DNA of 64,000 nucleotides from a virus (lineage: Duplodnaviria > Caudoviricetes). Shown piece after piece: positions 1 through 64,000 of this stretch. How positions within the stretch are numbered: position 1 is the first letter of the stretch; the number at the start of each line of letters is the position of its first letter. The position numbers were made by a program, and so were the translations under genes. The notes beneath the pieces are model-generated. The model ran no database searches, had not been told where the DNA came from, and saw nothing but the letters and a program-made list of their open reading frames with translations. The stretch is taken from IMG/VR virus record IMGVR_UViG_3300028593_000003. The stretch is one strand, 5' to 3'.

Positions 1-99
1 AGTCCGTTTGGAGATTATTTTGATACCGGAATGGGAGATCAGGGTAGTGATGTCTGGTCAAGTGGGGAACTTCCTGATTACTGGTCAACAAAAAAATAG
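1..99 (+). CDS. 3' end of a convergent gene entering from outside the window (SPFGDYF...WSTKK*)
   Basis: Frame 1 is open from base 1 to TAG at 97-99 and is followed by a hairpin shared with the convergent minus-strand gene. Confidence 0.35.
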   Translation, partial: SPFGDYFDTGMGDQGSDVWSSGELPDYWSTKK

Positions 100-122
100 C
101 AGGCTGTTGTTCTATCCATTTT

Positions 123-149
123 ATAAACCCCGTCTATGATGGGGTTTAT
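123..149. terminator. Hairpin between convergent genes, probably a bidirectional terminator
   Basis: ATAAACCCCG-TCTATGA-TGGGGTTTAT inverted repeat with A/T-rich flanks. Confidence 0.6.
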
Positions 150-817
150 TTTTGCGCCAAAATCGGCTTCACATATTCCTCAATAACCAGTTTTCTCACC
201 TCAATAAACTCTTCTTTACTTCCAGCAGAAATATCGGTAGGTGAAGAGATGGCGGTAAAGAAAGCATTGGAACAGAGCTGACCGATATAACCGAATTTGT
301 ACATCTTCAGCCACATCGCCCAATCTGACAAGCGGTGTATTCTGATATCCGTCACGAACCCACCTACCCTCTCTATCGCCTCAGATTTGTAAAGACTATT
401 GGACGAAATGTAGTTGTTGTTCATCAGGAAGTTTATGTCGTATATTCTTGGCGGAAAGGTGACATTGATGTAACCTTTGTACTCAAATGGGGAATAGACG
501 AAACCGATGTTACCACCACTTTTTTCTATTGTGGATAACATCTTGTCCAGATAATTTCTACCGAGAATTATGTCACGGTCAAGTATCTGGATGTAAGGTG
601 GGAATGATTTATACTTTTCTTTGTAGGCGTCCAAATTTGCCTGCACATTAGTCGCGTGCTTTCCTTCTCCTTCATAACTTGTCCAGATAATAGGAACCCC
701 GCTTCTTTCCAGAGAAATTTTTGTTTGTTTGAAGATTTGATGCCCCGTAAGTAATGGTGTAACTACCAATATTTGTGCGTTTTTATCTTGTCTTAGGATT
801 TTTAGCATACTTACCAT
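146..817 (-). CDS. Glycosyltransferase family 2-like protein
   Basis: LVVTP N-terminal strand, DRD (DxD) motif, NNYISSNSLY, GGF and SDWAMWL are typical of GT-A enzymes. Confidence 0.75.
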   Translation of the reverse strand: MVSMLKILRQDKNAQILVVTPLLTGHQIFKQTKISLERSGVPIIWTSYEGEGKHATNVQANLDAYKEKYKSFPPYIQILDRDIILGRNYLDKMLSTIEKSGGNIGFVYSPFEYKGYINVTFPPRIYDINFLMNNNYISSNSLYKSEAIERVGGFVTDIRIHRLSDWAMWLKMYKFGYIGQLCSNAFFTAISSPTDISAGSKEEFIEVRKLVIEEYVKPILAQK

Positions 818-1382
818 CTTTATAATGAGGATTGTTTTTACCTATATTCATTATTCTAAGTTTTTCTATTGTTTCTTCTGAATGATGTTTGCCCGCCATC
901 GGGGGAATTTGATTTTTTCTTTTCTTCTTCATTTTTTCTACAGCTATGGGATTTTTCATTGGATTATTTTTCTTCATCCATTCGGAGTGTCCGGGCCGTT
1001 TCTTTCCGAAAAAGGCGTGTCTCTCTTTTCTATAATTTTCCTTCCAAGACTTTCTCATCCTTTTTGCAATTTCTTCGTAATCCATTGGATTACTTTCTCC
1101 GCCATCGGTGAGGTTATATCCATTCGGGGAAATAGAGGAAAATTCTTTTACATAAAATTTTTCAAAATAATCAAGTTCCTCTTTTGTATCACAATCCATC
1201 AATTTATACCATAAAAAATTCTCTTCTCCATATTTTCTGATCGCACAATGAAATGGAAGAAGAGAATCTTTCTGAATAGAGCGGGAATGTTCCAATTTCC
1301 TTTTCTCTAATGTTCTTCTCGTTTGACCAATATAAACTTTACCATTTATTCGGTTGGTAACTCTGTAGATGAGTCCTCGCAT
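783..1382 (-). CDS. GIY-YIG homing endonuclease with NUMOD3-like repeats
   Basis: GLIYRVTNRINGKVYIGQT, catalytic R and E positions, GYNLTDGGE, and C-terminal GKHHSEETIEKLR / NNPHY motifs. Confidence 0.9.
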   Translation of the reverse strand: MRGLIYRVTNRINGKVYIGQTRRTLEKRKLEHSRSIQKDSLLPFHCAIRKYGEENFLWYKLMDCDTKEELDYFEKFYVKEFSSISPNGYNLTDGGESNPMDYEEIAKRMRKSWKENYRKERHAFFGKKRPGHSEWMKKNNPMKNPIAVEKMKKKRKNQIPPMAGKHHSEETIEKLRIMNIGKNNPHYKDGKYAKNPKTR

Positions 1383-1699
1383 GGAATTTCCTGTAATGTT
1401 GAATCTTCTCCTATATCGGGAAGTGATTCTGCTGGTTTTTCACCTTCTCCTACAACTGGATTTTCCACAAACCCACAGAACTGGGCTGAAAATCTGCCGT
1501 CCTTGATAATATGGTTGACTATATATTTCCTTCCCATCCATTCGATAATCTGCCCAAGGTCTGGCATTGCCTTGGTCTTGGCTGTAAATCTCATCTGGGC
1601 GTAGTTCACATAGTCAATCTTGTAATCCCCGATTTGTGTTCCTGTAACGGGCATCACGGCTTGCCTGAATTGTTTCCTTGAAACGGGTTGTCTATTCAT
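1346..1699 (-). CDS. Hypothetical protein
   Basis: 117-aa ORF that overlaps its neighbours within the operon. Confidence 0.6.
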   Translation of the reverse strand: MNRQPVSRKQFRQAVMPVTGTQIGDYKIDYVNYAQMRFTAKTKAMPDLGQIIEWMGRKYIVNHIIKDGRFSAQFCGFVENPVVGEGEKPAESLPDIGEDSTLQEIPCEDSSTELPTE

Positions 1700-1997
1700 T
1701 TTCTTCTTCCTCTGAATATCCTCTGACGATTGTTTCCATTTCCTCTTTTTGTTCTCTCAATCCCCCAAGGTAAGCTCTCATTCCCAATTGATTATATGTT
1801 TCCAGTTCATCAAGATGGTCAATGACATTGAGGGCAAACAGGGCGTCTGCCAGTTCATTGAGTTTTGAATATTCGTTTAGCACGTCGCCTGGGGATATAT
1901 CTTTGAGTGTCAGACTTACTTCCGGCTTCACACTACTGAAATTTCCTGTATTGAATGTTGCCGCTTTCGTTATTGTAATATCAATTTTTCTCGACAT
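1692..1997 (-). CDS. Hypothetical protein
   Basis: 101-aa ORF with an AAGGAG RBS upstream. Confidence 0.7.
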   Translation of the reverse strand: MSRKIDITITKAATFNTGNFSSVKPEVSLTLKDISPGDVLNEYSKLNELADALFALNVIDHLDELETYNQLGMRAYLGGLREQKEEMETIVRGYSEEEENE

Positions 1998-2120
1998 TTT
2001 TCTCTCCTTCTTTCTTCTTTACACAGAAGAAATACTCACAATCTGCACATTGATATACATACATTGTACTCCACTCTTCTTTTCTTCTTGTATCTTCACA
2101 ATCACAAATTGGGCATTTCA

Positions 2121-2900
2121 TTATTTGACTTCCTCGTCTTTTGTGGTCTGAAAGTGCGTTTGAAAAAATTTCTTTTTCTCTTCTTTCTCCTCTTCTCCAT
2201 AAAAACCATCTATTGGTTTTCCATAGAAGTTTGCGGAATATCCCTTTCCGGATTTGATGTCGGCCATATATGATTTTGTAGCGTTGGTCAATGTCACATT
2301 ATACAAACCATTGGCCATTGCACGATTATCAAATTTGTAAGTATTGGAAAGAAACATATCCATTTCTTCTTGGATTTTTTCCGGTTCTGTTCCATAATAA
2401 GTGATTGTCCATCTCTCCGTTTTTTGTAAATCGGAGATCCTTCCCCTGATTTGAGAGAGATTGTATATTCTGGAAGCATTTTCCTGACCGTCTGTGATGA
2501 TGTTTACAAGGAAAGATGTGGTTTTCTCTTCGACATCAGGAAGTTCTTGAAGTTTCGTAAGTGTTTTTCCAATGGCATCGAACAATGCTGTATTTCCATC
2601 TGGAATGTACTCTTTCATATCCAGAGGATTTATATCGGATATACTGTCATCCCATCTCAAGAAATTGATTTTATCGGGATAACTGAAAGTAACAATACTT
2701 ACCTTTGTATCAAGTTGGTCATCCGTTTCGCTTTTGAGGACTTCAAGTTGGTCATTGAAAATGTCCACAACAAACTTCCTCAATACACCCATTGAACCGG
2801 AACTGTCAATTATAAAAGCAACGTGAAGTGTCTTTTTCTTTTTACTGAAAATATCATCTTCAAAATCTTGGAACATTTTGTCTATTTCTTTATCACTCAT
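2121..2900 (-). CDS. von Willebrand factor A (VWA) domain protein
   Basis: MIDAS motif IIDSSGSM, GNTALFDAI, IITDGQENAS. Confidence 0.9.
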   Translation of the reverse strand: MSDKEIDKMFQDFEDDIFSKKKKTLHVAFIIDSSGSMGVLRKFVVDIFNDQLEVLKSETDDQLDTKVSIVTFSYPDKINFLRWDDSISDINPLDMKEYIPDGNTALFDAIGKTLTKLQELPDVEEKTTSFLVNIITDGQENASRIYNLSQIRGRISDLQKTERWTITYYGTEPEKIQEEMDMFLSNTYKFDNRAMANGLYNVTLTNATKSYMADIKSGKGYSANFYGKPIDGFYGEEEKEEKKKFFQTHFQTTKDEEVK

Positions 2901-3109
2901 TATTCATTCTCCTGTATCAATTCATCAACATCAATAGGTAATCGGTCAAGAATATCTCTCAATTTACCCAATTCTGTAAGTGCCTCATCCCTTTCCTTCT
3001 CTGCTTTCGCAAGTCGGGTAGTAAGATAACAAATGGAACAGTTTTCGGGGTCATGGTCAAGCCCGTGGATATGACATCTAATTTTTGTCTCTGCCAATGA
3101 TTCACTCAT
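2900..3109 (-). CDS. Small hypothetical protein (CxxH...CxxC plus coiled coil)
   Basis: 69-aa ORF, translationally coupled to both neighbours. Confidence 0.6.
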   Translation of the reverse strand: MSESLAETKIRCHIHGLDHDPENCSICYLTTRLAKAEKERDEALTELGKLRDILDRLPIDVDELIQENE

Positions 3110-3969
3110 CCTTCCATCTCCTTTTTTATTACCTCTGCCGCATATTCCATCTTGAACTCTGGATAGAACTTGTCTATCCTGTCATAAATGTGAGCTATGT
3201 ATCCGAGATACACATAATCGTAACTTGAAGTGACAAAAATCATATCACTCAAATTCCTGATTATTGTATCGGAAAACAGAGCGTGGTAGTAACGATGTTC
3301 TTCCGGTAATAATATTATAACATTGTTTTCAAGGATTGTAAAGATGTCAGGATTGAGATATCCTATAGAATAGTCACGGGTTGAACCCAATAAAACCGTA
3401 CATTTCATATCGGAATATTTGATATTCTTGTCAAAAACGACATTCAGGTTGGTATATTCATCCACCTTTTCTTTCGAAATGTTCGAATAATCCGAGTATT
3501 TTGTTGAAGAAGTGGGGTAATTCTTGCCAAATTCCACCAAATACTTCTCAAAAGAGCCCAGTTTATCGAAAATAATACCCTTAAAACCGATTGTAAGGGG
3601 TCGCGGCTCGACTTTATTTAGCTTTAGGGTATCTATCGAGTGTATTTTGGGGCAGTAGTGGGGAAAATAGTGAAAATCGGGCCTGTAATTGACGGCCGGC
3701 TCAAACAAAGACACATTGTATTTCTTTAGCCAGCGGGCTTCATCAGGTCTTATCGCAAGAAATTTGTCAAAAATAATGACACGGGTTTTTTTCTTGAGAT
3801 AAAACTTGAGAACTTCAGTTTGAAGTGCGAAAGGTTTCGGATTTGAGGGATTGTAGGGGATGTATTCAATATAAACGGCGTCACAATCAGAAAAATCGGT
3901 ATCTGATAAGGTGACGCCGTTCAATACTTTGTTAAAAACTGGACTACAGTTTAAGGTAAACAATGTCAT
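3106..3969 (-). CDS. GT-B fold glycosyltransferase-like protein, possibly related to T4 DNA beta-glucosyltransferase
   Basis: The C-terminal TVLLGSTRDYSIGYLNPDIFTILENNVIILLPEEH resembles the nucleotide-sugar-binding segment of T4 BGT as I recall it. The match is distant. Confidence 0.4.
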   Translation of the reverse strand: MTLFTLNCSPVFNKVLNGVTLSDTDFSDCDAVYIEYIPYNPSNPKPFALQTEVLKFYLKKKTRVIIFDKFLAIRPDEARWLKKYNVSLFEPAVNYRPDFHYFPHYCPKIHSIDTLKLNKVEPRPLTIGFKGIIFDKLGSFEKYLVEFGKNYPTSSTKYSDYSNISKEKVDEYTNLNVVFDKNIKYSDMKCTVLLGSTRDYSIGYLNPDIFTILENNVIILLPEEHRYYHALFSDTIIRNLSDMIFVTSSYDYVYLGYIAHIYDRIDKFYPEFKMEYAAEVIKKEMEG

Positions 3970-5302
3970 TATGGATATTTTTTACAAACTCCTTTTCATA
4001 CTCTATGATGTAGGAGACTACCGCTTCGGAGAAGCCGTCAATATGAACCCAATCACCATAACCCACACCATTACGGTATGAAGCCACATTGATGAGGTAA
4101 TACTGTGCTTCTGGCAGTTTGTTTGGGATCTCGTCGTGAATTTGTTCATCGGTGATGACGATCAGACGATCAAACTTCTCCCTTTCAACAATCGCTTTGA
4201 TTGCTCTACCGAGCCAAGTTCCACCGTGAGGCTGAGAACGAGAAATAGCATTGGCCAAATTAAATCCACGGTGAGCATCGGCAATTTTTCTCACATCTGT
4301 AGAGAATGAGTACACGGAAACATCCTCACAGATTTCTCTTGCGATGAGAGCAACACCATTAGCGGCGTCAATCCTCGTCATATCGGACTTGTCAGAAAGA
4401 GCCATATCCATAGAACCGGAAACATCCACAAGAATTATTGTCTTACCTTCCAAGGTGTCAAGGTTCCTGATGGACTTGAACATCAGGGTTTCAAGCTGGT
4501 TCTTGAACTTTGGAGCATATTTTACTGCCGCAATAAATCTGAAAGGGAGAACCCTGTCAGTTTTCATATTTTCAAGACCACGAAGAATGATGTTCTCATC
4601 CACATTTGCCTGGGTCATATTACGAAGGTTCCTCAAGAGTGCCAGAGCACCAAGGCGGTTCTCCATAATAAGCTCTTCCCAAACAGCTTTCTTGTCCTTA
4701 CCGGCAGAAAGCCCCGTTTCCCAAGTTTTTGGGATTTCCAATTTGTTGTCAATAAGTTTCTTCCAGACATCAGCCTGTGAAGCATTGAGAGGTTTCGCGT
4801 GAGAAAGAAAAAGAACATCTCTCAATTTTACCGAATAGTCACGGTTATATTTGGCGAGCTGGTACTCGTCAAATTTCGTGAAGGCTTTAGCCAGACCTTT
4901 CTTTACCTGTGCGGCAAGAGGGGTCTTACCATCTTTCCAGTAGAGAGAAAGGAACTCCGCCAACTCGTCAGGACGCTGGATTATCCTTCCCAATGTCTTT
5001 GCCACATATTTCCTATGGTCAATATGGCGTACCATTCCCGTAACAAGAAGAAGAGGAACGTGACGCAAATTCATCCTCTCTCTTGCCTCGACAGCAAGAT
5101 TTGCCACGGTCTTACCATTGACTTGTGGAATAGTTGCGAGTATCCTGTCTGCAACGGATGCTCCGTCCTCATAAAAGGACTTTTCCCAAAGCAAGCAGGA
5201 CATCGTTGAACGTCTGAGGATTTGCTCAGGTGTGAGAACCTTTGCAGAACCACCCTCATAGGTTTTAGGAACACGGTTTTTGAAGGAATTATATTTCGCC
5301 AT
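3944..5302 (-). CDS. rsr: Ro60/Rsr TROVE-domain RNA-binding protein
   Basis: TYEGG, SCLLWEKSFYE, LRHVP, QRPDEL, FDEYQLAKYNR, LRDVLFLSHAKP, TWET, ALLRNLRN, VLPFRF, and a C-terminal VWA (DVSGSM, GGT, ITDEQ). AGGAGG RBS at 5311-5316. Confidence 0.97.
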   Translation of the reverse strand: MAKYNSFKNRVPKTYEGGSAKVLTPEQILRRSTMSCLLWEKSFYEDGASVADRILATIPQVNGKTVANLAVEARERMNLRHVPLLLVTGMVRHIDHRKYVAKTLGRIIQRPDELAEFLSLYWKDGKTPLAAQVKKGLAKAFTKFDEYQLAKYNRDYSVKLRDVLFLSHAKPLNASQADVWKKLIDNKLEIPKTWETGLSAGKDKKAVWEELIMENRLGALALLRNLRNMTQANVDENIILRGLENMKTDRVLPFRFIAAVKYAPKFKNQLETLMFKSIRNLDTLEGKTIILVDVSGSMDMALSDKSDMTRIDAANGVALIAREICEDVSVYSFSTDVRKIADAHRGFNLANAISRSQPHGGTWLGRAIKAIVEREKFDRLIVITDEQIHDEIPNKLPEAQYYLINVASYRNGVGYGDWVHIDGFSEAVVSYIIEYEKEFVKNIHNDIVYLKL

Positions 5303-5331
5303 TCTACCAACCTCCTACAAATTATTTTTAA

Positions 5332-5433
5332 ATAACGGGGAACTTGCGAAACCGGAAATTCGGTGGACTTTCACCACCGTGTCGTTGATCACCTAGCATG
5401 GTCGAAGTAACCGACTTCTATCGCCACCGTTAT
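5332..5433 (-). ncRNA. Y RNA-like ncRNA unit 1 (102 nt, small cargo with hairpin CGGUGG-UGAAAGU-CCACCG)
   Basis: Terminal stem AUAACGG/CCGUUAU, conserved GGUGGCG and GUUCCCC, upper stem GAAGUCGG/CCGGUUUC, then UUACUUCG. Adjacent to rsr. Confidence 0.8.
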
Positions 5434-5442
5434 ATTCTGAAA

Positions 5443-5579
5443 AGCGGGGAACAGCCAAACAGAGACTTATATATCCATTTGCTCTGCCATTGAGCTACCG
5501 TCCATTTGGGTTGGACGGGTTAGAATCGAACTAACAACCTAATGGTTCCGACGAAGTAACTCTATTTTACGCCACCGCT
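5443..5579 (-). ncRNA. yrlA: YrlA-type Y RNA unit 2 (circularly permuted tRNA mimic)
   Basis: Same scaffold. Cargo is CCAUU, T-arm GUUAG-UUCGAUU-CUAAC, loop-closed acceptor stem CCGUCCA/UGGACGG, UA, D-arm GCUC-AAUGGCA-GAGC, AAUGG. This T-acceptor-D order is that of YrlA. Confidence 0.92.
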
Positions 5580-5588
5580 CATATTCGA

Positions 5589-5725
5589 ATGTTGGGGAAC
5601 AATTGTAAACGGCTCTTTTAGGGGTGTTTTCTTCTTCTGGAAAAAACCAATCGAATATTCAGCCCCTCGTTTTCAATTTAGGGAAATTGATTAACCGAAG
5701 TATCCGAATACCGCACCACCAACAT
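5589..5725 (-). ncRNA. Y RNA-like ncRNA unit 3 (137 nt, non-tRNA cargo)
   Basis: Terminal stem AUGUUGG/CCAACAU, GGUGGUG, upper stem GUAUUCGG/CCGUUUAC, AUACUUCG, GUUCCCC. Internal UCAAUUU/AAAUUGA and AGGGG/CCCCU helices. Confidence 0.8.
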
Positions 5726-5734
5726 AAATTTTCA

Positions 5735-5987
5735 TTCATCGGGGAACAGATGGAAATGGGGTGGGGATTAGCAATCCCCGAAAGAACATTTACCTCATCC
5801 TGTTCTTCCCACACCGTAAAAGGAACTACTTGCCCAATTTATTTTGTTCCTGTATGTGAGAACGGCTCCAATGAGGGCTTCGGCCCGTAAAGGTCGAATG
5901 TCTGAGCCGCACCATAACCGTGATTATGGTTCGGGCACCCATAATAGTCATCTGTACGAAGTAACCACTTCCGACGCCACCGATGAA
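5735..5987 (-). ncRNA. Y RNA-like ncRNA unit 4 (253 nt, large multi-hairpin cargo)
   Basis: Terminal stem UUCAUCGG/CCGAUGAA, GGUGGCG, upper stem GGAAGUGG/CCAUUUCC, UUACUUCG, GUUCCCC, and at least six internal helices. Confidence 0.8.
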
Positions 5988-6006
5988 AATATCAAAGAAC
6001 TATGTT

Positions 6007-6035
6007 ATAATAACATATTTACTTATAAATGTAAA
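6007..6035 (-). promoter_or_regulatory. Sigma70-type (early) promoter for the Y RNA array and rsr operon
   Basis: TTTACA-17 nt-TATTAT with an extended -10 TG, about 20 nt upstream of unit 4. Confidence 0.75.
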
Positions 6036-6039
6036 CAAA

Positions 6040-6360
6040 TTATTTTCTTTTCAATGAAGATTTCTTGGATTTTTCTTCAACTGCCTGTTTTTCTTCAGTT
6101 ATTGGTGCGCCCACCTTCTCGTCAGAGGTTTTTGTACCTACTGTTTTGTCAACAATCCAGTATCTTACCTCGTCAGATATGGCGTCCACTCTTGAAGCCA
6201 GACCGGAAGAAATAACCCGATGATTTGGGCCTACCCTTCTTATAAGGGTGTTTATAGCCTCTTCGTGTGACCACGAAACGACAAAGGCCGTCCACATTGA
6301 CATATCACGGAGTAATTCGTATTCAATACGAAATACCGACATATTTTTCTTCTCACCCAT
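6040..6360 (-). CDS. Hypothetical protein
   Basis: 106-aa ORF in operon context. Confidence 0.65.
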   Translation of the reverse strand: MGEKKNMSVFRIEYELLRDMSMWTAFVVSWSHEEAINTLIRRVGPNHRVISSGLASRVDAISDEVRYWIVDKTVGTKTSDEKVGAPITEEKQAVEEKSKKSSLKRK

Positions 6361-6365
6361 ACTGC

Positions 6366-6566
6366 TTATTCCTCCATTTTTTCTATCACAGGTATATATT
6401 CAATTTTCTTGTCGCCCTTGATTTCAATTATCTTGAAATAGGTAATCAAGTCTCCGGGCTTTTTTGTCGCCTTCTGAGCTATAACAGATTTGCCCTCAAG
6501 AAAACATTCGCCCACTATATAATCCTTTGGGCCTTCTGGAAGTTCGTGAAAATCTTTCTCTCTCAT
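6366..6566 (-). CDS. Hypothetical protein
   Basis: 66-aa ORF with a GAGG RBS. Confidence 0.6.
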   Translation of the reverse strand: MREKDFHELPEGPKDYIVGECFLEGKSVIAQKATKKPGDLITYFKIIEIKGDKKIEYIPVIEKMEE

Positions 6567-6671
6567 AAAACCTCACTTATTTTTTCTTCTTACCTTTCTT
6601 CTTATCTTTTTTTGCCGGTTGTTTTTTCTTGGAAGCCATTTTCATCACCCCCGTTTTGTGTATACAATTAT

Positions 6672-7775
6672 TTACTTTTTTTTCCTCTTTCTATTATTAC
6701 CATTGATTTCTTCTTCATCGGCAACGGTTTCAAGTTCCGCTTCTGCTTCCTCGACTGCCCTATTGATGGCTGAATAACCAGTTTGTTTCAACCATTCATT
6801 GAACTTTGAGAGGAGCTGGGGATATTTACCGATGTTGGCTTCCGCTTTATCCCAACCGACACCTAGCTTTTCTTCTTTCTTCCCGTTGATAACTGTATAT
6901 GTCTTGCCCTCTTCTTTCACAAAACCGGCATTGATGAGATGTGTCAACAATCCAGCATACGGATTGATACCGTTGATGTAATCAATACTCACCGTCGCGT
7001 TTTGGAAAGGTGGATACATTCTGTTCTTGATTGTAATCGCTGTAATTTCGTTTCCGATAATTTTCTTTCCCTCTTTTATCGGGGTCTTTTTCAGGTTGAT
7101 AAGAATAGACGGGAACAATCTCATCGCCTTTCCACCACCAACCTGATCCGGCATCGGGATAACTCCGGGCGAACCATACAAATGACCCGTCACGATACCG
7201 ATGCTTTCCTGTTCAATACAGATATTCAGAAGGAGTTTCAGGAGAGCCCTGATATTCTTCTGCAACAGTCCTTGGTCTGCCTTCGGGTCACCACCGAGAG
7301 CATCCTCGAAGGCTTTATATCTGTCAACTCCACCCATACTGTCTATACCGATAATCAATTTTTTCTGCCCCGTGTCTTTTATCTGGGCAAGGTTACTCCT
7401 GATTTCATTTTCCCAAGGAGTGTATATATAAAGGGTGTTCTCAACATCAAGGCCCCACCTTACACAAAAATCTCTGTCCGTTCCCCTTTCGGTATCAATT
7501 ATAATGGGGTAATAACCTTTCTTCTGGGCTTCAGCCATACAGAGAACCATAAAACTTGATTTCATAGTGTGCTCTGGGCCGACAATACCGACAAGGCTTC
7601 TGTTCGGGATACCTCTCTCAATATCCCCCGATAAAACACGGTTCAAGTCGAGACTTGGAGTTTTGATCCAATCGGACACGGAGGCGATGTCTGACTGTGC
7701 CATAATAGATGCGTGAACACCCTTTACATTTTTGGCTATTCTTTTTTGTAAATCCTCAAAAAAACTTTTATCCAT
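6672..7775 (-). CDS. uvsX: RecA-like recombinase (UvsX)
   Basis: LNRVLSG, Walker A GPEHTMKS, IDTE, Walker B IGIDS, GGGKAM, KNRMYPPF. Confidence 0.93.
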   Translation of the reverse strand: MDKSFFEDLQKRIAKNVKGVHASIMAQSDIASVSDWIKTPSLDLNRVLSGDIERGIPNRSLVGIVGPEHTMKSSFMVLCMAEAQKKGYYPIIIDTERGTDRDFCVRWGLDVENTLYIYTPWENEIRSNLAQIKDTGQKKLIIGIDSMGGVDRYKAFEDALGGDPKADQGLLQKNIRALLKLLLNICIEQESIGIVTGHLYGSPGVIPMPDQVGGGKAMRLFPSILINLKKTPIKEGKKIIGNEITAITIKNRMYPPFQNATVSIDYINGINPYAGLLTHLINAGFVKEEGKTYTVINGKKEEKLGVGWDKAEANIGKYPQLLSKFNEWLKQTGYSAINRAVEEAEAELETVADEEEINGNNRKRKKK

Positions 7776-7794
7776 AAAAATCTCCTGTTATTAT

Positions 7795-7823
7795 ATTATA
7801 ACATATTTTATCACTATTGTAAA
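7795..7823 (-). promoter_or_regulatory. Sigma70-type promoter upstream of uvsX
   Basis: TTTACA-17 nt-TATAAT with an extended -10 TG. Confidence 0.75.
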
Positions 7824-10018
7824 GATATGTAGCTGAAACCGTCTTTTTTCTCCGCAATGTATATCCTGTCTATGTCCACATCGTTCACTTCTTTCCTGTG
7901 GCTTACAAGGAACATCTTGCTCCCATCTTCCTGTTGCTTTATTTTCAATATCTGCATAACCTTCTCAATTGAATAACTGTCGAGTGAGCTGTCCAGTATT
8001 TCATCCAGTTCAAGTATATCGGGGAAAATACCCGCCTGTATTCTGGCTATGTCCAGTAGAGCCATCTGTAGAGCGAAATCCACGCTCTTCGCCTCTCCAC
8101 CAGAAAGATTACCGTAAGAGCAATTGGTGATGCCCGGGCCCTTGATTTCCTCGTCCAACCAGTTGTCCAGAACAATATAGAATGAGTGGCCGACTTCCGA
8201 TAGATAATGGTTCACCCTCTTGTTCAAAAACGGGATGATGGAACTGATGGCATACTGCTTAACGTGCTCATCACGACAAATCAATTTTACGAAATCGAGA
8301 TAATCACTCACACCGGCTAATTTGGTTACCTGTGCGGACATTGCCCTCTTCTCCCTCTGAAGTTCTTCAATCTTCTCTTCGTGCTCTTTTATCAATGACT
8401 GAAATCTTTCTTTCGATTCTTTTTCGTGTCTGACCTTCTCTTCCAGTAATAATATTTTATTCTTGAGTGTCTGGATTTTCTCTGCCCGCTCATTCACCTC
8501 TATGAGTTCGATGTTCATCTCCTTCAATTCATCTTCCAGATTTTCTATCTTGTTTGAAATCTTTCCCTGTTCTTTCTTGAGATGTTCCAGTTCCTTTGTC
8601 TTTTCTTTTTTCTCTTTCTGGAAAGAGATGCCATTTTCCCTCTTCTCATCGAGATGTTTGTAACTGTCGAGTTTCCCCCTCAATTCAATCATCTTTATTT
8701 TTATGTCCGTCAAGTTTTTTATTTCCGTATTCAGTTTTATCCTGTTTTCCTTGGCTCCTGTCATTGCCGCTTCGAGAGTTATTTTCTTCTTTTCCAAAGT
8801 TTCTATTTTTTTGTTCAAGTCTTTCGTGCTTTTTGTTTTCTGTTTTGCCAGTTTCTCACTATCAATAAGAGAGCCACAAGTAGGGCATACAGTCACGCCC
8901 AGTAACAATTCAAGGCTGCTCGTAGACGATTTGATGTGTGTTTTGTTCTCTATAATGTCGTGTGTCACAGCATCCAAGTCTTTCCTGATGGCATCCACAT
9001 TGGTATTGATATGATTTACGTCTGTCATCATTGAGGCAATCCTGACATTCAACTCCTCTATTGATGTATGTTCTTTTGTATAAAAGTCATATTCCTTTTT
9101 TACCTGACCGGAAACTTCTATATCCTTGTCCACATCCCCGATTTTTTCCAATTGGCTCTCGATGAACTTTATCTGGCTCTCCGCCCCGGAAATCTTTGAT
9201 ATCAGGTCGTAGTTGGTTCTGGACAACCCGTTCAACTCTTCCTGTCTTTTTCTTTTTTTCTCTTGGAGATTTTCCTGTTTCTTCAGAAGATTTCCATTTT
9301 TACTTTCCTTGTATTCCTTTTTCGCTGTCTCCAACTCATCCTCATAAGACATTATTCCAGATATCTGCTGTTTGATACTCTCGACCTGTCTTTGGATATC
9401 CTCGACATTTTTTTCAATATACTCCCTTCTTGTTTTGTATGTGAATGTCTTGTCAGCCACCACCTTCAATTTTTCATTACACTTGTTGCTCAATTGGCTG
9501 AAAAGCTCCAGACCGAAAACTGTTTCAATGAACTTTCTTTTCTTGTCCGCGGTCATACTCAGTATCGGTACAGATGAATTGAGATTGGAATAGACGAGGG
9601 AAATAAAAGTCTTGAAATCCATACCGATGATTTCTTCCTCTATTTCCTTTTGATAGTCAATCTTATGTGACGGGGTTGGCATCAACCGGCCGTTCTTATA
9701 GACTTCCAACCTATCCGGTTTCAATGCCCTCAAAATCATATACTGCATTCCACCCTTATCGAAGGTGAGACAGACCTCGCAGTTTTTTCTGTTTTTCCAG
9801 TTTACAATACTCTCCTTCCTGACATTCCTGTTCACCTTCCCGAAGAGGGCAAATGGGATTGTCTCAAGGAAACCAGATTTTCCCACGGCATTACTCCTGT
9901 CTTTGGTCACATCGTTTCCCAAGACAAGGTTGAGGCCCGGAAGAAAATCCACATCCTGTACTATTTTTCCATAACTGAAAAAGTTACGAAACTTTACATT
10001 CTTGATTTCAAGTTTCAT
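7814..10018 (-). CDS. gp46: Rad50/SbcC-like recombination ATPase (T4 gp46)
   Basis: FRNFFSYG, Walker A NAVGKS, coiled coils with a CPTC zinc hook, LSGGE signature, LDEILDSSLD, LVSH. Confidence 0.95.
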   Translation of the reverse strand: MKLEIKNVKFRNFFSYGKIVQDVDFLPGLNLVLGNDVTKDRSNAVGKSGFLETIPFALFGKVNRNVRKESIVNWKNRKNCEVCLTFDKGGMQYMILRALKPDRLEVYKNGRLMPTPSHKIDYQKEIEEEIIGMDFKTFISLVYSNLNSSVPILSMTADKKRKFIETVFGLELFSQLSNKCNEKLKVVADKTFTYKTRREYIEKNVEDIQRQVESIKQQISGIMSYEDELETAKKEYKESKNGNLLKKQENLQEKKRKRQEELNGLSRTNYDLISKISGAESQIKFIESQLEKIGDVDKDIEVSGQVKKEYDFYTKEHTSIEELNVRIASMMTDVNHINTNVDAIRKDLDAVTHDIIENKTHIKSSTSSLELLLGVTVCPTCGSLIDSEKLAKQKTKSTKDLNKKIETLEKKKITLEAAMTGAKENRIKLNTEIKNLTDIKIKMIELRGKLDSYKHLDEKRENGISFQKEKKEKTKELEHLKKEQGKISNKIENLEDELKEMNIELIEVNERAEKIQTLKNKILLLEEKVRHEKESKERFQSLIKEHEEKIEELQREKRAMSAQVTKLAGVSDYLDFVKLICRDEHVKQYAISSIIPFLNKRVNHYLSEVGHSFYIVLDNWLDEEIKGPGITNCSYGNLSGGEAKSVDFALQMALLDIARIQAGIFPDILELDEILDSSLDSYSIEKVMQILKIKQQEDGSKMFLVSHRKEVNDVDIDRIYIAEKKDGFSYISLQ

Positions 10019-10320
10019 TATTCTTCTTTTGCTGTGGCGTCTTTCTTATCCTGTATTTGTCGGGCAAGACCCAAAAGGGCGTAACCGGCGATGTCCTGAT
10101 ACGGACTTTCTCCAAGTGCATTTGGACTTGTTGCCAATCTGAATAATTTGTCAAGTATCCTCACTACACAAAGAGCATCATCCATCTGTTCGGTCTTTAT
10201 TCCCTCCGGATAAAGTATCTTCATAACCTTACCAGACTGACCGAAACTGTCACCGTAAGCAAGTTGCTTCTTTGTGACTATTTTTCCTACAGCTTGTCCT
10301 ATTTTTTCATAATCTGCCAT
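10018..10320 (-). CDS. Nucleotide-modification-associated domain protein (DUF1599/Nmad1-like)
   Basis: KKQLAYGDSF, DKLFR and ESPYQDIAGYALL motifs. Confidence 0.65.
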   Translation of the reverse strand: MADYEKIGQAVGKIVTKKQLAYGDSFGQSGKVMKILYPEGIKTEQMDDALCVVRILDKLFRLATSPNALGESPYQDIAGYALLGLARQIQDKKDATAKEE

Positions 10321-10713
10321 TTATTCCACCTCAAACAATTTATTATCAAGTGCGGGTTCGTATCCTTCTTCTCTTTTTTTGTATTCTCTCAATTGTGAAA
10401 GATTTTTCATCAATCCTTTCTTGAAAAAAATAAATTCCCTGAATGGTAAGCCAAGAACTTCCTCTATTTCTTCCAATGTGAGACTGTTTTTCATCTCATA
10501 GGTTTTGTGGAGAAAATCCAATCTGTCTATGAGCTGAATAAAATCATCCACAGTTTCGGCTCTGGCCAAGTAATCCCGAATTACTTTCAAAATATCTTTC
10601 GGGTCACAGAAGTGTCTCCAAGTATATGATGGGCCCGCAGTAGCCGTATTCGAATCCCAATATACATTATACTCATTATAATTCACATTGTTTATATTAT
10701 TGAATATGCTCAT
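10321..10713 (-). CDS. Hypothetical protein
   Basis: 130-aa coupled ORF. Confidence 0.6.
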   Translation of the reverse strand: MSIFNNINNVNYNEYNVYWDSNTATAGPSYTWRHFCDPKDILKVIRDYLARAETVDDFIQLIDRLDFLHKTYEMKNSLTLEEIEEVLGLPFREFIFFKKGLMKNLSQLREYKKREEGYEPALDNKLFEVE

Positions 10714-11711
10714 TATGCGTCCTCTTTCAATAAACCACTTATGACTTGTCTCAATGTGGCTATTTTTATGTGGTCTGGTTTTTCCATTTTCTCAATATAC
10801 TCTGTCAATATGTCACGGGTACTTTTCAACTGGATATTTTCTGTATCGTCACCATTCGCACTCACGATATTGGATGACATTCTCGCAAAGTCCGTGAATA
10901 ACTGGATTGGCTGATATATCTGTACTTGCTCCAGTATTTTCATATTCTCCGATGTTCCGTAATCCTTTTTGTATACCAGTTTTACAATGTTTCCCCGTAT
11001 CTTTTCCGGTTTGATCTGTTCATCAGTTGTGACAACTACAAATTCCGGTGCGTCCTTGTACTGTATGAACTCAAGTTTGTCATCCTCAAAAACATAATAC
11101 CCCCTCTTGCTTCCCGCATCCCCGAAATTGAACTGGAACGGGGCGCCCAGATAAGTAATGTTATTTTTATGTGAGGGAATATGAAAGTGGCCGGAAAAGA
11201 CCTGCTCAAATCTGGAAAAATTCGTGATGTTTATATCGGACTTGTAAAACTCAAATCTCTGTACGACAGGGAACCCGTTGATTTCGAAGTGACCAAGAGC
11301 ATATCGGGCATCCGGAATGTCCTTCATCTCTGTGGCCCAAGGAACCATCACCATATCTTCCATTACTGTGACTTCATCTATTATTTTGATGTTTGGATGT
11401 TCCTCAAATACACTCAAACTCGTAGGATGGATTTTGTCCTTGTAGAATGTATCGTGGTTCCCGATAATAATAAAGACTTCGAGTTTGGCTTCGTGAAGGA
11501 GTTCGGCGATCTTCAGGGCATTGGATAGTGTCTTGATATTGAGATGTCTCCTGTTATCGAAGAAATCTCCCAAGTGAATAATCCTATCAATACACCTTTT
11601 TTTGCATACGTCTATAATTTCTTTGAAGAGAAGAATGGTTGCATCGTGCCATAAATCGGCCGACTTGTAAATTCCAAGATGGGTGTCACCGACAAGTAAA
11701 CAATTTTTCAT
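10713..11711 (-). CDS. gp47: Mre11/SbcD-like nuclease (T4 gp47)
   Basis: Metallophosphoesterase motifs GDTHLG, LGDFFD, GNHD, GHFE, SGHFH. Confidence 0.95.
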   Translation of the reverse strand: MKNCLLVGDTHLGIYKSADLWHDATILLFKEIIDVCKKRCIDRIIHLGDFFDNRRHLNIKTLSNALKIAELLHEAKLEVFIIIGNHDTFYKDKIHPTSLSVFEEHPNIKIIDEVTVMEDMVMVPWATEMKDIPDARYALGHFEINGFPVVQRFEFYKSDINITNFSRFEQVFSGHFHIPSHKNNITYLGAPFQFNFGDAGSKRGYYVFEDDKLEFIQYKDAPEFVVVTTDEQIKPEKIRGNIVKLVYKKDYGTSENMKILEQVQIYQPIQLFTDFARMSSNIVSANGDDTENIQLKSTRDILTEYIEKMEKPDHIKIATLRQVISGLLKEDA

Positions 11712-12121
11712 TATTCTTTTTCACGGATTGCTTCATAGTTGATGGCGCTGTTAGCCGGTTTATTCGCCAGAAGTGAATACTCACGGTAACAGATATCTTT
11801 TATGTCACTATGTTTGTTCTGCTCCTTTATGTAGGTCAGGAAGGCATTTTTGCATATCTGTGTAATGTATGCAAAAGCGTTTTGTGATTTGGCTTCATCA
11901 AAGTTCCGGAGATACTTCAGACAAGTCAGAACAGCCTCCGAAATCATATCTTTTTTCCAAGTGTAACCTGCGAAGCTCCCTTTGGATGAAAAGTTTTCTG
12001 CTATTATCAGCAACATTCTCCCCAAATTTTCCGAGGCTCGGCCATTGGTTTTATAAATCACAATTTCAGCTAATAAATCACTATTTTTGATGTAATAATT
12101 GTCACCTTTTTTTGACATCAA
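11711..12121 (-). CDS. gp55: Late transcription sigma factor (T4 gp55-like)
   Basis: YIKNSDLL, FAGYTWKKDMISEAV, NFDEAKSQNAFAYITQI; lies upstream of gp47/gp46 as in T4. Confidence 0.92.
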   Translation of the reverse strand: MMSKKGDNYYIKNSDLLAEIVIYKTNGRASENLGRMLLIIAENFSSKGSFAGYTWKKDMISEAVLTCLKYLRNFDEAKSQNAFAYITQICKNAFLTYIKEQNKHSDIKDICYREYSLLANKPANSAINYEAIREKE

Positions 12122-12142
12122 TTCCTCATTGTTACTGTAGAT

Positions 12143-12171
12143 ATTCTACACTATTTTGGAGCAAAGGTAAA
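12143..12171 (-). promoter_or_regulatory. Sigma70-type promoter upstream of gp55
   Basis: GTTTACC-17 nt-TAGAAT, similar to the T4 early -35 element GTTTAC. Confidence 0.65.
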
Positions 12172-12186
12172 CCTATAGGTGAAAAG

Positions 12187-12549
12187 TTATGATTTATTGT
12201 TTTGTTTTGAGATTTGATTTTCCAGATGTAGCTGTAGCCGGCTCAAATTACCGGATGCTTCAAGGTATTTCCTTCTGATATTTTCGTTTTTTGTTCGCAG
12301 TTTGTCTATTTCATAACCATCAAGGCAAAAGTCAAATTTGAGCTTTCCCCTATAATTTTTCTTCAATTGCTTGTTGAGTTCATTTATCTCTTCAATTATA
12401 TTTCTGTCCAGCTTATGCTTTTCCAGCATTTCGGACACTATTTCACGGTTAGCCGTGTTCACCTGATCCGTCAACTTGATGTTCAATGCCCGAAATATAT
12501 TGGTCTTGTTATCAAGACCCGAATTTGATAAGTGTTTCAGTAATCTCAT
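12187..12549 (-). CDS. Hypothetical protein
   Basis: 120-aa ORF coupled to the upstream gene. Confidence 0.6.
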   Translation of the reverse strand: MRLLKHLSNSGLDNKTNIFRALNIKLTDQVNTANREIVSEMLEKHKLDRNIIEEINELNKQLKKNYRGKLKFDFCLDGYEIDKLRTKNENIRRKYLEASGNLSRLQLHLENQISKQNNKS

Positions 12550-13196
12550 TATCCAACAAGAGTGATATAACTTTCGTTATTGTCAATTTTCCAAATTCTT
12601 ACAACATTGGCCGTCAGAGATTCTGCGACAATTTCCACAGTCTGTTTTGTGTCAACATCCCAGCATTGCACCAAAGGCCATTCATTATTGAAATTGTGGG
12701 TTATATCATATCTGTAGTTTCCCCACGGGCCTTCGAATGGATCATCTTCCGGTGGGATGGGCCCAACCCACTCGCTCGGAATAATATGTGTCACAAGTAT
12801 TTGCGCCCTTTCATTCCAGCTTTTTGCGAGAGCATTACTTACTGTTTTATTTTTTGTGACATCGGTATCGAGTTCATCAACTTCCGCCGTTGCGAGAGCA
12901 ATTTCAACATAGTCAACATACCCGTCATCAATAATGCCGGGTTTTGACCAGGCAATTTTGAACTTCTGCCCCGTGTACCCCTGAGATTCCAAACCGTCAC
13001 CAATCCAAAATTCAAAATAACCGTCCGATGTTGTGGTGACTTGAGGAGGTGTGTTGTCCGGTGGGGCTGCGCCACTTTCAGATTTGTATACCCAGGCGGG
13101 GGTGGATGAATTTGCCAGATAAACAGAAATCTCGGCCCCGTTTACTGGTTGACCTTCTTCGTTTTGTAGATAATGCCAAAAATGTGTTCTTGCCAT
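12549..13196 (-). CDS. Virion baseplate/tail-associated protein
   Basis: Ig-like N-terminus (GQPVNGAEISVY, TTSDGYFEFW). The C-terminal DITHNFNNEWPLVQCW module is shared with the upstream gene. Confidence 0.6.
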   Translation of the reverse strand: MARTHFWHYLQNEEGQPVNGAEISVYLANSSTPAWVYKSESGAAPPDNTPPQVTTTSDGYFEFWIGDGLESQGYTGQKFKIAWSKPGIIDDGYVDYVEIALATAEVDELDTDVTKNKTVSNALAKSWNERAQILVTHIIPSEWVGPIPPEDDPFEGPWGNYRYDITHNFNNEWPLVQCWDVDTKQTVEIVAESLTANVVRIWKIDNNESYITLVG

Positions 13197-13207
13197 ATTT
13201 TTACCTC

Positions 13208-15385
13208 TTATTTGATTGCTAATTCAATTCTATAAAATATTTTTAACTCGACTTCAGCCGGTTTGAAAATCGGGCTACAAGCACTATACCATACCAGATC
13301 ATCATACAGATTATACAATCCCATTTCTGTGATTGTCAAGTCCGTGGGTGTTTTGGGCACAACGGCTGTAAAATAATAATACTGGCTATCACCTCTCGAT
13401 GTAACCGGATGTGTACTGATCAAATTTTTCAAAGTGCCGTAATATTTAGCATTCCAATGCCTTGTATCCTCACCATTACCAATTCCAAGATAGGAAGTGT
13501 CTGCGGCCATACCATCCATATCGGAAAAAGTTTGACCTATTGACCTGACTACGGCGGTTCCGGATACCGGCTCTGAAAATGTAATAGTGCATCTACTCGT
13601 AGTATTTATCGTGATTTCCTTTGGTATAATCAGATTATCATCACCATCATACACTTCAACGTGGAGGCCGTAGGCATTGAGGCCGTGGACAACATACCAT
13701 ATATCCTGTTCACCATCAGGATGATATATATAGGCGGCCTGACCCAGTTGGATACTTCCCGCCTGTGTGGATGAAAATATCGCGGTTATGGTATCATCAT
13801 CATCAATGTGAACTTCCAGAGGCATAAATACATCGAAATTCGATTCTCTCAATTGTACAATCGGATATTTTTCTGATAATGTGTGGTCAATATTCCAAGA
13901 AGCCGCTGATGGGCCGAGTATTGTCTGTGTATATTCCGGCACGGCGACAAAACAATGGCCGTTTGCTGGATTGTATTCATCCCAATATATCCTGATGTGA
14001 TTTGATGAAATTGTTTCTATTCTTGCCGGGAATATTCTTTCATAAAATACATTGTAACATTGAACCATCGGCATCATCGTTCTCAAGTTATGATGAATAT
14101 CCCAAATGGATGACAATGACATTCTACTGTAAACGGCCGTTGCTCCAATGGTTCCCACCGCCAGAGGTTTTACACACCAAGACATAAGAAAAGCAGAATA
14201 GGCCGCGCCATAAAGTGATGTCGGCGCGGGGCCGAAATGTGTCAACGGAGAAATCAACTGCTGATAATCCGCCACTCTTGCCACAGGACGAAACTCTTCC
14301 CAATATTCCAGAAGATTGTCCATAATATTTTCATTGATAATATAATCAGAACCAAAAGGGGCCCCTGTCAAATCCATCTGGACTTTGTAGTGAGGTGAGA
14401 GGATTTTTCCTGTTGGCCAATCATACAATGTCGGATAACCACCGCTTCCGGTTGTTTCTACGCTGTGATAAAATCCCTCTCCTGCCGGCCCTACTGGTAT
14501 CGTTGAGTTGTACGAAGGATTGGCAATGTAAAGATAATCCTCAAAATACGGAAGAGGAATATCTTCAGGGTCTATGACCTGATGCCATCTCTCATACACA
14601 TTGAGGAAATTGGGTGTTCCACCAACTATAGCCCTCCAAATAATATAGAGTGATGTATATGTTCCTTTCCTTTTCAGGAGAGCCGGGAGATTTTCAACCC
14701 ACGCTCTCTGTGAAGGAACATCATCGAGCAAATTCGGGATTGTTACGTCAAACATATTTCCAATATAGTAGAGATAGTCACTATCAGTCTCCTTTGGATC
14801 CGAAAGTGTAAGGACGTTCTTGAGGCGGTTATAGATTTCCTGATATTGCTGGTCAAAAGAAACTTGGAGAAACTCCGTAAATCTGTCTGTCCTATTATTT
14901 TCAGGTAATGCGTCAACTACATAATCCTTCATACCGTAAAAAATAACATTGAAGAAGTTTTCGTTTGTATCGGGATATATCTTACCGAAATAGAGATATA
15001 CCAAATTTGTATTGACAAAGTTTTCCCAATCCGTATTGTCATTTACAAAATCGTGGAATTGACAGTCCTTTCGGAAATAGATTTCCGAATCGGCATAATA
15101 ATTCAACAAATCGTTCCAAGTGACTTGTGGTGCCCTATAATTGTCAACGGGCCCGTAGAACTTGAAAACATTTTCTTCCGGTGTTCCCCCCACCGGAACC
15201 CCCTTTATTCTCAAGTAACCATCATCTGTTTTCAAAAACAAATCGACACCGTAACCAAATCTTGCTATCATACCGGATGACGGCCCCTTCAAGTGAGCCT
15301 TCTTCGGATATTCTGTTCCATAAGGATCAATATTCTGAACAAACTGCTGAACTATAAAATATGGTGAATCGCAAAATCTGGCCAT
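13208..15385 (-). CDS. Baseplate wedge protein (gp7/P2 gpI-like) with three tandem WxIxHxL modules
   Basis: LSDPKETD...YL...RKGT wedge motif; follows gp6; three ~65-aa repeats near the C-terminus. Confidence 0.65.
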   Translation of the reverse strand: MARFCDSPYFIVQQFVQNIDPYGTEYPKKAHLKGPSSGMIARFGYGVDLFLKTDDGYLRIKGVPVGGTPEENVFKFYGPVDNYRAPQVTWNDLLNYYADSEIYFRKDCQFHDFVNDNTDWENFVNTNLVYLYFGKIYPDTNENFFNVIFYGMKDYVVDALPENNRTDRFTEFLQVSFDQQYQEIYNRLKNVLTLSDPKETDSDYLYYIGNMFDVTIPNLLDDVPSQRAWVENLPALLKRKGTYTSLYIIWRAIVGGTPNFLNVYERWHQVIDPEDIPLPYFEDYLYIANPSYNSTIPVGPAGEGFYHSVETTGSGGYPTLYDWPTGKILSPHYKVQMDLTGAPFGSDYIINENIMDNLLEYWEEFRPVARVADYQQLISPLTHFGPAPTSLYGAAYSAFLMSWCVKPLAVGTIGATAVYSRMSLSSIWDIHHNLRTMMPMVQCYNVFYERIFPARIETISSNHIRIYWDEYNPANGHCFVAVPEYTQTILGPSAASWNIDHTLSEKYPIVQLRESNFDVFMPLEVHIDDDDTITAIFSSTQAGSIQLGQAAYIYHPDGEQDIWYVVHGLNAYGLHVEVYDGDDNLIIPKEITINTTSRCTITFSEPVSGTAVVRSIGQTFSDMDGMAADTSYLGIGNGEDTRHWNAKYYGTLKNLISTHPVTSRGDSQYYYFTAVVPKTPTDLTITEMGLYNLYDDLVWYSACSPIFKPAEVELKIFYRIELAIK

Positions 15386-17094
15386 TACGTTTCCTCTGAA
15401 AATTCACAGTTACCCAGTAGTAATGCTGGGAACTGGTTATGACCGAGTTGTATTTTTCTCAATTTATTTTCGCCCGGATAAGTTGAGGCCTCTTCAATAT
15501 AGTATGGGTATAGACCGCTAATATTCGGCTCATACACCGAATGGGTGTCACAATCAACATTTCTTACAATCAGATTTTGAATACCCTTTACCTGCGACCA
15601 AGTTTCCCCACTTGTTGATGTTTCAGCCGTATCCATAATATAATTTACAATGTCAATGTGAGAAATTATCTCATTGAAAGCTCTGTTCTTCGATTCAAAA
15701 TAATATTGCAATTTACTTCTCACATCATTCATTACATCCGTATAAACATATGTCCTTTTTATCTTGATGCCCATATCGAAGGAGAAATACACAAGGTCTG
15801 GCAACTCATACAGTTCATAAGTAGTCAGTATTTTCCTTGGCTCAAGATAAGTGGAGATTTCCTCTTCCCAGCTCTGAGAATAAGCAGAAGGTACTATAAT
15901 TTCGTCATTCGTACCACTTGACGAATAAGAAATTGTACTATCTCCCCATTCATCCGGTATCAAGGAAATGTGAACCCTGTTATATTCTTGAATGCTACCC
16001 GAAGGAGCGATTTCCTGTTCCCCCCAAACATGCGCAGCAATAACATCAGACCTCGCCTCAAGATGTGTAGTGTAGTCTCTCTTCGTCACATTCCTATACT
16101 GTGAATGAATTGCTCCGGTTGAAGCGCTCTTTATTTCAGCGATTGTTTCGGGGCCGGAGGATCCCGTTGTGGCCAATTCATTTATGGCAGTATATTCCGT
16201 CAATGGAACATCCAATCCGGTTGTCCTGTTTGTCATAAAAGTTGTTTCTGGTGATGTAATTGTTCCCCCGCCGGCAGCACTATTCAATCCTGCGCTCTTC
16301 AAAAGATAAACAACTATGTCATCCGTGAGATTTGGAACATTTCTGTTGGTAGAAAACTCAACAAGATATTTTTCATACTTGTCAAATCTGAACATATAAA
16401 CAGTATCTATAGTTGATAATCCTGATAATTCGTCATAAAAATCAGAAATCCTTGTCCAGATTTCATCGTTGACTTGAACCTCGACAGACGGATGTTCCGT
16501 TTCATCAATATCATCATCATAATCATAATTTTCAAAAGGAAGATAGAGAATGTTGTCAATCAAATCCTCTCCGCGATATGAATATGTTCTTACGATGCCC
16601 TGTCTTATTGGAACCTTTTCTGTGAGAGTATATGGAAAGGTTGCTGAAGTGGGAATGGTATATGTGAAATCCGCAATGGTTGAAAATCTCAATATATCTC
16701 CATTTTCGTCCGTGAGATCTGGAGCGTCAATTTGTTTCCATCTCTGGATGTGGATTTCATCGCCAGGAGATATAGAAGCACTCGTAGTAATTGTAATTGT
16801 CAAATCTGTCTGGGCAGACCTATATCCCTGTGGATTGTACCCCCTCAATCTCGAAAGCATATGAACAGTTTCATATAAATCCGCCGTATCTATATATTGA
16901 TTTTTTGCCACTTTATTTGTATAGTAAGTAGTAAGTGCGCCAAGATAGGCAATCAACTCTATGAGTAGAGTAATATTACTACCCTCATAATTATAATCAG
17001 CAAAGGTGGTTGTATTCTCAAGTAAATCGGCTATCCTTGCCTTTATAGTAGTAAAATCCATATTCAAATAATCTGGAATTAATGTATTTCCCAT
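15385..17094 (-). CDS. gp6: Baseplate wedge subunit (T4 gp6)
   Basis: MDFTTIK, FADYNYEGSNITLLIELIAY, YIDTA, GPETIAEIK, QYRNVTKRDY. Confidence 0.92.
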   Translation of the reverse strand: MGNTLIPDYLNMDFTTIKARIADLLENTTTFADYNYEGSNITLLIELIAYLGALTTYYTNKVAKNQYIDTADLYETVHMLSRLRGYNPQGYRSAQTDLTITITTSASISPGDEIHIQRWKQIDAPDLTDENGDILRFSTIADFTYTIPTSATFPYTLTEKVPIRQGIVRTYSYRGEDLIDNILYLPFENYDYDDDIDETEHPSVEVQVNDEIWTRISDFYDELSGLSTIDTVYMFRFDKYEKYLVEFSTNRNVPNLTDDIVVYLLKSAGLNSAAGGGTITSPETTFMTNRTTGLDVPLTEYTAINELATTGSSGPETIAEIKSASTGAIHSQYRNVTKRDYTTHLEARSDVIAAHVWGEQEIAPSGSIQEYNRVHISLIPDEWGDSTISYSSSGTNDEIIVPSAYSQSWEEEISTYLEPRKILTTYELYELPDLVYFSFDMGIKIKRTYVYTDVMNDVRSKLQYYFESKNRAFNEIISHIDIVNYIMDTAETSTSGETWSQVKGIQNLIVRNVDCDTHSVYEPNISGLYPYYIEEASTYPGENKLRKIQLGHNQFPALLLGNCEFSEET

Positions 17095-17096
17095 AA

Positions 17097-17504
17097 TTAT
17101 ATCCTCTTCAAAACAAAAATTATTCTATCCACATCACGGTAACTTGATCCTCTTATCGAATATGTCACCGTTATGTTATATTGCATTCCCTCATAGTCCG
17201 CTTCTACATTAATGTTTATTATTTCAATTCTATCATCCCAACCGGCTAATTCCTGTAGTATTGTATTTCCAATATCTCTGGCCGTTATTTCATCTATTGG
17301 CTCGAAAAGAAATCTTTCAAGCTGTGCACCAAAAGTCGGTAGCATTCTTCTACTTCCTTTTTTTGTCCTCAAGATATTTCTCAAAGAGTTTTTAACGGCT
17401 TCATATTCTGTTACCCTTCTAACATCCCCATCGGCTTGGCGGGGCATTTCTATATCAAAGTCCGAATAAATGTCTGTAACTGTATATGTAAACTTTCCAG
17501 GCAT
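17097..17504 (-). CDS. gp25: Baseplate sheath initiator (T4 gp25)
   Basis: YSDFD, AVKNSLRNILRTKKGSRRMLPTFG, LFEP. Confidence 0.92.
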   Translation of the reverse strand: MPGKFTYTVTDIYSDFDIEMPRQADGDVRRVTEYEAVKNSLRNILRTKKGSRRMLPTFGAQLERFLFEPIDEITARDIGNTILQELAGWDDRIEIININVEADYEGMQYNITVTYSIRGSSYRDVDRIIFVLKRI

Positions 17505-17507
17505 TTT

Positions 17508-17801
17508 TTATTCACAATCGACATTGGGTGACCCGGCAACTATAGTTCCACTAAAAGTGCCGGAGAAAGAATCACCTATTCGTGCGATTGCCCTCCCATT
17601 AGCATTTGTTTTTGATGCACCAGAAACAATTGTTCCGTAATGCCCACAGTTCGCTCTCACTCTGTCACCCACTCTTGCCACACCTATACTATTCGCATTC
17701 ACATCCGGAGAACACTCTACAATAACACCATTCTGATGCCCGTGATCTCCCGCGGAACAATGTCCTGTAACTGCATCTCCTAATCTACTTACTTTTGCCA
17801 T
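17508..17801 (-). CDS. PAAR-repeat spike tip (gp5.4-like)
   Basis: SRLGD, ARVGD and ARIGD repeats with Cys/His ligands. Confidence 0.9.
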   Translation of the reverse strand: MAKVSRLGDAVTGHCSAGDHGHQNGVIVECSPDVNANSIGVARVGDRVRANCGHYGTIVSGASKTNANGRAIARIGDSFSGTFSGTIVAGSPNVDCE

Positions 17802-17802
17802 A

Positions 17803-18642
17803 TCAATTCAAGTTTATCGGGTTTCCAGTAATATTACAGGAGCCCGTGACATTTATATTACAATTCCCACTTACTGTTATTTGAAGATTACCACTAACGG
17901 TTGTTTGCTGATTTGACTGATATCCCTCAGTCACATTTCCCGTAACTGTTTCACTCTTGTCAGATTGAAAATTTTCTGTTACATCGCCCACAACTGTCTC
18001 ATTCTTGTTACCGTTTATATTTATGGTTTCGTTCTCTTCTATAGTCTTGGTTCGATTTTTAACACCATATATTTCTATATTACCTTCGTTATCTATAATA
18101 AAATATGTGCCGGCATTATGATATATTCTAATTCTCTTATTATCCGGTGTAGAATCTACCTCTATTATATGCCCTCCGTGGACATGAAGAACAATATTGT
18201 GAGGATATTGTCCTAATCCCTTGTCATAATCTGGCCCTGTTTTATCCGGATAGGCACCGGCCGGGTCAACAAAGCCCCGTAAGGTATCTGCTGGTGGTGA
18301 TGATGATCCGCCAGGCACAGTACCAAAATATCTCGGTTGTAGAATATTTCCGTTCTCAAAAAATACCATAACATGAGAACCTTGTAGTGGAACCCCCCAT
18401 ACGCCATAATTCGATATTGAGCCCTCAATCAATCCATATATGGGTTCTGCCCAAAGAAGCTCCTCGGTAGGAACCCCCTCAAGAACATCCTTGGTTTTCT
18501 GTGATGTATGAATACCAAATATCCTTACTCTACATCTTCCGGCCTGTTCCGGATCATTATTATCCTCCACCACCCCACGATAAATTCCAAACAATTTATC
18601 TTTGGGTAAAGTCATATCCGTATATTCATTCTTTATTATCAT
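17803..18642 (-). CDS. gp5: Baseplate central spike (gp5-like, no lysozyme domain)
   Basis: OB-fold GVVEDNNDPEQAGRCRVRIFGIH, YPHN...GHIIEVD, and VxG beta-helix repeats. Confidence 0.9.
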   Translation of the reverse strand: MIIKNEYTDMTLPKDKLFGIYRGVVEDNNDPEQAGRCRVRIFGIHTSQKTKDVLEGVPTEELLWAEPIYGLIEGSISNYGVWGVPLQGSHVMVFFENGNILQPRYFGTVPGGSSSPPADTLRGFVDPAGAYPDKTGPDYDKGLGQYPHNIVLHVHGGHIIEVDSTPDNKRIRIYHNAGTYFIIDNEGNIEIYGVKNRTKTIEENETININGNKNETVVGDVTENFQSDKSETVTGNVTEGYQSNQQTTVSGNLQITVSGNCNINVTGSCNITGNPINLN

Positions 18643-19910
18643 CTTATATTACCCATTTTCTGTGTCTTTGTTTCAAGATTTACCTTTACAGCGCTATATA
18701 AATCTCGTATTTTCGAATCTGTATAGGCTGTTTTCAATAAAACGAGAAGTTGTTTGTAAAAAGGTAGTGTTCTTCCACTAAACTGATGTGTCACAGATTT
18801 TACAAGATATTTTCCTTCAAATGCCCTATTAGTGACCTCTTCTTTCAATGTACTTGGCCATATAATATCTACCATCATACCCGCATATCTCCTTTCGTGA
18901 CCAATGACTGTCATCAAAACTTCGTGCTCTTTAACATATCTCTTGATAGCATCACTATATGCCATATTTTCCAGTAGAATAATATCACTATCCCCCTCAA
19001 GATCAAATCTCGTGGCTGTATCACTAATATTATAAAAAAATGTCTTTTTTCCAAGTAGAGTAAATTTCTTAATCATATCTTCATATGTATAAGGTTTATC
19101 AATAAAACTTTTGGTTGCGAAATCATATCCAAGCTTATGACCGCCTTTTATACCTATCATAGATTGATAATCTATTCCACTTATAGTAAAACCTAATATT
19201 TTATTGAGGCTATTGTCTGCCGAGGTACTAAAATAATATCTTTGAGGTTTTCCGTCAAACCCCCTTTCCAATTCTGTTTGTTTTAATAGTTTTTCTAATG
19301 TTATAAAATTCAGGCCCCTCTGATTACTATAAAATAGATAGCCGGGGGCCAGAGATTCTAAACTGCTCGCTCTCTTCGAAAGCCATTTTATTGCCTCCAT
19401 CGGCGTCCAATAAGGCATATAAAAATTTGATAAACTTTCCTTTGTTTCCTCAAAATTTATAAAAGAACTATCTGTAAATAGCATAAAATCCGAAATGTGT
19501 TTGATGATATCAGATATTTTTTTATCAATGAAAGATAAACTATATCTCCTTTGTATCAAACTTATAAACATCGGTTCCACAAAATAAATTTCTATTTGGC
19601 TCATATCATAACTTTCTCTTTGGCCCATAGGAGAAATTTGATTTATAGAATATACCATAAAAGTTTTGGATCTATCTTCATCCAATCCATATGACAATAT
19701 AATGGGTTCGTGACCAACAACGGGTAAAAGCTCGAGGCCTCCGACTTTATCAATAAAAACTAGCTTACCTACCATACAAGCCGAAAAAATATCCTCAATA
19801 AAAGTGAATTCTATAATATCACGGCTATCAATGGTGGCCCTTCCAGCTTTCGTTCCCAATGAAACATTAAAATCACTTTTACCTACTGGTTTTTGTGAGG
19901 TATCAATCAT
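18639..19910 (-). CDS. Baseplate hub protein (gp27-like)
   Basis: IEDIFS, PYWTPMEAIKWL, YLFY, GKYLVKSVTHQF; position upstream of gp5. Confidence 0.75.
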   Translation of the reverse strand: MIDTSQKPVGKSDFNVSLGTKAGRATIDSRDIIEFTFIEDIFSACMVGKLVFIDKVGGLELLPVVGHEPIILSYGLDEDRSKTFMVYSINQISPMGQRESYDMSQIEIYFVEPMFISLIQRRYSLSFIDKKISDIIKHISDFMLFTDSSFINFEETKESLSNFYMPYWTPMEAIKWLSKRASSLESLAPGYLFYSNQRGLNFITLEKLLKQTELERGFDGKPQRYYFSTSADNSLNKILGFTISGIDYQSMIGIKGGHKLGYDFATKSFIDKPYTYEDMIKKFTLLGKKTFFYNISDTATRFDLEGDSDIILLENMAYSDAIKRYVKEHEVLMTVIGHERRYAGMMVDIIWPSTLKEEVTNRAFEGKYLVKSVTHQFSGRTLPFYKQLLVLLKTAYTDSKIRDLYSAVKVNLETKTQKMGNIR

Positions 19911-20287
19911 AATTCCCCAATATCCCTCATTTCTCTCAAAAGAATTGGTATAATACTTGAAACGAGAATTTGTATGTCGTTTTCCTTATCTAATTCCTCA
20001 AATGGATTGACAACTTTATTTGCCAAGGGTGTAACCCACCATAAACCAACTGATTTATAGAGGCTGTGAGAAATTAATTCCCACCAATCGTCCTCTTGAA
20101 CCTCGTAAATCTGATAATACATAACATCTCGAAAAAGGGCATCATTTATATCATATGTTCTAAAGATATTCAGAAATTTTGTTCCATCTTCCTCTTCCAT
20201 AACATTAAAAAGTCGAAGGTAAGAAACATTTGATAATGTGTGCCCAGTTAAATCTTCGAAGGGTTCTGTTACTTTTTTGGATGCCAT
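19907..20287 (-). CDS. gp53: Baseplate wedge LysM-like protein (T4 gp53)
   Basis: YEVQEDDWWELISHSLYKSVGLWWVTPLANKVVNPF. Confidence 0.8.
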   Translation of the reverse strand: MASKKVTEPFEDLTGHTLSNVSYLRLFNVMEEEDGTKFLNIFRTYDINDALFRDVMYYQIYEVQEDDWWELISHSLYKSVGLWWVTPLANKVVNPFEELDKENDIQILVSSIIPILLREMRDIGEL

Positions 20288-20291
20288 TCAG

Positions 20292-21437
20292 TTATATCTC
20301 CCGAAACTTTCGAGCAATTTCTCCCGAAAGTGATCTTTTTATAGTCTTTGCATCTTTTGTTCCTGTTGTTACCAATCCTTTAGTATAAAATGCGCTATCC
20401 CATAATGGAGGTATTTCTGTAAATGAAAGATGAAGCTCACACATTGATGGCTGTCCATCGACATATGGTGCCCTCCAAGTCGGTTGAACAAGAGTTAATG
20501 CAGCATACTCAATTTTCAAGAAATCTATAGGATATGTTTCTATTGTAAAATAGAAAGGAAAATCTATTTCCGATAAATCATTTACCCCCTGTGTTTTTGT
20601 TTTGGTTGGTGACGATAAATATTCCAGAAGTTTTACAGGATAGATAATTTCTTTATACAAATCTGTACCAACATCCGCAAGATAAAAAACAAAGTCATAT
20701 TTTCTTCTTTCAGAATTTTTATAAACTAATGCAGTATCAATCCTTGTTTTTGCGACATCTGCCTGGGATGCGGCTGTGGCCATTCTATGCACAAGCTCCC
20801 CCCATCCTTTTTGATTCTGATCCACGATTGCTTGATATATGGTTTTTAACATCGAATAATAATTACCGCCTTTCCATGCATTTGCAACATCTTGCATCGT
20901 TTTATTTTCCCCGGCTTGCAACCCAATATTATCTATTTCTTTACTCACTCTTGCTGCCCAGGCGGCCTTTTCCGCAATCGTGGCAGCTAAAGATTCATAA
21001 GGGCCCCAATCGTGTGATACTATTTCTTGTAATTCATTCGGTGCTAATAAGAAAAATGTAAACCTTTTGTTTCTTGGTGTAAGTGGTTTATCACTTCTTC
21101 CCCAAGATGCCATACTTTCAATACCTCTGGCCTGTAATTTTATCCATAAATTATTCGTTGTGGAATTGTGTAAAGATGAAGGACACCAAATTGGAGAAAC
21201 ATCGTCTATATCTTCACTTTGAGGCTTGGTTCCTGATGCATCCGCAATAGCATCGTTCTTTTTATTACCCGATTGTGTTGTGGCCCCCCTGTCTTTCTTT
21301 GCACTCTCATCTATTTTCTTTCGGTATTGTCCTTGATTTTTATTCTGGTTACCTGAAAGATCTCCATATACATACTCATAATTAGGATCAAGACGGTTGA
21401 GAGCATCTATAGCGTCATCTACTGCCATATTTATCAT
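20292..21437 (-). CDS. Baseplate/tail tube junction protein (gp48-like)
   Basis: YKNSERRKYDFVFYL and DGQPSMCELHLSFTEI. Confidence 0.65.
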   Translation of the reverse strand: MINMAVDDAIDALNRLDPNYEYVYGDLSGNQNKNQGQYRKKIDESAKKDRGATTQSGNKKNDAIADASGTKPQSEDIDDVSPIWCPSSLHNSTTNNLWIKLQARGIESMASWGRSDKPLTPRNKRFTFFLLAPNELQEIVSHDWGPYESLAATIAEKAAWAARVSKEIDNIGLQAGENKTMQDVANAWKGGNYYSMLKTIYQAIVDQNQKGWGELVHRMATAASQADVAKTRIDTALVYKNSERRKYDFVFYLADVGTDLYKEIIYPVKLLEYLSSPTKTKTQGVNDLSEIDFPFYFTIETYPIDFLKIEYAALTLVQPTWRAPYVDGQPSMCELHLSFTEIPPLWDSAFYTKGLVTTGTKDAKTIKRSLSGEIARKFREI

Positions 21438-21440
21438 CCT

Positions 21441-23819
21441 CTAAACTGTATTTTGTAAAACAATATACCAAGCCACCGGCGTTGACATTAGTGTTGGTAA
21501 TGGGTCGCCAGGTGCACCACCCGGGCCTAATTCATTTTTGTTGACCTGTATTGGTGCAGTATTAAAAGTATTGGAGTTCATACCTACAGGAATCGGCACA
21601 GGCCCTTGTTGTTGTAATCCTCCCGTCGTGAGGGAAGCACTTAACTTATTTAATAACATTTCCTGACTTTCCAGATTTCTCAATCCATTACCTATTTCAC
21701 CTCTAATTGGTGCCCCAAGTTCACCTCTTGTGAGGGGAACTCTTCCACCTCTTTGAAATCCCATCAGAGCTCCGGCACCTAAACCACCAAAAGTAAAATT
21801 ACTTGCGAATTTCATCAGAGTTCCAATTGGGTCGCGAAGCAATGCTGCCATTCCGCCGGGCAAAATACTATTGAGTAAACCGGCCGTTCCTTTCGGTGTT
21901 ACCCACTCACCAACCGAGGCAGCAATAAGTCTATTGTCAATTCCTTTGCCTGGAATGGTTTGCCCACCAGTAATTTTTCCCCCTGTCTGCGCTCCAGCAA
22001 TTTGACCTCTAAATCCCTCCTGCTTCATCATTCTTTTTGCCAAATCATTTATTTCGGAATCGGACAAATCAGCAACTTTTCTATTTGATAGATGTGGGGC
22101 TACTCCACCACCATATCCACCACCACTCCATTGTTTCAATCGTTCATCGACAGTTTTACTGCCACTTTTAGTTTTTAATGCCTCTTTCATTGCAGCAAAA
22201 CCGGCTTCTGGTGTTGGAAATTGCAGAAATGTACCACCGTCTGCTGCCTTAACACCACTATTTGTCGCGCCATATTTTTGTTTCAGATAATCGGTAAAAT
22301 CTGTTCCCTGATCTTTTATATTGCCTGGATTATTCAATCTTTCCGCTACATTAAGTTTTCCTCTTGCTCCAGTTGTTCCTGCAGGCCCGGCGGGCCCTGT
22401 TCCTACACCTTTTGTTCCTACACCTTCTGTTCCCATACCTCGCTTTTGTTTCATTTTTTCGAGTATTTTTTTTCTATATTCAGGATCTTCTCTTATGCGT
22501 CTATGTTCTTCTTCTTCAATGGGCTTTCTTCTTTTTTTCTCCTCCTCCTCAATGTCTTTTAATCTTTTTTCCATAGCCCTTCGGGCAGGAGTTGCCAAGC
22601 CAAAGCTCGCGATGTCTAAACCATATTCTAATGCTTTATCTTTGATAGTTTTCAGAACAAGATCAAATAGATTTCTAAATTTCTCAACTACCCAATCTGT
22701 AAAAATTTCCCAATCCTTTTGAAATTCGGGATCTTTAATAAGATTTTGTATCAGGGCCCCGGCACCCAAAGCAAGTAAACCAATAGCAACGGGAAGAAGT
22801 AGCGGGGCCAGCATTGTCATAAAAGAGCCCATAAGCCCCGCAATTGCACCAATAAAAAAGGGCATCATCCATTTCATAGCATTCCACATACCACCCAGAG
22901 CGCTTCTACTTATTTTTGCGAATGGCTTCGTAAGCCATTTTCCGATACCTTTTGTTTTCTGCCATAACCAGAATTTCGCGGCCTCTAATTTCATCTGAAG
23001 CCAATATTTTGCCCTATCTTTTTTATCCTTTACCCAACCTATAATTTTTTCTTTGGCTTCTCTTTTCTTTTGATATACCCATTCTTTACCGGCCTGATAC
23101 AGCCAATTTTTAATTTTGAACAGAGCGGTCAACCCCTTTAGAGATTTGAATATTTTCTGGAATGGTAAAATTATTATTTTTTTGAACTGCAAACCAACTT
23201 TATCAAAGAATTTTTTAATCGGGGCCATAGAGTATAAACTTTTGGCTATTTTCCATAAAGCCTCACCTACACCAATCGCCGCATTTTTAAGAGTGACAAG
23301 AGAATCTCTTGCCAAATCAAAAATTGGTGCCATATCTCCCAATATATCGTGAAGCTGTGATTCAAAAAAACCCGTGATCCTGCCTATTCCTTCTCTTATT
23401 GTGGAAAGAACTTTAAGGTTCCAAAAACCATACCAAGCTTTTAAAAATGTTCGGCCCCAAAATCTCTGTAAGAGCCATTTCTCGACCTTTTCTCTTACTG
23501 TTACTGTTCTTCGTAGTTCTTTATAATATCTTTCAAGTTCCGCTTTTCTTTTTTTATCTTCCTTTTTTTCTTCATCTGTTCTATATTTTTTATCTAATTT
23601 TTTTGTTTCTTCTACTTTTTTCTTTTCTAATTTTTCAAGTTTATCATACAGATCTTCAGGACTTTTTACTCTTTTAGTACCAATGACATCCTTTGGCATA
23701 GACTTCTCTATTTGTTTCTGAAATTTTAGAAGTTCCTTTGATGCGGATGCGGCGAAGGCCTTACTAAATTCTCTAGCAAAGTCTTGCATTTCTTTTGGTA
23801 ATGCTTTGGCTGTAGCCAT
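21441..23819 (-). CDS. Tape measure protein with a lysozyme-like domain
   Basis: Helical region with periodic W/F residues, a hydrophobic segment, and RLNNPGNIK...FPTPEAGFAAM. Lies downstream of the chaperone genes. Confidence 0.7.
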   Translation of the reverse strand: MATAKALPKEMQDFAREFSKAFAASASKELLKFQKQIEKSMPKDVIGTKRVKSPEDLYDKLEKLEKKKVEETKKLDKKYRTDEEKKEDKKRKAELERYYKELRRTVTVREKVEKWLLQRFWGRTFLKAWYGFWNLKVLSTIREGIGRITGFFESQLHDILGDMAPIFDLARDSLVTLKNAAIGVGEALWKIAKSLYSMAPIKKFFDKVGLQFKKIIILPFQKIFKSLKGLTALFKIKNWLYQAGKEWVYQKKREAKEKIIGWVKDKKDRAKYWLQMKLEAAKFWLWQKTKGIGKWLTKPFAKISRSALGGMWNAMKWMMPFFIGAIAGLMGSFMTMLAPLLLPVAIGLLALGAGALIQNLIKDPEFQKDWEIFTDWVVEKFRNLFDLVLKTIKDKALEYGLDIASFGLATPARRAMEKRLKDIEEEEKKRRKPIEEEEHRRIREDPEYRKKILEKMKQKRGMGTEGVGTKGVGTGPAGPAGTTGARGKLNVAERLNNPGNIKDQGTDFTDYLKQKYGATNSGVKAADGGTFLQFPTPEAGFAAMKEALKTKSGSKTVDERLKQWSGGGYGGGVAPHLSNRKVADLSDSEINDLAKRMMKQEGFRGQIAGAQTGGKITGGQTIPGKGIDNRLIAASVGEWVTPKGTAGLLNSILPGGMAALLRDPIGTLMKFASNFTFGGLGAGALMGFQRGGRVPLTRGELGAPIRGEIGNGLRNLESQEMLLNKLSASLTTGGLQQQGPVPIPVGMNSNTFNTAPIQVNKNELGPGGAPGDPLPTLMSTPVAWYIVLQNTV

Positions 23820-23822
23820 ATA

Positions 23823-24020
23823 TTATTTCCCCTGTTTCTGTGTTTTATCTGGTTGTTTCATAGCATCTGCTTTTTGTTTCATATCTTTTATAACGAGATT
23901 GAGAAAGGCCTCCCTTTCAAAATCTGGTAAGAGGTTGCTTTCCTCAATACTTATATTCGCCCGGCTTGCTAAATAATATTGCTCCTCTGTAATAACGTGC
24001 AAGCTCGTGCCACAACACAA
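23823..24020 (-). CDS. gp51-like tail/hub assembly protein, probably reached by -1 frameshift from gp26
   Basis: ISIEESNLLPDFEREAFLNL. Only a TTG start with no RBS; the frame stays open back to a T-TTT-TTC heptamer. Confidence 0.65.
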   Translation of the reverse strand: MCCGTSLHVITEEQYYLASRANISIEESNLLPDFEREAFLNLVIKDMKQKADAMKQPDKTQKQGK

Positions 24021-24028
24021 TGTATAAA

Positions 24029-24889
24029 TTAGAAGAAAAAATCTTCAAGTGGAACATCTCTCTTTGACTTATGATGGCATTGAGGACATTCTATATTAAT
24101 GGAAAAGTCAACACCAAAATCATATTTTTCAAACCATTTTGGTAATTTTACTTCTTCCTGTTCTGTAAGGGCATCCAATAAATAAACTCTATCTTCGATG
24201 CTCAAATCTGTTTCTTCACCGTCCGGTGTAATAATTCCCTTTATTGAAAGGGCGAGAATGGCGGTCATTGTCTGAATAGCCTTCTCGGCATCCGCGGCCT
24301 CTGGATAAGTATTTTTTACCCATTCCATCGCCTGTTTTTGTATTCCTCTCGTAACCAGAGACATTCTCACTTTAATTCTATCATTTACTTCCACAATATC
24401 AGGTTCAGAAATTTCCTTCTCTACTATTTCAGGAGAAATCTCTTCGGTTTTAATTTCTTGGAGAGGTTGAGATTTCTTTTTCTTTTGTGCCGGAGGAGTT
24501 TCCGACCCTTTAACTTTCTTTTTCCCAAAATCAAGAAGCTTTACAGGCATTTCAGAAAGATTTACTGTTTGTAGTGATTGGCTGCCACAACTTGGACATA
24601 TTGTTTGAAATTGATATGTATTCCCCTTCGTAACTTTTCTAATTTCCAGTAATAGAAAAAATCTATCTTGTAAATATAAATCACTTACTTTAAAATCTTC
24701 TCCAATAACACACCCCTCCAGAATTTCATCAAGGGCAGTTTCAATAATTGCCTGATCTTCAGCATTTTCATACATTAATAATTTTTTAATTTGACCTGTT
24801 GTAATTGGTTTGAATTTTACAGTTTTACCGTTTCCTGGCAAAACAGTTTCAAATTCATACACATTGATATACCTTTTAAAATTTGACAT
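24029..24889 (-). CDS. gp26: Baseplate hub/tail assembly chaperone (T4 gp26-like)
   Basis: LPGNGKTVKFKP, DRFFLLLEIRKVTKG, two CxxC pairs, C-terminal LEDFFF. Confidence 0.85.
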   Translation of the reverse strand: MSNFKRYINVYEFETVLPGNGKTVKFKPITTGQIKKLLMYENAEDQAIIETALDEILEGCVIGEDFKVSDLYLQDRFFLLLEIRKVTKGNTYQFQTICPSCGSQSLQTVNLSEMPVKLLDFGKKKVKGSETPPAQKKKKSQPLQEIKTEEISPEIVEKEISEPDIVEVNDRIKVRMSLVTRGIQKQAMEWVKNTYPEAADAEKAIQTMTAILALSIKGIITPDGEETDLSIEDRVYLLDALTEQEEVKLPKWFEKYDFGVDFSINIECPQCHHKSKRDVPLEDFFF

Positions 24890-24899
24890 AAAAACCTCC

Positions 24900-25649
24900 T
24901 TATAGTGGTATCTTCCCTCTTATCGCCTCTATATTCAAGTCCAAAAGACTTCTTCCGCCCCTTTGTAAGAATGTTGCAAGAGCACCGGGTTCTCTCTCCG
25001 TTATTGTATGATATTGATATGAAAAAGTAACATCAAATTGAACCAAATCATTCGTCTGATAATCTAATTGAATTTGTCCAATACTTTTTGGCCAAGCCCC
25101 ATAAAGTTTAAAACAGCAAATTGTGCTCCCAGTATCAAAGCCTAAAAGATGAATATCTTGATCAACCATATAGGAAACTGGTTTACCATAGATATTGGCT
25201 TGTGGATTATGTATTATTTTTTGCCAGGCCCAAAATCTTGTAAGAATTTTTGCATCATTATCAACTATGAATGTCACACTCCAATCCCCATCAGACCTCG
25301 TTGAGGCCATCTTGAATTTCTGGCCAACCCAATAAGTTTGAATTTCTTCCAATGTAGAATCTGGTAATGATGTAGATTTTACAAGATATGGAAAATTTGA
25401 TGTAGAATTATTCAACAAGAAAACATCTGTGGCTGCGCCCAAACCTTCAACCGCACCCTTTTTGAGGATTTCATCCGTGGCCCCACTACTCAAATCCTCT
25501 ATGGTTTTCATACCAGATAATACACCCTCGGCGGCCGCCTTCAAAATATTACCAAAATTTGGGAACTGAAGATTTACATAGAATAAATACTGCCTGGCAC
25601 CACCAAGAAATCTGGATTTATAGGATTGAATATCAATATTAACCTTCAT
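24900..25649 (-). CDS. Tail tube paralog (gp19/gp54-like)
   Basis: GGARQYLFY, LVKSTSLP, WSVTF, GAWPKSIG, FDVTFSY. Confidence 0.8.
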   Translation of the reverse strand: MKVNIDIQSYKSRFLGGARQYLFYVNLQFPNFGNILKAAAEGVLSGMKTIEDLSSGATDEILKKGAVEGLGAATDVFLLNNSTSNFPYLVKSTSLPDSTLEEIQTYWVGQKFKMASTRSDGDWSVTFIVDNDAKILTRFWAWQKIIHNPQANIYGKPVSYMVDQDIHLLGFDTGSTICCFKLYGAWPKSIGQIQLDYQTNDLVQFDVTFSYQYHTITEREPGALATFLQRGGRSLLDLNIEAIRGKIPL

Positions 25650-26344
25650 TTTGTCAACATCCCCGCTACTTTTTCATAACCTCGCTTTATCGCGTCTGAC
25701 AAAGATGTAGACGGTTTTGTTTCCAGTTCCATTTTATAGAAAGAAAAAACCACATTCATTGTCAGAATTTCAGCTGAGGCATAATCAAAGGTAATATTAC
25801 CAACTGATTTCGGCCAGCATTTTCTCAAAACAAAAGATTTTACAATATTTCCTGAATAATCTATCATATGAACCTCTTGGTCTTGCATATACATTCTTGA
25901 TGACGATCTTCCACCATCATTTTTTCCCATTGATGTTCTCTGAATCAGATTTTGCCAGCTATACATTCTTTCGATAATATCACCATTAATATCAACATTC
26001 ATATCAACTGTCCAATCACCATATTTTCTATAACCCGCTATCTTGTAATCAAGGTTCTGCCACGGAATTGGAATTTCATCAAAGGACGCCTCTGGAATAG
26101 ATGTCGCCTTTACCAAATATGGCCATTTATCAAAATCTGAACCCAATCCATATGTTGTAAGAACACTATTGGCTGCTGGCACAAACCACTTCTTCCACCC
26201 ATCTGTACTTGCGGACATAAAAGATGAACCAACTTCCTTAGTGGCCGCGGGTGGCAACTTCAAAAGAATATAAAACAAAAATTGTCTGGCTCCACCAGAA
26301 AATCTTGTCCTATATGTATCAACATCAAATAATATCTCTGGCAT
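25646..26344 (-). CDS. Tail tube paralog (gp19/gp54-like)
   Basis: GGARQFLFY, LVKATSIP, YGDWTV, CWPKSVG. Confidence 0.8.
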   Translation of the reverse strand: MPEILFDVDTYRTRFSGGARQFLFYILLKLPPAATKEVGSSFMSASTDGWKKWFVPAANSVLTTYGLGSDFDKWPYLVKATSIPEASFDEIPIPWQNLDYKIAGYRKYGDWTVDMNVDINGDIIERMYSWQNLIQRTSMGKNDGGRSSSRMYMQDQEVHMIDYSGNIVKSFVLRKCWPKSVGNITFDYASAEILTMNVVFSFYKMELETKPSTSLSDAIKRGYEKVAGMLTK

Positions 26345-26357
26345 CCTTCCTCCAAAT

Positions 26358-26395
26358 AAAAAGGTCTGAAGAGTTCAAGTACCCTTCAGACCTTT
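26358..26395 (-). terminator. Rho-independent terminator after the tail tube gene
   Basis: AAAGGTCTGAAG...CTTCAGACCTTT stem followed by a T-run on the minus strand. Confidence 0.7.
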
Positions 26396-26437
26396 CGATC
26401 CATTAGTTTCTTCACTAAGCGTGGTACGGGTTATAAG

Positions 26438-26445
26438 TATTTATA
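26438..26445 (-). promoter_or_regulatory. T4-type late promoter TATAAATA
   Basis: Exact gp55 consensus in an intergenic region. Confidence 0.55.
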
Positions 26446-26454
26446 TAATACCTA

Positions 26455-27000
26455 TTATCCGAAAGTCACCGTTGCACCGTAACTTACATTATCAGAAATA
26501 TGATATATGTAGGTAAATGTCATATCAAATTGAACAACATCGTTTGCGGAGTAATCAAGTGTGGCAGTTCCAACTGATTTTGGCCAAGCCCCAAAAAGCT
26601 TATACTTCATAATGGGCTTGCCATCGTAACCCAAAAGCTCGAGTTGCTGATCCACCATATAGAGATTTGGTGGTGTATACAAATTCGTTGTTGGATCGTG
26701 AACAAGCTGAGCCCATTGCATAAACATCTGCTGAATTTTTGCATCAATATCTACATTGAAAGTAACTGTCCAATCACCATAGGTATACTTTCCAGCAAAT
26801 TTAAAATCAAAACCTTGCCAGTTTGTCATAATTTCATCAGATGTTGTCTCCGGCAAATTTGTGGCTCTTACAAGATATGTTGCCTTTTCCGTATCTGTTC
26901 CTGCTACACCAGCTGGAAACATTGGTTTGTAGTAGAATAGATATTGTCTTGCTCCACCTTGAAATGATGCCCTATAACTGTCAATATCAAATCTTGGCAT
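26455..27000 (-). CDS. gp19: Tail tube protein (T4 gp19)
   Basis: GGARQYLF, ATNLP, AGKYTYGDWTVT, GAWPKSVG; directly after the sheath gene, with a strong RBS. Confidence 0.92.
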   Translation of the reverse strand: MPRFDIDSYRASFQGGARQYLFYYKPMFPAGVAGTDTEKATYLVRATNLPETTSDEIMTNWQGFDFKFAGKYTYGDWTVTFNVDIDAKIQQMFMQWAQLVHDPTTNLYTPPNLYMVDQQLELLGYDGKPIMKYKLFGAWPKSVGTATLDYSANDVVQFDMTFTYIYHISDNVSYGATVTFG

Positions 27001-27021
27001 TGTTTATTCCTCCAATTATTC

Positions 27022-28746
27022 TTACGCTCCCGTTGATGCTCCGGCAAGCTCCGTAAAGGAAGCGCCGGTCTTGGTTGCAATAAAGTTCAAAACGATAAAT
27101 TCTGCGGCCCTTGTAGGCTTGATATAAATATCACACCAGAGTTCGTTTCTGTCAATTCTTTCCGGTGTATTATTTGTTTCATCACAAACAACCATATAAT
27201 CGTAAATACCTCTTCTGGAACGAACATCTCTCAAGAATGGGTCAATCATATTAACCAAGAGAAGTCTTGTAAGATCATCGTTTGGTTCGAAGAGAAAATA
27301 TTTTGCTGCGGTGGCAATTGCCTTTTCGAGGACAATGAAAAGCCTACGAACATTAATCCTATTGAAAGCAGATTCTTTATCGAGAAGTGTTTTCTGACCC
27401 CAAACAACTTTTCCCTGTCCGGCAAAAGATACAAGTGGGTTAATACCCGCTTTATAAAGAATATCTCTCTCTCCGAGAGTTGGGTTCCAAGCAAGCCTCC
27501 TGACATTTCCAAGAAGCGCTCTATTCAGACCGGCAGGAGCAAACCAAGGATCGGAAACATTATCTGTATTTGCATAAATCCCGGCAATAAAACCGGAGGC
27601 CGGAATCCATCTATATTTCCCATTCCACTTATCATAAATCTCAATCCAGTTTCCATAAATGGATGCATAACTGGTATTCTCATTCAATGTACTTTGTCTA
27701 TATGTTCTAAGAGAAGTGGCTTCATTACCGGAGTTATTGATGACAGATTCATAGAGACAATCAAGAACAGCAATACAATCTTTTCTTGTTTCTGCAATTG
27801 AAACAAGATATGATTTTACTGTAGTTGATTTATTAGAATCAATAAATACATTGACATCAATTTCTTCTGCATTCGCATAAAGGTCAATGTCATTCATAAT
27901 AAGTGCATCTGTTACTTGATCTCCCTGATCATCTGCACCACCACCAAATAATTGATAATTGGAAGTTGAAATTGTGATGTCCTGATTTTTCTGTGTTTCA
28001 TTCAGAGAAATTCTAATATAAGATGATTGTGAATTGATTTTCGTTTCTGCAAAGAGCTTCTGACCCTGATCATCAACTATATCTTCATCGGTAGAAACAT
28101 TCCAATATTCTTTTACCACATAAGATGTTTCTCCCTGTGGTTTTACTGATACAACAATTAAAAATGATTTGCTGCTGAGAAGCGGGCTATCAATTGCCGA
28201 AATGTCTGGATAGGTTTCCCAATCTGAATGGCCGCCCGATGCTATTTGATTATAAGTCGTATAATCAATAACGGCTACTTTGATATTGTTCCCCCAGGCG
28301 CCTCTTGAATCTGCAATAAGATAGAACGGGAAGCCCGCAATAGGAGAAACATCATCTGCGAAATTATCGGGGTCTTGACTTGCAAGATCGCCCAATTTGA
28401 GGGCATCGGCCACAGAGAAAGGTGAAAATGTTGCTTCTGATCCACTTACTGCCATAGTTCCGGCGAAGGTTGCTGAGACGGGCATCGTTCTCGTGCAGTA
28501 AAGTGAGTTACCATATCTCAAATAACCCGTGGCCGAAAGAATATCTTGATAACAATTCGCTATATTCGTTGGTTTTCCAAAAAAATCTATCAATTCATTT
28601 GTGGTCGTTATCAGCGTTTTCTTTCTTTCCGGCCCTTTATAAGTATTTCGCAAAATAATTGCGGCAATAGAAGTGGCTACCGCTGGAATAGTAGTAGACA
28701 AATCTATTTCATTTACATCTACGAGTGGTGACAAATAAAATGCCAT
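27022..28746 (-). CDS. gp18: Tail sheath protein (T4 gp18)
   Basis: LSPLVDVNEIDL, PWFAPAGLNR, WGQKTL, SAFNRINVRRL, FEPND, IKPTRAAEFI. Confidence 0.97.
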   Translation of the reverse strand: MAFYLSPLVDVNEIDLSTTIPAVATSIAAIILRNTYKGPERKKTLITTTNELIDFFGKPTNIANCYQDILSATGYLRYGNSLYCTRTMPVSATFAGTMAVSGSEATFSPFSVADALKLGDLASQDPDNFADDVSPIAGFPFYLIADSRGAWGNNIKVAVIDYTTYNQIASGGHSDWETYPDISAIDSPLLSSKSFLIVVSVKPQGETSYVVKEYWNVSTDEDIVDDQGQKLFAETKINSQSSYIRISLNETQKNQDITISTSNYQLFGGGADDQGDQVTDALIMNDIDLYANAEEIDVNVFIDSNKSTTVKSYLVSIAETRKDCIAVLDCLYESVINNSGNEATSLRTYRQSTLNENTSYASIYGNWIEIYDKWNGKYRWIPASGFIAGIYANTDNVSDPWFAPAGLNRALLGNVRRLAWNPTLGERDILYKAGINPLVSFAGQGKVVWGQKTLLDKESAFNRINVRRLFIVLEKAIATAAKYFLFEPNDDLTRLLLVNMIDPFLRDVRSRRGIYDYMVVCDETNNTPERIDRNELWCDIYIKPTRAAEFIVLNFIATKTGASFTELAGASTGA

Positions 28747-28797
28747 TTTATTGATCCTCCGAGTTTTTTCCTTATATATTTATGGATATTTCAATAA

Positions 28798-28805
28798 TAT
28801 TTATA
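28798..28805 (-). promoter_or_regulatory. T4-type late promoter TATAAATA (second copy CATAAATA at 28777-28784)
   Basis: Intergenic, upstream of the sheath gene. Confidence 0.7.
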
Positions 28806-28810
28806 AAAAT

Positions 28811-29311
28811 TTAACCGATTTCATATCTATCGTACATAAATGTTGCAGAACCTTCGAGTACGGCCTCCCCATCCCTCATAGAAAGAGTAAGCTCTCCGAG
28901 CTGCTGTATCCAAACATTTTTAAAATTTATAGCGAGGACACTCCCACCGAAATTATCGGATATTTGAAGTGATGCGTCAATAACCATCTCATTCGGTATA
29001 ACACCAAACCTATCCTTGTTATTATTTATATAAAATATCCAATTTGTCAGAGCTTTCCAGTTTCTAAATTCCGAATCTACAATAAAATTGACTGTCCAAG
29101 AGTCAAAAGTAAGCTTTCCAATCTGTAGTTGTAATCTGCCACCCTGCCAGGGAGCTTCAACATTATCAAGTGCCAAGCCGGGGATGACGGTTCCAAACAA
29201 ATTCAGCTCAAGTTCAGCAGTCGCAGCACGGGATGTCTCCGATGGTAATACGGGAAAAACCAGCTTAAAATTGGTGGGGGTCGCCCTGTTTACATTTACC
29301 GATAATGCCAT
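28811..29311 (-). CDS. Tail tube terminator (T4 gp3-like)
   Basis: NRATPTNFKL, IPG, KLTFDSWTVNFIVDSEFRNW. Confidence 0.75.
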   Translation of the reverse strand: MALSVNVNRATPTNFKLVFPVLPSETSRAATAELELNLFGTVIPGLALDNVEAPWQGGRLQLQIGKLTFDSWTVNFIVDSEFRNWKALTNWIFYINNNKDRFGVIPNEMVIDASLQISDNFGGSVLAINFKNVWIQQLGELTLSMRDGEAVLEGSATFMYDRYEIG

Positions 29312-29320
29312 TTTTACCCC

Positions 29321-30124
29321 TTATGGATCCCAAATTCCTCTGCCAGGGAAAATCTCATATCTTGACAGTATTCCTGCTGTCTCATCGTACCCAAGCGCTT
29401 CCACATAAACAGCCTCAGCATAATTCCCGCTGGCACCAGATGTGAAGGTGGTTTCTGTTTCAGTTTCCATTGCGCCCTTGGTCGTATAAATCCTGGCCAT
29501 CGCCTTTTCGATGAGTTTGTTTCCTGCGACACCTTCCTCTGATATCGGAAGTATAAAATATCCCTGTATTGTAAATGTCAATGTCCATTTCAACACTCTC
29601 CAATCCTCTTCTCCCCAATCTTCCATAATATCCGGTGTGGCACTATTGAAAACAACCTTCAATTCGATATTGGCATCCAATTCCGGAACACCAATCCTTA
29701 TCATCGTAAACGGATTGAAAAATGGTAATATCTGCTCCAAAATCTGGTCAATGTCAACAATGTGAAGTGCCCAGATGTTCACATTGAGAAGAAAATTATA
29801 CGGTACAAGGTTCTTGACGATTTCCTGTGTAGCCTGCTCATAGTCCTTTGACACAACAATATCGACATTCTTGTTTCCAAGTCTCGTACTGTCATAATCT
29901 ATTGACATAAGAGTTACGGAGATAATGGGGAGTTGTTCTTCTGTGGAATATTCCTTGACCCAGTAATAGGCCTTTTCCTTTGGGCCAAATTTTACAGGAA
30001 CAAGTACGGTCTTTGTAATATTCCCGTCATTGTCATACCTCGCCACATATATCTCGTTCAACATATCGAGAAATTGTATAAGAGTTTTTCTGAAAATTTT
30101 ATAATAATAGTATGTTCTGGCCAT
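29321..30124 (-). CDS. gp15: Tail sheath stabiliser/terminator (T4 gp15)
   Basis: YYYKIFRK, VPVKFGPKEK, LP, YDSTR, VPYNF, QILEQILPFFNP. Confidence 0.92.
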   Translation of the reverse strand: MARTYYYYKIFRKTLIQFLDMLNEIYVARYDNDGNITKTVLVPVKFGPKEKAYYWVKEYSTEEQLPIISVTLMSIDYDSTRLGNKNVDIVVSKDYEQATQEIVKNLVPYNFLLNVNIWALHIVDIDQILEQILPFFNPFTMIRIGVPELDANIELKVVFNSATPDIMEDWGEEDWRVLKWTLTFTIQGYFILPISEEGVAGNKLIEKAMARIYTTKGAMETETETTFTSGASGNYAEAVYVEALGYDETAGILSRYEIFPGRGIWDP

Positions 30125-30501
30125 TATTTCTTATCGCCTTCACCCTCTTTCTTTTCACTTTTCTTTGCTTCATTTTTCTTTTTATTCAATTCTGCTGAAT
30201 ATATTGATATAGCCTGGGCAATATTGACTAAGGCTTTTCTTGCGTCTTTCAATTTTTTGGTATCAGCAACACCGGGCCCGAGCTTCTCAAAACCTTGCTG
30301 TTGAGTTTGAATATCTTTCGCATCTTTCTCTAAGTCTTTCCACGATGCAATCTTCTTCTCAATTTCGGAAGCGGATAATTTTCGTGCATCCGCGGCATAA
30401 ACCTTTTTCCAGACCCAACTCATAAGACCCTCGGAAATCTGAGATTCGTATATTTCCTGTAGTTTTTTAACTTCCTCTGTATCATTCGTAAAATATCCCA
30501 T
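30124..30501 (-). CDS. Hypothetical protein, possibly an internal head protein
   Basis: 125-aa ORF with a GGAGG RBS and ISE near the N-terminus. Confidence 0.65.
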   Translation of the reverse strand: MGYFTNDTEEVKKLQEIYESQISEGLMSWVWKKVYAADARKLSASEIEKKIASWKDLEKDAKDIQTQQQGFEKLGPGVADTKKLKDARKALVNIAQAISIYSAELNKKKNEAKKSEKKEGEGDKK

Positions 30502-30513
30502 TTCTATTTCCTC

Positions 30514-32304
30514 CTACCAGTTCTTCTCCAATGTAAAATTTGCCCTTGAAAATTCAAGCCTGTCAACCAGTTTCAATATGTTACCAGACTTGTCAATAAC
30601 ACAGAAACCTTCCGGCTTTGTGACATTGTATCCATCACCACTACGGATGAATGTTCCGATGTTACTGATTTCCCCGAATTTCCTTACAAAAATATTTTTC
30701 AGGCGGATGAAAATCAGGTAAAGATACAGTAATCCCATTATTTCTCTCTTATATTTATGAAGAAAATGATGAGCAGAATCTATCATTTCCATTCTTCTTT
30801 TCTTGGCCTCTGGTGATTTCACCTGCTCAGCCTGTTCTTCATACCTTCTTTTTATGAAGAACATAAAATCTTCATAATAGGAAGTGATCGAGCGTAATGC
30901 TTGGGCGTTCTTGATGTTCTCATTGTGGAATATCCTGAACAGTTCATAAAGACCGAAGCTCTTCATTTTCTTGAAGATATCTTCCTTGACATATTTGGAA
31001 ACCCTTTCCGCCTCCGAAATCAGTTCATTGACTTTATCCACTTCCGACCTTGAGAAATTTACCGTACCACTTTCATCCCTGAAGTAGGCATCCTGCACCC
31101 ACACATCAGCGTCATTGAAATGGTCTGATACATCTATATTGAATTTGGCCGAAAGAGTATCGAGAGTTTTTCCTGTATATTCAGTATGAATGACGATGCC
31201 CATTTTCGCCCTTTTGATTTTCTGTGCCAAGTCACTATCACTTGGAACGGCATAGGTAATCGTATTTGGCGTGAATGTAATATACTTCACACCGTTTATG
31301 CTCTCCATTTTCTTGTCATCCGTAAAGAGAAGGTCACCTTGATATATCGTGTTTACTCCGAGATCTGATAGATATTTGAGGGATGTTTTCAACTTAGCTA
31401 CAAGTCCTGGCGCATGACCGAAATGCTCATTTACATCGGCATCCGTGTAGGCCAATTTTGGTGTCTTGTTGAAGAGGGCTTTTGTGCTAACAAAAAATTT
31501 CTTGTTCTCCGGATTGATACCAAAGAAAACAGCTGGCGCACCATCCCATTTGACTGTGATGGTCGCCCTATTTTTCGAATCTCCGGAAAGCGTGTCGCGA
31601 ATTAGCTCAGCCAACTCGATGTTCTTTTTTATACCGTCCACACCGTTGTTGAACATATTGTCCTCAAAATGTTCCATATGGCGGTTGATATCCTCATTGA
31701 TGAGTTCCTGTATGGTGTATGTCCTTTCTTCCTTGAACAGCTGACCCCTGACATTTCCAGGCCTTCCAACTGTTGCCTTGAGGAGCTTGCGAAACTTCTC
31801 AAACCATTCCTCATTATCCAATCCTTTTGCCACATTCCTTTTATATTCCTTGAAATCATTATTCCCAATAGCTTTTCTTGCCTTGGACGCAGAAATATCC
31901 TCCTCGGTTCTTTTTATTTCATCGAAGATGACATTATAATCCACTCCCCGAAACTGTACTTTATATCCGTCAATCCTGTCAGAACCGGCAATAATTGCAA
32001 TTCCATTCCCAGTTTCGATATTTTCCTGTTCAATGATGTCAGGAATATAGCCGTGGGATGACAATATCGGTTGCGCCTTCGGGTTCGTTATTCTGATGAT
32101 CGATCTTCTCTGATTGTATGTGAGGAAATTCTTGGCAAGTTTTGAGGATTTCTCACCCTCGATGATAAAAATATACACCCTCGAATATCTCTTCAAGGCA
32201 TCTTCAATAATTTTTTGGTGGGCTTTCGTAGGTGGTGACATTCTACCTATGAAAATTCCCACCGCTTTTGATTTCTGTTCCGTAAGGAATGTGGAAAATT
32301 TCAT
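30514..32304 (-). CDS. Cytidylyltransferase-like domain fused to a DUF6267-like (RNA-ligase-type) domain; leader MKFSTFLTE
   Basis: GRMSPPTKAH and AGSDR...ISASKAR (HIGH-class NTase), then HMEHFED, TVKWDG, QGD, EGFCV, KLVDR. Start at 32304 by TGATG coupling. Confidence 0.8.
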   Translation of the reverse strand: MKFSTFLTEQKSKAVGIFIGRMSPPTKAHQKIIEDALKRYSRVYIFIIEGEKSSKLAKNFLTYNQRRSIIRITNPKAQPILSSHGYIPDIIEQENIETGNGIAIIAGSDRIDGYKVQFRGVDYNVIFDEIKRTEEDISASKARKAIGNNDFKEYKRNVAKGLDNEEWFEKFRKLLKATVGRPGNVRGQLFKEERTYTIQELINEDINRHMEHFEDNMFNNGVDGIKKNIELAELIRDTLSGDSKNRATITVKWDGAPAVFFGINPENKKFFVSTKALFNKTPKLAYTDADVNEHFGHAPGLVAKLKTSLKYLSDLGVNTIYQGDLLFTDDKKMESINGVKYITFTPNTITYAVPSDSDLAQKIKRAKMGIVIHTEYTGKTLDTLSAKFNIDVSDHFNDADVWVQDAYFRDESGTVNFSRSEVDKVNELISEAERVSKYVKEDIFKKMKSFGLYELFRIFHNENIKNAQALRSITSYYEDFMFFIKRRYEEQAEQVKSPEAKKRRMEMIDSAHHFLHKYKREIMGLLYLYLIFIRLKNIFVRKFGEISNIGTFIRSGDGYNVTKPEGFCVIDKSGNILKLVDRLEFSRANFTLEKNW

Positions 32305-32552
32305 CAGCTGTGAACCCAAAATCCTCTTTTCTGCAATCCGGCCACTATCTGCTGGAAGAGCTTATATCTGTCATTCGGATTGCTCTCCATCTTACTTACC
32401 ATATGGGAAATATCGCTGTAGAAAATATCTCCGGCAATAGTCTTTCCCCCCTTTTCCATCGGGTGTGCCCGTGTTCTGGCAATCTTGTTTACCAAGATTT
32501 CTACATCTTGAGGTTTCGTTTTGAATTCTTTCAAATATTTTTGAAGTCTCAT
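32304..32552 (-). CDS. Small protein with YLxE leader (MRLQKYLKE)
   Basis: Coupled ORF carrying the shared leader. Confidence 0.75.
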   Translation of the reverse strand: MRLQKYLKEFKTKPQDVEILVNKIARTRAHPMEKGGKTIAGDIFYSDISHMVSKMESNPNDRYKLFQQIVAGLQKRGFWVHS

Positions 32553-32875
32553 TTATTCAACCTCTTGTTTATCTTCTGCCTCATTGCTTCCAAGTTTGTA
32601 ATATTATCTACCTTCGTAATCAGGTCATTGGCCACTTTTATGAGAAGTTTCAAATTACTTTGAACTTCAGGTATATAATCCAAATTCATTTCGTACATCA
32701 TCCCTGAAGCGCTTGACCAATTACTTTGAATTTCATCGAAGGCATCCTGTAAATCATCCAATACATTTTCTATCTCATCTTCCAGCTTATCAATTCTCTT
32801 ATCAAGGTCTTTTAGCTTCGGGTCGCGGGCCGCGGCCTCTCGCAAATATTCCCCAATTTTCTTCTCTATACTCAT
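32549..32875 (-). CDS. Small coiled-coil protein with YLxE leader (MSIEKKIGEYLRE)
   Basis: Coupled ORF carrying the shared leader. Confidence 0.75.
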   Translation of the reverse strand: MSIEKKIGEYLREAAARDPKLKDLDKRIDKLEDEIENVLDDLQDAFDEIQSNWSSASGMMYEMNLDYIPEVQSNLKLLIKVANDLITKVDNITNLEAMRQKINKRLNK

Positions 32876-33201
32876 CTCTTCATTCCCTCCAAATCTCTGG
32901 CAAGCGTGCTTCTCTCATCCTTCGCCGCATAGTCCATATTATAATTCATCTGCTTGATTATTTCCTTTGGTATACCAAGTTCCTCTCCCTTCTTGGTATT
33001 CACATCTTTCTTTATTCTTACATATCTGTCAAAATTCTTGAGAGCTTCTGCTGGATTGTCTTTATATGCCTCAAAAATCTTTTTCCTCTGAAGCTCAAGA
33101 TCTTGAATGGATGTCTTGATGAGATGCTTACCTCCCTCAAGCCAGTCCTCATCTTTTTTTGTTCCCTTGAAGATTTTGGATATCATTTCTATTGCTTTCA
33201 T
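32872..33201 (-). CDS. Hypothetical protein (MKAIEMISKIF...)
   Basis: Start placed at 33201 by TAATG coupling and a GGGGAG RBS. Confidence 0.65.
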   Translation of the reverse strand: MKAIEMISKIFKGTKKDEDWLEGGKHLIKTSIQDLELQRKKIFEAYKDNPAEALKNFDRYVRIKKDVNTKKGEELGIPKEIIKQMNYNMDYAAKDERSTLARDLEGMKR

Positions 33202-33554
33202 TATAAACTCAAACTCCCCGATTTGGCAAGATATACGGTCATTGCCCATACTTGGGCCCTTTTATCTTCCGGAACATCTCTCAAATCTCCTGTATATTTT
33301 AATTCCTGGCTTACATATTTTTTAATTATTGGCTCCTCATTAGGGCTCTTGTCAAGTATCTTTATATATTCTGCCCATAGTTTATTATCGACATCCCCCA
33401 GTATAGACGATAATCTCTTCGCATCATCAATATTTTTTGCGGAGGCTATCTTGAACATAAACTTTGTCAGATCCCACAGCCCGGCGGCCTCCATCAAATT
33501 CATCGGTTCTTTTATATAGAGATATTTTTCAATAAGTCTATCTTCTTTTTTCAT
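33201..33554 (-). CDS. Small protein with leader MKKEDRLIEKYL
   Basis: Coupled ORF with a leader variant. Confidence 0.7.
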   Translation of the reverse strand: MKKEDRLIEKYLYIKEPMNLMEAAGLWDLTKFMFKIASAKNIDDAKRLSSILGDVDNKLWAEYIKILDKSPNEEPIIKKYVSQELKYTGDLRDVPEDKRAQVWAMTVYLAKSGSLSL

Positions 33555-33817
33555 ACATTTGTCCTCTGTATTACTTTTTCATTCGGAGATTTTCCCCAAT
33601 ATGGATTTTCTTTCGCTTTCTCAATCAGATCATCTGGTGGCTCTTCATTGAGAAGTTGCGGGTGAAAGAGTATTCTATATTGTGGTCTTTTCTTCTCATC
33701 AAAATACGCAACAAGGGCAGACCAGCTGTTGATTTCCTGTATCACTACACCTTTCAACATAACCTTCTTGTTGATTTGTGCCCTTCCTACAACATAATCT
33801 CCGCTTTCAAGTTTCAT
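33551..33817 (-). CDS. Hypothetical protein (beta-rich, no leader)
   Basis: ATGA-coupled ORF. Confidence 0.65.
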   Translation of the reverse strand: MKLESGDYVVGRAQINKKVMLKGVVIQEINSWSALVAYFDEKKRPQYRILFHPQLLNEEPPDDLIEKAKENPYWGKSPNEKVIQRTNV

Positions 33818-34218
33818 TTCTTTTTCCCCGTCCTTGTTAAAGCGTCCAAATCTTCTTCCCTGATTTTTCCAAGGATGAAATAAAGATATTTTTTCTCATC
33901 ATCGTCCAGGCGTCTTTCAACCGCCCTTTTTATGTTATAAGATAGCATTGAATAATCCGCCCACGCGCCCTGTTTTTGAGTATATTTTTCAGCATATTTT
34001 TTGAGAAGGCCTTGAAATGTCTCATCCGCCCTCAATTTTTCCACAATCTCCTCCCCCCTTTTACTGTAAAAATAATTCTGGACTTTGACTTTTATCCTTT
34101 GATAAATATCTTGCGCCTCTCTTGAAATGGCGAGACCGAGCAGTCCTCCCATTACTATTGATAGTAGATATACGAAAGTTGGGTCTGCCTGTTCCGTCAA
34201 GTAATTTTTAAGCCTCAT
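33814..34218 (-). CDS. Protein with leader MRLKNYLTE followed by a transmembrane helix
   Basis: Hydrophobic stretch FVYLLSIVMGGLLGLAI follows the leader. Confidence 0.75.
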   Translation of the reverse strand: MRLKNYLTEQADPTFVYLLSIVMGGLLGLAISREAQDIYQRIKVKVQNYFYSKRGEEIVEKLRADETFQGLLKKYAEKYTQKQGAWADYSMLSYNIKRAVERRLDDDEKKYLYFILGKIREEDLDALTRTGKKK

Positions 34219-34544
34219 TTCTTTATTTTCTCCACCGCCTGTTTTATTTTTGAGATTTTTGCCACATCTTCGGAAAACCAGATGAGCCTGTCAAATAGTG
34301 GCTGTTCGTTATCATATCCACCATTCTCTCGTTCCCTTATCCAATCCCAAAATTCGTTTTCTTCATCAGCAATAGTCACCAAGGCATTGAATGATAATCT
34401 TTTCAGGTTCTTTTCGAAGTTGTCATAAACCATTTGAATATCATCTTCGGCATCATCCAGTAGCTTTTTGATTTCTTCCCATTCAGGTTGCTTTTGATAT
34501 GTCCACTCTTTCAAGTATTTTTCAAGCTTCTTATCTATTTGCAT
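34215..34544 (-). CDS. Small protein with leader MQIDKKLEKYLKE
   Basis: Coupled ORF carrying the shared leader. Confidence 0.75.
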   Translation of the reverse strand: MQIDKKLEKYLKEWTYQKQPEWEEIKKLLDDAEDDIQMVYDNFEKNLKRLSFNALVTIADEENEFWDWIRERENGGYDNEQPLFDRLIWFSEDVAKISKIKQAVEKIKK

Positions 34545-34776
34545 CGTAATCTCTCCTCAATTTCATCAGATCTTTTCTGATGCTCCGAATTGTATCTTCT
34601 ATACTTTTACGAGAAAATCCGGCGCCAAGGGATTTCATATTATCTTCTATATCATCAAGAAGTTTTGGTAACCTTTTCTCACACCATTTTTTATAATATA
34701 GGAGCAATTCTTCGTGATATTCGGGATCAATATTTTCAGTCAAATACTTTTCGATTTTATCATCTATTCTTTTCAT
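34531..34776 (-). CDS. Small protein with leader MKRIDDKIEKYLTE
   Basis: Start at 34776 (ATGA overlap). Confidence 0.75.
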   Translation of the reverse strand: MKRIDDKIEKYLTENIDPEYHEELLLYYKKWCEKRLPKLLDDIEDNMKSLGAGFSRKSIEDTIRSIRKDLMKLRRDYDANR

Positions 34777-35144
34777 TTGACATACCATCCATATTTTTTC
34801 TTGATGAATTTGGCGTGCTCATCCATCTCACTTACGAGCTCACTTACCAGATCCTCTGATATATATTGTAGAAGCTGATCTTGAACAAAAACAATAAGCT
34901 TTGCATAAAAGGTTTGGAAACATCTTTTCTGCCCAACCGGATCATCTTTGTATATTTCCATACAAGTATTCTCAGCATATTCATCCATTGCATTCAATGT
35001 TTTTGAAACAGTTTCTTTGAAAGCCTCCTCAGCTCTTTTCTGTGCAGCCTTGAGTTGTCCTCTCAATGGATTAAACCTGCTATCAATTGCCTCAGAAATA
35101 TTTTCGTTCAAATATCTATCAATCTTCTCGTCAATCGTTTTCAT
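34773..35144 (-). CDS. Small protein with leader MKTIDEKIDRYLNE
   Basis: Start at 35144 with a GAGGAG RBS. Confidence 0.75.
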   Translation of the reverse strand: MKTIDEKIDRYLNENISEAIDSRFNPLRGQLKAAQKRAEEAFKETVSKTLNAMDEYAENTCMEIYKDDPVGQKRCFQTFYAKLIVFVQDQLLQYISEDLVSELVSEMDEHAKFIKKKYGWYVK

Positions 35145-35145
35145 T

Positions 35146-35427
35146 TCAATACTCCTCATAATTTGGGCAAATTCCCTGTGGGTCTACATCCAATCCCGCG
35201 TGGATTGGAATGGGAATATCATATTCTTTAGCAATAATACTCATATTTTGTTCATTTCTACAAGTCATTTCAAGATAATAGTCACAGGTTCCACAACATT
35301 TTTGTTTCGTCATTTTATACCCAATGGCTTTCAGATCGAGTTTTGAAAGATCAATTCTTCCCTTTGGAGAATGATATATTGTGGCGTCTGTCAGATACAT
35401 ATCAATCTTCTCTTCAATCGTTTTCAT
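35146..35427 (-). CDS. Cys-rich small protein with leader MKTIEEKIDMYLTD
   Basis: CxxC...C...GxC pattern; paralog of 47883-48131. Confidence 0.75.
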   Translation of the reverse strand: MKTIEEKIDMYLTDATIYHSPKGRIDLSKLDLKAIGYKMTKQKCCGTCDYYLEMTCRNEQNMSIIAKEYDIPIPIHAGLDVDPQGICPNYEEY

Positions 35428-35831
35428 TATACTTTCTCCTGTAGTAACCTTATTAACTTCTCCAAGACATACTGTGCCTTATAGGGCATATCCGATACGA
35501 CACCGTGGGTCTTATTATTGATATCAATAGCAACACTTCTTGCTAGTTCTTTTGCAATCTTGTCAAGTTCTGGATAGTGGCCAAAAAGAGTTTTCTGGAT
35601 TTGCTTGTCAGCACTTCTCAATGCTGCCAAATCTTCCTTGTATCCCTCTTTCAATGAAGGGAAAACACGCTCTTTATTTTTGGGATGCCACATAGAATGA
35701 CCGTGACAATATCCCCCATCTCCTCTGGCTCCACCCCTTGTCCTTGTTCTCGCCCTTATCATCTTCTTACCACAAACAGGACATACCTCGTTTTGCTCAC
35801 CGATATATTTCTGGATTACTTTGTCTATCAT
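35427..35831 (-). CDS. Zn-ribbon protein with leader MIDKVIQKYIGE
   Basis: CPVCG...YCHGH. Confidence 0.7.
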   Translation of the reverse strand: MIDKVIQKYIGEQNEVCPVCGKKMIRARTRTRGGARGDGGYCHGHSMWHPKNKERVFPSLKEGYKEDLAALRSADKQIQKTLFGHYPELDKIAKELARSVAIDINNKTHGVVSDMPYKAQYVLEKLIRLLQEKV

Positions 35832-35837
35832 TTTTTA

Positions 35838-36461
35838 TCAATACCCATAGATTTTCGTATCAATATCGTCGTAACTATCAATTGTATTGGATTGCTCCTC
35901 AATCCAAGTATTATCACCGTATGCAGAAATGGGTTTACTTGTGACTGCGATATCCTCCGCACTCTCACTCTGCTCAGAATATCTGAATGGCCTCAAAATC
36001 AGAACCCATATCATTTTCTTGAGCTGGAATGCTTTATCATCATCATCAACGTGGCAAACTTCGAAAGCACGGTCAGCCATCTGATACCAGGCAATATGAA
36101 CAGCATCACCAATTTTGGGATTTACTGTCTTGCTCACATCCCTTCTCCAAGTATTCATCGGGATATGTGCTGTAATGACATCACCACCGACCATTCCGAA
36201 AGATGACCACAAATTCGGCTCGTCTGCCACTTCGTAAATTATTCGTGTCGTTTTCGGATCCTCATATGCCGTGCTCGTATGTTCACCATATAATGTGTCA
36301 TATTCAATAGCATTTGACCGGATGTAATAATTTATCTGGACACCGGCAATGTCTGTATATTCCATAATCAGGCTTTCCGCGAGCATATGCTCTTGATTGC
36401 CCTCTATGTCATATAAATTCCATTGAGGTTTCTGTATACCAGTTCTATTGGATTTGTTCAT
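35838..36461 (-). CDS. gp14: Neck protein (T4 gp14)
   Basis: EHMLAESLIMEY, YYIR, DTLYGE, SSFG, PKIGD, FEVCHV, FRYSEQ. Confidence 0.88.
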   Translation of the reverse strand: MNKSNRTGIQKPQWNLYDIEGNQEHMLAESLIMEYTDIAGVQINYYIRSNAIEYDTLYGEHTSTAYEDPKTTRIIYEVADEPNLWSSFGMVGGDVITAHIPMNTWRRDVSKTVNPKIGDAVHIAWYQMADRAFEVCHVDDDDKAFQLKKMIWVLILRPFRYSEQSESAEDIAVTSKPISAYGDNTWIEEQSNTIDSYDDIDTKIYGY

Positions 36462-36465
36462 TTAT

Positions 36466-37263
36466 TTACCCGATATATATTCCGTACCCTTCCCACGCTT
36501 CTTCTGACCGTAGTTGTTCTTCCAATTTATCCATTTCTGTTTGTGCCTCAGAAAGCAAAGTATCACCGTCAAGAGAAAGTCCTGTCTGACCTATACTTGT
36601 GAAATTTGCAAATTTTGATCTTATCCTTCCCAATGTTTGTTTACAAAGCGCGGTTGAATAGTCAAATACCCACATATTGTCATACAAATCATCTTCCGTT
36701 CCTTCCAGTACATAAGCCCTCACAAGGATAAAGCCGGGAGAGTCTATCCAAACATCATTATAATATACTGTGCCACCTGATGGTGGTGGGGGTTGTATTT
36801 CAAGTATGTTTGAATGTCTATGATATGTAAAGTTGTAAGAATCGAAAACATATCGTCTTATAGTGTCAAGGAAATCTCTTGCTATGTGGTAAGACACCAA
36901 TGTATATCCAGAACCCCCACCTCTCATCAGTAACATATCGTACATACCCGCATTATACAGGTAATTTTCAACTGTGAAAAGTGTATGAATTGAGCCCGTG
37001 GTTTTTGTATCATATGAAAGAACTTCTGTAACATCTCCTGGCAGTTCATATTCTGTGACCCCGGCTGACAGAGCTACGGTAAAATATCTTTCAATAACAC
37101 CCTGTCCTACTGCCCATTTGATAAATCTTTGGCGAGCATAGTCTATATGGTCTGATATCTGGGCATCGTCCAGTTCCACCTTTATTACAGGATAACCGAG
37201 TCTCCTTTTTATTTTTTCTATCAATTCAGATTTTTTGATTGGTCTATATGGTTTCAGAGGCAT
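36466..37263 (-). CDS. gp13: Neck protein (T4 gp13)
   Basis: RRLGYPVIKVELDDAQI, WVFDYSTALCK, SKF, LDGDTLLSEA. Confidence 0.92.
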   Translation of the reverse strand: MPLKPYRPIKKSELIEKIKRRLGYPVIKVELDDAQISDHIDYARQRFIKWAVGQGVIERYFTVALSAGVTEYELPGDVTEVLSYDTKTTGSIHTLFTVENYLYNAGMYDMLLMRGGGSGYTLVSYHIARDFLDTIRRYVFDSYNFTYHRHSNILEIQPPPPSGGTVYYNDVWIDSPGFILVRAYVLEGTEDDLYDNMWVFDYSTALCKQTLGRIRSKFANFTSIGQTGLSLDGDTLLSEAQTEMDKLEEQLRSEEAWEGYGIYIG

Positions 37264-37264
37264 T

Positions 37265-37492
37265 TTATTCTCCAGCTTCTATTTTATCTTCAATATCCTT
37301 CTTCATAGCCACCAGTATTTCTATGGCATCATCAATAAAAGTAAATGCCATTTTATCATTATAATTCAGATATGATCCTTCAAGTGCCCTCAACATATCC
37401 ATTATTCTATGAATATCAACTGGCACCTTTGCTAACGGATGTCTACTCCCAATGTCATCCTTCAATAATTTACTCATCTTGTTTCTATCCAT
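37265..37492 (-). CDS. Hypothetical protein
   Basis: 75-aa ORF. Confidence 0.55.
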   Translation of the reverse strand: MDRNKMSKLLKDDIGSRHPLAKVPVDIHRIMDMLRALEGSYLNYNDKMAFTFIDDAIEILVAMKKDIEDKIEAGE

Positions 37493-37863
37493 TCATCCTG
37501 TACTGCATCCCAAAAGGGTTCAACCATTGGATTACCTATTTTCTGATGGGGTGTGACATATTTTGCCACCAATTCTTGATATTTATCCTTGAAAAATTTA
37601 TCAACTGTTCTGGATGGTATTCCCCATGCGCCTTCTGCGGCATCGCTTGCCTCGTCAAGTTCCTTTACTACATCGGCAACTGCTTTTCTGTAAATCTTGT
37701 CTATTTTTTCCTGTGCAATCATCACTTGATCCTCTGCCCGTTCAATTGCATCATCCATAATATTATCAATTGTATTATAAATTACTTGCCATTCGGCTCT
37801 TGCCCTTCTGGCTTCCATATCGGCCTCTTTCAGATACTTTGTAATTTTCTTATCCACGCTCAT
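37474..37863 (-). CDS. Small protein with leader MSVDKKITKYLKE
   Basis: GGAGG RBS and the shared leader. Confidence 0.75.
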   Translation of the reverse strand: MSVDKKITKYLKEADMEARRARAEWQVIYNTIDNIMDDAIERAEDQVMIAQEKIDKIYRKAVADVVKELDEASDAAEGAWGIPSRTVDKFFKDKYQELVAKYVTPHQKIGNPMVEPFWDAVQDEWIETR

Positions 37864-38045
37864 TTTTCCTCCAACAATTCCTTGATTTCTTCCAGAAGTT
37901 CTATCGTATTTTCGACAATTTGCTGGGTCAAAACAATGTTACCTCTTCCAAACGCCCTGTCTGCATTGACTACGCCCTGCATAACCTGCACAAGTTTTGG
38001 TGGTATGTTATTATATCTGGACATTTCATTTCCCCCGAAAGACAC
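37860..38045 (-). CDS. Hypothetical protein (probable start MSRYNN)
   Basis: Short ORF just after a late promoter. Confidence 0.55.
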   Translation of the reverse strand: MSFGGNEMSRYNNIPPKLVQVMQGVVNADRAFGRGNIVLTQQIVENTIELLEEIKELLEEK

Positions 38046-38058
38046 TATAATTCTCTAT

Positions 38059-38066
38059 TATTTATA
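38059..38066 (-). promoter_or_regulatory. T4-type late promoter TATAAATA
   Basis: Immediately after the terL stop codon. Confidence 0.7.
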
Positions 38067-38068
38067 TT

Positions 38069-39616
38069 TTATTCAAGTAATTTTCCAGTATTGGTAAGCC
38101 AGCTCCAATCCTCTGCAACGGGTTCAATATCACTCAAAACGCCCCAAACATCGTCCTCTATCTCTGTCTTTTTTATCTCGAAAGATTCTTCCAGCATATC
38201 CAATGAAGTGAAATAACAGGCCCAGTACAGGGATGTAATAAGGTCATCTGGCATATCTTTCCCGAAAAACTTACCTTCTTTCTCTATAAATGTGGATATC
38301 TGGTCAATTGTGTCATAGTCAACCAAAGATAAACTACCATCTTCCACCAGTTTCTTCATCAGAATGACAGCCTTTGGCTTTGTTCTCCTATCCGCTCTTA
38401 TTCCCAAATCCTTCATCTTTGCACCGGAATTGACAAGGCCAGGGTTTTCGTACTCCCACCATAGCCTTGAAACAACTGTAGAGCCCTCAGCATTGTTCTC
38501 CGCCATAACAAAAGCCGAGTTGTAATATATCGCCGTCCTATTTACAATGTCAGCAAATGTATAAACATCAATATAATTATCATTGAACACGGCGACCTGC
38601 TCAAGTTTGATTGGCTTGACTTGGACTATTTTCAATACTTGCATCGTGGAATAGTTTTCACCAGTACCCTTTGCAGTATCCACTCCGATGACATATGTTG
38701 CCTTTTCTATCGGTTTTTCATATATTTTCAACTTTCCATTTGACTGTTCGAGAACCGGCTGTACACATTTATCATACAATCCCTCGATAACATCGGAATC
38801 AATAACTGTATTGGTGGAACCGAGAAATTCAACATCATATTCCTGAGCAAATTTCTGTTTGCCCAGATTTTTTCTCTGGTCACTTGCCCATTTCTTGTCT
38901 CTGCCCGGAACATCTCTCCAAGTTGACCTGATGGGAATAAATGTATTCTCCTGTCTTTCGGCCTGTGTGTAAAGCCTGTGATAGAGATTGAACATACCAT
39001 TTGGTGTGGAAATAATTACAACTCTCGATTCTGTCGAGGCCGCGATGGTGGGCAAGTTGGATGCCCAGAACTCTTCTGCCTTATGCTTCTGAACAAAGGC
39101 AAACTCATCGAGTATCAGTAGGTTGATGGTTCTACCACGGAAAGAATCCGGAGATGTGGCTGCCACCATAATTTTTGAGCCGTTATCAAAGTTTACGAAT
39201 GTTTTGGAATATTCCTGTACGCCGGGCTTCATCCAGACCGGAAGCTCCTCGTACATTATTTTCAATCGGGAAAGAATATCAATAGCTGATATCTGTTTAT
39301 TGGACGCGATGCCAATAGTCTTATCCTCATTGAACGCGGCATACCAGAGAGCATAAGCACACACAGTAGTCGTTTTACCACTCTGTCTGCTCCAAAGACC
39401 AATGACAAATCTCTCATCCTGTAATATTCTCAATATTTTTTTCTGATAAGGATAGGGCTCGAAATTGATTCTCCCCCTGTCTGGATGTACGATTTTTATA
39501 TATTTCAAGAATTGCCATATATCTTGGGAACATTTTGACAGCTCGACAACCTCTTCGGGAGAATAAGAATACTCTTGAAGAGGCCTCTTTACAAAATCAT
39601 CGTATCTGACTGGCAC
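38069..39616 (-). CDS. gp17: Terminase large subunit (T4 gp17)
   Basis: YPYQ, SRQSGKTT, LILDEFAFV, ISTPNG, FAQEY, GVDTAKG, ENN, DDLITSL; GTG start. Confidence 0.97.
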   Translation of the reverse strand: MPVRYDDFVKRPLQEYSYSPEEVVELSKCSQDIWQFLKYIKIVHPDRGRINFEPYPYQKKILRILQDERFVIGLWSRQSGKTTTVCAYALWYAAFNEDKTIGIASNKQISAIDILSRLKIMYEELPVWMKPGVQEYSKTFVNFDNGSKIMVAATSPDSFRGRTINLLILDEFAFVQKHKAEEFWASNLPTIAASTESRVVIISTPNGMFNLYHRLYTQAERQENTFIPIRSTWRDVPGRDKKWASDQRKNLGKQKFAQEYDVEFLGSTNTVIDSDVIEGLYDKCVQPVLEQSNGKLKIYEKPIEKATYVIGVDTAKGTGENYSTMQVLKIVQVKPIKLEQVAVFNDNYIDVYTFADIVNRTAIYYNSAFVMAENNAEGSTVVSRLWWEYENPGLVNSGAKMKDLGIRADRRTKPKAVILMKKLVEDGSLSLVDYDTIDQISTFIEKEGKFFGKDMPDDLITSLYWACYFTSLDMLEESFEIKKTEIEDDVWGVLSDIEPVAEDWSWLTNTGKLLE

Positions 39617-39620
39617 GCAA

Positions 39621-39662
39621 GAAAACCCCCATAAAACATACTTTCATATGTATTTATGGGGG
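39621..39662 (-). promoter_or_regulatory. Hairpin (terminator/RBS-occluding) containing a late promoter CATAAATA upstream of terL
   Basis: CCCCCATAAA/TTTATGGGGG stem followed by TTTTCTT. CATAAATA at 39651-39658 lies in the 5' arm. Confidence 0.65.
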
Positions 39663-39686
39663 CGAAACAATAAAAAGGGGAAACTG

Positions 39687-41270
39687 TTATAAAATCGGAG
39701 CTAAGTCCGTCATATCAAAGTGAAAAGCCTGAAATGGGTTCTCAAAGTCCATAGAACCGGAAGAAGGCTGAGTTTCAGAACCGTCCTCTGTATAAAACAA
39801 TTCCTTGTCTTTACCAGTTTTCTTATCCTTTGTACAAGTTTTCAATGTCGCGGGCCTTCCCCACAGGTAATAAATATGTTTCAATGTTTCCTGTGTATAT
39901 TTCTTATTGAGGGGAATACCGTTATATCTGTGAACAAGCTGGAGATGGCCGTCCTTATCAAGATTTCCATTTACAATCTCAATTTTTGGAATACCACTAT
40001 TCGCGAAACTATTGATAATCAATTGTCTGACTTGTTCCGCTGTATGGCTTGTCCTCACATAGTCAATTGAGGCCACGGTTTCCTGTATCTGGTAAATATA
40101 AAGGTCAAGTCTATCAATCAAATCGACTGTGAGAAAATCTTGCATAAAGAACCAATCGGTATAGCTCCTCATAACCTCAAACATTTTCTCCCGGCCTCTC
40201 ATTTCCTTTGTATCCCAACTCTCCTTGGTTTTGACATCGGTACAATTCTCGTAATCCGTACCATATCTGCCCTTGTTCCATCTCTCTTCAATTTCCTTCC
40301 ACATTTCGGAACCAATCAAGTATGGGTTCATTCCCATCTTGTTTGTGGCTTTTACCAAGGAATTGCTGTAGTTATACTGTCCGTGTTCTTCAGCAGTAAG
40401 TAATTTTTCATCAAAAAGACGGTTCATAAAGATGTCGTGCCAATATGCCGCCCATCCTTCGTTCATATATTTTGTCTTGGAATATGGCCAGAAATATTGT
40501 CCTTCCATTCTCAAGATTTCCAGAATGTCTTTCTGCCAATCTTCCAGTATACGGGAATTGTCGATAATGAACCTCAATATATCTTCCGTGGGTTCTATCG
40601 GTGTAGTAGCCAATATTTTTCTCCACACACGGTTATTATAAACCTCACAGTCCTCGACTTTTCGTTCTTTTGTATCAATAAGAATATCACCGTAGGCGGC
40701 TTTGGAAGGAAGTTTCTTTTTCTTTATTTGCTCAAAGACCCTTCTCTTTCTCTCCATCTCCGTTTCAGTCTCAAATGGAGAAGAGTGCCATTGGAGTGCG
40801 TGTCCGGCATCCTCTGTTCTTTCCACCTCGTCCAGACCGTATATTCTTTCATAGTCATTGAACCTCTTCTGGGCGGCGGCCAACACTTCAACAATGTCCT
40901 CACGGGAGTTTCTGTACCACTTGCTTTCCGTAAAGAAATTGACATGCGCATAGACGTGCGCCATAACCAGAACTTGAACAGACAAAGTATTGGAGTTCAT
41001 CAAGAAGGCTCTGGATGGATTATCGTGAACAACCAGCTCAAGAGGAAGGTTCGGGTCTGCCGTGTCGAATACAGTTTTCAGTCTTTCATAATCCCTACCG
41101 TATTTCCAGTTGGAAATATTTGTGGGGGCCCTATACGCCAAAATCTCCATCATTTTCTGTGGAGGCACCACATCAAACTCAACCGGAAGGCATTTCATTC
41201 CATACTCTTCAACGAGCTGTTTGATCCTATCTTCAATTTTTATCAATCTCTGAAGGTCACTCTTTTTCAT
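39687..41270 (-). CDS. spoVR: SpoVR/YcgB family protein
   Basis: WKYGRDYE, ELVV, LVMAHVYAHVNFF, LEDWQKDIL, YFWP, TKYMNEGWAAYWH, NPYLIG. Confidence 0.95.
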   Translation of the reverse strand: MKKSDLQRLIKIEDRIKQLVEEYGMKCLPVEFDVVPPQKMMEILAYRAPTNISNWKYGRDYERLKTVFDTADPNLPLELVVHDNPSRAFLMNSNTLSVQVLVMAHVYAHVNFFTESKWYRNSREDIVEVLAAAQKRFNDYERIYGLDEVERTEDAGHALQWHSSPFETETEMERKRRVFEQIKKKKLPSKAAYGDILIDTKERKVEDCEVYNNRVWRKILATTPIEPTEDILRFIIDNSRILEDWQKDILEILRMEGQYFWPYSKTKYMNEGWAAYWHDIFMNRLFDEKLLTAEEHGQYNYSNSLVKATNKMGMNPYLIGSEMWKEIEERWNKGRYGTDYENCTDVKTKESWDTKEMRGREKMFEVMRSYTDWFFMQDFLTVDLIDRLDLYIYQIQETVASIDYVRTSHTAEQVRQLIINSFANSGIPKIEIVNGNLDKDGHLQLVHRYNGIPLNKKYTQETLKHIYYLWGRPATLKTCTKDKKTGKDKELFYTEDGSETQPSSGSMDFENPFQAFHFDMTDLAPIL

Positions 41271-42589
41271 TATTTTTTATCCTTCTTTTTCTCAAATAGC
41301 ATATGTTTGAGCGCTGGATATATGTGCTCTTTCCCCTTTATAATACAGGCCAGAAAGTGCTTTTCATCGTCCTTATAGAAATTGGTTCCGGCCTCTGTTT
41401 CAATCTTGAAATTGAAAGTGTTGGTATACTTCTCCATCAAATTCCCGTGTGGTGCGTGAAAATATCCTTGAGAAGAAATATGAATTTCACAGTATCCCAG
41501 CATATTGATTTTCTTCTCAAGAAGTGCCTTGGTGGATTGCATTGTAGCATCGGGGTCAAAATCCTCACCATCGGAAACATATACTACATATACATTCCAT
41601 TGGTCAAGAGGATATTCCCTTTCAACCAATTCCTTCGCAAGGTCAAAAGCCGTGTGACAATAGGTTCCCCCACTCTCACCTTTTTTGAAGAAAGTCTCTT
41701 CATCTACCAGAGAGGCCATTGTATGATGAGCAATAAATCTTATTTGAACGTGATTGTAGGATTTCTTCAAGAACTCGACCATCCAGAACAACATTGAACG
41801 AGCAAGATATTTTTTCTCGGGCGTCATCGAACCGGAAGTATCCATCATAGCAACAACAACCGCATTACTATGAATTTCAAATTCTTGATCCATTTGCTTG
41901 AACCTCAAATCCTCATCTTCAATAAAGAGGGATTGGACATCAGCATCAGGATTGACCTTATTGTTTTTTACGAGTTCAATAGCAATTACCAAGTCACCAT
42001 AGGCTGTCGCAAGAGCCTTGTAAGCTGTTTCCTCATCACAGGATGTCGCCTCCATAATTTCGGCGGCATAAATTGCCATCCTTTTTATGGATTCTTTGAT
42101 TGTTCTTCTCTTGTGTATTCGGGGATGAATGCCCACTTTGGAAATAGTTTCAAATTTCCATCCTGAAGGAACAAGTAACTCCGCCTTGGTTTTTTCTTCA
42201 ATATATGGAAGCCCCAAATCTTCAAACATAATGTTGATAAGATAATCTATATCAACTTCTGTTTCCATATAATCTTCACCACGAACATTACCGGCCTTTT
42301 CGCCGTTTTTTCCCTTCTTCGGCCTGCGGCCTATAATATCTCCCGCCTTACCTTTTCCCTGACCAACACCACCAGAAGTTCCGGTACTACCATAAACGAA
42401 GCGATAATCCCTCAATCCCTTGACGGGAACACGCACAGTTTTACCGTGCTTTTGAGTAATTATAGATTCCTCGGCAATAATATCTTTTATATTTTTTCTG
42501 ATTGTATCTTCGATTTTCTCGCGGTGCCGGGCGGCATCTTTCCTACCTTTCGAAGATAAATCCCAATTTTCATGCGAAATAATAGCCAT
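41270..42589 (-). CDS. yeaH: YeaH/YhbH (DUF444) VWA protein
   Basis: DAARHREKI, MFEDLGLP, DLRF, AVVVAMMDTSGSM, ESGGT, WNVY..SDGED. Confidence 0.95.
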   Translation of the reverse strand: MAIISHENWDLSSKGRKDAARHREKIEDTIRKNIKDIIAEESIITQKHGKTVRVPVKGLRDYRFVYGSTGTSGGVGQGKGKAGDIIGRRPKKGKNGEKAGNVRGEDYMETEVDIDYLINIMFEDLGLPYIEEKTKAELLVPSGWKFETISKVGIHPRIHKRRTIKESIKRMAIYAAEIMEATSCDEETAYKALATAYGDLVIAIELVKNNKVNPDADVQSLFIEDEDLRFKQMDQEFEIHSNAVVVAMMDTSGSMTPEKKYLARSMLFWMVEFLKKSYNHVQIRFIAHHTMASLVDEETFFKKGESGGTYCHTAFDLAKELVEREYPLDQWNVYVVYVSDGEDFDPDATMQSTKALLEKKINMLGYCEIHISSQGYFHAPHGNLMEKYTNTFNFKIETEAGTNFYKDDEKHFLACIIKGKEHIYPALKHMLFEKKKDKK

Positions 42590-42611
42590 ATTGAAACCCC
42601 TTTTTATTATG

Positions 42612-42641
42612 TGGCGGTGGCAGAGAAATCTGCCACCGCCA
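42612..42641. other. Perfect 13-bp GC-rich hairpin between prkA and yeaH
   Basis: TGGCGGTGGCAGA-GAAA-TCTGCCACCGCCA; no U-tract on the sense strand. Confidence 0.8.
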
Positions 42642-42677
42642 TCTCCCGAAGCATCTCACACCGATTTGGAGGAGATA

Positions 42678-44636
42678 TTACTCTTCCTTGCGAAGGATTT
42701 CTCCCACGAAGGAAAGAAGAATGTTAGCACACTCTGGACAGTATCCGCGGTTGGTAAGATTTTTGACGGCGGACTTTCTCTTCATCTGTGTTCTCTTGTC
42801 CGTTGCAGACTTATCAGCAAGGGTAAGAGACACAACATTTTTGAGATCGCTCATCAGTTTCTTTTCAATCGCGATACGAAGAGGATCATAGGTCTTGAAG
42901 GTGAATAGTTCACCCTTCTCAAGCTGGGCGGATTTGTAAACGAATATACCGTTTCGAAATTCCGTTTTGGAATTGACAGGAATACCAATATACTCTTCGA
43001 TCTGCCTCATCAATTTCTCATCGGGATCACTATATTCACCCGTAATCGAGTCTTGGATTTTCTCCTTACGGCAGAAAGCGTCCGCATTACGAATATAGTT
43101 CTCGAAGAGAGATTGTGCCTGTTCCTCATAGGCGGAGAGGAACGCCATATTTACTTCCTTCTTGGCGATATCCTTGAACTCGGCACTTACAGATTCTTTT
43201 TCACCGAGAAGAAGTGTAAGATACTTTTTCGCTTCCTCTTCCGTGATACCAATCTGGTGCTCGAAATTGGAACGAAGTGCTCTGATAATGTCAATAGGAT
43301 TGACACACTTCTTTTCCTCTTTCTGCCCGAGGGCGATGTTGAGGGCGTTGATGATGAATCTTGGAGAAATACCCTTCATTCCCTCACCCTGCTCCCTACC
43401 TTCCATACGAAGAGCCTTCACATCAATTTCCTGTTTCTTCAGCTCTTCTGTGATTTCCCCATTGTAAATCCTCATCTTCTGGACGATAGAGGAAACCTTA
43501 TTGGATGGCGCCAATCTTGTCAAAATGGCAAACTGGGCGGCGACCTTCAAAGTATTTGGTGCAATATGTATTCCACGAAAATCAGATTCACGAATCATCT
43601 TCTCGTAGATTTTTATCTCGTCATCCACACGGAGGTTCCAAGGAACAACAATAGGATACATTCTATCGTGGAGAGCCTCGTTCTTCTTCTCTGATCGGAA
43701 TGCATCATATTCCGTCTGGTTCGTGTGGGCTAAAATCAATGTATCAATGTACATTTGTGGGAAGCCCGGTGCTTTGATCATCTGTTCCTGAGCAGCAGTA
43801 ATCAATACATAGTGGAACTTCACATCAGCCTTCAATAACTCGATGTACTCAATCACTCCACCATTAGCGACCTGCAACTCACCGTTGAACTGATATGCCC
43901 TTGGGTCTGTTTCACCATACCTTGTCATCTTGGACATATTGACACGGCCGATAAGCTCGGAAATATCCTGAGATTTCGGATCGGATGGCTGGAATGTTCC
44001 AATACCAACTCGCTTCTGCTCCGAAAACTGGATAGTCGTGACAGGAACCTCTTCCCATTTGATATGACCATCTTCTGCAAGATAGCTTTCCTCAACCATC
44101 TGCTGGCAAGCAGGGCAGAGTGTTCCCTCAACTTTTACGCCGAGCATCTCTTCCCATTTTGGGCGGTCATCAAGAGGAATGAGATGTAGAGGTTCTTCGT
44201 GGATAGGGCATCCCTTGATTGTATATTTCGGTGTCCTATCTCTTTCCAGACCCCTCTTGATGAGGGCGGAAATTGTGGACTTACCCGAAGCCACGGGGCC
44301 CACCATAATAAGGATCCTCTTACCAGTTTCGGTTCTTCGTGCGGCAGCCTTGAGAAACTTCATAATATCGTGGAGTGCCTCAAGGGTTCCATAAATCTTG
44401 TTGTCAAAAAATTTGTAGCGCACCAGATCTTCATAACCTCTGATTTTGAGGGTATTGTCTACATCTTCTGTACCATACCTCATAATCATATTGAAAATCC
44501 TGCCCGGTGCAAAGTTGGCAATATCCGGATTATTCTTTACCATATAAAGGTAATCCAAACATTTTCCTTCCCATTGGGCGACTTTGCGGTCTTTGCGCTG
44601 ATCTAATATGATGCTTCGGAAATCTTTATTCATCAT
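42678..44636 (-). CDS. prkA: PrkA/YeaG AAA+ serine protein kinase-family protein
   Basis: GPVASGKS, CPIHEEPL, GIGTFQPSDPKSQDISELIG, DPRAY, ANGG, AHTN, NEALHDR, EGMKGISPR, GYC. Confidence 0.96.
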   Translation of the reverse strand: MMNKDFRSIILDQRKDRKVAQWEGKCLDYLYMVKNNPDIANFAPGRIFNMIMRYGTEDVDNTLKIRGYEDLVRYKFFDNKIYGTLEALHDIMKFLKAAARRTETGKRILIMVGPVASGKSTISALIKRGLERDRTPKYTIKGCPIHEEPLHLIPLDDRPKWEEMLGVKVEGTLCPACQQMVEESYLAEDGHIKWEEVPVTTIQFSEQKRVGIGTFQPSDPKSQDISELIGRVNMSKMTRYGETDPRAYQFNGELQVANGGVIEYIELLKADVKFHYVLITAAQEQMIKAPGFPQMYIDTLILAHTNQTEYDAFRSEKKNEALHDRMYPIVVPWNLRVDDEIKIYEKMIRESDFRGIHIAPNTLKVAAQFAILTRLAPSNKVSSIVQKMRIYNGEITEELKKQEIDVKALRMEGREQGEGMKGISPRFIINALNIALGQKEEKKCVNPIDIIRALRSNFEHQIGITEEEAKKYLTLLLGEKESVSAEFKDIAKKEVNMAFLSAYEEQAQSLFENYIRNADAFCRKEKIQDSITGEYSDPDEKLMRQIEEYIGIPVNSKTEFRNGIFVYKSAQLEKGELFTFKTYDPLRIAIEKKLMSDLKNVVSLTLADKSATDKRTQMKRKSAVKNLTNRGYCPECANILLSFVGEILRKEE

Positions 44637-45111
44637 TATTCGCCTCCATCTGTGTTTTTGCTTCTATCTTTTTAACATCTTGTCCGTCTTTGAGATATTT
44701 CAGGATTGTCTCCCTATCAGTAATAACCAATCTATCCCTACCCGCCGGTTGTTGCCCGGCAAGTAATCTACTTTTTATATCAAGTTCTTTTTCTTTTAAT
44801 TTTAACACATCTCGTTTAATCTGTAAACTATCTATATTTGACTTATTTATCATAATTTGAGTTGAGGCTTGAGTTACTGAATTTATTATCAAACTCGCCA
44901 CTTCAACAAGTCTCGCTGAAAAATTACCGTTCTTCAATTCCGCTTCGATCTGGTCGAGAATGAAATTGGCTTTGGTAATGTTTTTTCTCAAAATCTGTTC
45001 CGGTTCTTCTTGACCACCTTCTTGAGTTTGTGCCTTATTCAATTCATTTTGAACATCCACGACCTCAATGTCAAGAATTTCCTCAAGATTTTTTCTATGT
45101 AATTCTGGCAT
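44626..45111 (-). CDS. Terminase small subunit (T4 gp16-like)
   Basis: SARLVEVASLII and a C-terminal DRETILKYL pattern; follows the major capsid gene. Confidence 0.7.
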   Translation of the reverse strand: MPELHRKNLEEILDIEVVDVQNELNKAQTQEGGQEEPEQILRKNITKANFILDQIEAELKNGNFSARLVEVASLIINSVTQASTQIMINKSNIDSLQIKRDVLKLKEKELDIKSRLLAGQQPAGRDRLVITDRETILKYLKDGQDVKKIEAKTQMEANNDE

Positions 45112-45140
45112 AATGTCACTCTCCTACATTTATATGCCTA

Positions 45141-45185
45141 TATTTATATCTATAAGATTATATCATTTTTTTACTATTATGTAAA
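45141..45185 (-). promoter_or_regulatory. Tandem sigma70 promoter (TTTACA-17-TATAAT) and late promoter (TATAAATA)
   Basis: -35 at 45180-45185, extended -10 at 45157-45162, TATAAATA at 45141-45148. Confidence 0.75.
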
Positions 45186-45200
45186 TAGTAAATTTTAATC

Positions 45201-45231
45201 AAAAAAAACCCCCTCTACGAGAGAGGGGGTT
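45201..45231 (-). terminator. Rho-independent terminator after the major capsid gene
   Basis: AACCCCCTCT-CTCGT-AGAGGGGGTT followed by a T-run. Confidence 0.9.
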
Positions 45232-45256
45232 CAGTTTTGTCATCTCCTAATTTACA

Positions 45257-46429
45257 TTAGGATGGTAGACCGCTGATATCAACCTTCTTGTAGTAGAGGT
45301 TACTACCGAAGATGTGCTGGTGGATAGCATATCTGCTCATCAAACCAACGGTTGGATGGAAGGACTGCTCAAAGATAGTCTTTGATACCATCAGCTGAAT
45401 GTATGGAAGGTAAATAATACCTGCATCATACTCTGATGGGCCCTTGTAACCAACTGTCATATAGTCGGATGCGGCAAATGTGTCTCTGTAGACCGTAATA
45501 CGGCCATCAAGAGAACCCATCTTGGAGATACCCGCTACGAGAGTATTCATATCGCCGTCAGTTGGGTGAATAACGAAACTTGAAAGACCTTCGAATGCGG
45601 CACAAGTATATGGGGATGCCAGTACGAAATTACCAGCTCCTCTACGAGTGTCAATCGCGATCTTGTTGGCTCTACGAACAACCACGTTGTAGAGGTTTCT
45701 GTATTTCTCAGATTCCCATCTTCCATCCGCGGATGCTGAATATGACCAAGTTGTGGTTTCCGCAATACCGTTCACGACATTGACGATCTCTCTGTCAATT
45801 TCCGCCGTAATTTCGTATGCAAGAATGTCCATCATCTCCTCTTCGAGATCAAGACCGTGCATTGCTTTGAGGTCTTGTGCAACTTCAAGTGACCATCTGC
45901 TTCTCAATTTTCTTGTCTTGGCTTCTACCTGTGCCTTTTCAACCGTGAGGTTTACTTCGTTGATGGGGGTTCCCGCACCAACACCGAGGCCGACATCACC
46001 AGTAACATTAGAACCGAGAATTTCACCAGCAGATGTGATGTAAGATCCAGAATAGGTAGTATCCATCGTATTATAACCGAGCTCCGTACCAGGCGCTCCA
46101 GCATAATTTGATGCACCACCGGCTCTGAATCTGAGCGCGAACGCCAGCCCTACCGGGCCTGTGAGTGGCTGAACACCAACGATATCGTGGGCAATCAGCT
46201 CAGGGAAAGTACGTCTTACCATCGGAACGGCAATCTGATGAAAATCACCGGAAATCGCATAGGGCGATCCACGGCCGACTTCTGACCAGTTTCCTGCTTC
46301 CGTGAGGTACTTATATTCGTTCTCGAGCATAAGAGCCGTAGCTTTTTTGATCTTCTGAGAGCGAATTTTATTTCCCTCGGCGAGAACCTTATCCCATTTC
46401 TCAATCAACTGCTTTGTTTGTTCTCTCAT
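45257..46429 (-). CDS. gp23: Major capsid protein (T4 gp23)
   Basis: VRRTFPELIAHDIVGVQPLTGPVGLAFALR, AKTRKL, ELAQDLKA-like LEVAQDLKAMHG, EITAEIDRE, YDAGIIYLPY. Confidence 0.98.
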   Translation of the reverse strand: MREQTKQLIEKWDKVLAEGNKIRSQKIKKATALMLENEYKYLTEAGNWSEVGRGSPYAISGDFHQIAVPMVRRTFPELIAHDIVGVQPLTGPVGLAFALRFRAGGASNYAGAPGTELGYNTMDTTYSGSYITSAGEILGSNVTGDVGLGVGAGTPINEVNLTVEKAQVEAKTRKLRSRWSLEVAQDLKAMHGLDLEEEMMDILAYEITAEIDREIVNVVNGIAETTTWSYSASADGRWESEKYRNLYNVVVRRANKIAIDTRRGAGNFVLASPYTCAAFEGLSSFVIHPTDGDMNTLVAGISKMGSLDGRITVYRDTFAASDYMTVGYKGPSEYDAGIIYLPYIQLMVSKTIFEQSFHPTVGLMSRYAIHQHIFGSNLYYKKVDISGLPS

Positions 46430-46453
46430 TTCAGAATCTTCCTCCTATAAAAT

Positions 46454-47362
46454 TTAGAATTTATTCTCTTTCAGAATGGTGACAACTCCCTTCAGATACT
46501 TGCTAAAAGGATCGTCACTTTCCTCGACCGGCTTTCCTTCCTGATCTTCGACCTCGATTTTGCCTTGACCCATATCCTCCGCTGGAGTTGGTTCATCAGC
46601 ATCTTTCATCTTGGCGCCGCAGGATGGGCAGGCCATTGCGGAGCACGCACCTTTTGTGGTTGCGTGAGAACCGCAGGATGGGCAAACACAATCATTTGTC
46701 TTTGCCTCTGCATCAGGCTCCTGGCTGCCTGGCTTTAGACCAAATTCGGCATCCGGTGCTTCCTGTTCGAGAATGGTGTCAACAACAATCTGGAACTTTC
46801 TGTCGATTTCTGTTTTCTCATTCAGATCGCCCAGAAGGTCGAGAACCTTTCTCCTCTGTGCCTCTGTGAGGCCGTCACACTTCTTTCTCAAATAGAGATG
46901 AGATGCAAGAGCACGGGCATCTTCTTCTGCCTGAATTCTCTTTGAAGTTTCTTTGTTGAGTTCATCTTTCAGTTTGATGATCTCTTCTTTTGCTTCGCGG
47001 AGAAGGCCTTTGATTTCCTCATTCAGAACTCCCTCATCAATAGCAAGTCTTACTTTGAATTCCTGAATGACTTCATCATAAAGTTCGCCCTTCTTTGCAT
47101 ATTCCACAACTTTATCAGGCAACTTGAGTTCTTCTTCAAGAACGGTATCTACAAAATTGGAAAACTTTGATGTGATATCGCCTTTATATTCCTCAAACTT
47201 GCCCTCGTATTCCTCGATGAGTTTCTCAGATTCTTCCTTGACAAGCTTGTCTGCTCTCTCACGGGATTTTACATCCACGATGGCTTCCAGCTTCTCTTTT
47301 ACGGCTGAAATCTGTGACTCTTCGAGTTTCTCAATACCGAGCACTTTCAAGATTTCTTCCAT
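46454..47362 (-). CDS. Prohead scaffold protein (T4 gp22-like) with an inserted Cys-rich zinc module
   Basis: Acidic coiled coil, GLTEAQRRKV, position before gp23; CVCPSCG...C...CPSCG. Confidence 0.8.
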   Translation of the reverse strand: MEEILKVLGIEKLEESQISAVKEKLEAIVDVKSRERADKLVKEESEKLIEEYEGKFEEYKGDITSKFSNFVDTVLEEELKLPDKVVEYAKKGELYDEVIQEFKVRLAIDEGVLNEEIKGLLREAKEEIIKLKDELNKETSKRIQAEEDARALASHLYLRKKCDGLTEAQRRKVLDLLGDLNEKTEIDRKFQIVVDTILEQEAPDAEFGLKPGSQEPDAEAKTNDCVCPSCGSHATTKGACSAMACPSCGAKMKDADEPTPAEDMGQGKIEVEDQEGKPVEESDDPFSKYLKGVVTILKENKF

Positions 47363-47379
47363 CTACTCTTCCTCCTGTA

Positions 47380-47799
47380 TTATTTTTTACTCTTAGACTC
47401 AGAGAGTCTTTTAAGTCTTTTCTTTGGTTTCTTCGATTCGACAACTTCATCTTCGATATCTGCATATTCGTCTGCTATGGTATCATCAACCACTTCATCG
47501 TCTACTACATCCATTTCGGATGTATCGTCATCAAGATGTGTCTCATCGAAATTCCAATCTCTATCTGTCAGTTCGAATGGAGGTTCGAAGGCCGAGAGAA
47601 TTTCCTCTCTGATCCTTTTGCCTTCAGCATCAAGAACATTTGGGTCAAGGCTATAGATGAAATTTCCCATCCTATCGAGAAGCTCGTCCATATCAAAGCT
47701 TTCTTTCAAACATCGTTTTGGATCTCTCTTGCGAAGCCTCTTTTGATCTTTCGCAAGAAACTCATCAATTCTATCAAGAATAGACATACTTTCCTCCAT
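47380..47799 (-). CDS. Acidic prohead-associated protein (leader SILDRIDEFLAKD)
   Basis: Very acidic, in the head module, with a leader variant. Confidence 0.65.
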   Translation of the reverse strand: MEESMSILDRIDEFLAKDQKRLRKRDPKRCLKESFDMDELLDRMGNFIYSLDPNVLDAEGKRIREEILSAFEPPFELTDRDWNFDETHLDDDTSEMDVVDDEVVDDTIADEYADIEDEVVESKKPKKRLKRLSESKSKK

Positions 47800-47882
47800 T
47801 TGGAATTATTTATCGGTTTTTTGATTGTTTTGAACAGATTGGTTAAAACACAGGATTATCAAGGGTTTTCAGTTACAGTTTT

Positions 47883-48131
47883 TTATTTTGGTGTATATTT
47901 TTTACATACGCCGTTCAATGATACCCAAAATGTAAGTGTTCCATATTTTCTGGATATTCTTATATTTTGTGGATTTACACATCTATTTTTAAATTTGCCT
48001 ATATCAATGTGAAGGCAGGTTGCACAGACATCGATTTTTCTCTCCTGATATCCGGCCTCGAAATATTGTTCATCTTCATAGGTAGTCTCTTTTTCCGCCA
48101 AATATTTTTCCACCACTCTCTCTATTTCCAT
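47883..48131 (-). CDS. Cys-rich small protein with leader MEIERVVEKYLAE
   Basis: CATC...C...GVC; paralog of 35146-35427. Confidence 0.75.
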   Translation of the reverse strand: MEIERVVEKYLAEKETTYEDEQYFEAGYQERKIDVCATCLHIDIGKFKNRCVNPQNIRISRKYGTLTFWVSLNGVCKKYTPK

Positions 48132-48170
48132 TTCAAGCGTGTGCCTTCCCTACTATTTTTTGCTCCTGTT

Positions 48171-48400
48171 TTATTTTTTCAACTTACTTCTGAGCGACGC
48201 TAATTCTTCCTGTGCAAGTTTTAGATTGGTCTTAATAAGACTTAGATGACTATCGGCATACTCATCCGCCTGTTTATCATCTTTTATACTCTTCCAATGT
48301 TCCTCGGCTTTTTGATATACTACTTTTTTCCTTTCTATCTTTTTTTGAAGCTCAATAATTTTCTTTTTGATGGGTTCATTCTGTTTGGCCTTCTTCTCAT
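48171..48400 (-). pseudogene. 3' part of a leader-bearing gene interrupted by IS607
   Basis: Joins in frame with 50491-50569 (79+230 = 309 nt). Confidence 0.75.
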
Positions 48401-48414
48401 CCGTTCTCCAATAC

Positions 48415-49653
48415 CTACCAGAATCTACCATGAGATTCTGCGCTTGGTTCCTGCTTCAAAGAGGCTGCCAACGATACTGCTGTTGGTCTTATATCACTCT
48501 CCACAGGCGTAACTTTCCGAGGAACTCTCGGTAGTTTTGCTGCTAAATTCTTGAGATTGATGGCTGCGTTTAGGTCGCGGTCATGTATTGCACCACAGTC
48601 GCAAGTCCACTCCCTATCTGATAACTTCAACTCCGAGTTGATGCAACCACAATGCCTGCATAGACGCGAAGATGGGAAAAATCTGTCGGCGACTATCAAT
48701 TCGGAGCCGTACCAAACTGTCTTGTATTCCAGTTGCCTGCGAAACTCAGCAAATCCAACATCGCTGATTGCCTGTGCCAAGCAATGATTTGCCAACATCC
48801 CAGATACATTTAGGTCTTCAAGCACAACTACACTTGGACGTTCATTATCGGGTTTGGTTTTCGCAACGATAACAGACGTTGATTTGTGTAGTGTGTCACG
48901 GCGTATGTTGGCTATCCGTTGATGCGCTTTGGCAACTTTCTTCCGTGTCTTTTCTCGATTCTTTCCACCTTTCTTTCGGCGCGACAGTTCGCGTTGAAGC
49001 CGCCTGAGTTTAGCCTGTGCCTTCTTTAATGGCTTCGGATTCTCGAATCTCTGCCCATCAGAAACCACAGCCAATTCCTTAACGCCCAAATCAACGCCTA
49101 TGGGTTCTCCGATTGCCTGGGTAGCCTCAATCTCTTGTTTGCATTGAACACTTACAAACCATCGCCCTGCCGATTCTGAAACGGTGACAGATAAAATATG
49201 GATGCCATCAGCCGGGATGTAGCCGTGTTCTTTTAGCCTGAGCCAGCCAATACGAGGAAGTTTAATGTGTGTCTCAGTGATGTGAATTGCGCCAGTCAGT
49301 CTAAAACTTCCAATACCATTCTTGCGACTTTTGAACCTTGGGAAGCCCGGTTTTTTTTCATTCTTCACACGGCGGAAGAAGTTTTGATATGCCTTGTCCA
49401 AATCGCGCAGGGCTTCTTGTGGAGCAGCTTTTGAAACTTCGTAAAGCCAGGGGAAATCTGTCTTTTTCAATGCGTTCAACTGCCGGTGTTGCTCTATAGC
49501 ATTGCTGGACTTACCGGTTTCCTCATATTCCTGCTTTCGTCTTGCAAGTCCCCAGTTCCAAGCAAAGCGAGCAGCGCCCGCATGTTTCAGCAATGCAGTT
49601 CGTTGAACATTGTTGGGGTCAAGCTCGGTTTTGTAGGCTCTAAGAATTTCCAT
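48415..49653 (-). CDS. tnpB: TnpB RNA-guided nuclease
   Basis: RAYKTEL HTH, GFPRFKSRK, RuvC GVDLGV / VLEDL / DRDLNAAINL, zinc finger CRHCG...CDCG. Start at MEILRAYK. Confidence 0.96.
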   Translation of the reverse strand: MEILRAYKTELDPNNVQRTALLKHAGAARFAWNWGLARRKQEYEETGKSSNAIEQHRQLNALKKTDFPWLYEVSKAAPQEALRDLDKAYQNFFRRVKNEKKPGFPRFKSRKNGIGSFRLTGAIHITETHIKLPRIGWLRLKEHGYIPADGIHILSVTVSESAGRWFVSVQCKQEIEATQAIGEPIGVDLGVKELAVVSDGQRFENPKPLKKAQAKLRRLQRELSRRKKGGKNREKTRKKVAKAHQRIANIRRDTLHKSTSVIVAKTKPDNERPSVVVLEDLNVSGMLANHCLAQAISDVGFAEFRRQLEYKTVWYGSELIVADRFFPSSRLCRHCGCINSELKLSDREWTCDCGAIHDRDLNAAINLKNLAAKLPRVPRKVTPVESDIRPTAVSLAASLKQEPSAESHGRFW

Positions 49654-50266
49654 CAGTCTTTTTCTTCCTACGTTCTGCACTTCTGCGACCATAGATTTTT
49701 GCGCTGAATGACGAAAGCAATGAAAGCATATCCTCGACCAACTCAGCCTCGTAGGATTTTGGCAATACTTCTTCACACCATTCTACGGCAACACCGTGAC
49801 TCTCAAATAGTCTGACAAAGATTGAGAAATTGAAACGAGCCAATCTATCCTTGTGTTCAATGACAACTCGATTGATTTTCTGCTCGATAGCCAAGTCAAA
49901 TAACCTGTGCAACTTTGGGCGGCTGTCGTTCATGCCTGATAGCGTTTCCTCAAAAACATAGCCAACTCGATATTGTTTGTTGGCACAGTATTCAAGCACT
50001 CGCAACTTTTGGCGTTCTAAGTCGCCTTTCTGTTTCTGGTCGTGGCTGCTGACACGGGTATAAACCGCAACACAATCATTTGGCGGATTGTCTTCTGATA
50101 CTACACCTTGAAGTTGCTCAATATCTTCAATGCGGTATCTCCGATGTCCGCCCTTTGTACGTTCTGCTTTCAATGCGCCAGAATCGTCCCACGCTCGGAG
50201 CGTAGAGATTCCGACACCCAAAAGTTCAGCGGCTTTCGCTATCCCGATTAGTCTCTTGCTCGTCAT
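49640..50266 (-). CDS. tnpA: IS607 TnpA serine recombinase
   Basis: MerR-like HTH (AAELLGVGISTLRAWD...GGHRRY), YTRVSS, DRLARF, ELVEDM, SFSAKIYGRR. Confidence 0.96.
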   Translation of the reverse strand: MTSKRLIGIAKAAELLGVGISTLRAWDDSGALKAERTKGGHRRYRIEDIEQLQGVVSEDNPPNDCVAVYTRVSSHDQKQKGDLERQKLRVLEYCANKQYRVGYVFEETLSGMNDSRPKLHRLFDLAIEQKINRVVIEHKDRLARFNFSIFVRLFESHGVAVEWCEEVLPKSYEAELVEDMLSLLSSFSAKIYGRRSAERRKKKTDGNS

Positions 50267-50423
50267 CCAGTTCCTTCTCGAAAAGTTCTCGCCAATGGTC
50301 GTAGATGCGCTGAAATTCCTCATTGGTGGGAACTTCATCGAGTTCAAACGGGTGTTGGTAAACCCGCCCGTCGTCAAGTTCAAACTCAGTCTTGGTTACT
50401 CGTGTGACCATCGCTCGTTTCAT
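50226..50423 (-). CDS. Small acidic ORF carried inside the IS607, upstream of tnpA
   Basis: 65 aa with a GGAGGTG RBS; overlaps the tnpA start. Confidence 0.6.
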   Translation of the reverse strand: MKRAMVTRVTKTEFELDDGRVYQHPFELDEVPTNEEFQRIYDHWRELFEKELDDEQETNRDSESR

Positions 50424-50490
50424 CCTTCACCTCCAATTATACTAAAAGATTTTGGTAGTGTCAAGTAGATTATAGTAGATTATCTACTAA

Positions 50491-50569
50491 CTGTTCCTAC
50501 CCTTTCTTTTTGGCTTAGGCCAAAAATTTCACCAAGATATCTTTCCATTATCAAATCTACTTTATCCAT
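50491..50569 (-). pseudogene. 5' part of the interrupted gene (MDKVDLIMERYLGEIFGLSQKERVGT)
   Basis: TAATG-coupled ATG at 50569 and a YLxE leader; not in the supplied ORF track. Confidence 0.75.
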
Positions 50570-51003
50570 TATATGTTTCTCCCTGTTGTGAACTTTACTT
50601 TATACTCAAAAAGGTCTTTCAATGTGCTGAGACTTTTCCAGAGATAGGTATAGGCCTCATGTATTGTTTCGTATTCCTCATCATCAAAAAAACCATCCCG
50701 CCACATTGCTTTCAACGAATTGAGGTTCCTTTCCATTTCATTGTCAAACTTTCTTATACTGGAAACCATATTGGCCAATGCCATCGGGGCGCTTGCCTCA
50801 TTCATCTCATATTGTTTCGATTCTGGAAATGTGACATCGCCGGTGAAGGTGGTTTCAACGGAACCGCTGATATACTTGTCCATCAGTTGATAGGCCTTTT
50901 TGGTTTTCTTCTTGGCCTGATAAAACTCCGGAAACTTTTTCCTGAGCATATCGTCAATTTTCTCTTCCTTGCCCATTTTTCCACCCTCTATTTCCGTGTT
51001 CAT
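50569..51003 (-). CDS. Hypothetical head-module protein
   Basis: 144-aa coupled ORF with a weak leader (EEKIDDMLRK). Confidence 0.65.
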   Translation of the reverse strand: MNTEIEGGKMGKEEKIDDMLRKKFPEFYQAKKKTKKAYQLMDKYISGSVETTFTGDVTFPESKQYEMNEASAPMALANMVSSIRKFDNEMERNLNSLKAMWRDGFFDDEEYETIHEAYTYLWKSLSTLKDLFEYKVKFTTGRNI

Positions 51004-51638
51004 TACTTCATCCCCCTCTCGATATCAGCAATAACTTGCCAGATTTTCTTGTAATACTCTTTCTGCGCCTCTTTCAGGGAGATTTTTGGCTGCTCGATAA
51101 CAGGCTCTTCGACAACCTTTTCCTTTTTTGGTGGTTCAAAGTCCTGGCCTTCATAGATACCATTTACCCAAGACGGGTGATTGGACGGGTCTGTAACCAT
51201 ATCCCAAGTGATGAGATAAAAGTCCTCATTGACATAACCATTCTCATTGACGGAACCGAGGCCTCTGGAAGAAATACCCATTCTGCCTTCTTTGATAAGG
51301 GTCTTGGCAATATTTCCCATCGGAGTATCAAGAACTTTTGACCTCCCGATTACATTCGGGCCATCCCAATCAAGCTTTTCAGTCAGAATGGCAATCTTGT
51401 CAGGATTGATTTCAGGATTTGGTGGGTGACCAAGTTCGCCCCAAAGGCTCCTGTTCGTCAATCTCTCTTCCAGCTTGCCAATTTCTCTTTCGAGAATATC
51501 TTTGGAATATATCCTCTTGTTGTTGTTCTCTTGATCGGCTGTGCTGTAGATGCCAGTAATGTAAAGAGATTTCCCTTTCTGTTCAGACTCCTCCACAATA
51601 AACTCAATATTGTGGGAGAGCTCGGTAATAAGCTTCAT
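51003..51638 (-). CDS. gp21: Prohead protease (T4 gp21)
   Basis: MKLITE, NNNKRIY, GELGHP, LDTPMG, GISSRGLGS, DMVTDPS. Confidence 0.96.
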   Translation of the reverse strand: MKLITELSHNIEFIVEESEQKGKSLYITGIYSTADQENNNKRIYSKDILEREIGKLEERLTNRSLWGELGHPPNPEINPDKIAILTEKLDWDGPNVIGRSKVLDTPMGNIAKTLIKEGRMGISSRGLGSVNENGYVNEDFYLITWDMVTDPSNHPSWVNGIYEGQDFEPPKKEKVVEEPVIEQPKISLKEAQKEYYKKIWQVIADIERGMK

Positions 51639-51677
51639 TTTCTTTTCCTCCCAGTTTCTTTACACGAACAAATAAAA

Positions 51678-52028
51678 TTACTCGTTCCCGGCACCAACTG
51701 TTTTCAGAATACGGATAGGTGTGGTCTTGATGACATTGATGACCTGCGCAATTCTCTGATTGTTGGGGAATTTCGTTACAAGTTCGTGTGCGAGAGACAT
51801 TGCTTTCGCAAACTTTGCTGGTGTATTTGCCATTGTGAGATAGTATTTCAATCTCTTGAGGCCCTGTGTAATACTGCCGGCATCCCTTGTTGGATCGTAG
51901 GTGCCTGGTACTGAACTGGCTACAGGCGGATAAAGTTTTTGATCACCGGCTGAAAATTCCTGTGGCTCCGGTTCATCAAAAACTCCTTCCTTCAAATACA
52001 TATCAATTTTTTCCTCGATCTTTTTCAT
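51678..52028 (-). CDS. Small protein with leader MKKIEEKIDMYLKE
   Basis: Carries the shared leader. Confidence 0.75.
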   Translation of the reverse strand: MKKIEEKIDMYLKEGVFDEPEPQEFSAGDQKLYPPVASSVPGTYDPTRDAGSITQGLKRLKYYLTMANTPAKFAKAMSLAHELVTKFPNNQRIAQVINVIKTTPIRILKTVGAGNE

Positions 52029-52210
52029 TTCTTCTTCTTGTCCTCCGCTGGTTTTTGTTTCGGTTTCTCTATATCTTTTGACAAGCCGAGCTTGTTCTTC
52101 AGATATTCATTCTTTGCCTGCTTGACAACATCCTTTACTACCTCTTTGGCAGTAATAAAATCGTCATTCTCAAAAGAATCCAAAGCTTTTTTAACGTCTT
52201 TTTCGTCCAT
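52025..52210 (-). CDS. Prohead core protein (gp67-like)
   Basis: MDEKDVKKALDSFENDDFITAKE with an AGGAG RBS; lies between portal and protease. Confidence 0.6.
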   Translation of the reverse strand: MDEKDVKKALDSFENDDFITAKEVVKDVVKQAKNEYLKNKLGLSKDIEKPKQKPAEDKKKK

Positions 52211-52220
52211 AACACACTCC

Positions 52221-52475
52221 TTATTTTTTGGCTGCCTTTTCTCTTTCTCTTTCAGCCTTTGCTTTTTCCTGATAACTCTCGATTCTCTTCTGCAGAGTTT
52301 CGATGTGGGCCTGTCCTCTTTTACGGATTTGCTCTTTCCTGTCAGGATCGTCCGTATCCTCCACAGCCCGACTGACCAGTTCACGGGTATCCCGTATCTG
52401 TTTTCTCAAAAGGCTAATAGTATCCGAGTAATCAGCTTCCATAAGATATCTTTTCATAACTCTGTTAACTTCCAT
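52221..52475 (-). CDS. Small coiled-coil protein with leader MEVNRVMKRYLME
   Basis: GAGGTG RBS and a late promoter upstream. Confidence 0.7.
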   Translation of the reverse strand: MEVNRVMKRYLMEADYSDTISLLRKQIRDTRELVSRAVEDTDDPDRKEQIRKRGQAHIETLQKRIESYQEKAKAEREREKAAKK

Positions 52476-52492
52476 CAGACACACCTCTGATA

Positions 52493-52500
52493 TATTTATA
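52493..52500 (-). promoter_or_regulatory. T4-type late promoter TATAAATA
   Basis: Exact consensus in an intergenic region. Confidence 0.7.
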
Positions 52501-52517
52501 ATTATTTATATATTTTA

Positions 52518-55013
52518 TCAGTCTTTTCTCCTGTTTATAAAATCTATTGACATTTGAATAATATATTTGAACATCTCATTCAATTTTGTATCTTGGTGAG
52601 ATTCCAGCTGCAAACAAGTTTGAAAATCCTTGTGAAACTGAATTGTATCTTGAACTGTCGAGCCTTTACCTCCCTTTGGTCGCAGCGTTTGAACACCTAT
52701 CAAAAACTCTTTACCTTCCCTATCAATTCCATAGATGTTTGCATATCCTGAAGATGATAATCCCCTCACTTTTTTTCCTTCCGTATCGAAATCATCATCA
52801 TCTTCAACATCGGTGCTACTACATTTGACTTCTGAAACTCTTATATGCTTCCAGAAATCCTGCTTATCTTTCTTTGTTTTCAAACCAAGACATTTGGAAA
52901 AGGTTTCTGTATTCCCCACAGTCGCAGTATCACCATCTGTCAATCCGGTTATTGTTCTGGTAACCTCCTGACCGTTTACTATTCTCGTAAATCTTTCAAC
53001 CTGCTTTTCCTTACCTTTTTCTTTAACCGTGACCATCTTCCTTTCCCACGGATTACCCTGTTCATCGTATCTTATTCTACTATTATTTTTCCCCATATTC
53101 AATTCAAAATACTTTGCTGGTATTCCACCAACATTGTGCCCGGAAACAATATGACCGTGAAACCTGTCTATAAACAATTTGGAAAAATATTCGTCGCCTT
53201 TACCTTTGAGGGCTTTATTCATTTCTTTTCTCGCCTCATTTTGTAGCATATGCTGTTCCTGATATTTCCCGGCCATAGCCTTTTCATCAAATGGCGCAAT
53301 TCTGCTTGCAACTTTACTCATTTCTTTTGAAACATCAATTGTATCGTCCACTACACTTGCTTTCAATTCATTAACATATGAGAGAAGTATTTTTTTCTCC
53401 TCTTCATCAGTCAATGGTGGTTTATATGTTCCTGTTTTACTATTAAAAGTCCGGCCTTTTATAGGTGTATCACCTTCATAATATCTCTTGACTATCGAAT
53501 TCCAATATTTTGCTGGTTCATCTCCTGTACTTGATTTTTTTATTTCATCTATGAGCTTTTTTCTTTCATTTGGTTTCAAAGCTCTCTGATAAAGTTTATC
53601 ATATTCTTTGCTGATGACCCCCTCTACTTCTGACTGTTTTTCCTCCAATCTCTTGACAAGTCTATCACAGGCTTTCTTGTAGGCATTATATTCTTTTGCT
53701 GAGATTTTTCCATCGTTCAAATCCTCTTCCGCATAAGATAACATTTTTTTGACATTCGATACTGGGCTTGAATTTCCTTGGATATCAGATGTGGATGTCT
53801 TATTGGATGTATGAAGAATAACTGCCTTTGGAGGCTTCTGTGAATGATCTATAAGAACTGACATTGTATCAGTAGGATTATCTCCAGCACCTCCTCCCAA
53901 AATGACAGATTTATATTTGTTAAATGATACACCATTTACTTCCACTACTCCCATCTTATCGAGAAAATCAACTGTGTTTTGTAAAGATTCTTTACTCCCC
54001 CAAACGTGAGAAACTGTAGTGGTCTTTGGATTAAATCCATCCTCTTTCATTACTCTTTTTATTCTTCTATGTTCGGCTTTTGCAGAAATGGCCGCGGCAT
54101 ACGCCGCTTTTTGACTTAATTCCTCTCCATTTTTATAAACAACATCCGTATCTTTTATCTCTTTCCATAGTTTTTGATAAAGTTGGTTTACATTCATATT
54201 TGGATTTTGATGGAGATAAGAAAGACAAGTTCCAATACTCGTTTCATTGATAAATGATGATTTATTGCCCGGAGCCTTTGTTCTTCCTTCATATGCCCCC
54301 TTCTTTGCGTCACCATCAATTATATCAATTATAGAGCGATCCATACCACCCTTTTCTTTCAGGGTTTTCAAAACTTTCTCTTGTTTTTTGGTCGCCTTTT
54401 CCTTCTCAACCTTTTCAACTTTTGCGGCGTATTTTTTGTAAACATCTTCTGACCAAGCTGGGGCGCCGGTTTCTCCACCTTCTCCAAATTGGTCGTGGAA
54501 ATTGTGAAGAAATTTCGATAGCTCTTCTTGTTCCATCCCCTTTAATAAACTATCAAACTTTTTTGTTTTCTCTTGATCTGTTTCTTTGGATTTGACAATG
54601 GAAGAAAATTCTTTATTTTTTATTTTCTTTATCGCGTCTTTCTGGTGATCTGTGATTCCCGCCGGAGACACGGCCTCTTTAGGTTTTTCCTTTTCTTTTC
54701 CAAGTTCCTCTTCGTGTTTTGTCTCTATTTTTTTCGCCTTTGAATCTTTTTGTTTGAGTGGAGCCCCAAGATGGCTCGCATATACTCCTTCTGGATATCT
54801 ATCAAGTATATAATTCTGCTCGCCGGCAGACCATTTATTCCATCTTGCTATTTGTTCCGGTGTAATTTCCTTTTTCTTTTTATCGCTTGGCTTTTCTTTT
54901 GCCGTTGTTTTTTCTTTCGGCTTCAACACACTTACAGGCGCCTTTGACTTTGGCTTTGTGGCCTCAAAAAAAATATCAGAAATATTTTCTTTTACGAAGT
55001 TTCTAAATTTCAT
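52518..55013 (-). CDS. Large Lys-rich protein with leader MKFRNFVKE; putative internal head protein
   Basis: 831-aa ORF directly after the portal gene, with a T4 IP/Alt-like N-terminus. Confidence 0.7.
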   Translation of the reverse strand: MKFRNFVKENISDIFFEATKPKSKAPVSVLKPKEKTTAKEKPSDKKKKEITPEQIARWNKWSAGEQNYILDRYPEGVYASHLGAPLKQKDSKAKKIETKHEEELGKEKEKPKEAVSPAGITDHQKDAIKKIKNKEFSSIVKSKETDQEKTKKFDSLLKGMEQEELSKFLHNFHDQFGEGGETGAPAWSEDVYKKYAAKVEKVEKEKATKKQEKVLKTLKEKGGMDRSIIDIIDGDAKKGAYEGRTKAPGNKSSFINETSIGTCLSYLHQNPNMNVNQLYQKLWKEIKDTDVVYKNGEELSQKAAYAAAISAKAEHRRIKRVMKEDGFNPKTTTVSHVWGSKESLQNTVDFLDKMGVVEVNGVSFNKYKSVILGGGAGDNPTDTMSVLIDHSQKPPKAVILHTSNKTSTSDIQGNSSPVSNVKKMLSYAEEDLNDGKISAKEYNAYKKACDRLVKRLEEKQSEVEGVISKEYDKLYQRALKPNERKKLIDEIKKSSTGDEPAKYWNSIVKRYYEGDTPIKGRTFNSKTGTYKPPLTDEEEKKILLSYVNELKASVVDDTIDVSKEMSKVASRIAPFDEKAMAGKYQEQHMLQNEARKEMNKALKGKGDEYFSKLFIDRFHGHIVSGHNVGGIPAKYFELNMGKNNSRIRYDEQGNPWERKMVTVKEKGKEKQVERFTRIVNGQEVTRTITGLTDGDTATVGNTETFSKCLGLKTKKDKQDFWKHIRVSEVKCSSTDVEDDDDFDTEGKKVRGLSSSGYANIYGIDREGKEFLIGVQTLRPKGGKGSTVQDTIQFHKDFQTCLQLESHQDTKLNEMFKYIIQMSIDFINRRKD

Positions 55014-56690
55014 TTATTCGGTTTCTCCCGGCGCTGGTAAAGGGCCAGCTGTTTCAATTTCTCCCTCTCCACCCGTTTCTTCTTCACCACCAAATTCCTC
55101 TTCACCACCAAATTCTTCTTCACCACCCATACCGGGCTCTTCTGGTGGTTGGAACAACTTGTCTTTTTCTTTCAGGCACTTTATATTCTCATCAATCTCA
55201 GCATCTGTCCAACCAAGATATTTTTTCATCAGGAAGTATTTGGAAAACTCCTGATTTCCAGCAAGGGCATTATAATTGGAATGGCGAACTTCAACAAATC
55301 CCTGTTCCAGAGACTCTTTGTAGTGGGAAGGTGGAACCATATTGATTGTAATCATATCCTTTTCCACACCGTACTGTTTCTTCAAACCCTTGAATGACAA
55401 GTGCATTAAAAACAGTTCTTTGAGTTCATCACAGAACCTTCTCTGATGTTTCTCAAGAAATTTTGCCCATTTTACTTCGTCACGGGAAATTTCACCAGTA
55501 TGGGAACCACCAACAACAATTTCTGCCTCTCTCTTTTCCTGACCCGCTGTAACACGGGAAGCTGGGTATTTCAATGCTCGATATAACTTTCGAGCGAAAT
55601 AATAAATGTCATCCAGTTCGGAGAAACCAGCTGGATTACCACCTACAGTTTCAATGGACGATCCTCTTCCATCCGCGGACTGTGGGAGAAAGAAATTTTC
55701 CAGAATGGAAAGAACTTCTGGCTCCTGTGAGAGTTGCCCTGTCTGTGGATCATAGGTCTGTCTCTTGATGAATTTCGTCTTTATCTTCTCGACAAATTTC
55801 ATCGCCTTGTCTTTAGGCATATTACCAGTATCAATCTTGAAAACAAATCTCTCCGGCGCCCTGATAATACGGTAAATGATTACCGATGTTTCCAGAAGTT
55901 TCAGCTGGTTATATGGAACACGGGCCTTTTCAAGGTAACCAAAAACTTCGCCCTTTGTCCTACCATAAATTCCATAGTTGACGTATCCGATCTGCTCGGG
56001 ATTGAACACTATAACCTTGGGGTCTTTTTCTGCTTCATCCCTCGTTGATGGTCTTTTTACATTTGGTGCGAGATACTGATAGTAATAAAGAATATTGCCG
56101 TCTCTTGGATCATAAACATAATCCATTGTTTCGGACGGAAGTTTTTTGATTGTCTGGATGCCCTGACTTGGCTTATTTTTATTGATAACCCTTTCATAAT
56201 ATACTCTGCCATCAATATAATATGTTCTCATAAGATCATCAATAACTTTATCTATATCTATTCTTCTATAAAAAAGTTCGTCAAATTCTTTATAGATATT
56301 TTTTATGACATTTTTATTTCCTGCCAGTTTTTCATCAAGTATAGCTAAACTAAAAATCTTATTCTCATTATCTGTCAAAGTGGATTCATTTACAGCGTCC
56401 TCGATGACATCCCCGATTTCGGGATATTCTGCCATTCTTCTGTATTCAAGTATTTTTGCGACCTCGGACTCAAAAACCTTGTTTATGTATCGGTTATAAA
56501 AGGTATTCAGGTTACCATAACCAAGGGAACCATAACCGGATATGAGAAGATAGTCCTCAACACCCTCTCCTCTTACAGCATCCGCTTCTGCGTGTGTGGG
56601 AAGATCACCTTTTCCCACAAACACTTTCATGGATTCATCCAACCTTACATCTTCATCTTTTTTACCAAATAAACGGTCATACCACGCCAT
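55014..56690 (-). CDS. gp20: Portal protein (T4 gp20)
   Basis: YRRMAEYPE, YIDGR, NQLKLLE..VIIYRIIRAPERFVFKIDTGNMPK, LENFFLP, DDIYYFARKLYRAL, ISRDEVK. Confidence 0.98.
   Translation of the reverse strand: MAWYDRLFGKKDEDVRLDESMKVFVGKGDLPTHAEADAVRGEGVEDYLLISGYGSLGYGNLNTFYNRYINKVFESEVAKILEYRRMAEYPEIGDVIEDAVNESTLTDNENKIFSLAILDEKLAGNKNVIKNIYKEFDELFYRRIDIDKVIDDLMRTYYIDGRVYYERVINKNKPSQGIQTIKKLPSETMDYVYDPRDGNILYYYQYLAPNVKRPSTRDEAEKDPKVIVFNPEQIGYVNYGIYGRTKGEVFGYLEKARVPYNQLKLLETSVIIYRIIRAPERFVFKIDTGNMPKDKAMKFVEKIKTKFIKRQTYDPQTGQLSQEPEVLSILENFFLPQSADGRGSSIETVGGNPAGFSELDDIYYFARKLYRALKYPASRVTAGQEKREAEIVVGGSHTGEISRDEVKWAKFLEKHQRRFCDELKELFLMHLSFKGLKKQYGVEKDMITINMVPPSHYKESLEQGFVEVRHSNYNALAGNQEFSKYFLMKKYLGWTDAEIDENIKCLKEKDKLFQPPEEPGMGGEEEFGGEEEFGGEEETGGEGEIETAGPLPAPGETE
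55081..55127. repeat. 18-bp coding tandem repeat (GGEEEF) in the portal C-terminus
   Basis: TCTTCACCACCAAATTCY, about 2.6 copies. Confidence 0.8.
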
Positions 56691-57090
56691 CAGATTTCTC
56701 CTCTATCAAAGCCTTATCCTGTTCTTCCTGCTTCTTCAATTCCATAACTCTTATCTGTCTTTGTCTTTCTTCAACAAATTTTGTCAGATCAACCCCGATA
56801 TTTCTTCCTATAACGTGAGCGACAACCTCAGTCCAAACTGTTTCGTTTCTCAAATGTTCCTGCGCTTTTTCCACTCCGACAAGACGATTACTCAACTCCT
56901 GTATCAATATCATTGTCCGTATCGGTGCACAATCTGCTACAAGTATTGGTGTCTGATCTCCATCGAGTGGGTTGGGTTTCCACCAACTTTCAATGAAATT
57001 TGGACATTTTCTCACTTCCCCGAATAATTCATACATCCCACAAACAGCCTTTCCTGTTTTCTCATCTATTGGGTTACAAGTTCCTTTCAT
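56677..57090 (-). CDS. Hypothetical protein (Cys-rich N-terminus plus coiled coil)
   Basis: 137-aa ORF after the fibre gene; may be a fibre chaperone. Confidence 0.6.
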   Translation of the reverse strand: MKGTCNPIDEKTGKAVCGMYELFGEVRKCPNFIESWWKPNPLDGDQTPILVADCAPIRTMILIQELSNRLVGVEKAQEHLRNETVWTEVVAHVIGRNIGVDLTKFVEERQRQIRVMELKKQEEQDKALIEEKSDGVV

Positions 57091-57093
57091 AAA

Positions 57094-57891
57094 TTAATCC
57101 TTTTCAACAATTATTCCTACATTTGCTAACATTCTCCAGCTTGATACATCCGATTTAGCACCGAGTGTATGTGTATGTGATCCAGCTAATCCGGTATCAC
57201 CGTGAGAGTGTGGTTGACTACCTCCGGTTGCATTTGTATATGGGGAATAGTCCTGCATACCTACACTTGCACTAAAATTGAGAACACCATATCCACCACA
57301 AACTCTGCCCATATAGTGAGTGTGACTTGGCATTTCATCAACCGTCAATGTGTGAGATGGTGTCGTATGTTGATGATCTGATTGTGTAGATATTGTGTGG
57401 TTATGACCAGCAAGTGTCCATGTTCCTCTCTGGACACCACCGGAAACATTATATGCTTCCGTTCCTCCCTTTACAGCAAGAAGAGCATCGGATGTACCCG
57501 CCACAATTGTCCATCCTGTGGGGGCTGTGTCCTCATAAATCCATAATTTTCTACCGGAAGTCAAGAAATTATTCAAATTGGAGATAAGAACATTGGTTGC
57601 CGTATTTAATCCTATAGTGATATTATCGCCACTCGTAGTTATGGTCGTATTGTTACCTTCAACCAATGTAAGAGTATCATCGACATCATCAGCTTCAACG
57701 GTAGTCTGTCCAGCAACAGCAATTTTCTGAAATATGTAGATCGGCATCCATTGAGAATTATCTGCATAATAGAGGATACCGCTTGTCGTATTATAGACCA
57801 ATCTACCGATAAAAGAGGCTTCCCAAGTAGGAAGCGTGGAAAGTCTTTCACACCAGACTTTTCCCTGAGTGTCTATTTCGTGAAATTTCAT
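57094..57891 (-). CDS. Short tail fibre/whisker-like protein
   Basis: GRLVYNT, DTLTLVEG, APTGWT, HTLTVDEMPSHTH, GGSQPHSH, with several HxH motifs. Confidence 0.75.
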   Translation of the reverse strand: MKFHEIDTQGKVWCERLSTLPTWEASFIGRLVYNTTSGILYYADNSQWMPIYIFQKIAVAGQTTVEADDVDDTLTLVEGNNTTITTSGDNITIGLNTATNVLISNLNNFLTSGRKLWIYEDTAPTGWTIVAGTSDALLAVKGGTEAYNVSGGVQRGTWTLAGHNHTISTQSDHQHTTPSHTLTVDEMPSHTHYMGRVCGGYGVLNFSASVGMQDYSPYTNATGGSQPHSHGDTGLAGSHTHTLGAKSDVSSWRMLANVGIIVEKD

Positions 57892-57926
57892 TTCTTATCC
57901 CCCGATAATATAGTATATTTCTCTTA

Positions 57927-57934
57927 TATTTATA
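57927..57934 (-). promoter_or_regulatory. T4-type late promoter TATAAATA
   Basis: Exact consensus in an intergenic region. Confidence 0.7.
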
Positions 57935-57938
57935 AAAA

Positions 57939-60900
57939 TCATAGTATTTTATCAATACTTTCTATAATAACATCGGGAGCAATGGTTCTCGAACATTCAT
58001 ATTTTTTATTTCTTGGGCACCACAACCAATTTCCCCTGTCATATGGATGCTTTATATCATTATAACAACCTCTGCAAACACCTTCAGGCGGAACAATTCT
58101 TATGCAATCCTTCATTTCAGACCATGGCTCTGAGAAACCAGAAATAAGTATAGTTGGAATATTCAATGCCCATGAAAGCCAAGATAGACCTGACCCCACA
58201 CCAATGAAAAGTTTCGAATTGTAGATATTATTGATTGTTTGTTGAATTGTTGAATTTGTCCTGTCAACAATACCGGATAATTGAGTTGTCTCCTTGCTCA
58301 CAACCATTACATCATATCCCTTTTCTTTTATATAATTGATGATTATTTGCCAGCCCAGAGGATAATGCCATCTTTTACAGAGTAGGGTTGAGTGCTCAGA
58401 AATTGTAACATATGGCTTTTTCACATTTTTCTTCTCTGCTGTTATCTTCGGTTTTATCTCTTCATAATCAAGACCAAGATAGTCCGTAGCAACTTTCTGT
58501 AATGGAACCAATCTCCAATTGTTTTTGTTTGAATGATAGTCATTATCCCTACATCCCACGGTATAGAAAATATTGGGTTTCAATGCGCCCGGCTCCACAA
58601 ATCTCAAATCGGGATATTCCTTCTCAAATATTTTATTCCAGAATGTTGACACATAAAAGTCCTTACACCCATGTTTTTCTTTGAAAACTTTAGCATATGG
58701 AAACCAAGCTAATGTATCGCCCAGTGCTTTACTGTCAAAATATACAAGAACTTTATCATTTACAAAATCCGGCTCAAATATTTTATAAGGAGCTTCATTC
58801 TTATCAATTAAAATGTTCCAATTTACATAATATCTTGCATTTGGAGCGACCCAATGATTTGGCCTTATTGTGCCTCTATGTATAATCAGATCGACATCTT
58901 TATCAGTAAATGTTACTCTATATTCAGCATCACTTTTGCCGATAATTTCAACTTTTACCCCATCAATATATGTTACCTTTATCAAATCTTCCTGCTCTAT
59001 CCATCCCTTATCATCAAACGAGTTCCATTTCCTACATACTAATCTTCCGTCTTTGAACTTGAAATTAGTCTTTGTATAATCCTTACCTGCTTCTCTATCC
59101 ACTATTTTATGTGACCATTTTCTTGTTTTGGTGTTCACTAAAAATTCAACAACTCGGCCGTCTATAGTTTCAGATAAAAATGTTCTCTCATCCGGTTCTT
59201 TATCTCCCTGATCGACCAGATTTCTATTCTTGATGATTTTATATTTCATGTCATCTTTGGTGAATAGAAAAATATCATCTGGCTTCGAATGTGCCTCAAA
59301 ATAATTATATAACCAATTTTCGAAAATGAGATCAATTCTGATTTTCGTTTTTTCTGACGCTTCTGCAATCAATTTATTATAGTCAGACCACGATGAAATA
59401 TCCATCAATCTCTCATTCATCCACTTAATGTCAAATGAAAAAAGATTAGCGATTATTCCATATGTAGGATCAATGCCCGGAACCTTCCGTGGATTTTGTT
59501 CTTCATCATATATAAAACCAACCATTTTATATTTTTCTAATTTTTTTCTGGCTTCTACAAGATAAAGATCGAGGTCTATATCAATATCAAACTCAATAAA
59601 ATGCGCTATATCATATTGAGAGAGAAGCCTGACAGCATTTACCATAGAGGAATAACAAGCAGCTCCATGATATTTTGTTTCGTACTGTGAAACAATTTTC
59701 ACTTCCTCGTTCTGAAACCAATAATTCAGGTTCCACCCATCACTCATAATATTGTTAGCATCATAAATGTAATAGTTTACCATCTTCTGTATTTCTACAG
59801 AAATTGGATAATGAGATACAAGAAGAACGGGAAATCCCCTTTCCTGTATTTCCTCTATCATTCCTTTTGTGAGTTCCTCTTTCTCGGGCAAGTCGGGGTA
59901 AGTGTCAATGATGAAAATTTCTTTTGGTTCTTTTTTTGTTGCCTCCATAAGGATGCATTGCTGGTCATGCGACCAGACATTTCTCATTTTTATATCTCTA
60001 AAGCCGGCTTCTCTCAATAAAGTTTCCAACCTATGTTTCGTAAAGCCGATTTTATGTTGTTCACCCTCGTTTGTCTGTAACCCAAAAATTGTATCAAGAT
60101 GAAAATCCCATTTTTCATCTTCTGGTTTATCAAGCCAAGTTTTCACGACCCATTCAAAATCAGGAACTTCAAATACGAGTTTGCCATTCATATCCAATAC
60201 ACGATAACATTCTTTGAGAACAGCAGGCACTTCATATCTATTGAAATGCTCCAATAAATGTGACGAATAAACTTCCTCAAATGTATTATCGTTATAGGGG
60301 ATATCCTGAGCGTCAAAATTTATATCAGCTTTTTTATCAAATTTATCTGCATTGATATAACCTATTCTAATTCTATCGCCACAACCTAAATTTAATTTTT
60401 TTGTTTCAACTTTTCTGCCTTTTGTTTTACCGGAACCAAACTCTTCTAATATAACAAGTGCCTTATCAACTGCCTTTTCCCAAGTAAAATCTCTTCGTAT
60501 TATTTCAGATTGTTTGAGTGCTTTTTCTTTACAGATTGTGTAATTTTCGTATACCTCTCTCATCACCCGCTTCAGATGATCAAAATCTGGTTCTGCCCAT
60601 TCGCCCGGTGTGTCCTTCTGCATAAAAACATTTTCGGGGGCTCTCAATTCTTTTATGTTTACCAGATTGGAAGCATCTTTACAGAACTCAAGTTGTGCGC
60701 CCCAATTTGAAGCAATTGTAGGAATGCCTGTAGCGATACCCTGAATGAGAGGGAGATTCCATCCCTCAGACCTTGCACAAGTCACAAGACAATGACAGGA
60801 ACGAAGATAAGAAAGATAAAGATCATCACTTTCTGGAAGCCCTGTCACGATTTTTATTCGTGGATCAATAAGTTTATGTCCTTTCAATCTTTCTTGCGTC

Positions 60901-62096
60901 GAGCCGTATTCGTCCTGTTTGAAAGGATTTTCAACTTGACATATAATATCCACCGGCTCATCATTCTTGAACTCTTCAATGAAGGCCCTCAAAATTTCTG
61001 TGGTTGCTTTCCTGTAATCCCATCGGCCGCAAAGAAGAAATTTGAACCTATCATCCTTCAATACTTTTATTGGTGGATCGCCGGGGCAGAAAAGATTTCC
61101 ATTCACTCCCTCTGGAACCACAAATATCTTGTCTGCTGGATATCCCTGTTCTATCGTACACCATCTCTGCCAATGTGTCGGAACCCACAACATATCATAT
61201 TCAAGTAACTTGTGAAAAAACTGTTCCGGTTGTCTCGTACTCTCCCATACATTATACGCAACTTTTGGCCCATCATAGTTCTCGTAGAAGTAATAATGAT
61301 TTGTTTCCATCAAGATGATGTTTATGGGCCTGTGATAATACGCTCTATTGAGAGGCAACCCTACTTTATATGGTGGTTGGTTCCAAGTCTGCTCAATAAT
61401 CATATTCTTCTGTTTATCAGAGAGATGTGACAAGTCGGGAGTATAGGCAAAATTCCTTATTCTCACCGTAAGATGATCTGCTAATCTTGTAAAAAATTCT
61501 CTTGCATGGGATGCATATCCTGTATGTGGAACAAAACTACAATGACCAAGAACAAGGTCAAATGGAAAGGGTTTATCAAGTTTTACTAATGGTATATCTT
61601 TCATCTTTTCACCTTTTACACCATAAAATAATATCCCCTTTTCGGGGTCATCTTCTACAATAATATTTTCCATATCGGAAAAAATCTCTTTGAAATTATC
61701 TCCGGTAAATCTCCAATAATCATCAGGCCAATCGTGAATGGGGAAACCGGGCGCTCTTGTAGTAATAATAAGTTTGCCGCCTATACGGAGAACAGACTTC
61801 ATATTCTCTATGGCGGCCTTCCAATTTTGAATATGTTCAAGAACCTCTGTGCAAATTACGATATCAAATCTGTTCTTGCCATACTTTTTTACAAGATGTT
61901 GAACATCACATATTTCATCAACACCTTTACCCTCGACTATATCCGTTCCAATATATCTCTTTGGTTTATATCTCTCTACATAATACCTTGCAGAACCATT
62001 GAAATCGAGAGAACCAACTTCAAGAATGGATTTACCGGATATATCTTCTGGCCTCAAACATTTTTCTACAAAAAACAGGCAGGCTGAATTGCACAT
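57939..62096 (-). CDS. Multidomain glycosylation enzyme: SAM methyltransferase, GT4, second methyltransferase, unknown domain, TibC/Aah-like heptosyltransferase
   Basis: ILEVGS..EVLEH; TGYA, WES, GRWDYRK, RSEGWNLP; LNLGCG..SHLLEH; ALGDTLAW, FIGVGSGLSWLSWA, CRGC..WLWCP..EC. Confidence 0.85.
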   Translation of the reverse strand: MCNSACLFFVEKCLRPEDISGKSILEVGSLDFNGSARYYVERYKPKRYIGTDIVEGKGVDEICDVQHLVKKYGKNRFDIVICTEVLEHIQNWKAAIENMKSVLRIGGKLIITTRAPGFPIHDWPDDYWRFTGDNFKEIFSDMENIIVEDDPEKGILFYGVKGEKMKDIPLVKLDKPFPFDLVLGHCSFVPHTGYASHAREFFTRLADHLTVRIRNFAYTPDLSHLSDKQKNMIIEQTWNQPPYKVGLPLNRAYYHRPINIILMETNHYYFYENYDGPKVAYNVWESTRQPEQFFHKLLEYDMLWVPTHWQRWCTIEQGYPADKIFVVPEGVNGNLFCPGDPPIKVLKDDRFKFLLCGRWDYRKATTEILRAFIEEFKNDEPVDIICQVENPFKQDEYGSTQERLKGHKLIDPRIKIVTGLPESDDLYLSYLRSCHCLVTCARSEGWNLPLIQGIATGIPTIASNWGAQLEFCKDASNLVNIKELRAPENVFMQKDTPGEWAEPDFDHLKRVMREVYENYTICKEKALKQSEIIRRDFTWEKAVDKALVILEEFGSGKTKGRKVETKKLNLGCGDRIRIGYINADKFDKKADINFDAQDIPYNDNTFEEVYSSHLLEHFNRYEVPAVLKECYRVLDMNGKLVFEVPDFEWVVKTWLDKPEDEKWDFHLDTIFGLQTNEGEQHKIGFTKHRLETLLREAGFRDIKMRNVWSHDQQCILMEATKKEPKEIFIIDTYPDLPEKEELTKGMIEEIQERGFPVLLVSHYPISVEIQKMVNYYIYDANNIMSDGWNLNYWFQNEEVKIVSQYETKYHGAACYSSMVNAVRLLSQYDIAHFIEFDIDIDLDLYLVEARKKLEKYKMVGFIYDEEQNPRKVPGIDPTYGIIANLFSFDIKWMNERLMDISSWSDYNKLIAEASEKTKIRIDLIFENWLYNYFEAHSKPDDIFLFTKDDMKYKIIKNRNLVDQGDKEPDERTFLSETIDGRVVEFLVNTKTRKWSHKIVDREAGKDYTKTNFKFKDGRLVCRKWNSFDDKGWIEQEDLIKVTYIDGVKVEIIGKSDAEYRVTFTDKDVDLIIHRGTIRPNHWVAPNARYYVNWNILIDKNEAPYKIFEPDFVNDKVLVYFDSKALGDTLAWFPYAKVFKEKHGCKDFYVSTFWNKIFEKEYPDLRFVEPGALKPNIFYTVGCRDNDYHSNKNNWRLVPLQKVATDYLGLDYEEIKPKITAEKKNVKKPYVTISEHSTLLCKRWHYPLGWQIIINYIKEKGYDVMVVSKETTQLSGIVDRTNSTIQQTINNIYNSKLFIGVGSGLSWLSWALNIPTILISGFSEPWSEMKDCIRIVPPEGVCRGCYNDIKHPYDRGNWLWCPRNKKYECSRTIAPDVIIESIDKIL

Positions 62097-62510
62097 TTAT
62101 AATAATAGTCCGATAAGTATTCCTACCCCAATCAATCCAGCATATTCCATTATCTGATACATCATATTGGGTTTGGATTGTTTCAATTGTTTCTCGTAGG
62201 CTTCTCCCTGTGATTTGATGGTGTCCTGTAAAACTTCAACTGTTTTCTTTGATGCTTCCAATTGTTGTTGTTGAAGATCAACGATCTCCCTCATCAGTTT
62301 TACTTGTTTATACAGTTCAGCGTTCTGATCCTTGAGTACCTGAAGCTCTTCCTTCATAATATTGGCTCTCTCAAGTTCGACAACTATCTTTGCTGCATTT
62401 TCCTCTGATAAACAGACTTCTTCTGCAAAAGAAACATTAGCGAACAGGAGGATACCCAAGATCAGTAAGCCTGCGCTTAGTTTCCGCAACACTTGTGGGT
62501 GTCTGAACAT
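62097..62510 (-). CDS. Spanin-like secreted coiled-coil protein
   Basis: Signal peptide, coiled coil and C-terminal hydrophobic helix; overlaps the upstream gene. Confidence 0.5.
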   Translation of the reverse strand: MFRHPQVLRKLSAGLLILGILLFANVSFAEEVCLSEENAAKIVVELERANIMKEELQVLKDQNAELYKQVKLMREIVDLQQQQLEASKKTVEVLQDTIKSQGEAYEKQLKQSKPNMMYQIMEYAGLIGVGILIGLLL

Positions 62511-62793
62511 TTTGATACTTTGCCTCCAATTCTTTTACTTTAGTACGAAGCTTCTTCGCCTCTGCTTGTGATTTGTTCAATTGAATCCTGTAGCTCTCAA
62601 TCTGAGCTTCCTTATTCTTCAATTCCTCATCGTATTGATCTTTTATTTCCTGTGACCTATCAGTAAAGATTCCCTGAAGAAGGCCGGGAACCGCTCCCCA
62701 ATGTTTATAAGCATAGGCCCCACCAGTAATCAATCCAATCACAGCTACAAAGATTATCAATACCGTTTTGAACTTTACTATAAAATTCCACAT
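62437..62793 (-). CDS. i-spanin (Rz)-like protein
   Basis: N-terminal TM helix plus coiled coil; follows the endolysin. Confidence 0.55.
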   Translation of the reverse strand: MWNFIVKFKTVLIIFVAVIGLITGGAYAYKHWGAVPGLLQGIFTDRSQEIKDQYDEELKNKEAQIESYRIQLNKSQAEAKKLRTKVKELEAKYQNVQTPTSVAETKRRLTDLGYPPVR

Positions 62794-62802
62794 AAAAACC
62801 TC

Positions 62803-63402
62803 TTACCAAAATTTCATTCGGTCAATATTCTGACCTCTGTATTTTTTCCCGTAATTATAAACTTTTATGGAGTAATCGTAATTCACTTCACAAAAACTCA
62901 GATATCCCCACTTGAACTGGACACCTCCTCTTTTACAGGCGTTTCTCATATCCACCCATTGTTCGTTTCCGGCTCTCTTATATTCCTTCTTGAGATTTCC
63001 CCATCCACCATTATACGCCTGATATGTCAACCACAATTTCTTTCCTTCACCAAAGTTCTGACGATGAAGGTATGACATATAAAATGCCTGCATCTTTATC
63101 GCATGTTCAGGATTGTACGGGTCAAGGTCATATTCACCCATCAATTTCCTGACATACTTTGTCGTTGCTGGCATAAACTGTGCGACACCCTGACCCGCAT
63201 CAAATGCTGTCACCTTTGTCCTGCAACAACTTTCCTGTCTCAATTGTCCAAGTCCATACCACCACGGATATTGCAAACCAAAATACCTGATGTGTTGTGC
63301 TCTCACATCCGGTACAAAATCATCGCACCTGTCAAGTGACAATGAATTAGCTGGAAGTAGTATCAGTACCAGTATTATCAGTAATTTTAAGAGATTTTGC
63401 AT
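62803..63402 (-). CDS. Lytic transglycosylase (SLT) endolysin with signal peptide
   Basis: QES, GVAQFMPAT, AYNGGWG; hydrophobic N-terminus. Confidence 0.88.
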   Translation of the reverse strand: MQNLLKLLIILVLILLPANSLSLDRCDDFVPDVRAQHIRYFGLQYPWWYGLGQLRQESCCRTKVTAFDAGQGVAQFMPATTKYVRKLMGEYDLDPYNPEHAIKMQAFYMSYLHRQNFGEGKKLWLTYQAYNGGWGNLKKEYKRAGNEQWVDMRNACKRGGVQFKWGYLSFCEVNYDYSIKVYNYGKKYRGQNIDRMKFW

Positions 63403-63658
63403 CTACAACATACTCCACGGTTTTCTTTACCGACCATATTCCAAAAGAGGCGGAAAAGAACCATATCATAATATGCTGGAGAGCAAGGATACCCTGTCTG
63501 ATTTCCTTGTCTATTATACCACATATTATGAGTATAAGGAAGGTAAATGTTATCAAAGCATTGATAAATCCACCTCTTATGGTCTTTTCCTTTTTGTCGA
63601 GAATATAGTCTATCATCAGCCGCCTCTTGCCCATGCGAAGATTATGATCAAATACCAA
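63347..63658 (-). CDS. Holin-like 2-TM membrane protein
   Basis: Two hydrophobic helices; adjacent to the endolysin. Confidence 0.5.
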   Translation of the reverse strand: MVFDHNLRMGKRRLMIDYILDKKEKTIRGGFINALITFTFLILIICGIIDKEIRQGILALQHIMIWFFSASFGIWSVKKTVEYVVDAKSLKITDNTGTDTTSS

Positions 63659-63954
63659 CCGATAATCATCAATTTTTTATATGGGTCTGTCTCCTCGCTA
63701 AAGTCGATATATTTCCAGAGTATCTTTCTTGTAATGTGTGCGTGAAGAATACCGGCTGAAATGAACATCAACTTGCCGAGGAAAATGCTGATAAGGCCGA
63801 TTTTCGGGTTATCCGAAATGAGTTCAGATGATGGAATAAAATAAAGAAGAAGAATAATAGAAAGAAGAGCCAGAGTATCAAGACCCGTTCTTTTCAGATT
63901 AAACCAGAAATTACTCCAAAAACTGAAACCATTACCATTTTCACCATTCGCCAT
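63616..63954 (-). CDS. Holin-like 3-TM membrane protein
   Basis: Three hydrophobic helices and an AAGGAGG RBS. Confidence 0.55.
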   Translation of the reverse strand: MANGENGNGFSFWSNFWFNLKRTGLDTLALLSIILLLYFIPSSELISDNPKIGLISIFLGKLMFISAGILHAHITRKILWKYIDFSEETDPYKKLMIIGWYLIIIFAWARGG

Positions 63955-64000
63955 ATTTTCACCTCCTTACATATTTATTTTATTACTTTGTTCTTCATAT

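What the first reader, a model, noticed from the sequence alone, without database searches (positions are those of the whole stretch)
5332..5987. Phage Ro60 with a tandem array of four modular Y RNAs: one scaffold, four different cargos
Seen in the sequence: the apparently empty ~700 bp upstream of rsr is four head-to-tail units (102, 137, 137 and 253 nt) separated by ~9-nt A/U-rich linkers and preceded by one promoter. On the minus strand each reads [stem]-GGUGGYG-N2-3-[8-nt arm]-WUACUUCG-[cargo]-[8-nt arm']-N4-GUUCCCC-[stem']. Both helices differ in sequence between units yet still pair: AUAAC/GUUAU, AGC/GCU, AUGUU/AACAU, UUCAUC/GAUGAA, and GAAGUCGG/CCGGUUUC, AAAUAGAG/CUCUGUUU, GUAUUCGG/CCGUUUAC (two U-U mismatches), GGAAGUGG/CCAUUUCC. 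That is covariation within one genome. Established: bacterial Ro60 (Rsr) binds the terminal stem of Y RNAs, and the distal domain tethers effectors such as PNPase in Deinococcus; YrlA RNAs occur next to rsr, including in some phages. Inference: this phage encodes a Ro60 RNP family in which swappable RNA cargos direct one protein to different partners. Three of the four cargos are not tRNA-like and I do not recognise them.
Basis: partly seen in the sequence, partly recalled or inferred. Interest (0 to 1): 0.92.

Follow-up and report, generated by a model that had tools for sequence, protein, structure and literature searches.

The report
Four-gene Y RNA array beside phage Ro60
A large uncultivated phage carries, just upstream of its Ro60 (Rsr) gene, four back-to-back small RNA genes with one shared predicted docking module and four different "heads"; this is a real, expanded example of the known Ro60-Y RNA partnership, and one head is a conserved ~200-nt structured RNA of unknown kind.

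Summary
On the minus strand, 5332-5987 holds four head-to-tail units of 102, 137, 137 and 253 nt, joined by 9-nt A/U-rich linkers. A sigma-70-like promoter (6035-6007) lies upstream and a TROVE+vWA rsr gene (3944-5302) lies 30 nt downstream.

A covariance model built only from relatives finds units 1-3 and nothing else in the 64 kb. Unit 4 is too long for the model but has both half-sites. Unit 2 is a YrlA-type tRNA mimic, below the Rfam threshold.

Two phage contigs with 80-82% identical Rsr carry the same four units in the same order. The unit-4 head is conserved in one (10 compensatory pairs, a 48-nt near-invariant core) and half deleted in the other. The unit-3 head is specific to this phage. 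The unit-1 hairpin keeps its place but not its sequence.

Arrays of 2-6 or more such units are common in this Rsr clade, including unannotated ones in cultured phages such as CcrColossus. This scan had also noted similar arrays on other DNA.

That the heads recruit different partners remains untested. I class it as a new variant of a known kind, of moderate interest.

The parts
6007..6035 (-). sigma-70-like promoter of the array (TTTACA, 17 nt, TG-n-TATTAT)
   Evidence: 10 of 12 matches, with TG; the position is conserved in L017 and L018
5735..5987 (-). Unit 4: Y RNA scaffold with a ~200-nt multi-helix head
   Evidence: searches show both half-sites. MFE z -2.6. Ortholog L018:575-832: 73 pairs, all paired, 10 compensatory
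5862..5909 (-). 48-nt core of the unit-4 head, 46 of 48 identical in L018
   Evidence: absent from L017
5589..5725 (-). Unit 3: scaffold plus an ~80-nt head that is specific to this phage
   Evidence: R1 39.7 bits. The orthologous units in L018 and L017 are minimal, 70 and 79 nt
5443..5579 (-). Unit 2: YrlA-type Y RNA with a permuted tRNA-like head
   Evidence: R1 44 bits. RF02553 positions 23-85 match 5477-5543 at 33.7 bits, E 2e-5, below the gathering score of 69. Conserved with covariation in L017 and L018
5332..5433 (-). Unit 1: scaffold plus a ~45-nt head ending in a hairpin (5361-5379)
   Evidence: R1 37.9 bits. A hairpin sits at the same place with a different sequence in L017 and L018. 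MFE z only -0.4
5434..5442 (-). 9-nt A/U-rich linker between units 2 and 1 (the others are 5580-5588 and 5726-5734); candidate processing sites
   Evidence: processing is inferred by analogy with M. smegmatis YrlA/YrlB (PMC4201824)
5311..5316 (-). AGGAGG ribosome-binding site of rsr
3944..5302 (-). rsr: phage Ro60 ortholog (TROVE + vWA)
   Evidence: Pfam TROVE E 5e-23. The best solved relative is Thermus phage phiLo Ro60, 9KOP/9L5Y, E 9e-27

Best explanation
The stretch is a polycistronic Y RNA gene array that belongs to the phage's Ro60 (Rsr) gene. One promoter (6035-6007) probably drives a transcript running through four units into rsr. Cleavage in the 9-nt A/U-rich linkers would release four Y RNAs. 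Each closes its 5' and 3' ends into a terminal stem. Above that stem lies an asymmetric internal loop with near-invariant bases (5' UGGYG.., 3' ..GUUCC), then an 8-bp helix, then an invariant UACUUC. By analogy with known Y RNAs this constant module is the Rsr docking site. The distal heads differ. Unit 2 is a permuted tRNA mimic (YrlA type). Unit 1 carries a small hairpin. Unit 3 carries a lineage-specific insert. Unit 4 carries a conserved ~200-nt multi-helix domain. The most likely role is to give one Rsr ring several RNA adaptors or regulators during infection, for example tethering host exoribonucleases such as PNPase or tRNA-handling proteins. Shown here: the anatomy, family membership of the scaffold, structural conservation, and linkage to rsr. 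Inferred: processing, Rsr binding and head function.
For: The 5' composite motif occurs 4 times against 0.00 expected. Model R1 was built from 12 minimal units of other phages. It finds units 2, 3 and 1 at 44, 39.7 and 37.9 bits and nothing else in the window. Both half-sites of unit 4 are present. Across 142 units from 52 sources, all on the rsr strand, the two scaffold helices are 95% paired. All 13 pairs show compensatory changes, against 34-48% paired when the partner is slid. The rsr gene has TROVE and vWA domains and is related to the solved phiLo Ro60, which binds two upstream Y RNA-like RNAs and host PNPase (PMC12135203). The unit-2 head matches YrlA. Two phage contigs with 80-82% identical Rsr keep the same four units in the same order with the same terminal stems. 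Unit 4 and its L018 ortholog share a fold with 10 compensatory pairs and no broken pair. Contigs from 4 RNA libraries of 3 studies hold the array at 99% identity or more, and some bridge the array and rsr. This shows presence in RNA libraries, not transcription. YrlA and YrlB of M. smegmatis are likewise cut from one precursor upstream of rsr (PMC4201824).
Against: There is no direct evidence for discrete RNAs, their ends or their strand, because only assembled contigs were available. None of the four units has the exact published GNCGAAN0-1G motif; they keep only GGYG. The unit-2 YrlA score is well below Rfam's gathering score. The unit-3 head is absent from both close relatives. The unit-4 head is half deleted in L017, although the L017 and L018 rsr genes are 93% identical in DNA. 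Some heads may therefore be dispensable. Unit 1 does not fold better than shuffled sequence (z -0.4). No PNPase, RtcB or other known Ro60 partner gene lies nearby.
Confidence: 0.8

Rival explanations
1. The RNAs are the effectors and Rsr is their chaperone. The heads (a tRNA mimic and other structured domains) would act as decoys or sponges for host RNases, tRNA-targeting defence nucleases or RNA-binding proteins. Rsr binding would mainly stabilise them, rather than the RNAs steering Rsr.
For: About a third of the 142 units in this clade carry tRNA-like or partly tRNA-like heads. Heads turn over quickly between close relatives, as expected under an arms race. Y RNAs need Rsr for stable accumulation in D. 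radiodurans (PMC4201824).
Against: The window's heads show no similarity to E. coli 16S, 23S or 5S rRNA beyond shuffled controls, and no Rfam family matches them. Nearly half of the units in the clade are minimal hairpins with nothing obvious to mimic. No defence or counter-defence context was seen.
Confidence: 0.25
2. The array acts mainly in cis as a structured leader of the rsr mRNA. Rsr would bind the Y-like modules in its own transcript to autoregulate translation or stability, and stand-alone RNAs would be by-products.
For: No terminator lies between unit 1 and rsr, and the rsr ribosome-binding site starts 16 nt after unit 1. RNA-library contigs bridge the array and rsr.
Against: In some relatives the arrays lie downstream of rsr (L009, L016, L023, L061), where they cannot be leaders. 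Known Y RNAs are processed from such precursors and act in trans (PMC4201824).
Confidence: 0.1
3. Only the scaffolds are functional. The heads of units 1 and 3, and perhaps unit 4, would be neutral insertions at a tolerant hairpin tip with no partner of their own.
For: The unit-3 head is absent from both close relatives, where the unit is a minimal hairpin. The unit-1 head has 42-46% identity to its orthologs. L017 lost about 113 nt of the unit-4 head. Units 3 and 1 fold with z of only -1.6 and -0.4.
Against: The unit-4 head keeps a 48-nt core with 46 identical bases, and it has 10 compensatory pairs against L018 while rsr itself is only 79% identical in DNA. The unit-1 hairpin keeps its position despite complete sequence turnover.
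Confidence: 0.3

Closest known systems
YrlA / YrlB of Salmonella Typhimurium and Mycobacterium smegmatis (Chen et al. 2014, PMC4201824; Rfam RF02553)
   Same: They are encoded next to rsr on the same strand, with two or more per locus cut from one precursor. The 5' and 3' ends pair into a stem that carries a G-rich 5' motif. One member has a permuted tRNA-like head with a T arm, a closed acceptor-like stem and a D arm.
   Different: Here there are four units. The scaffold has an extra 8-bp helix and an invariant UACUUC. The exact GNCGAAN0-1G motif is not kept. The RF02553 score is 33.7 against a threshold of 69. Three heads are neither tRNA-like nor simple hairpins.
Thermus phage phiLo Ro60 with Yrl1 and Yrl2 (PMC12135203; PDB 9KOP, 9L5Y)
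   Same: It is a phage Ro60 with Y RNA-like genes directly upstream. It is the closest solved relative of the window's Rsr (E 9e-27). That protein and its RNAs bind host PNPase.
   Different: There are two RNAs rather than four. I did not compare the phiLo RNA sequences with this scaffold. No large structured head is reported.
Deinococcus radiodurans Yrn1/Yrn2 and the Rsr-Y RNA-PNPase (RYPER) machine
   Same: Several small RNAs are encoded upstream of rsr as a polycistronic precursor. The Y RNA has a modular design with a Ro-binding stem and an effector-binding distal part.
   Different: It is a cellular, stress-induced system. The Ro-binding helix resembles metazoan Y RNAs more closely. No PNPase link has been tested here.
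Metazoan Y RNAs (human Y1, Y3, Y4, Y5)
   Same: One Ro60 has four Y RNAs that share a docking stem and differ in their loops.
   Different: There is no sequence relationship. They are separate Pol III genes, not one array. (This comparison rests on my own knowledge.)
Unannotated arrays in cultured phages of the same Rsr clade (Caulobacter phage CcrColossus, Xanthomonas phage Sopo, Brevundimonas phage Gurke)
   Same: Model R1 finds 5 to 8 tandem units directly upstream of rsr on its strand.
   Different: Their Rsr is only about 48-51% identical. None of their units matches the unit-4 head. Some are annotated as tRNA genes or terminators in the records.

Membership tests
Bacterial/phage Y RNA (YrlA/YrlB sense of Chen et al. 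2014) | Encoded within about 2-4 kb of a Ro60/Rsr gene, on the same strand | tested here: met
   Unit 1 ends 30 nt upstream of the rsr start, and all units are on the minus strand like rsr
Bacterial/phage Y RNA (YrlA/YrlB sense of Chen et al. 2014) | 5' and 3' ends pair into a stem that carries the candidate Ro-binding site | tested here: met
   All four units have a terminal stem and an 8-bp helix. The family shows 95% pairing, and 13 of 13 pairs have compensatory changes
Bacterial/phage Y RNA (YrlA/YrlB sense of Chen et al. 2014) | GNCGAAN0-1G motif near the 5' end | tested here: inconclusive
   The clade consensus is UGGYGWAG, and many relatives have an exact GGCGAAG. The window units read GGCGAUAG, GGCGUAAA, GGUGCGGU and GGCGUCGG, so only the GGYG part is kept
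Bacterial/phage Y RNA (YrlA/YrlB sense of Chen et al. 2014) | Bound by Rsr, and stabilised by it | not testable with these tools
   Needs EMSA, RIP or northern blots in an rsr mutant
Bacterial/phage Y RNA (YrlA/YrlB sense of Chen et al. 2014) | Accumulates as a discrete small RNA | tested here: inconclusive
   The array is present in contigs of 4 RNA libraries, but contigs cannot show ends, strand or level
YrlA (Rfam RF02553) | tRNA-like head: T arm, closed acceptor-like stem, D arm | tested here: met
   Met by unit 2 only. Positions 5477-5543 match model positions 23-85 at E 2.2e-5. The feature is conserved with covariation in L017 and L018. Units 1, 3 and 4 lack it
YrlA (Rfam RF02553) | Score at or above the curated gathering threshold (69 bits) | tested here: not met
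   The score is 33.7 bits, and no family reaches gathering in the window. Relatives also score 35-40 bits
Ro60 / Rsr protein | TROVE (HEAT-repeat ring) domain followed by a vWA domain | tested here: met
   TROVE E 5e-23, above its cutoff. VWA_2 and vWA_Ro60 are weak and just below their cutoffs. The full-length match to phiLo Ro60 covers residues 12-433

The most novel reading that the evidence does not exclude
The unit-4 head (5755-5956, with its near-invariant 48-nt core at 5862-5909) is a new class of structured RNA domain. It could be a specific protein- or RNA-recognition module, or a catalytic or ligand-binding fold, that a Y RNA scaffold delivers to the Ro60 ring. On this reading, phage Y RNA arrays are exchangeable adaptor libraries that retarget one ring protein to different substrates or host factors.
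Probability: 0.2. Interest if true: 0.8.

Novelty: new variant of a known kind. Interest (0 to 1): 0.5.

Why it matters
What the distal domains of bacterial and phage Y RNAs do is still largely open. Only the PNPase tether and the tRNA-like module have been studied. This locus offers one Ro60 protein and four natural RNAs that share a docking module but differ in their heads, with orthologous arrays in which heads were gained, lost or resized. That makes a compact test set for pull-downs and binding assays.

More broadly, the scaffold model built here shows that multi-unit arrays are the rule in this Rsr clade. Of 52 sources with a hit, 45 have two or more units. The arrays also sit unannotated in cultured phages that can be worked with. 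The standard Rfam model misses them, so they are absent from genome annotations.

Tried and rejected
- **Rfam, gathering thresholds:** no hit on the whole window.
- **Rfam, permissive scans:** scans of the array and of the unit-4 head alone, here and in L018, gave only the sub-threshold YrlA and tRNA hits on unit 2 plus chance snoRNA-type hits.
- **ARAGORN:** no tRNA or tmRNA in the window.
- **GenBank phages:** no DNA match for 3900-6400.
- **rRNA mimicry (a lead from an earlier scan note on another phage):** the window's heads do not resemble E. coli 16S, 23S or 5S rRNA beyond shuffled controls. The one marginal match (L018 unit 4 against 16S near 1009-1034, score 26 versus a shuffle maximum of 25) lies in a segment that the consensus fold pairs internally. 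I rejected it.
- **More orthologs of unit 4:** the exact core motif and the unit-4 5' scaffold were absent from IMG/VR and from GTDB genomes. No look-alike was found in the scan's own index.
- **The look-up of encoding contigs:** The close relatives were reached through the metagenome scan instead.
- **Model R1 on unit 4:** it cannot score the unit as a whole because the head is too long.
- **Sequencing runs:** in run X18 the only contigs over the array are 5337-5728 and 5720-5989. Their outer ends lie within 5 nt of the predicted array ends, and rsr and the upstream gene have no cover there. One run, contigs only and missing cover cannot count as evidence for RNA ends or abundance.
- **Adapter-joined contig ends at 5848 and 5866:** these were not interpretable.
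- **A short ORF starting in the unit-4 head (AUG after GAGG):** not conserved in length (17, 6 and 6 codons), and its upstream purine run pairs with the core in the consensus fold. Rejected.
- **The conserved neighbours (287-aa and 106-aa proteins):** they have no family, PDB or informative atlas match and give no functional hint.

Full report
**Observation.** There are four units:
- U4 at 5735-5987 (253 nt)
- U3 at 5589-5725 (137 nt)
- U2 at 5443-5579 (137 nt)
- U1 at 5332-5433 (102 nt)

Three 9-nt A/U-rich linkers separate them. Each unit reads: terminal stem, GGUGGYG, 2-3 nt, 8-nt arm, WUACUUCG, head, complementary arm, 4 nt, GUUCCCC, terminal stem. The composite 5' motif occurs four times in the 64 kb, all here, against 0.00 in shuffles. 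The stems and arms differ in sequence between units and still pair. A sigma-70-like promoter with an extended -10 lies at 6035-6007. The ORF that starts 30 nt after unit 1 (3944-5302) is a TROVE + vWA protein. Its closest solved relative is the Ro60 of Thermus phage phiLo. The window is from a large tailed phage: it encodes a major head protein, a baseplate wedge protein, SbcCD and a RecA/UvsX-like protein.

**Is the scaffold a real family?** I fetched 16 viral contigs and 69 metagenome contigs that encode relatives of this Rsr. Most carry similar units next to rsr. From 12 minimal units of other phages, none from the window, I built covariance model R1 with two helices. In that seed 93.8% of cells pair and 13 of 14 pairs show compensatory changes. 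R1 finds units 2, 3 and 1 of the window at 44, 39.7 and 37.9 bits (E 1e-9 to 1e-7) and nothing else in the 64 kb. Unit 4 exceeds the length the model can span, but both halves are present.

Over 69 non-redundant sources R1 gives 142 hits, all on the rsr strand. Pairing is 95%, all 13 pairs have compensatory changes, and slid controls give 34-48%. The near-invariant bases are UGGYG.A.G on the 5' side, UACUUC after the second helix, and C.G...U.GUUCC on the 3' side. Because the helices covary while these bases do not, I infer that they form the recognition surface. This is inference, not a test.

**How unusual is a four-unit array?** It is not unusual in this clade. Of 52 sources with hits, 45 have two or more units, 27 have three or more, and 11 have four to six. 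Long units are missed, so these counts are minima. A rough motif-based sort of the heads gives 68 minimal hairpins, 51 tRNA-like or partly tRNA-like, and 23 other long heads. Cultured phages of the same Rsr clade carry unannotated arrays: CcrColossus has 7-8 units, Xanthomonas phage Sopo has 5 and Brevundimonas phage Gurke has 5. What stands out here is that three of the four heads belong to the rarer "other" class, and that unit 4 is among the longest units seen.

**Orthologous arrays.** Two contigs encode Rsr proteins that are 82% (L018) and 80% (L017) identical to the window's. Both have the same promoter position and the same four units in the same order with the same terminal stems. Scaffolds are 74-94% identical. 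The heads behave differently:
- **Unit 2.** The tRNA-like head is conserved (73-81% identity), with compensatory changes in the T arm and the acceptor-like stem. Its 7-bp closed acceptor-like stem recalls M. smegmatis YrlA, which RNase P cleaves (PMC4201824).
- **Unit 4.** Its head is 76% identical to that of L018 and includes a 48-nt stretch (5862-5909) with 46 identical bases. A consensus fold has 73 pairs, every one formed in both sequences. Ten pairs changed on both sides, spread over four helices, and slid controls give 41-64% pairing. A pseudoknot between a 5' segment and a hairpin loop is compatible with the data, and matching indels lengthen it by 2 bp in L018, but it is not proven. 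With two sequences, and a structure derived from those same sequences, this is supportive only. MFE z-scores are -2.6 (window) and -3.9 (L018).
- **Unit 4 in L017.** L017 lacks about 113 nt of this head, including the core, although its rsr is 93% identical in DNA to that of L018.
- **Unit 3.** It is a minimal hairpin (70 and 79 nt) in both relatives, so the window's ~80-nt head is a lineage-specific gain.
- **Unit 1.** It keeps a hairpin just before the 3' arm in all three, with unrelated stem sequences.

**What the heads are.** Unit 2 matches Rfam YrlA over the tRNA-like part only (33.7 bits, E 2e-5, gathering score 69). Relatives also stay below threshold. Rfam's alignment mis-registers the stem, which shows that this clade's docking module differs from the seed. 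No Rfam family matches the other heads, even in permissive scans. They do not resemble E. coli rRNA beyond chance, they are not repeated elsewhere in the window, and the unit-4 core was not found in IMG/VR or GTDB genomes. Their identity is unknown.

**Expression.** The array sequence is present at 99% identity or more in contigs of four RNA libraries from activated sludge, from three studies. Some contigs bridge the array and rsr. Contigs cannot show transcription, strand, ends or level, so expression is likely but not shown.

**Mechanism.** The best-supported reading is a Y RNA operon. One promoter drives four Y RNAs that are processed at the linkers, and each docks on phage Rsr through the constant module. 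The heads would act as adaptors or regulators.
- **Established elsewhere:** Y RNAs bind Ro60 through the stem formed by their ends. YrlA and YrlB are cut from one precursor upstream of rsr. Yrn1 and YrlA tether PNPase (PMC4201824). The phage phiLo Ro60 binds two upstream Y-like RNAs and host PNPase (PMC12135203). In Listeria phage CKA15, three abundant RNAs upstream of an Rsr-like gene were suggested to be Y RNAs (PMC12282133).
- **Inferred here:** processing, binding, and any partner of the heads.
- **Rivals:** the RNAs as decoys stabilised by Rsr, a cis-acting leader of rsr, and neutral head insertions. The evidence for and against each is given under the rival explanations.

**Novelty and verdict.** The partnership, its modular logic and its presence in phages are all known. 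What I did not find described in the searched literature is threefold: this scaffold subfamily, the frequency and size of the arrays, and large non-tRNA heads such as that of unit 4. This scan has noted similar arrays on other DNA. My own model confirms that they are common. I class the finding as a new variant of a known kind, real and well supported in anatomy, with head function open.

Noticed in passing
window 7433-7719: Three RNA libraries each give a short contig of about 230-290 nt with nearly the same ends inside the RecA/UvsX-like ORF (6672-7775), at higher depth than their neighbours. Neither strand folds better than shuffles. It could be a stretch shared by strains that collapses in assembly, or a stable RNA fragment.
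   Followed up: partly
L017:2676-2883: The closest relative has an extra ~200-nt non-coding element between units 2 and 1. It contains a GATGGTGTAG motif but no UACUUCG, and model R1 does not find it. It may be a fifth, aberrant unit or another RNA.
   Followed up: no
L087:1670-1832 (CcrColossus) and L089:2293-2425 (Gurke): Genes annotated as tRNA-Gln and tRNA-Ser in the GenBank records lie inside units that carry the Y RNA scaffold. They may be YrlA-type tRNA mimics annotated as tRNAs.
   Followed up: partly
L010:3600-3860: This array contains what look like half units: a D-arm segment without a 5' scaffold, and a 5' scaffold with a T arm that runs straight into the next unit. This suggests recombination between units.
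   Followed up: no
window 5848 and 5866: Contigs of two RNA libraries end here joined to Illumina adapter sequence, next to the conserved core of the unit-4 head. This could mark frequent fragment ends or be an assembly artefact.
   Followed up: no
window 783-1382: A GIY-YIG / NUMOD3 homing-endonuclease-like ORF lies about 2.5 kb downstream of rsr.
   Followed up: no
L009, L016, L023, L061: In some relatives the Y RNA units lie downstream of rsr rather than upstream, so the gene order of the module is not fixed.
   Followed up: no

What the first reader, a model, noticed from the sequence alone, without database searches (positions are those of the whole stretch)
5760..5956. Unrecognised ~200-nt highly structured cargo in Y RNA unit 4, with possible pseudoknots
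Visible helices (plus-strand coordinates): 5763-69/5773-79, 5782-88/5801-07, 5806-14/5854-62 (with G-U pairs), 5821-26/5846-51, 5863-68/5904-09, 5875-78/5883-86 and 5911-17/5924-30. There are two long-range loop complements: UUGGGCA (5831-37, in a hairpin loop) with UGCCCGA (5931-37), and AUGAGG (5793-98, in a loop) with CCUCAU (5871-76). This complexity is typical of ribozymes, riboswitch aptamers or RNP mimics and is large for a Y RNA. G-U pairs favour the minus strand, although a C-UUCG-G loop reads on the plus strand.
Basis: partly seen in the sequence, partly recalled or inferred. Interest (0 to 1): 0.78.

Follow-up and report, generated by a model that had tools for sequence, protein, structure and literature searches.

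The report
New folded domain in phage Y RNA
A tailed phage encodes, in front of its Ro60 gene, a Y RNA whose usual small or tRNA-like head is replaced by a conserved ~197-base, probably doubly pseudoknotted RNA domain that matches no known RNA family and whose binding partner is unknown.

Summary

**Context.** The stretch is the insert ("cargo", 5761-5956, minus strand) of the first of four Y-RNA-like units. These lie between a sigma-70-like promoter and a phage Rsr/Ro60 gene (3944-5302, minus strand).

**Evidence for a real fold.**
- Folding energy alone is not significant (cargo z = -1.3).
- One full homologue exists (L017, Rsr 82% identical). All 55 tested pairs are kept in it, 10 of them through changes on both sides. 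Slid controls give 0-2 such changes and 40-61% pairing.
- A 48-nt core is 46/48 identical, although Rsr third codon positions are only 59% identical.
- Helix 5782-88/5801-07 is not conserved.

**Distribution.**
- No Rfam family, rRNA operon, open reading frame or repeat explains the cargo.
- No further homologue turned up in 93 Rsr loci, IMG/VR pattern scans or 401 Bacteroidota genomes.
- A third relative (L018) has lost the core, so the module is accessory.

**Most likely function (inferred).** It is a Ro60-docked domain that binds a partner. Ribozyme, sensor or decoy roles remain open.

**Prior notes.** Unchecked notes from this scan report Ro60/Y-RNA arrays in many other phage genomes, and large pseudoknotted cargos in a few. 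This sequence was noted only in this genome.

The parts
6007..6035 (-). Sigma-70-like promoter (TTTACA, 17-nt spacer, TATTAT, with TG before the -10) about 20 nt upstream of unit 4
   Evidence: The same hexamers sit at the same place in L017 and L018.
5735..5987 (-). Y-RNA-like unit 4, 253 nt, the first unit of the four-unit array
   Evidence: 8-bp terminal stem 5980-5987/5735-5742 (repeat I7). Scaffold motifs are shared with units 1-3.
5957..5981 (-). 5' half of the scaffold: GGUGGCG head, the 5' strand of the 8-bp second stem (5965-5972) and the conserved UUACUUCG (5957-5964)
   Evidence: Direct-repeat families D3-D5. The second stem pairs 8/8 with 5752-5759 in both the window and L017.
5743..5759 (-). 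3' half of the scaffold: the 3' strand of the second stem (5752-5759) and the UGUUCCCC tail
   Evidence: Direct-repeat families D1/D2.
5761..5956 (-). The cargo domain, 196-197 nt
   Evidence: Covariance model R1 scores 228 bits here and 237 bits on L017:606-806, and finds nothing else real.
5911..5930 (-). Hairpin Ha: a 7-bp stem with an invariant UCACGG loop (5918-5923)
   Evidence: 3-4 pairs changed on both sides and none broken.
5931..5937 (-). 5' strand of pseudoknot PK1 (UGCCCGA). It pairs with 5831-5837, and a 4-bp extension pairs 5943-5946 with 5827-5830.
   Evidence: Kept in L017 as 8 bp, with one G-U changed to A-U. Both partners have decayed in L018.
5863..5910 (-). Nearly invariant 48-nt core. 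It holds S1 (5904-5909/5863-5868), hairpin S2 (5891-5898/5879-5886) and the 5' strand of S3 (5870-5876).
   Evidence: 46 of 48 nt are identical to L017, while Rsr third codon positions are 59% identical.
5806..5862 (-). Long arm: S4 (5854-5862/5806-5814) and S5 (5846-5851/5821-5826), topped by a 19-nt loop that holds the PK1 3' strand (5831-5837)
   Evidence: 6 pairs changed on both sides, 4 changed on one side, none broken.
5793..5799 (-). 3' strand of S3 (GGAUGAGG region). It pairs with 5870-5876. S3 either encloses the long arm or forms a pseudoknot with S1.
   Evidence: 7 bp, invariant in both sequences.
5782..5807 (-). It is probably not a conserved helix. Its 3' side, AAAUGUUCUUUC, is conserved as sequence.
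   Evidence: 2 of 7 pairs are broken in L017.
5763..5779 (-). Hairpin He: a 7-bp stem with a 3-nt loop
   Evidence: Kept in L017 and L018 with different sequences.
5332..5725 (-). Units 3, 2 and 1 of the array. Unit 2 carries the YrlA-type tRNA-like module.
   Evidence: Partial YrlA match at 5477-5543(-), 33.7 bits, E 2.3e-5; repeats.
3944..5302 (-). Phage Rsr/Ro60 gene (452 aa, TROVE + vWA), the presumed protein partner
   Evidence: Pfam TROVE E 5e-23, plus VWA_2 and vWA_Ro60. PHROG 850, 'RNA-binding protein', E 1e-51.

Best explanation
Unit 4 is a phage Y RNA.

**Production and docking.**
- It is transcribed on the minus strand from the promoter at 6035-6007, as the first element of a precursor that carries four Y RNAs and then the Rsr mRNA.
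- Its paired ends and the GGUGGCG...UGUUCCCC helix are the docking site for the phage Ro60 ring (inferred by analogy with YrlA, YrlB and Yrn1).

**The fold.** In place of the usual small loop or tRNA-like module it carries a 197-nt domain.
- The backbone is a long arm built from helices S3, S4 and S5.
- The arm's apical loop pairs with upstream nucleotides (PK1).
- The arm's internal loop pairs with upstream nucleotides (S1).
- Two further hairpins (Ha, He) complete the fold.
- The result is a compact, doubly pseudoknotted body that displays invariant unpaired nucleotides: the UCACGG loop, AAUAAA, AAAUGUUCUUUC and the 48-nt core.

**Proposed role.** The domain most likely acts as other Y RNA modules are thought to act. 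It would be a specific binding surface that tethers a partner, either a host or phage protein or an RNA, to Ro60 and its associated nuclease machinery during infection.

**Shown:** the genomic context, the strand, selection on the fold and on the core sequence, and the absence from known families.

**Inferred:** Ro60 binding, processing of the precursor, both pseudoknots forming at the same time, and any partner.
For: **Context.**
- The adjacent downstream gene on the same strand is Rsr (TROVE + vWA).
- Four units share one scaffold.
- Unit 2 matches the YrlA tRNA-like module.
- A promoter-like site lies just upstream.
- The genome is a tailed phage: tail sheath, baseplate, large terminase and portal.

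**Fold under selection.**
- 55 of 55 pairs are kept in the homologue and 10 are changed on both sides. Slid controls give 0-2.
- My own helix-by-helix count gives 12 double changes, 8 single changes and 1 broken pair out of 47. Slid controls give 26-33 broken.

**Core under purifying selection.** 46 of 48 nt are identical, against 59% identity at Rsr third codon positions.

**Not coding.** Every frame has stops, and the indels are of 1, 3, 2 and 1 nt.

**Not a known RNA**.

**Literature.**
- Y RNAs are modular. Each bacterium studied has at least two, one tRNA-like and one with a small loop, and they are processed from one precursor upstream of rsr (PMC4201824).
- Phage phiLo Ro60 binds two upstream Yrl RNAs and assembles with host PNPase (PMC12135203).
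Against: - There are only two full sequences, so the invariant helices (S1, S2, S3) have no covariation test. The pseudoknots rest on conservation and one consistent change.
- The nested folding energy of the window cargo is not better than shuffles (z = -1.31).
- The closest relative of L017, which is L018, has lost the core, and neighbouring cargos turn over quickly. The module is therefore dispensable for the phage lineage.
- No partner, no expression data and no Ro60 binding data exist.
- The GNCGAA-type Ro motif is only approximate in unit 4 (GGCGUCGGAAG).
Confidence: 0.5

Rival explanations
1. The cargo is an autonomous functional RNA: a self-cleaving or processing ribozyme, or a ligand-sensing aptamer. 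It would control maturation of the array or gate access to Ro60. The competition between PK1 and the S4/S5 arm would act as a switch.
For: - The size, two likely pseudoknots and an invariant core flanked by covarying stems are typical of ribozymes and riboswitch aptamers.
- Minimum-free-energy folds of both sequences prefer PK1 as a nested helix that excludes S4/S5, so two conformations are energetically close.
- The cargo is the first element after the promoter.
Against: - No Rfam ribozyme or riboswitch family matches, even at E up to 10.
- No terminator or RBS-sequestering element follows the unit.
- The domain is enclosed in a Y scaffold, not in a leader.
- Units 1-3 and the arrays in about 100 other loci are organised the same way without any such domain.
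Confidence: 0.12
2. The cargo is a decoy or mimic of a structured host RNA, such as an rRNA or other stable-RNA element. It would soak up a host nuclease or defence factor, or recruit an RNA-binding protein, in parallel with the tRNA mimic in unit 2.
For: - Unit 2 of the same array is a tRNA mimic.
- A Ro60-like phage protein is reported to counter a defence system (PMC11482910).
- Unchecked notes from this scan report a 23S-junction-like cargo in another phage.
Against: - No Rfam family matches, and that library includes the rRNA, tmRNA, RNase P, SRP and 6S models.
- Only chance 8-11-mers are shared with a complete 16S-23S-5S region of a Bacteroidota genome.
- No T-arm or D-arm signatures are present, and ARAGORN finds nothing.
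- The host is unknown, so a rearranged or purely three-dimensional mimic cannot be excluded.
Confidence: 0.15
3. The cargo is a hitch-hiking or decaying insertion: a structured piece of another element that landed in the Y RNA loop. It would have no role in the Ro60 particle.
For: - The cargo is lost in L018.
- Neighbouring units change cargo length drastically between close relatives: unit 3 has 83, 16 and 25 nt.
- L018 gained a different ~200-nt insert elsewhere in the array.
- Homing endonuclease genes lie nearby.
Against: - The core is 96% identical where neutral sites are about 59% identical.
- All changed pairs in four helices remain paired.
- There is a single copy in the window, with no repeat or mobile-element match.
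- Once the core is deleted in L018, the remaining partner motifs decay. That pattern suggests the intact module is maintained by selection.
Confidence: 0.1
4. The signal belongs to the plus strand (an antisense RNA with the C-UUCG-G hairpin) or to a small protein-coding gene.
For: - The plus strand of the unit folds with a better z-score (-4.23).
- GGGC-UUCG-GCCC reads on the plus strand.
- Mechanical ORFs overlap the region.
Against: - About eight G-U pairs in conserved helices would become A-C mismatches on the plus strand.
- The promoter, the scaffold, the YrlA match and Rsr are all on the minus strand.
- All six frames carry stops in both homologues, and the indels are not multiples of three.
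Confidence: 0.03

Closest known systems
YrlA, the tRNA-like bacterial and phage Y RNA (Rfam RF02553; Chen et al. 2014, PMC4201824)
   Same: Both are encoded just upstream of rsr on the same strand. Both have 5' and 3' ends that pair into a long stem with a G-rich, GNCGAA-like 5' motif. Both are modular, with a variable domain at the end of the stem, and both are co-transcribed with other Y RNAs.
   Different: Unit 4 has no T-arm, D-arm or acceptor-like stem and gets no YrlA or tRNA model match. Its module is about 197 nt, against about 80-90 nt for YrlA, and is probably pseudoknotted.
YrlB and Yrn2, the small-loop Y RNAs (PMC4201824)
   Same: Both are non-tRNA Y RNAs that share the docking stem and sit in the same operon as a tRNA-like Y RNA.
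   Different: [quoted passage not shown] Unit 4 carries a large multi-helix domain.
Deinococcus radiodurans Yrn1 and Thermus phage phiLo Yrl1/Yrl2 (PMC12135203)
   Same: In these, a Y RNA module acts as a tether between Ro60 and an effector (PNPase). The phiLo RNAs are a phage example with Y RNAs upstream of the Ro60 gene.
   Different: No sequence or model similarity to these was tested or found here. Their effector-binding regions are loops and short stem-loops, not a 200-nt pseudoknotted domain. PNPase binding by unit 4 is unknown.
Large structured phage-associated ncRNAs of unknown function (GOLLD, ROOL; Rfam)
   Same: These are also phage-encoded, highly structured RNAs with no known partner.
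   Different: No Rfam match was found. Those RNAs are several-fold larger and free-standing, not embedded in a Ro60-docking scaffold.

Membership tests
Bacterial/phage Y RNA (Rsr-associated) | Encoded within about 2 kb of rsr/Ro60, on the same strand | tested here: met
   The 3' end of unit 4 (5735) lies 433 nt upstream of the Rsr start (5302), on the minus strand. Rsr is TROVE + vWA.
Bacterial/phage Y RNA (Rsr-associated) | 5' and 3' termini pair into a long, interrupted stem | tested here: met
   The stem is 8 bp, then 2 bp, then 8 bp. It is identical or compensated in L017.
Bacterial/phage Y RNA (Rsr-associated) | GNCGAAN0-1G-type motif in the 5' strand of the stem (Chen et al. 2014) | tested here: inconclusive
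   Unit 4 reads GGCGUCGGAAG and L017 reads GGCGCAGGAAAUG. Relatives read GGCGUAGA, GGCGAAGA or GGUGAAGA. This is similar but not an exact match.
Bacterial/phage Y RNA (Rsr-associated) | Bound and stabilised by Rsr | not testable with these tools
   Needs immunoprecipitation or EMSA.
YrlA (RF02553) | tRNA-like domain (T arm, D arm, acceptor-like stem) scoring with the Rfam model | tested here: not met
   The YrlA model matches only unit 2 (5477-5543, and below the gathering score) and nothing in unit 4. ARAGORN finds nothing. There is no GTTCRA or AGCTYA motif in the cargo.
Any Rfam 15 family (ribozymes, riboswitches, rRNA, tmRNA, RNase P and others) | Covariance-model match | tested here: not met
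   No hit on 5735-5987 at E up to 10, none at gathering score in the window, and none on the L017 homologue at E up to 5.
rRNA-segment mimic | Local sequence similarity to 16S, 23S or 5S rRNA | tested here: not met
   Only 8-11-nt chance words are shared with the rRNA operon region of a Bacteroidota genome. A purely three-dimensional or rearranged mimic was not tested.

The most novel reading that the evidence does not exclude
The cargo is an autonomous functional RNA carried by a Ro60 particle. It would be a new ribozyme or ligand- or protein-sensing fold whose two competing topologies (PK1 versus the S4/S5 arm) switch the Y RNA between states. That would let the phage direct or gate Ro60 and its nuclease against a specific host target or defence system.
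Probability: 0.12. Interest if true: 0.85.

Novelty: new variant of a known kind. Interest (0 to 1): 0.6.

Why it matters
**Why it would matter.**
- Y RNAs are thought to work as adaptors whose variable end decides what Ro60 is tethered to. So far, only tRNA-like modules and small loops have been described in bacteria and phages.
- A selected, 197-nt, probably doubly pseudoknotted module would show that the Ro60 scaffold can carry much more elaborate RNA domains.
- It also gives a concrete handle for asking what phage Ro60 particles act on. One could pull down the partner of this domain, or delete the domain and test host range and defence escape.

**What limits the claim.**
- Its rarity (two intact copies and one decayed copy) and the rapid cargo turnover suggest an arms-race accessory function.
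- The function is unknown, and the comparative evidence rests on two sequences.

Tried and rejected
- **Known RNA family.** Rfam was run at gathering score on the whole window and at E up to 10 on 5200-6100. It was also run on the L017 and L018 arrays. Nothing matched the cargo. ARAGORN found nothing.
- **More homologues.**
  - nhmmer and the covariance model R1 over 93 Rsr-linked loci (460 kb) found only the window, L017 and the decayed L018 copy.
  - Four IMG/VR pattern scans found nothing real. The single hit, L104, lies inside a coding region and scores 9.8 bits.
  - GenBank phages searched by blastn gave no match.
  - 401 Bacteroidota genomes gave only chance matches of 22-30 nt.
- **rRNA mimic.** There is no local similarity to a 16S-23S-5S region.
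- **Coding.** No conserved open frame exists.
- **Repeat or mobile element.** There is a single copy in the window.
- **L018 insert as a paralogue.** The extra ~200-nt insert in L018 aligns unconvincingly with the cargo.
- **Stem to the scaffold.** CAGAUG at the 5' end of the cargo can pair with CAUCUG in the scaffold tail in the window, but not in L017. I rejected this as chance.
- **5S-like CCGAAC, T-loop-like UUCGA and the UAUGG receptor half.** CCGAAC and UAUGG are not conserved in L017. UUCGA is conserved but has no T-arm stem around it.
- **Gene co-occurrence.** The window has a VWA protein (2121-2900) and a 69-aa gene that L018 lacks. With a single comparison, and with L017 truncated, this says nothing firm.

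Full report
**1. What is at the coordinates**

- The region 5303-6039 has no credible gene. It lies between a 106-aa ORF (6040-6360) and a 452-aa ORF (3944-5302), both on the minus strand.
- The 452-aa protein is an Rsr/Ro60 orthologue. It matches Pfam TROVE (E 5e-23), VWA_2 and vWA_Ro60, and PHROG 850.
- The window is from a tailed phage. It encodes a tail sheath, a baseplate wedge, a large terminase and a portal.
- Read on the minus strand, the gap holds four units with one common scaffold (families D1-D5 and I7). The scaffold elements are, in order:
  - a terminal stem;
  - a GGUGGYG head;
  - an 8-bp second stem;
  - WUACUUCG;
  - the insert;
  - the return strand of the second stem;
  - UGUUCCCC;
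  - the return strand of the terminal stem.
- Unit 2 gives a partial match to the tRNA-like core of YrlA (33.7 bits, E 2.3e-5, below the gathering score).
- A promoter-like site (TTTACA, 17 nt, TATTAT, with TG) lies at 6035-6007 on the minus strand.
- The flagged stretch is the insert of unit 4 (unit 5735-5987, insert 5761-5956).

**2. Checking the observation**

- Positions are numbered along unit 4 on the minus strand, with position n = window 5988-n.
- Folding energy does not make the case.
  - The cargo alone has z = -1.31, and 19 of 200 shuffles fold as well.
  - The whole unit has z = -2.47.
  - The plus strand scores even better (z = -4.23).
- The case rests on comparison with relatives.

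**3. Relatives**

- The Rsr protein has thousands of homologues, but only two close ones, at 82% and 80% identity. The next are at about 60%.
- Their DNA was recovered from metagenomes as L017 and L018. Both have the same promoter and the same array upstream of Rsr.
- L017 carries a full homologue of unit 4 (L017:575-832, cargo 201 nt).
- In L018 the unit is cut down to a cargo of about 95 nt. The central core is missing and the surviving partner motifs have decayed; for example, UUUGGGC has become UUUAGGU.

**4. The fold is under selection**

My own helix-by-helix comparison of the window and L017 gave these results:

| Helix | Pairs | Changed on both sides | Changed on one side | Broken |
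|---|---|---|---|---|
| Ha (5911-17/5924-30) | 7 | 4 | 0 | 0 |
| S4 (5806-14/5854-62) | 9 | 3 | 4 | 0 |
| S5 (5821-26/5846-51) | 6 | 3 | 0 | 0 |
| He (5763-69/5773-79) | 6 | 2 | 1 | 0 |

- The scaffold second stem and PK1 each show a G-U to A-U change.
- Across these helices there are 12 double changes, 8 single changes and 1 broken pair out of 47. With the partner slid by 1-3 nt there are 1-2 doubles and 26-33 broken pairs.
- The pair-counting tool was run on the model-fitted alignment with S1 and PK1 written as pseudoknots.
  - All 55 pairs are paired in both sequences, and 10 pairs changed on both sides.
  - No shuffle out of 500 reached these values.
  - Slid controls gave 0-2 double changes and 40-61% pairing.
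- Helix 5782-88/5801-07 loses two of seven pairs in L017 and is not supported. Its 3' strand, AAAUGUUCUUUC, is conserved as sequence.
- About eight G-U pairs in these helices would be A-C mismatches on the plus strand.

**5. The core is under purifying selection**

- Positions 78-125 (5863-5910) are 46/48 identical between the window and L017.
- Rsr third codon positions are 59% identical, and 62% at residues with mostly four-fold degenerate codons.
- The UCACGG loop of Ha, AAUAAA and UUGGGCA in the apical loop, and CAGGAUGAGG are also conserved.
- The region is not coding. Every frame has stops in both sequences, and the indels are of 1, 3, 2 and 1 nt.

**6. Architecture**

The supported helices cannot all be nested.

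- The covarying arm S4/S5 carries a 19-nt loop. UUGGGCA in that loop pairs with UGCCCGA upstream of Ha. This is PK1, which is 7 bp in the window and 8 bp in L017, and a 4-bp extension UAYU/AGUA follows.
- GGCUC/GAGCC (S1) and CCCUCAU/AUGAGGG (S3) are also mutually knotted. RNAalifold nests S3 around the arm. The alternative nested models lie within a few kcal/mol of each other in both sequences.
The alternative hairpin UUCGACCU/GGGCCGAA does not.
- My working model has four parts:
  - a long S3-S4-S5 arm;
  - the arm's apical loop (PK1) and internal loop (S1) clamped by the 5' half of the cargo;
  - two extra hairpins, Ha and He;
  - a conserved single-stranded pyrimidine-rich tract.
- S1, S2 and S3 are invariant, so they remain untested.
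- Minimum-free-energy folds of both sequences choose PK1 over S4/S5. A conformational switch is therefore an alternative to a static pseudoknot.

**7. What it is not**

- No Rfam family matches and no tRNA or tmRNA is found.
- There is no second copy in the window.
- The cargo is absent from 93 Rsr-linked loci by nhmmer and by covariance model R1.
- IMG/VR pattern scans gave no real hit.
- GenBank phages gave no match.
- 401 sampled Bacteroidota genomes gave only chance matches.
- An unchecked note of this scan about an rRNA-junction mimic in another phage prompted a comparison with an rRNA operon region. Only chance 8-11-mers were shared.

**8. How unusual it is**

- I ran a crude motif-and-pairing scan of about 100 Rsr loci. 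It found about 130 plausible Y units.
- Their inserts cluster at 11-25 nt and at 76-94 nt, the latter being tRNA-like.
- Genuine long non-tRNA inserts are rare. Examples are 158 nt in L083, 102 nt in L095, and the 197 and 201 nt described here.
- Published bacterial and phage Y RNAs have tRNA-like or small-loop modules (PMC4201824; PMC12135203).
- Within the three close phages, cargos turn over fast. Unit 3 has 83, 16 and 25 nt, unit 4 is cut down in L018, and L018 has gained a different ~200-nt insert.
- Notes of this scan (AI-written and unchecked) report Ro60/Y-RNA arrays in well over a hundred other genomes, and large pseudoknotted cargos in at least three. By sequence look-up, this particular domain was seen only in this genome.

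**9. Mechanism**

- The best-supported reading is a Ro60-docked Y RNA whose head is a specific binding domain for an unknown partner. This follows from the established adaptor role of Y RNA modules: Yrn1 with PNPase, the YrlA tRNA mimic, and phiLo Yrl with PNPase.
- What is shown: the genomic context, the strand, and selection on both the fold and the core sequence.
- What is inferred: Ro60 binding, processing, and the partner.
- The rivals are a ribozyme or sensor, a decoy, a hitch-hiking insert, and a plus-strand or coding explanation. Each is given above with its evidence.

**10. Verdict**

This is a real, novel structured RNA domain in a known kind of RNA, so it counts as a new variant of a known kind. 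Interest is moderate to high. It is limited by the small number of sequences and by the unknown function.

Noticed in passing
L018:2190-2375 (+): The relative that lost the unit 4 core carries an extra ~190-nt structured insert between units 2 and 1 (z = -3.75). It has a GAUGGUGUAG-like head and a UCCCC tail. It matches neither Rfam nor the unit 4 cargo, and may be a fifth, divergent Y-like unit.
   Followed up: partly
L083:4132-4330 (+): A complete small Y unit appears to be nested inside the acceptor-like loop of the tRNA-like module of another Y unit, giving a Y RNA within a Y RNA.
   Followed up: no
L083:4435-4655 and 4656-4992 (+): Another lineage (Rsr 33% identical) has a Y unit with a different 158-nt multi-hairpin non-tRNA cargo (z = -3.0). 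A phage-encoded tmRNA (78 bits) and a tRNA follow it directly.
   Followed up: partly
window 5589-5725 (-) versus L017:842-907 and L018:1951-2025: The unit 3 cargo is 83 nt in the window but only 16 nt and 25 nt in the two close relatives, while the scaffold is kept. Cargo turnover is very fast.
   Followed up: partly
window 2121-3109 (-) and 783-1382 (-): The window has a second VWA-domain protein (259 aa, PHROG 7371), a 69-aa gene and a GIY-YIG-type homing endonuclease downstream of Rsr. L018 lacks all three. L017 has a related homing endonuclease directly after Rsr.
   Followed up: partly
L017:755-790 (+): GAUGAGGAAAU occurs twice in tandem in the L017 cargo, so the 3' strands of S4 and S3 are identical there. 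Either 5' strand could pair with either copy, which hints at a duplication origin or at alternative pairing.
   Followed up: no

Follow-up and report, generated by a model that had tools for sequence, protein, structure and literature searches.

Why do 16 otherwise unrelated genes, gathered in 25 kb of a phage genome, begin with the same short peptide? They lie in a 64,000-nucleotide stretch of DNA, all of which was analysed and which is called the window here. The phage is an uncultured, deep-branching T4-like myovirus and a distant relative of T4. The initial annotation took the peptide for an N-terminal address that sends proteins to the capsid.

Leader Peptides and Tagged Genes

All 16 leaders that had been quoted are present on the minus strand, each at the start of an ORF (15 intact ORFs and one 29-aa stub). 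The bounds given for the region also hold: the first tagged ORF has its stop at 30514, and the last one starts at 55013. Each leader occupies 9–16 residues at the N-terminus, the last of which read (Y/F)(L/I/V)x(E/D). In the list, the higher coordinate is the ORF start.

30514–32304, minus strand: T01, 596 aa, leader MKFSTFLTE; cytidylyltransferase-like domain fused to DUF6267
32304–32552, minus strand: T02, 82 aa, leader MRLQKYLKE; without family; missing in relative G003
32549–32875, minus strand: T03, 108 aa, leader MSIEKKIGEYLRE; acidic, helical; missing in G003
33201–33554, minus strand: T04, 117 aa, atypical leader MKKEDRLIEKYLYIKE; orthologue in G003
33814–34218, minus strand: T05, 134 aa, leader MRLKNYLTE; missing in G003
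34215–34544, minus strand: T06, 109 aa, leader MQIDKKLEKYLKE; G003 orthologue begins MKRIDEKIERYLSE
34531–34776, minus strand: T07, 81 aa, leader MKRIDDKIEKYLTE; missing in G003
34773–35144, minus strand: T08, 123 aa, leader MKTIDEKIDRYLNE; only the C-terminal part retained in G003
35146–35427, minus strand: T09, 93 aa, leader MKTIEEKIDMYLTD with Asp at P1; four-Cys pattern as in T12
35427–35831, minus strand: T10, 134 aa, leader MIDKVIQKYIGE; CPVC...CHGH motif, Arg/Gly-rich stretch; basic, pI 9.6
37474–37863, minus strand: T11, 129 aa, leader MSVDKKITKYLKE; acidic; G003 orthologue begins MSIDKKIEEYLGE
47883–48131, minus strand: T12, 82 aa, leader MEIERVVEKYLAE; four-Cys pattern; missing in L002/G003
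50480–50569, minus strand: T13 stub, 29 aa, leader MDKVDLIMERYLGE; cut off by an IS607-type element
51678–52028, minus strand: T14, 116 aa, leader MKKIEEKIDMYLKE, kept in four orthologues; directly upstream of the protease gene
52221–52475, minus strand: T15, 84 aa, leader MEVNRVMKRYLME then ADYSD; orthologue has KYLSLVE then ADYSD
52518–55013, minus strand: T16, 831 aa, leader MKFRNFVKE; directly downstream of the portal gene

Tagged ORFs make up 15 of the 36 inside 30514–55013 and none of the 43 in the rest of the window (Fisher P=1.0e-6); for the window as a whole, 15 of 79 compares with an internal-Met background of 3.7% (binomial P=1.9e-7). The DNA pattern of the 9-residue form, searched independently of frame, has three matches in the window, where shuffled sequence leads one to expect 0.09. 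The non-virion genes (SbcCD-like, RecA/UvsX, a weak match to sigma-70 region 2, GIY-YIG and Ro60) all lack the tag.

The claim that similarity stops at the E was borne out: in an all-against-all BLASTP of the post-leader parts (16-sequence database), nothing detectable is shared, the best match having E=0.03. T09 and T12, which have a four-Cys pattern in common (E=0.12, not significant), may be distant paralogues. The cargo ranges from pI 4.6 to 9.8 and is thus not uniformly basic, unlike the T4 internal proteins (IPs). T05 has a 19-residue hydrophobic stretch directly after its leader, a putative membrane helix. T16 continues with a disordered Lys/Pro-rich linker and a large conserved body without Pfam family, in which there are weak restriction-endonuclease-like hints. 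The T04 leader departs from the rest (KYLYIKE), and leader-like elements exceed the 16, with an internal site in T01 and E-less versions on two further ORFs.

Selection appears to work on the leader peptide and not on the DNA, because the sequences upstream of tagged genes are unrelated and the codons of the leaders differ, and because the T15 orthologue, with a two-residue insertion, still places Phi-x-E immediately ahead of the mature N-terminus, which is conserved. T08 and T09 are identical at 26 of their first 27 nt.

One tagged gene has been interrupted. The T13 stub and its probable remainder together give an uninterrupted 102-aa frame.

48171–48400, minus strand: probable 3' remainder of T13
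48401–50490 (approximate ends), minus strand: IS607-type insertion, containing TnpA and TnpB
49640–50383, minus strand: TnpA, MerR-HTH serine recombinase, part of the insertion
48415–49776, minus strand: TnpB, part of the insertion

Head Genes and the Capsid Propeptide

The tagged genes of the window are sited in the portal-to-protease stretch and inside the neck operon, and they belong to late-type operons amid head and neck genes. The late promoter TATAAATA occurs eight times on the coding strand and once on the opposite strand.

51003–51638, minus strand: prohead protease, Peptidase_S77, gp21 family; N-terminus MKLITE
46454–47362, minus strand: scaffold protein, T4_CASP, gp22 family
45257–46429, minus strand: major capsid protein, gp23 family; propeptide KYLTE then AG, residues 40–44 (nt 46298–46312)
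55014–56690, minus strand: portal protein, phrog_213
47380–47799, minus strand: 139-aa ORF upstream of the scaffold gene; leader-like helix SILDRIDEFLAKD without P1 Glu
50569–51003, minus strand: 144-aa ORF downstream of the protease gene; leader-like EEKIDDMLRKK without P1 Glu
52493–52510, minus strand: two T4-type late promoter consensus sequences TATAAATA in overlapping range, upstream of T15

As the initial annotation had it, the protease begins MKLITE, which resembles MELITE of T4 Alt, and the capsid protein has KYLTE at residues 40–44. This Y-L-x-E closes a conserved stretch of the propeptide (YKYLTE then AG), with WLME, IMLE and YMTE as counterparts in relatives. The further statement that KYLTE stands where T4 gp23 is cleaved survives only as an approximation. 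T4 gp23 is cut at E65 (SFLTE then A), a site that lines up in a multiple alignment with FLTE, FLGE and FLSE of relatives in culture. The KYLTE of the window belongs to the same part of the propeptide, but the alignment, which is gappy there, puts it about 19 columns upstream, and the two may not be exactly homologous in position.

Match to the T4 Capsid Targeting Sequence

Across 54 leaders, the consensus has M at P9, R/K at P8, F/L/I at P7, Y at P4 (47/54), L at P3 (46/54) and E at P1 (50/54), followed by A/S/G at P1'. The N-terminus common to T4 ipII and ipIII is MKTYQEFIAE. Mutagenesis in T4 assigned residues 4 and 7 of this capsid targeting sequence (CTS) to targeting and residues 8 and 10 to processing, and Asp at P1, the residue found in T09, permits targeting but prevents processing there (PMC9026906). 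Residues 4, 7, 8 and 10 correspond to P7, P4, P3 and P1, and the leader consensus fits at all four. Other T4 core proteins and Alt also start with short x-L/I-x-E peptides. Taken with the S77 protease, the T4-type scaffold, the capsid Y-L-x-E and the late-type operons, this four-position fit supports the earlier reading of the tag: the shared peptide is almost certainly a T4-type capsid targeting sequence that ends in a head-protease site.

A rival reading makes the leader a protease-removable propeptide that keeps proteins inactive until the prohead protease becomes active late in infection; it would time their activity or act as a zymogen switch, and capsid packaging would play no part. Conservation in the leader is indeed highest in the cleavage motif, and the cargo includes enzymes, for which an N-terminal block could matter. 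Yet the T4 gp21 protease is described as acting on proteins already within the prohead (PMC9026906, PMC5694885), the conserved P7 and P8 match targeting rather than processing positions in T4, and in both structure models the leaders are low-confidence and disordered and do not pack against the folded bodies. We regard such a switch as very unlikely.

DUF6267 and Recognisable Cargo

T01 combines a cytidylyltransferase-like domain (residues 17–176) with DUF6267 (207–594), whose fold is RNA-ligase-like and which carries KWDG at K252. Between the two is a leader-like site, predicted to be a second cleavage site, whose homologue in stand-alone DUF6267 proteins is the leader at the N-terminus.

31693–31719, minus strand: internal leader-like site of T01, YTIQELINE, residues 196–204

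Among the top matches, 105 of 106 stand-alone DUF6267 proteins have the leader, and it is present as an internal site in eight of nine fusions; DUF6267 of cyanophage S-RSM4 is without it. By these comparisons the leader is modular, the family occurring with it, with an internal version and without. An activity can be inferred for only two cargo proteins, T01 in the window and, in G001, a CCA-adding enzyme; this recognisable cargo is suggestive of RNA or nucleotide enzymes.

Expansion and Turnover Among Relatives

In G001, a 161.6-kb relative, 42 of 272 ORFs match the leader regex (P=5e-13), of which about 38 (~15% of ORFs) are tagged once obvious false matches are removed; G002 has 17 matches in 235 ORFs. 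The system is larger than the initial annotation described. With the identical regex, T4, HTVC008M and C48C1 do not rise above background. Matches to the 9-residue DNA pattern number 25, 9, 1, 0 and 0 in G001, G002, T4, HTVC008M and C48C1, respectively, and reversed-pattern controls have none. Half of the tagged genes are missing from a relative of ~80% identity, and none is common to the window and G001 or G002. This turnover strongly supports a variable, hyperplastic character for the cargo set, which had been called large and variable.

The description of the genes as late fits the window, but in relatives many tagged genes are located in accessory islands, beside restriction-modification-like genes and away from structural genes. 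Such distance from head genes would favour a recognition or localisation peptide for a non-head target (a RiPP-like modifying enzyme, some assembly site such as a membrane, or translation initiation), its likeness to a protease site being coincidental. We give this little credence: no candidate partner enzyme co-occurs within the window, an mRNA-level role is unlikely because leader codon usage varies, and chance would hardly produce a fit both to four experimentally mapped CTS positions and to a site in the phage's own capsid protein.

A different possibility is that entry into the prohead is real but that most of the tagged proteins are assembly components like T4 gp67, gp68 and IPIII, which would be cut up and expelled or would serve as DNA-packing filler, and not injected effectors. 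T14, T15 and the 139-aa and 144-aa ORFs occupy the gp67/gp68 place amid the portal, protease and scaffold genes, and closer relatives keep them; many small cargo proteins look simple, charged and helical without enzymatic signature, and T4 IPIII influences head assembly (PMC9026906). The tagged proteins that adjoin the protease may be core or scaffold accessory proteins. As an account of most of the set this possibility is unlikely, since essential assembly parts would be expected to be conserved, against the losses and the lack of common genes described above, and since enzymes are among the cargo (the nucleotidyltransferase and RNA-ligase-like T01, the CCA-adding enzyme).

Our preferred explanation, which we consider probable, is that the T4-type targeting sequence serves as an exchangeable address for cargo that is packaged, trimmed and ejected. 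The short amphipathic leader would use its hydrophobic P7 and aromatic P4 to dock a new protein on the scaffolding core while the prohead assembles, and P3–P1 (Leu-x-Glu) would be the cutting site of the gp21-family protease. Once the shell closed, the protease would trim the leader along with the capsid propeptide and scaffold, leaving mature proteins free within the head to exit with the DNA at infection. We infer docking, cleavage, packaging and ejection from these parallels, and an anti-defence or host-takeover role, as first proposed, would be a putative further step. In this phage lineage the tag would act as a general address, with cargo quickly gained, lost and replaced while tag and head machinery persist. 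With the tag on 16 genes of the window that are otherwise unrelated, and on ~15% of a relative's genes, the proteins that this phage group probably packs into its head may be recognisable from sequence alone.

Comparison With Known Systems

The closest parallel is the CTS of T4 IPII and IPIII (and IPI), a short leader on otherwise unrelated proteins that is removed by gp21. Both systems have hydrophobic or aromatic residues at positions 4 and 7, Ile/Leu-x-Glu at positions 8–10, and the same protease and scaffold families. In both, the cargo is non-conserved and fast-changing; IPs are poorly conserved except for the CTS (PMC9026906, PMC3012670). The leaders here read M-(R/K)-(L/F)-x-x-Y-L-x-E (9 residues) or xIDxKIxKYLxE (12–16), as against MKTYQEFIAE, and number 16 in 25 kb, or ~38–42 per 161 kb in the relative, compared with a handful in T4. 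Large enzymes and acidic proteins are among the cargo here, whereas that of T4 is small and basic.

T4 gp67, gp68, gp21, gp22 and gp24 likewise carry short N-terminal peptides ending in L/I-x-E, and gp67/gp68 lie between portal and protease, as do small tagged ORFs here. Alt, a packaged ADP-ribosyltransferase, is a large enzyme that enters the head and loses a very short N-terminal peptide, as proposed here. Neither T16 nor T01 had detectable sequence homology to Alt or an ADP-ribosyltransferase signature, and T16 directly follows the portal gene while alt is elsewhere in the T4 genome.

Some 40 different putative packaged proteins per phage, as in the relative, far exceed T4's three IPs and Alt. 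It is not beyond giant phages, for which about 50 head proteins are given (PMC7411985). Giant phages phiKZ, 201phi2-1 and SPN3US have dozens of head-internal proteins and a homologous protease that cuts after Glu; N-termini are conserved among paralogues, and one ejection protein exposes a transmembrane helix once its propeptide is removed (PMC5694885), as predicted for T05. Their propeptides are mostly >100 residues and their motif is (S/A/G)-x-E, whereas the tag described here has 9–16 residues and the aromatic-Leu-x-Glu of T4.

The hyperplastic internal-protein loci of T-even phages share with this region a conserved leader, unrelated bodies and presence or absence among close relatives. 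They differ in that the present phages have several arrays per genome, placed inside neck and head operons, and in that one tagged gene, T13, has been caught during disruption by an IS607 element.

Genomic setting

The window carries the morphogenetic core of a T4-like myovirus, with almost all genes on the minus strand: baseplate, sheath, tube, a gp15-like sheath stabiliser, neck/adaptor, large terminase, major capsid protein, T4-type scaffold, prohead protease and portal. The protease matches Peptidase_S77 (gp21 family) at 8.7e-27, and the scaffold matches T4_CASP (gp22 family) at 1.5e-8. Identity between the capsid protein and those of cultured phages does not exceed 36%, the best matches being phage C48C1, Pelagibacter phage HTVC008M, Acidovorax ACP17 and Stenotrophomonas T4-likes. 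There are eight copies of the T4 late-promoter consensus TATAAATA on the coding strand vs. one on the other; its sites are found, among other places, before the sheath gene, the tube gene and T15, one of the tagged genes described below. Other features of the window are:

3944-5302, minus strand, phage-encoded Ro60/TROVE-vWA protein
5477-5543, minus strand, sub-threshold YrlA (Y RNA-like) match (33.7 bits, E = 3.9e-5, gathering score 69)
39687-44636, minus strand, complete triad of PrkA (AAA_PrkA + PrkA), DUF444/YeaH and SpoVR
57939-62096, minus strand, 1385-aa multidomain protein of the late region, with two methyltransferase domains

The YrlA-like match sits in a 740-bp gene-free gap directly upstream of the Ro60/TROVE-vWA gene, and the two are a possible phage Ro-Y RNA module. 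The triad, flanked by the capsid-side genes on one side and the large terminase gene on the other, is kept in the related contig G001 at 55-67% identity. The 1385-aa protein also has a weak group-1 glycosyltransferase match (26.9 bits vs. a cut-off of 26.4), and a TATAAATA motif at 57934 precedes its gene.

A common leader on unrelated proteins

Sixteen ORFs at 30514-55013 (minus strand, T01 to T16) were reported in the initial annotation to share an N-terminal leader, here written as ending in (Y/F)(L/I/V)x(E/D). All 16 leaders were found at minus-strand ORF starts, 15 of them on intact ORFs of 81-831 aa and the remaining one (T13) on a 29-aa stub. Leader-bearing ORFs make up 15 of the 36 ORFs inside this region vs. 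0 of 43 outside it (Fisher P = 1e-6), and they exceed the frequency at which the same pattern follows internal methionines (3.7%; P = 2e-7). The untagged genes at 1-12 kb have non-virion functions and serve as an internal negative control; none there is tagged. They encode SbcCD-like gp46/47, RecA/UvsX, a GIY-YIG nuclease, the Ro60/TROVE protein and a product with a weak sigma-70 region 2 match, possibly gp55-like.

A repeated DNA cassette carrying a common promoter, ribosome-binding site and leader would explain the likeness, but this was rejected: the upstream DNA is unrelated and the leader codons vary, so the conserved object is a peptide, not a DNA repeat. Near-identical leader DNA was found only in the adjacent T08 and T09 (26/27 nt). 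Descent of the tagged ORFs from a single paralogous family is likewise ruled out by all-against-all BLASTP in a 16-sequence database, where the best post-leader pair reaches a non-significant E = 0.03; the earlier statement that similarity stops at the Glu therefore holds. Searches of all 16 tagged proteins against Pfam and PHROGs returned a family for T01 only, and for the rest nothing or sub-threshold noise of coiled-coil type.

Leader anatomy and the T4 capsid targeting sequence

Each leader begins at the initiator Met and spans 9-16 residues, the T4-type range being about 10-19. The 9-residue form M-(R/K)-(L/F)-x-x-(Y/F)-(L/I)-x-E is found on T01, T02, T05 and T16; a 12-16-residue form reads M-x-x-(I/V)-(D/E)-x-K-(I/L)-x-(K/R)-Y-L-x-E.

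Consensus of 54 leaders from the window and its relative G001, aligned at the terminal Glu. P1 is the terminal Glu/Asp and P1' the residue after the cut.
P9: Met
P8: Arg/Lys
P7: Phe/Leu/Ile; F/L/I/Y/M in 52/54
P4: Tyr in 47/54; Y/F/W in 54/54 (position partly set by the search pattern)
P3: Leu in 46/54; L/I/V in 54/54
P1: Glu in 50/54; Asp in 4/54
P1': Ala/Ser/Gly

The T4 genome encodes two identical MKTYQEFIAE peptides, with which the ipII and ipIII products begin; both genes carry the annotation "internal virion protein". This is the capsid targeting sequence (CTS) removed by the gp21 prohead protease. According to a review of Black's work, residues 1-10 of IPIII suffice for head incorporation; targeting depends chiefly on residues 4 and 7 and processing on residues 8 and 10, and Asp at position 10 prevents processing while leaving targeting intact (PMC9026906). 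CTS residues 4, 7, 8 and 10 correspond to P7, P4, P3 and P1, which are exactly the positions conserved in the leaders studied here. T4 core proteins start in the same style (gp67 MEGLIE, gp22 MLKEQLIAE, gp24 MAKINELLRE), and the start of the window protease, MKLITE, resembles that of T4 Alt, MELITE.

Orthologues suggest that cleavage, beyond sequence, is constrained. The T14 leader is kept in four orthologues. T15 reads KRYLME/ADYSD (slash, predicted cut) in the window vs. KYLSLVE/ADYSD in the closest relative's orthologue, which has a two-residue insertion, yet hydrophobic-x-Glu still abuts the conserved mature N-terminus. The leader regions, of low confidence and unpacked against the fold in both structure models, point the same way. 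A complex prediction for the scaffold and T14 (alignments A3 and A4) scored 0.00 and is uninformative in either direction.

Two further leader-like starts were seen. T4 gene 61.1 (NC_000866 18966-19130, minus strand), which adjoins the primase gene, encodes an uncharacterised 54-aa protein starting MKTFKEFIKE, close to the ipII/ipIII CTS and to marine DUF6267 leaders. A small tail-module ORF of the window (12187-12549, minus strand) is homologous to G001 19828-20178; the G001 copy starts MKFRDYLDSD, leader-like with the P1 Glu absent, and the window copy MRLLKHLSNSG, possibly a decayed or non-cleaved tag on a tail-region protein.

The capsid propeptide site

The window's capsid propeptide reads ...LENEYKYLTE/AGNW, its Glu being residue 44, and equivalent sites in relatives' capsid proteins are YLSE, WLME, WLQE, IMLE and YMTE. 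T4 gp23 is cut after SFLTE (E65), in agreement with the published 65-residue propeptide (PMC5694885). In a multiple alignment the T4 site falls with FLTE, FLGE and FLSE of C48C1, HTVC008M and Melnitz; these, rather than ALTE, AAKE and ALRE, are the sites of the cultured relatives that correspond to T4's. KYLTE was originally placed where gp23 is cleaved. Region and motif are right, but KYLTE lies about 19 columns upstream of T4's site, in a gappy stretch, and the exact position is unproven.

The putative cargo

T01 is a cytidylyltransferase-like nucleotidyltransferase fused to DUF6267, a family of undefined function in hundreds of marine phage genomes. Within DUF6267, motif I of the ATP-dependent RNA/DNA ligase-like covalent nucleotidyltransferases, KxDG with the catalytic lysine, is present as VKWDG (K252), and in the family alignment conservation is 90% or more at K53, D55 and G56 (A2 numbering). 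A sequence search of T01 against solved structures gave no matches. For the DUF6267 model (pLDDT 78, pTM 0.70), the top seven VIA-align matches are all RNA ligases, at Z 6.2-7.8 over 163-195 aligned residues, scores in the range of chance matches; the ligases include a eukaryal nick-sealing RNA ligase (PDB 5cot), T. brucei REL1, T4 Rnl2, fungal Trl1 and T4 Rnl1. The top Foldseek match is again T4 Rnl1, with a modest score (E = 0.018). The structural matches of the model agree in kind and are modest in score.

Among the best 120 DUF6267 homologues, 105 of 106 stand-alone proteins start with a leader, typically MLTFKQYLTE, and eight of nine fusions have a hydrophobic-hydrophobic-x-Glu site just before the conserved core. 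Since fusions keep this cleavage-like site, which in T01 is YTIQELINE/D (residues 196-204), T01 is probably cut twice, yielding two mature enzymes. In cyanophage S-RSM4 the homologue lacks a leader (MANIKQLKHLEHLED), its gene standing next to a separate cytidyltransferase gene in a group of replication genes; this argues that the tag is a modular addition. That the domain occurs with and without a leader suggests a modular address; for sufficiency of the leader in loading a foreign protein, it is only suggestive. The name DUF6267 occurs in no searchable paper, and PMC3037559, on cyanophage genomics, mentions neither the DUF6267 nor the cytidyltransferase genes, so there is no published virion evidence for the family.

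In G003, a related contig (L083-L084), the T01 gene at 19762-22047 (counterpart of window 30514-32304) is broken by about 0.5 kb exactly at KWDG, and the downstream ORF opens with unrelated sequence (MKVKKVNKIKQKYPECD...). Candidate explanations for the interruption are an intron, a mobile insertion or a pseudogene.

Seventeen members of the T16 family are detectable; they share numerous invariant polar residues and fall in no Pfam family, and distant members also have N-terminal peptides ending in (I/L)-x-E. Sequence search against solved structures gave no matches, Foldseek against PDB nothing at E ≤ 0.001, and BFVD only uncharacterised phage proteins. The conserved body has weak VIA-align matches to HinP1I (Z 6.1, 220 residues aligned, rmsd 4.5) and MspI (Z 5.5), and RE_HaeIII is carried by 24% of members of an ESM Atlas neighbour cluster (score 0.89), also weak. 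We do not count these weak hints of a PD-(D/E)xK nuclease as an assignment.

Elsewhere, T05 has a hydrophobic helix directly after the leader, like a giant-phage ejection protein (PMC5694885), T10 combines a Cys/His cluster with an Arg/Gly-rich stretch, and T09 and T12 have a four-Cys pattern in common. The largest tagged protein of G001 (478 aa) is an enzyme of the CCA-adding/poly(A)-polymerase family that carries an HD domain.

Turnover of the tagged genes

For the window's 16 tagged proteins, no homologue turned up in G001 or the related contig G002. G003 (65 kb) runs collinear with the window, with 77-84% nucleotide identity, but this order is lost in the tagged arrays. Eight of the 16 are absent there (T02, T03, T05, T07, T09, T10, T12, and T13 with its IS element) and five have orthologues (T04, T06, T11, T14, T15); of T08 only a C-terminal ORF without the leader remains, identity for T16 is just about 36%, and G003 has two leader-type ORFs of its own. 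As with the T4 internal proteins, the same leader stands on unrelated, poorly conserved proteins (BLASTP and the G001-G003 comparison). T13 has probably been split by a mobile element:

48401-50490, minus strand, IS607-type element with TnpA (MerR-HTH serine recombinase) and TnpB, splitting a tagged gene in the head module
50480-50569, minus strand, T13 stub, abutting the element

The family assignment follows from a MerR-HTH serine-recombinase TnpA (Resolvase 1.4e-22, MerR 1.3e-10) followed by TnpB, to which OrfB_IS605, the Cas12f1-like TNB domain and HTH_OrfB also match. The stub and the open frame beyond the element together form an uninterrupted 102-aa ORF; no intact homologue was found among the loci recovered, and the element is not at the same site in the closest relative (G003). 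The host of this element is a lytic-type T4-like phage.

The large terminase region of G003 (26687-28876), counterpart of the window's terminase gene (38069-39616), contains about 1 kb of DNA not present in the window (27995-29006), within a 729-aa ORF starting MENHNCYEIEF...VVDEEHLWC, which suggests an intein or other insertion in TerL.

Expansion across relatives

Thirty related loci were reached via the protease (51-90% identity), many with leaders on different ORFs. We applied one ORF caller and one regex pattern to five whole genomes, including the complete 161.6-kb contig G001, whose capsid protein is 64% identical to the window's.

ORFs with the N-terminal pattern, by genome.
G001: 42/272 (background 4.2%, P = 5e-13)
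G002: 17/235, most clearly leader-type
T4: 9/271, at background
HTVC008M: 4/200, at background
C48C1: 9/207, at background

About 38 tagged ORFs are left in G001 once obvious false hits are removed; the arrays that they form surround the neck and terminase genes, occupy part of the head module and make up three additional islands. The T4 matches include ipII, ipIII and the head protein Inh, and in C48C1 five genes with leaders form a genuine cluster, one of them encoding a DUF6267 protein. A frame-independent 9-residue pattern searched in DNA gave 25 matches in G001, nine in G002, one in C48C1 and none in HTVC008M or T4, with 0 matches in reversed-pattern controls; T4's 10-residue CTS cannot fit this pattern, which makes the ORF-based count the fair basis for comparing genomes. 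By these counts, the tag type is old among T4-like phages and its expansion is particular to the lineage of the window.

Neighbours of the G001 arrays include a SprT-like protease, a RimK-type ATP-grasp protein with a leader-like start that lacks the E, and genes for a GmrSD_N + HNH nuclease and an EcoRI-type adenine methyltransferase, the latter two (49814-51854, minus strand) lying inside one of the tagged arrays.

Interpretation and comparison with the T4 system

On the most economical reading, which we consider probable, this lineage has its own version of the T4 CTS in the leader, and the prohead protease removes it. Given the T4 precedents (IPI* against GmrSD, and Alt; PMC3012670, PMC9026906), the turnover and the enzyme cargo, it is plausible that some of the cargo acts after injection. 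Conserved small proteins beside the protease may instead be core components like gp67/gp68.

A broader reading, which we put forward tentatively and think rather less likely to be true than false, is that in this far-T4 lineage the CTS serves as a general cargo address on up to about 15% of genes, with virions delivering a large, strain-specific kit of ready-made proteins, including RNA-repair and nucleotide enzymes. The kit would arrive with the phage DNA, the DUF6267-nucleotidyltransferase and the CCA-adding enzyme among its members, and its enzymes could neutralise tRNA- or nucleotide-targeting defences before phage gene expression. DUF6267 would then be injected, gaining a cellular location and an injected-RNA-repair hypothesis. 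A 9-residue address can be read directly from sequence, so that metagenomes could then serve to predict which proteins uncultured T4-like phages inject.

Co-injected proteins are the first to meet host defences and have so far been hard to identify; if the tag works as in T4, they become predictable across a whole uncultured lineage, giving a ready list of candidate counter-defence proteins for screening. The scale (16 genes in 25 kb, about 40 in a relative, half replaced between close relatives) would, on that condition, make internal proteins a major arena of phage-host conflict, beyond a T-even curiosity.

The idea of the CTS as a means for T4-like phages to load diverse proteins is already published (PMC9026906), and our literature search found no paper on a CTS outside the T-evens and giant phages. 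What stands out here is the scale, how cleanly the leaders fit T4 genetics, and that the very large DUF6267 family gains a location and a function open to testing; the tag would be a natural variant of the T4 system already in use for loading foreign proteins into capsids.
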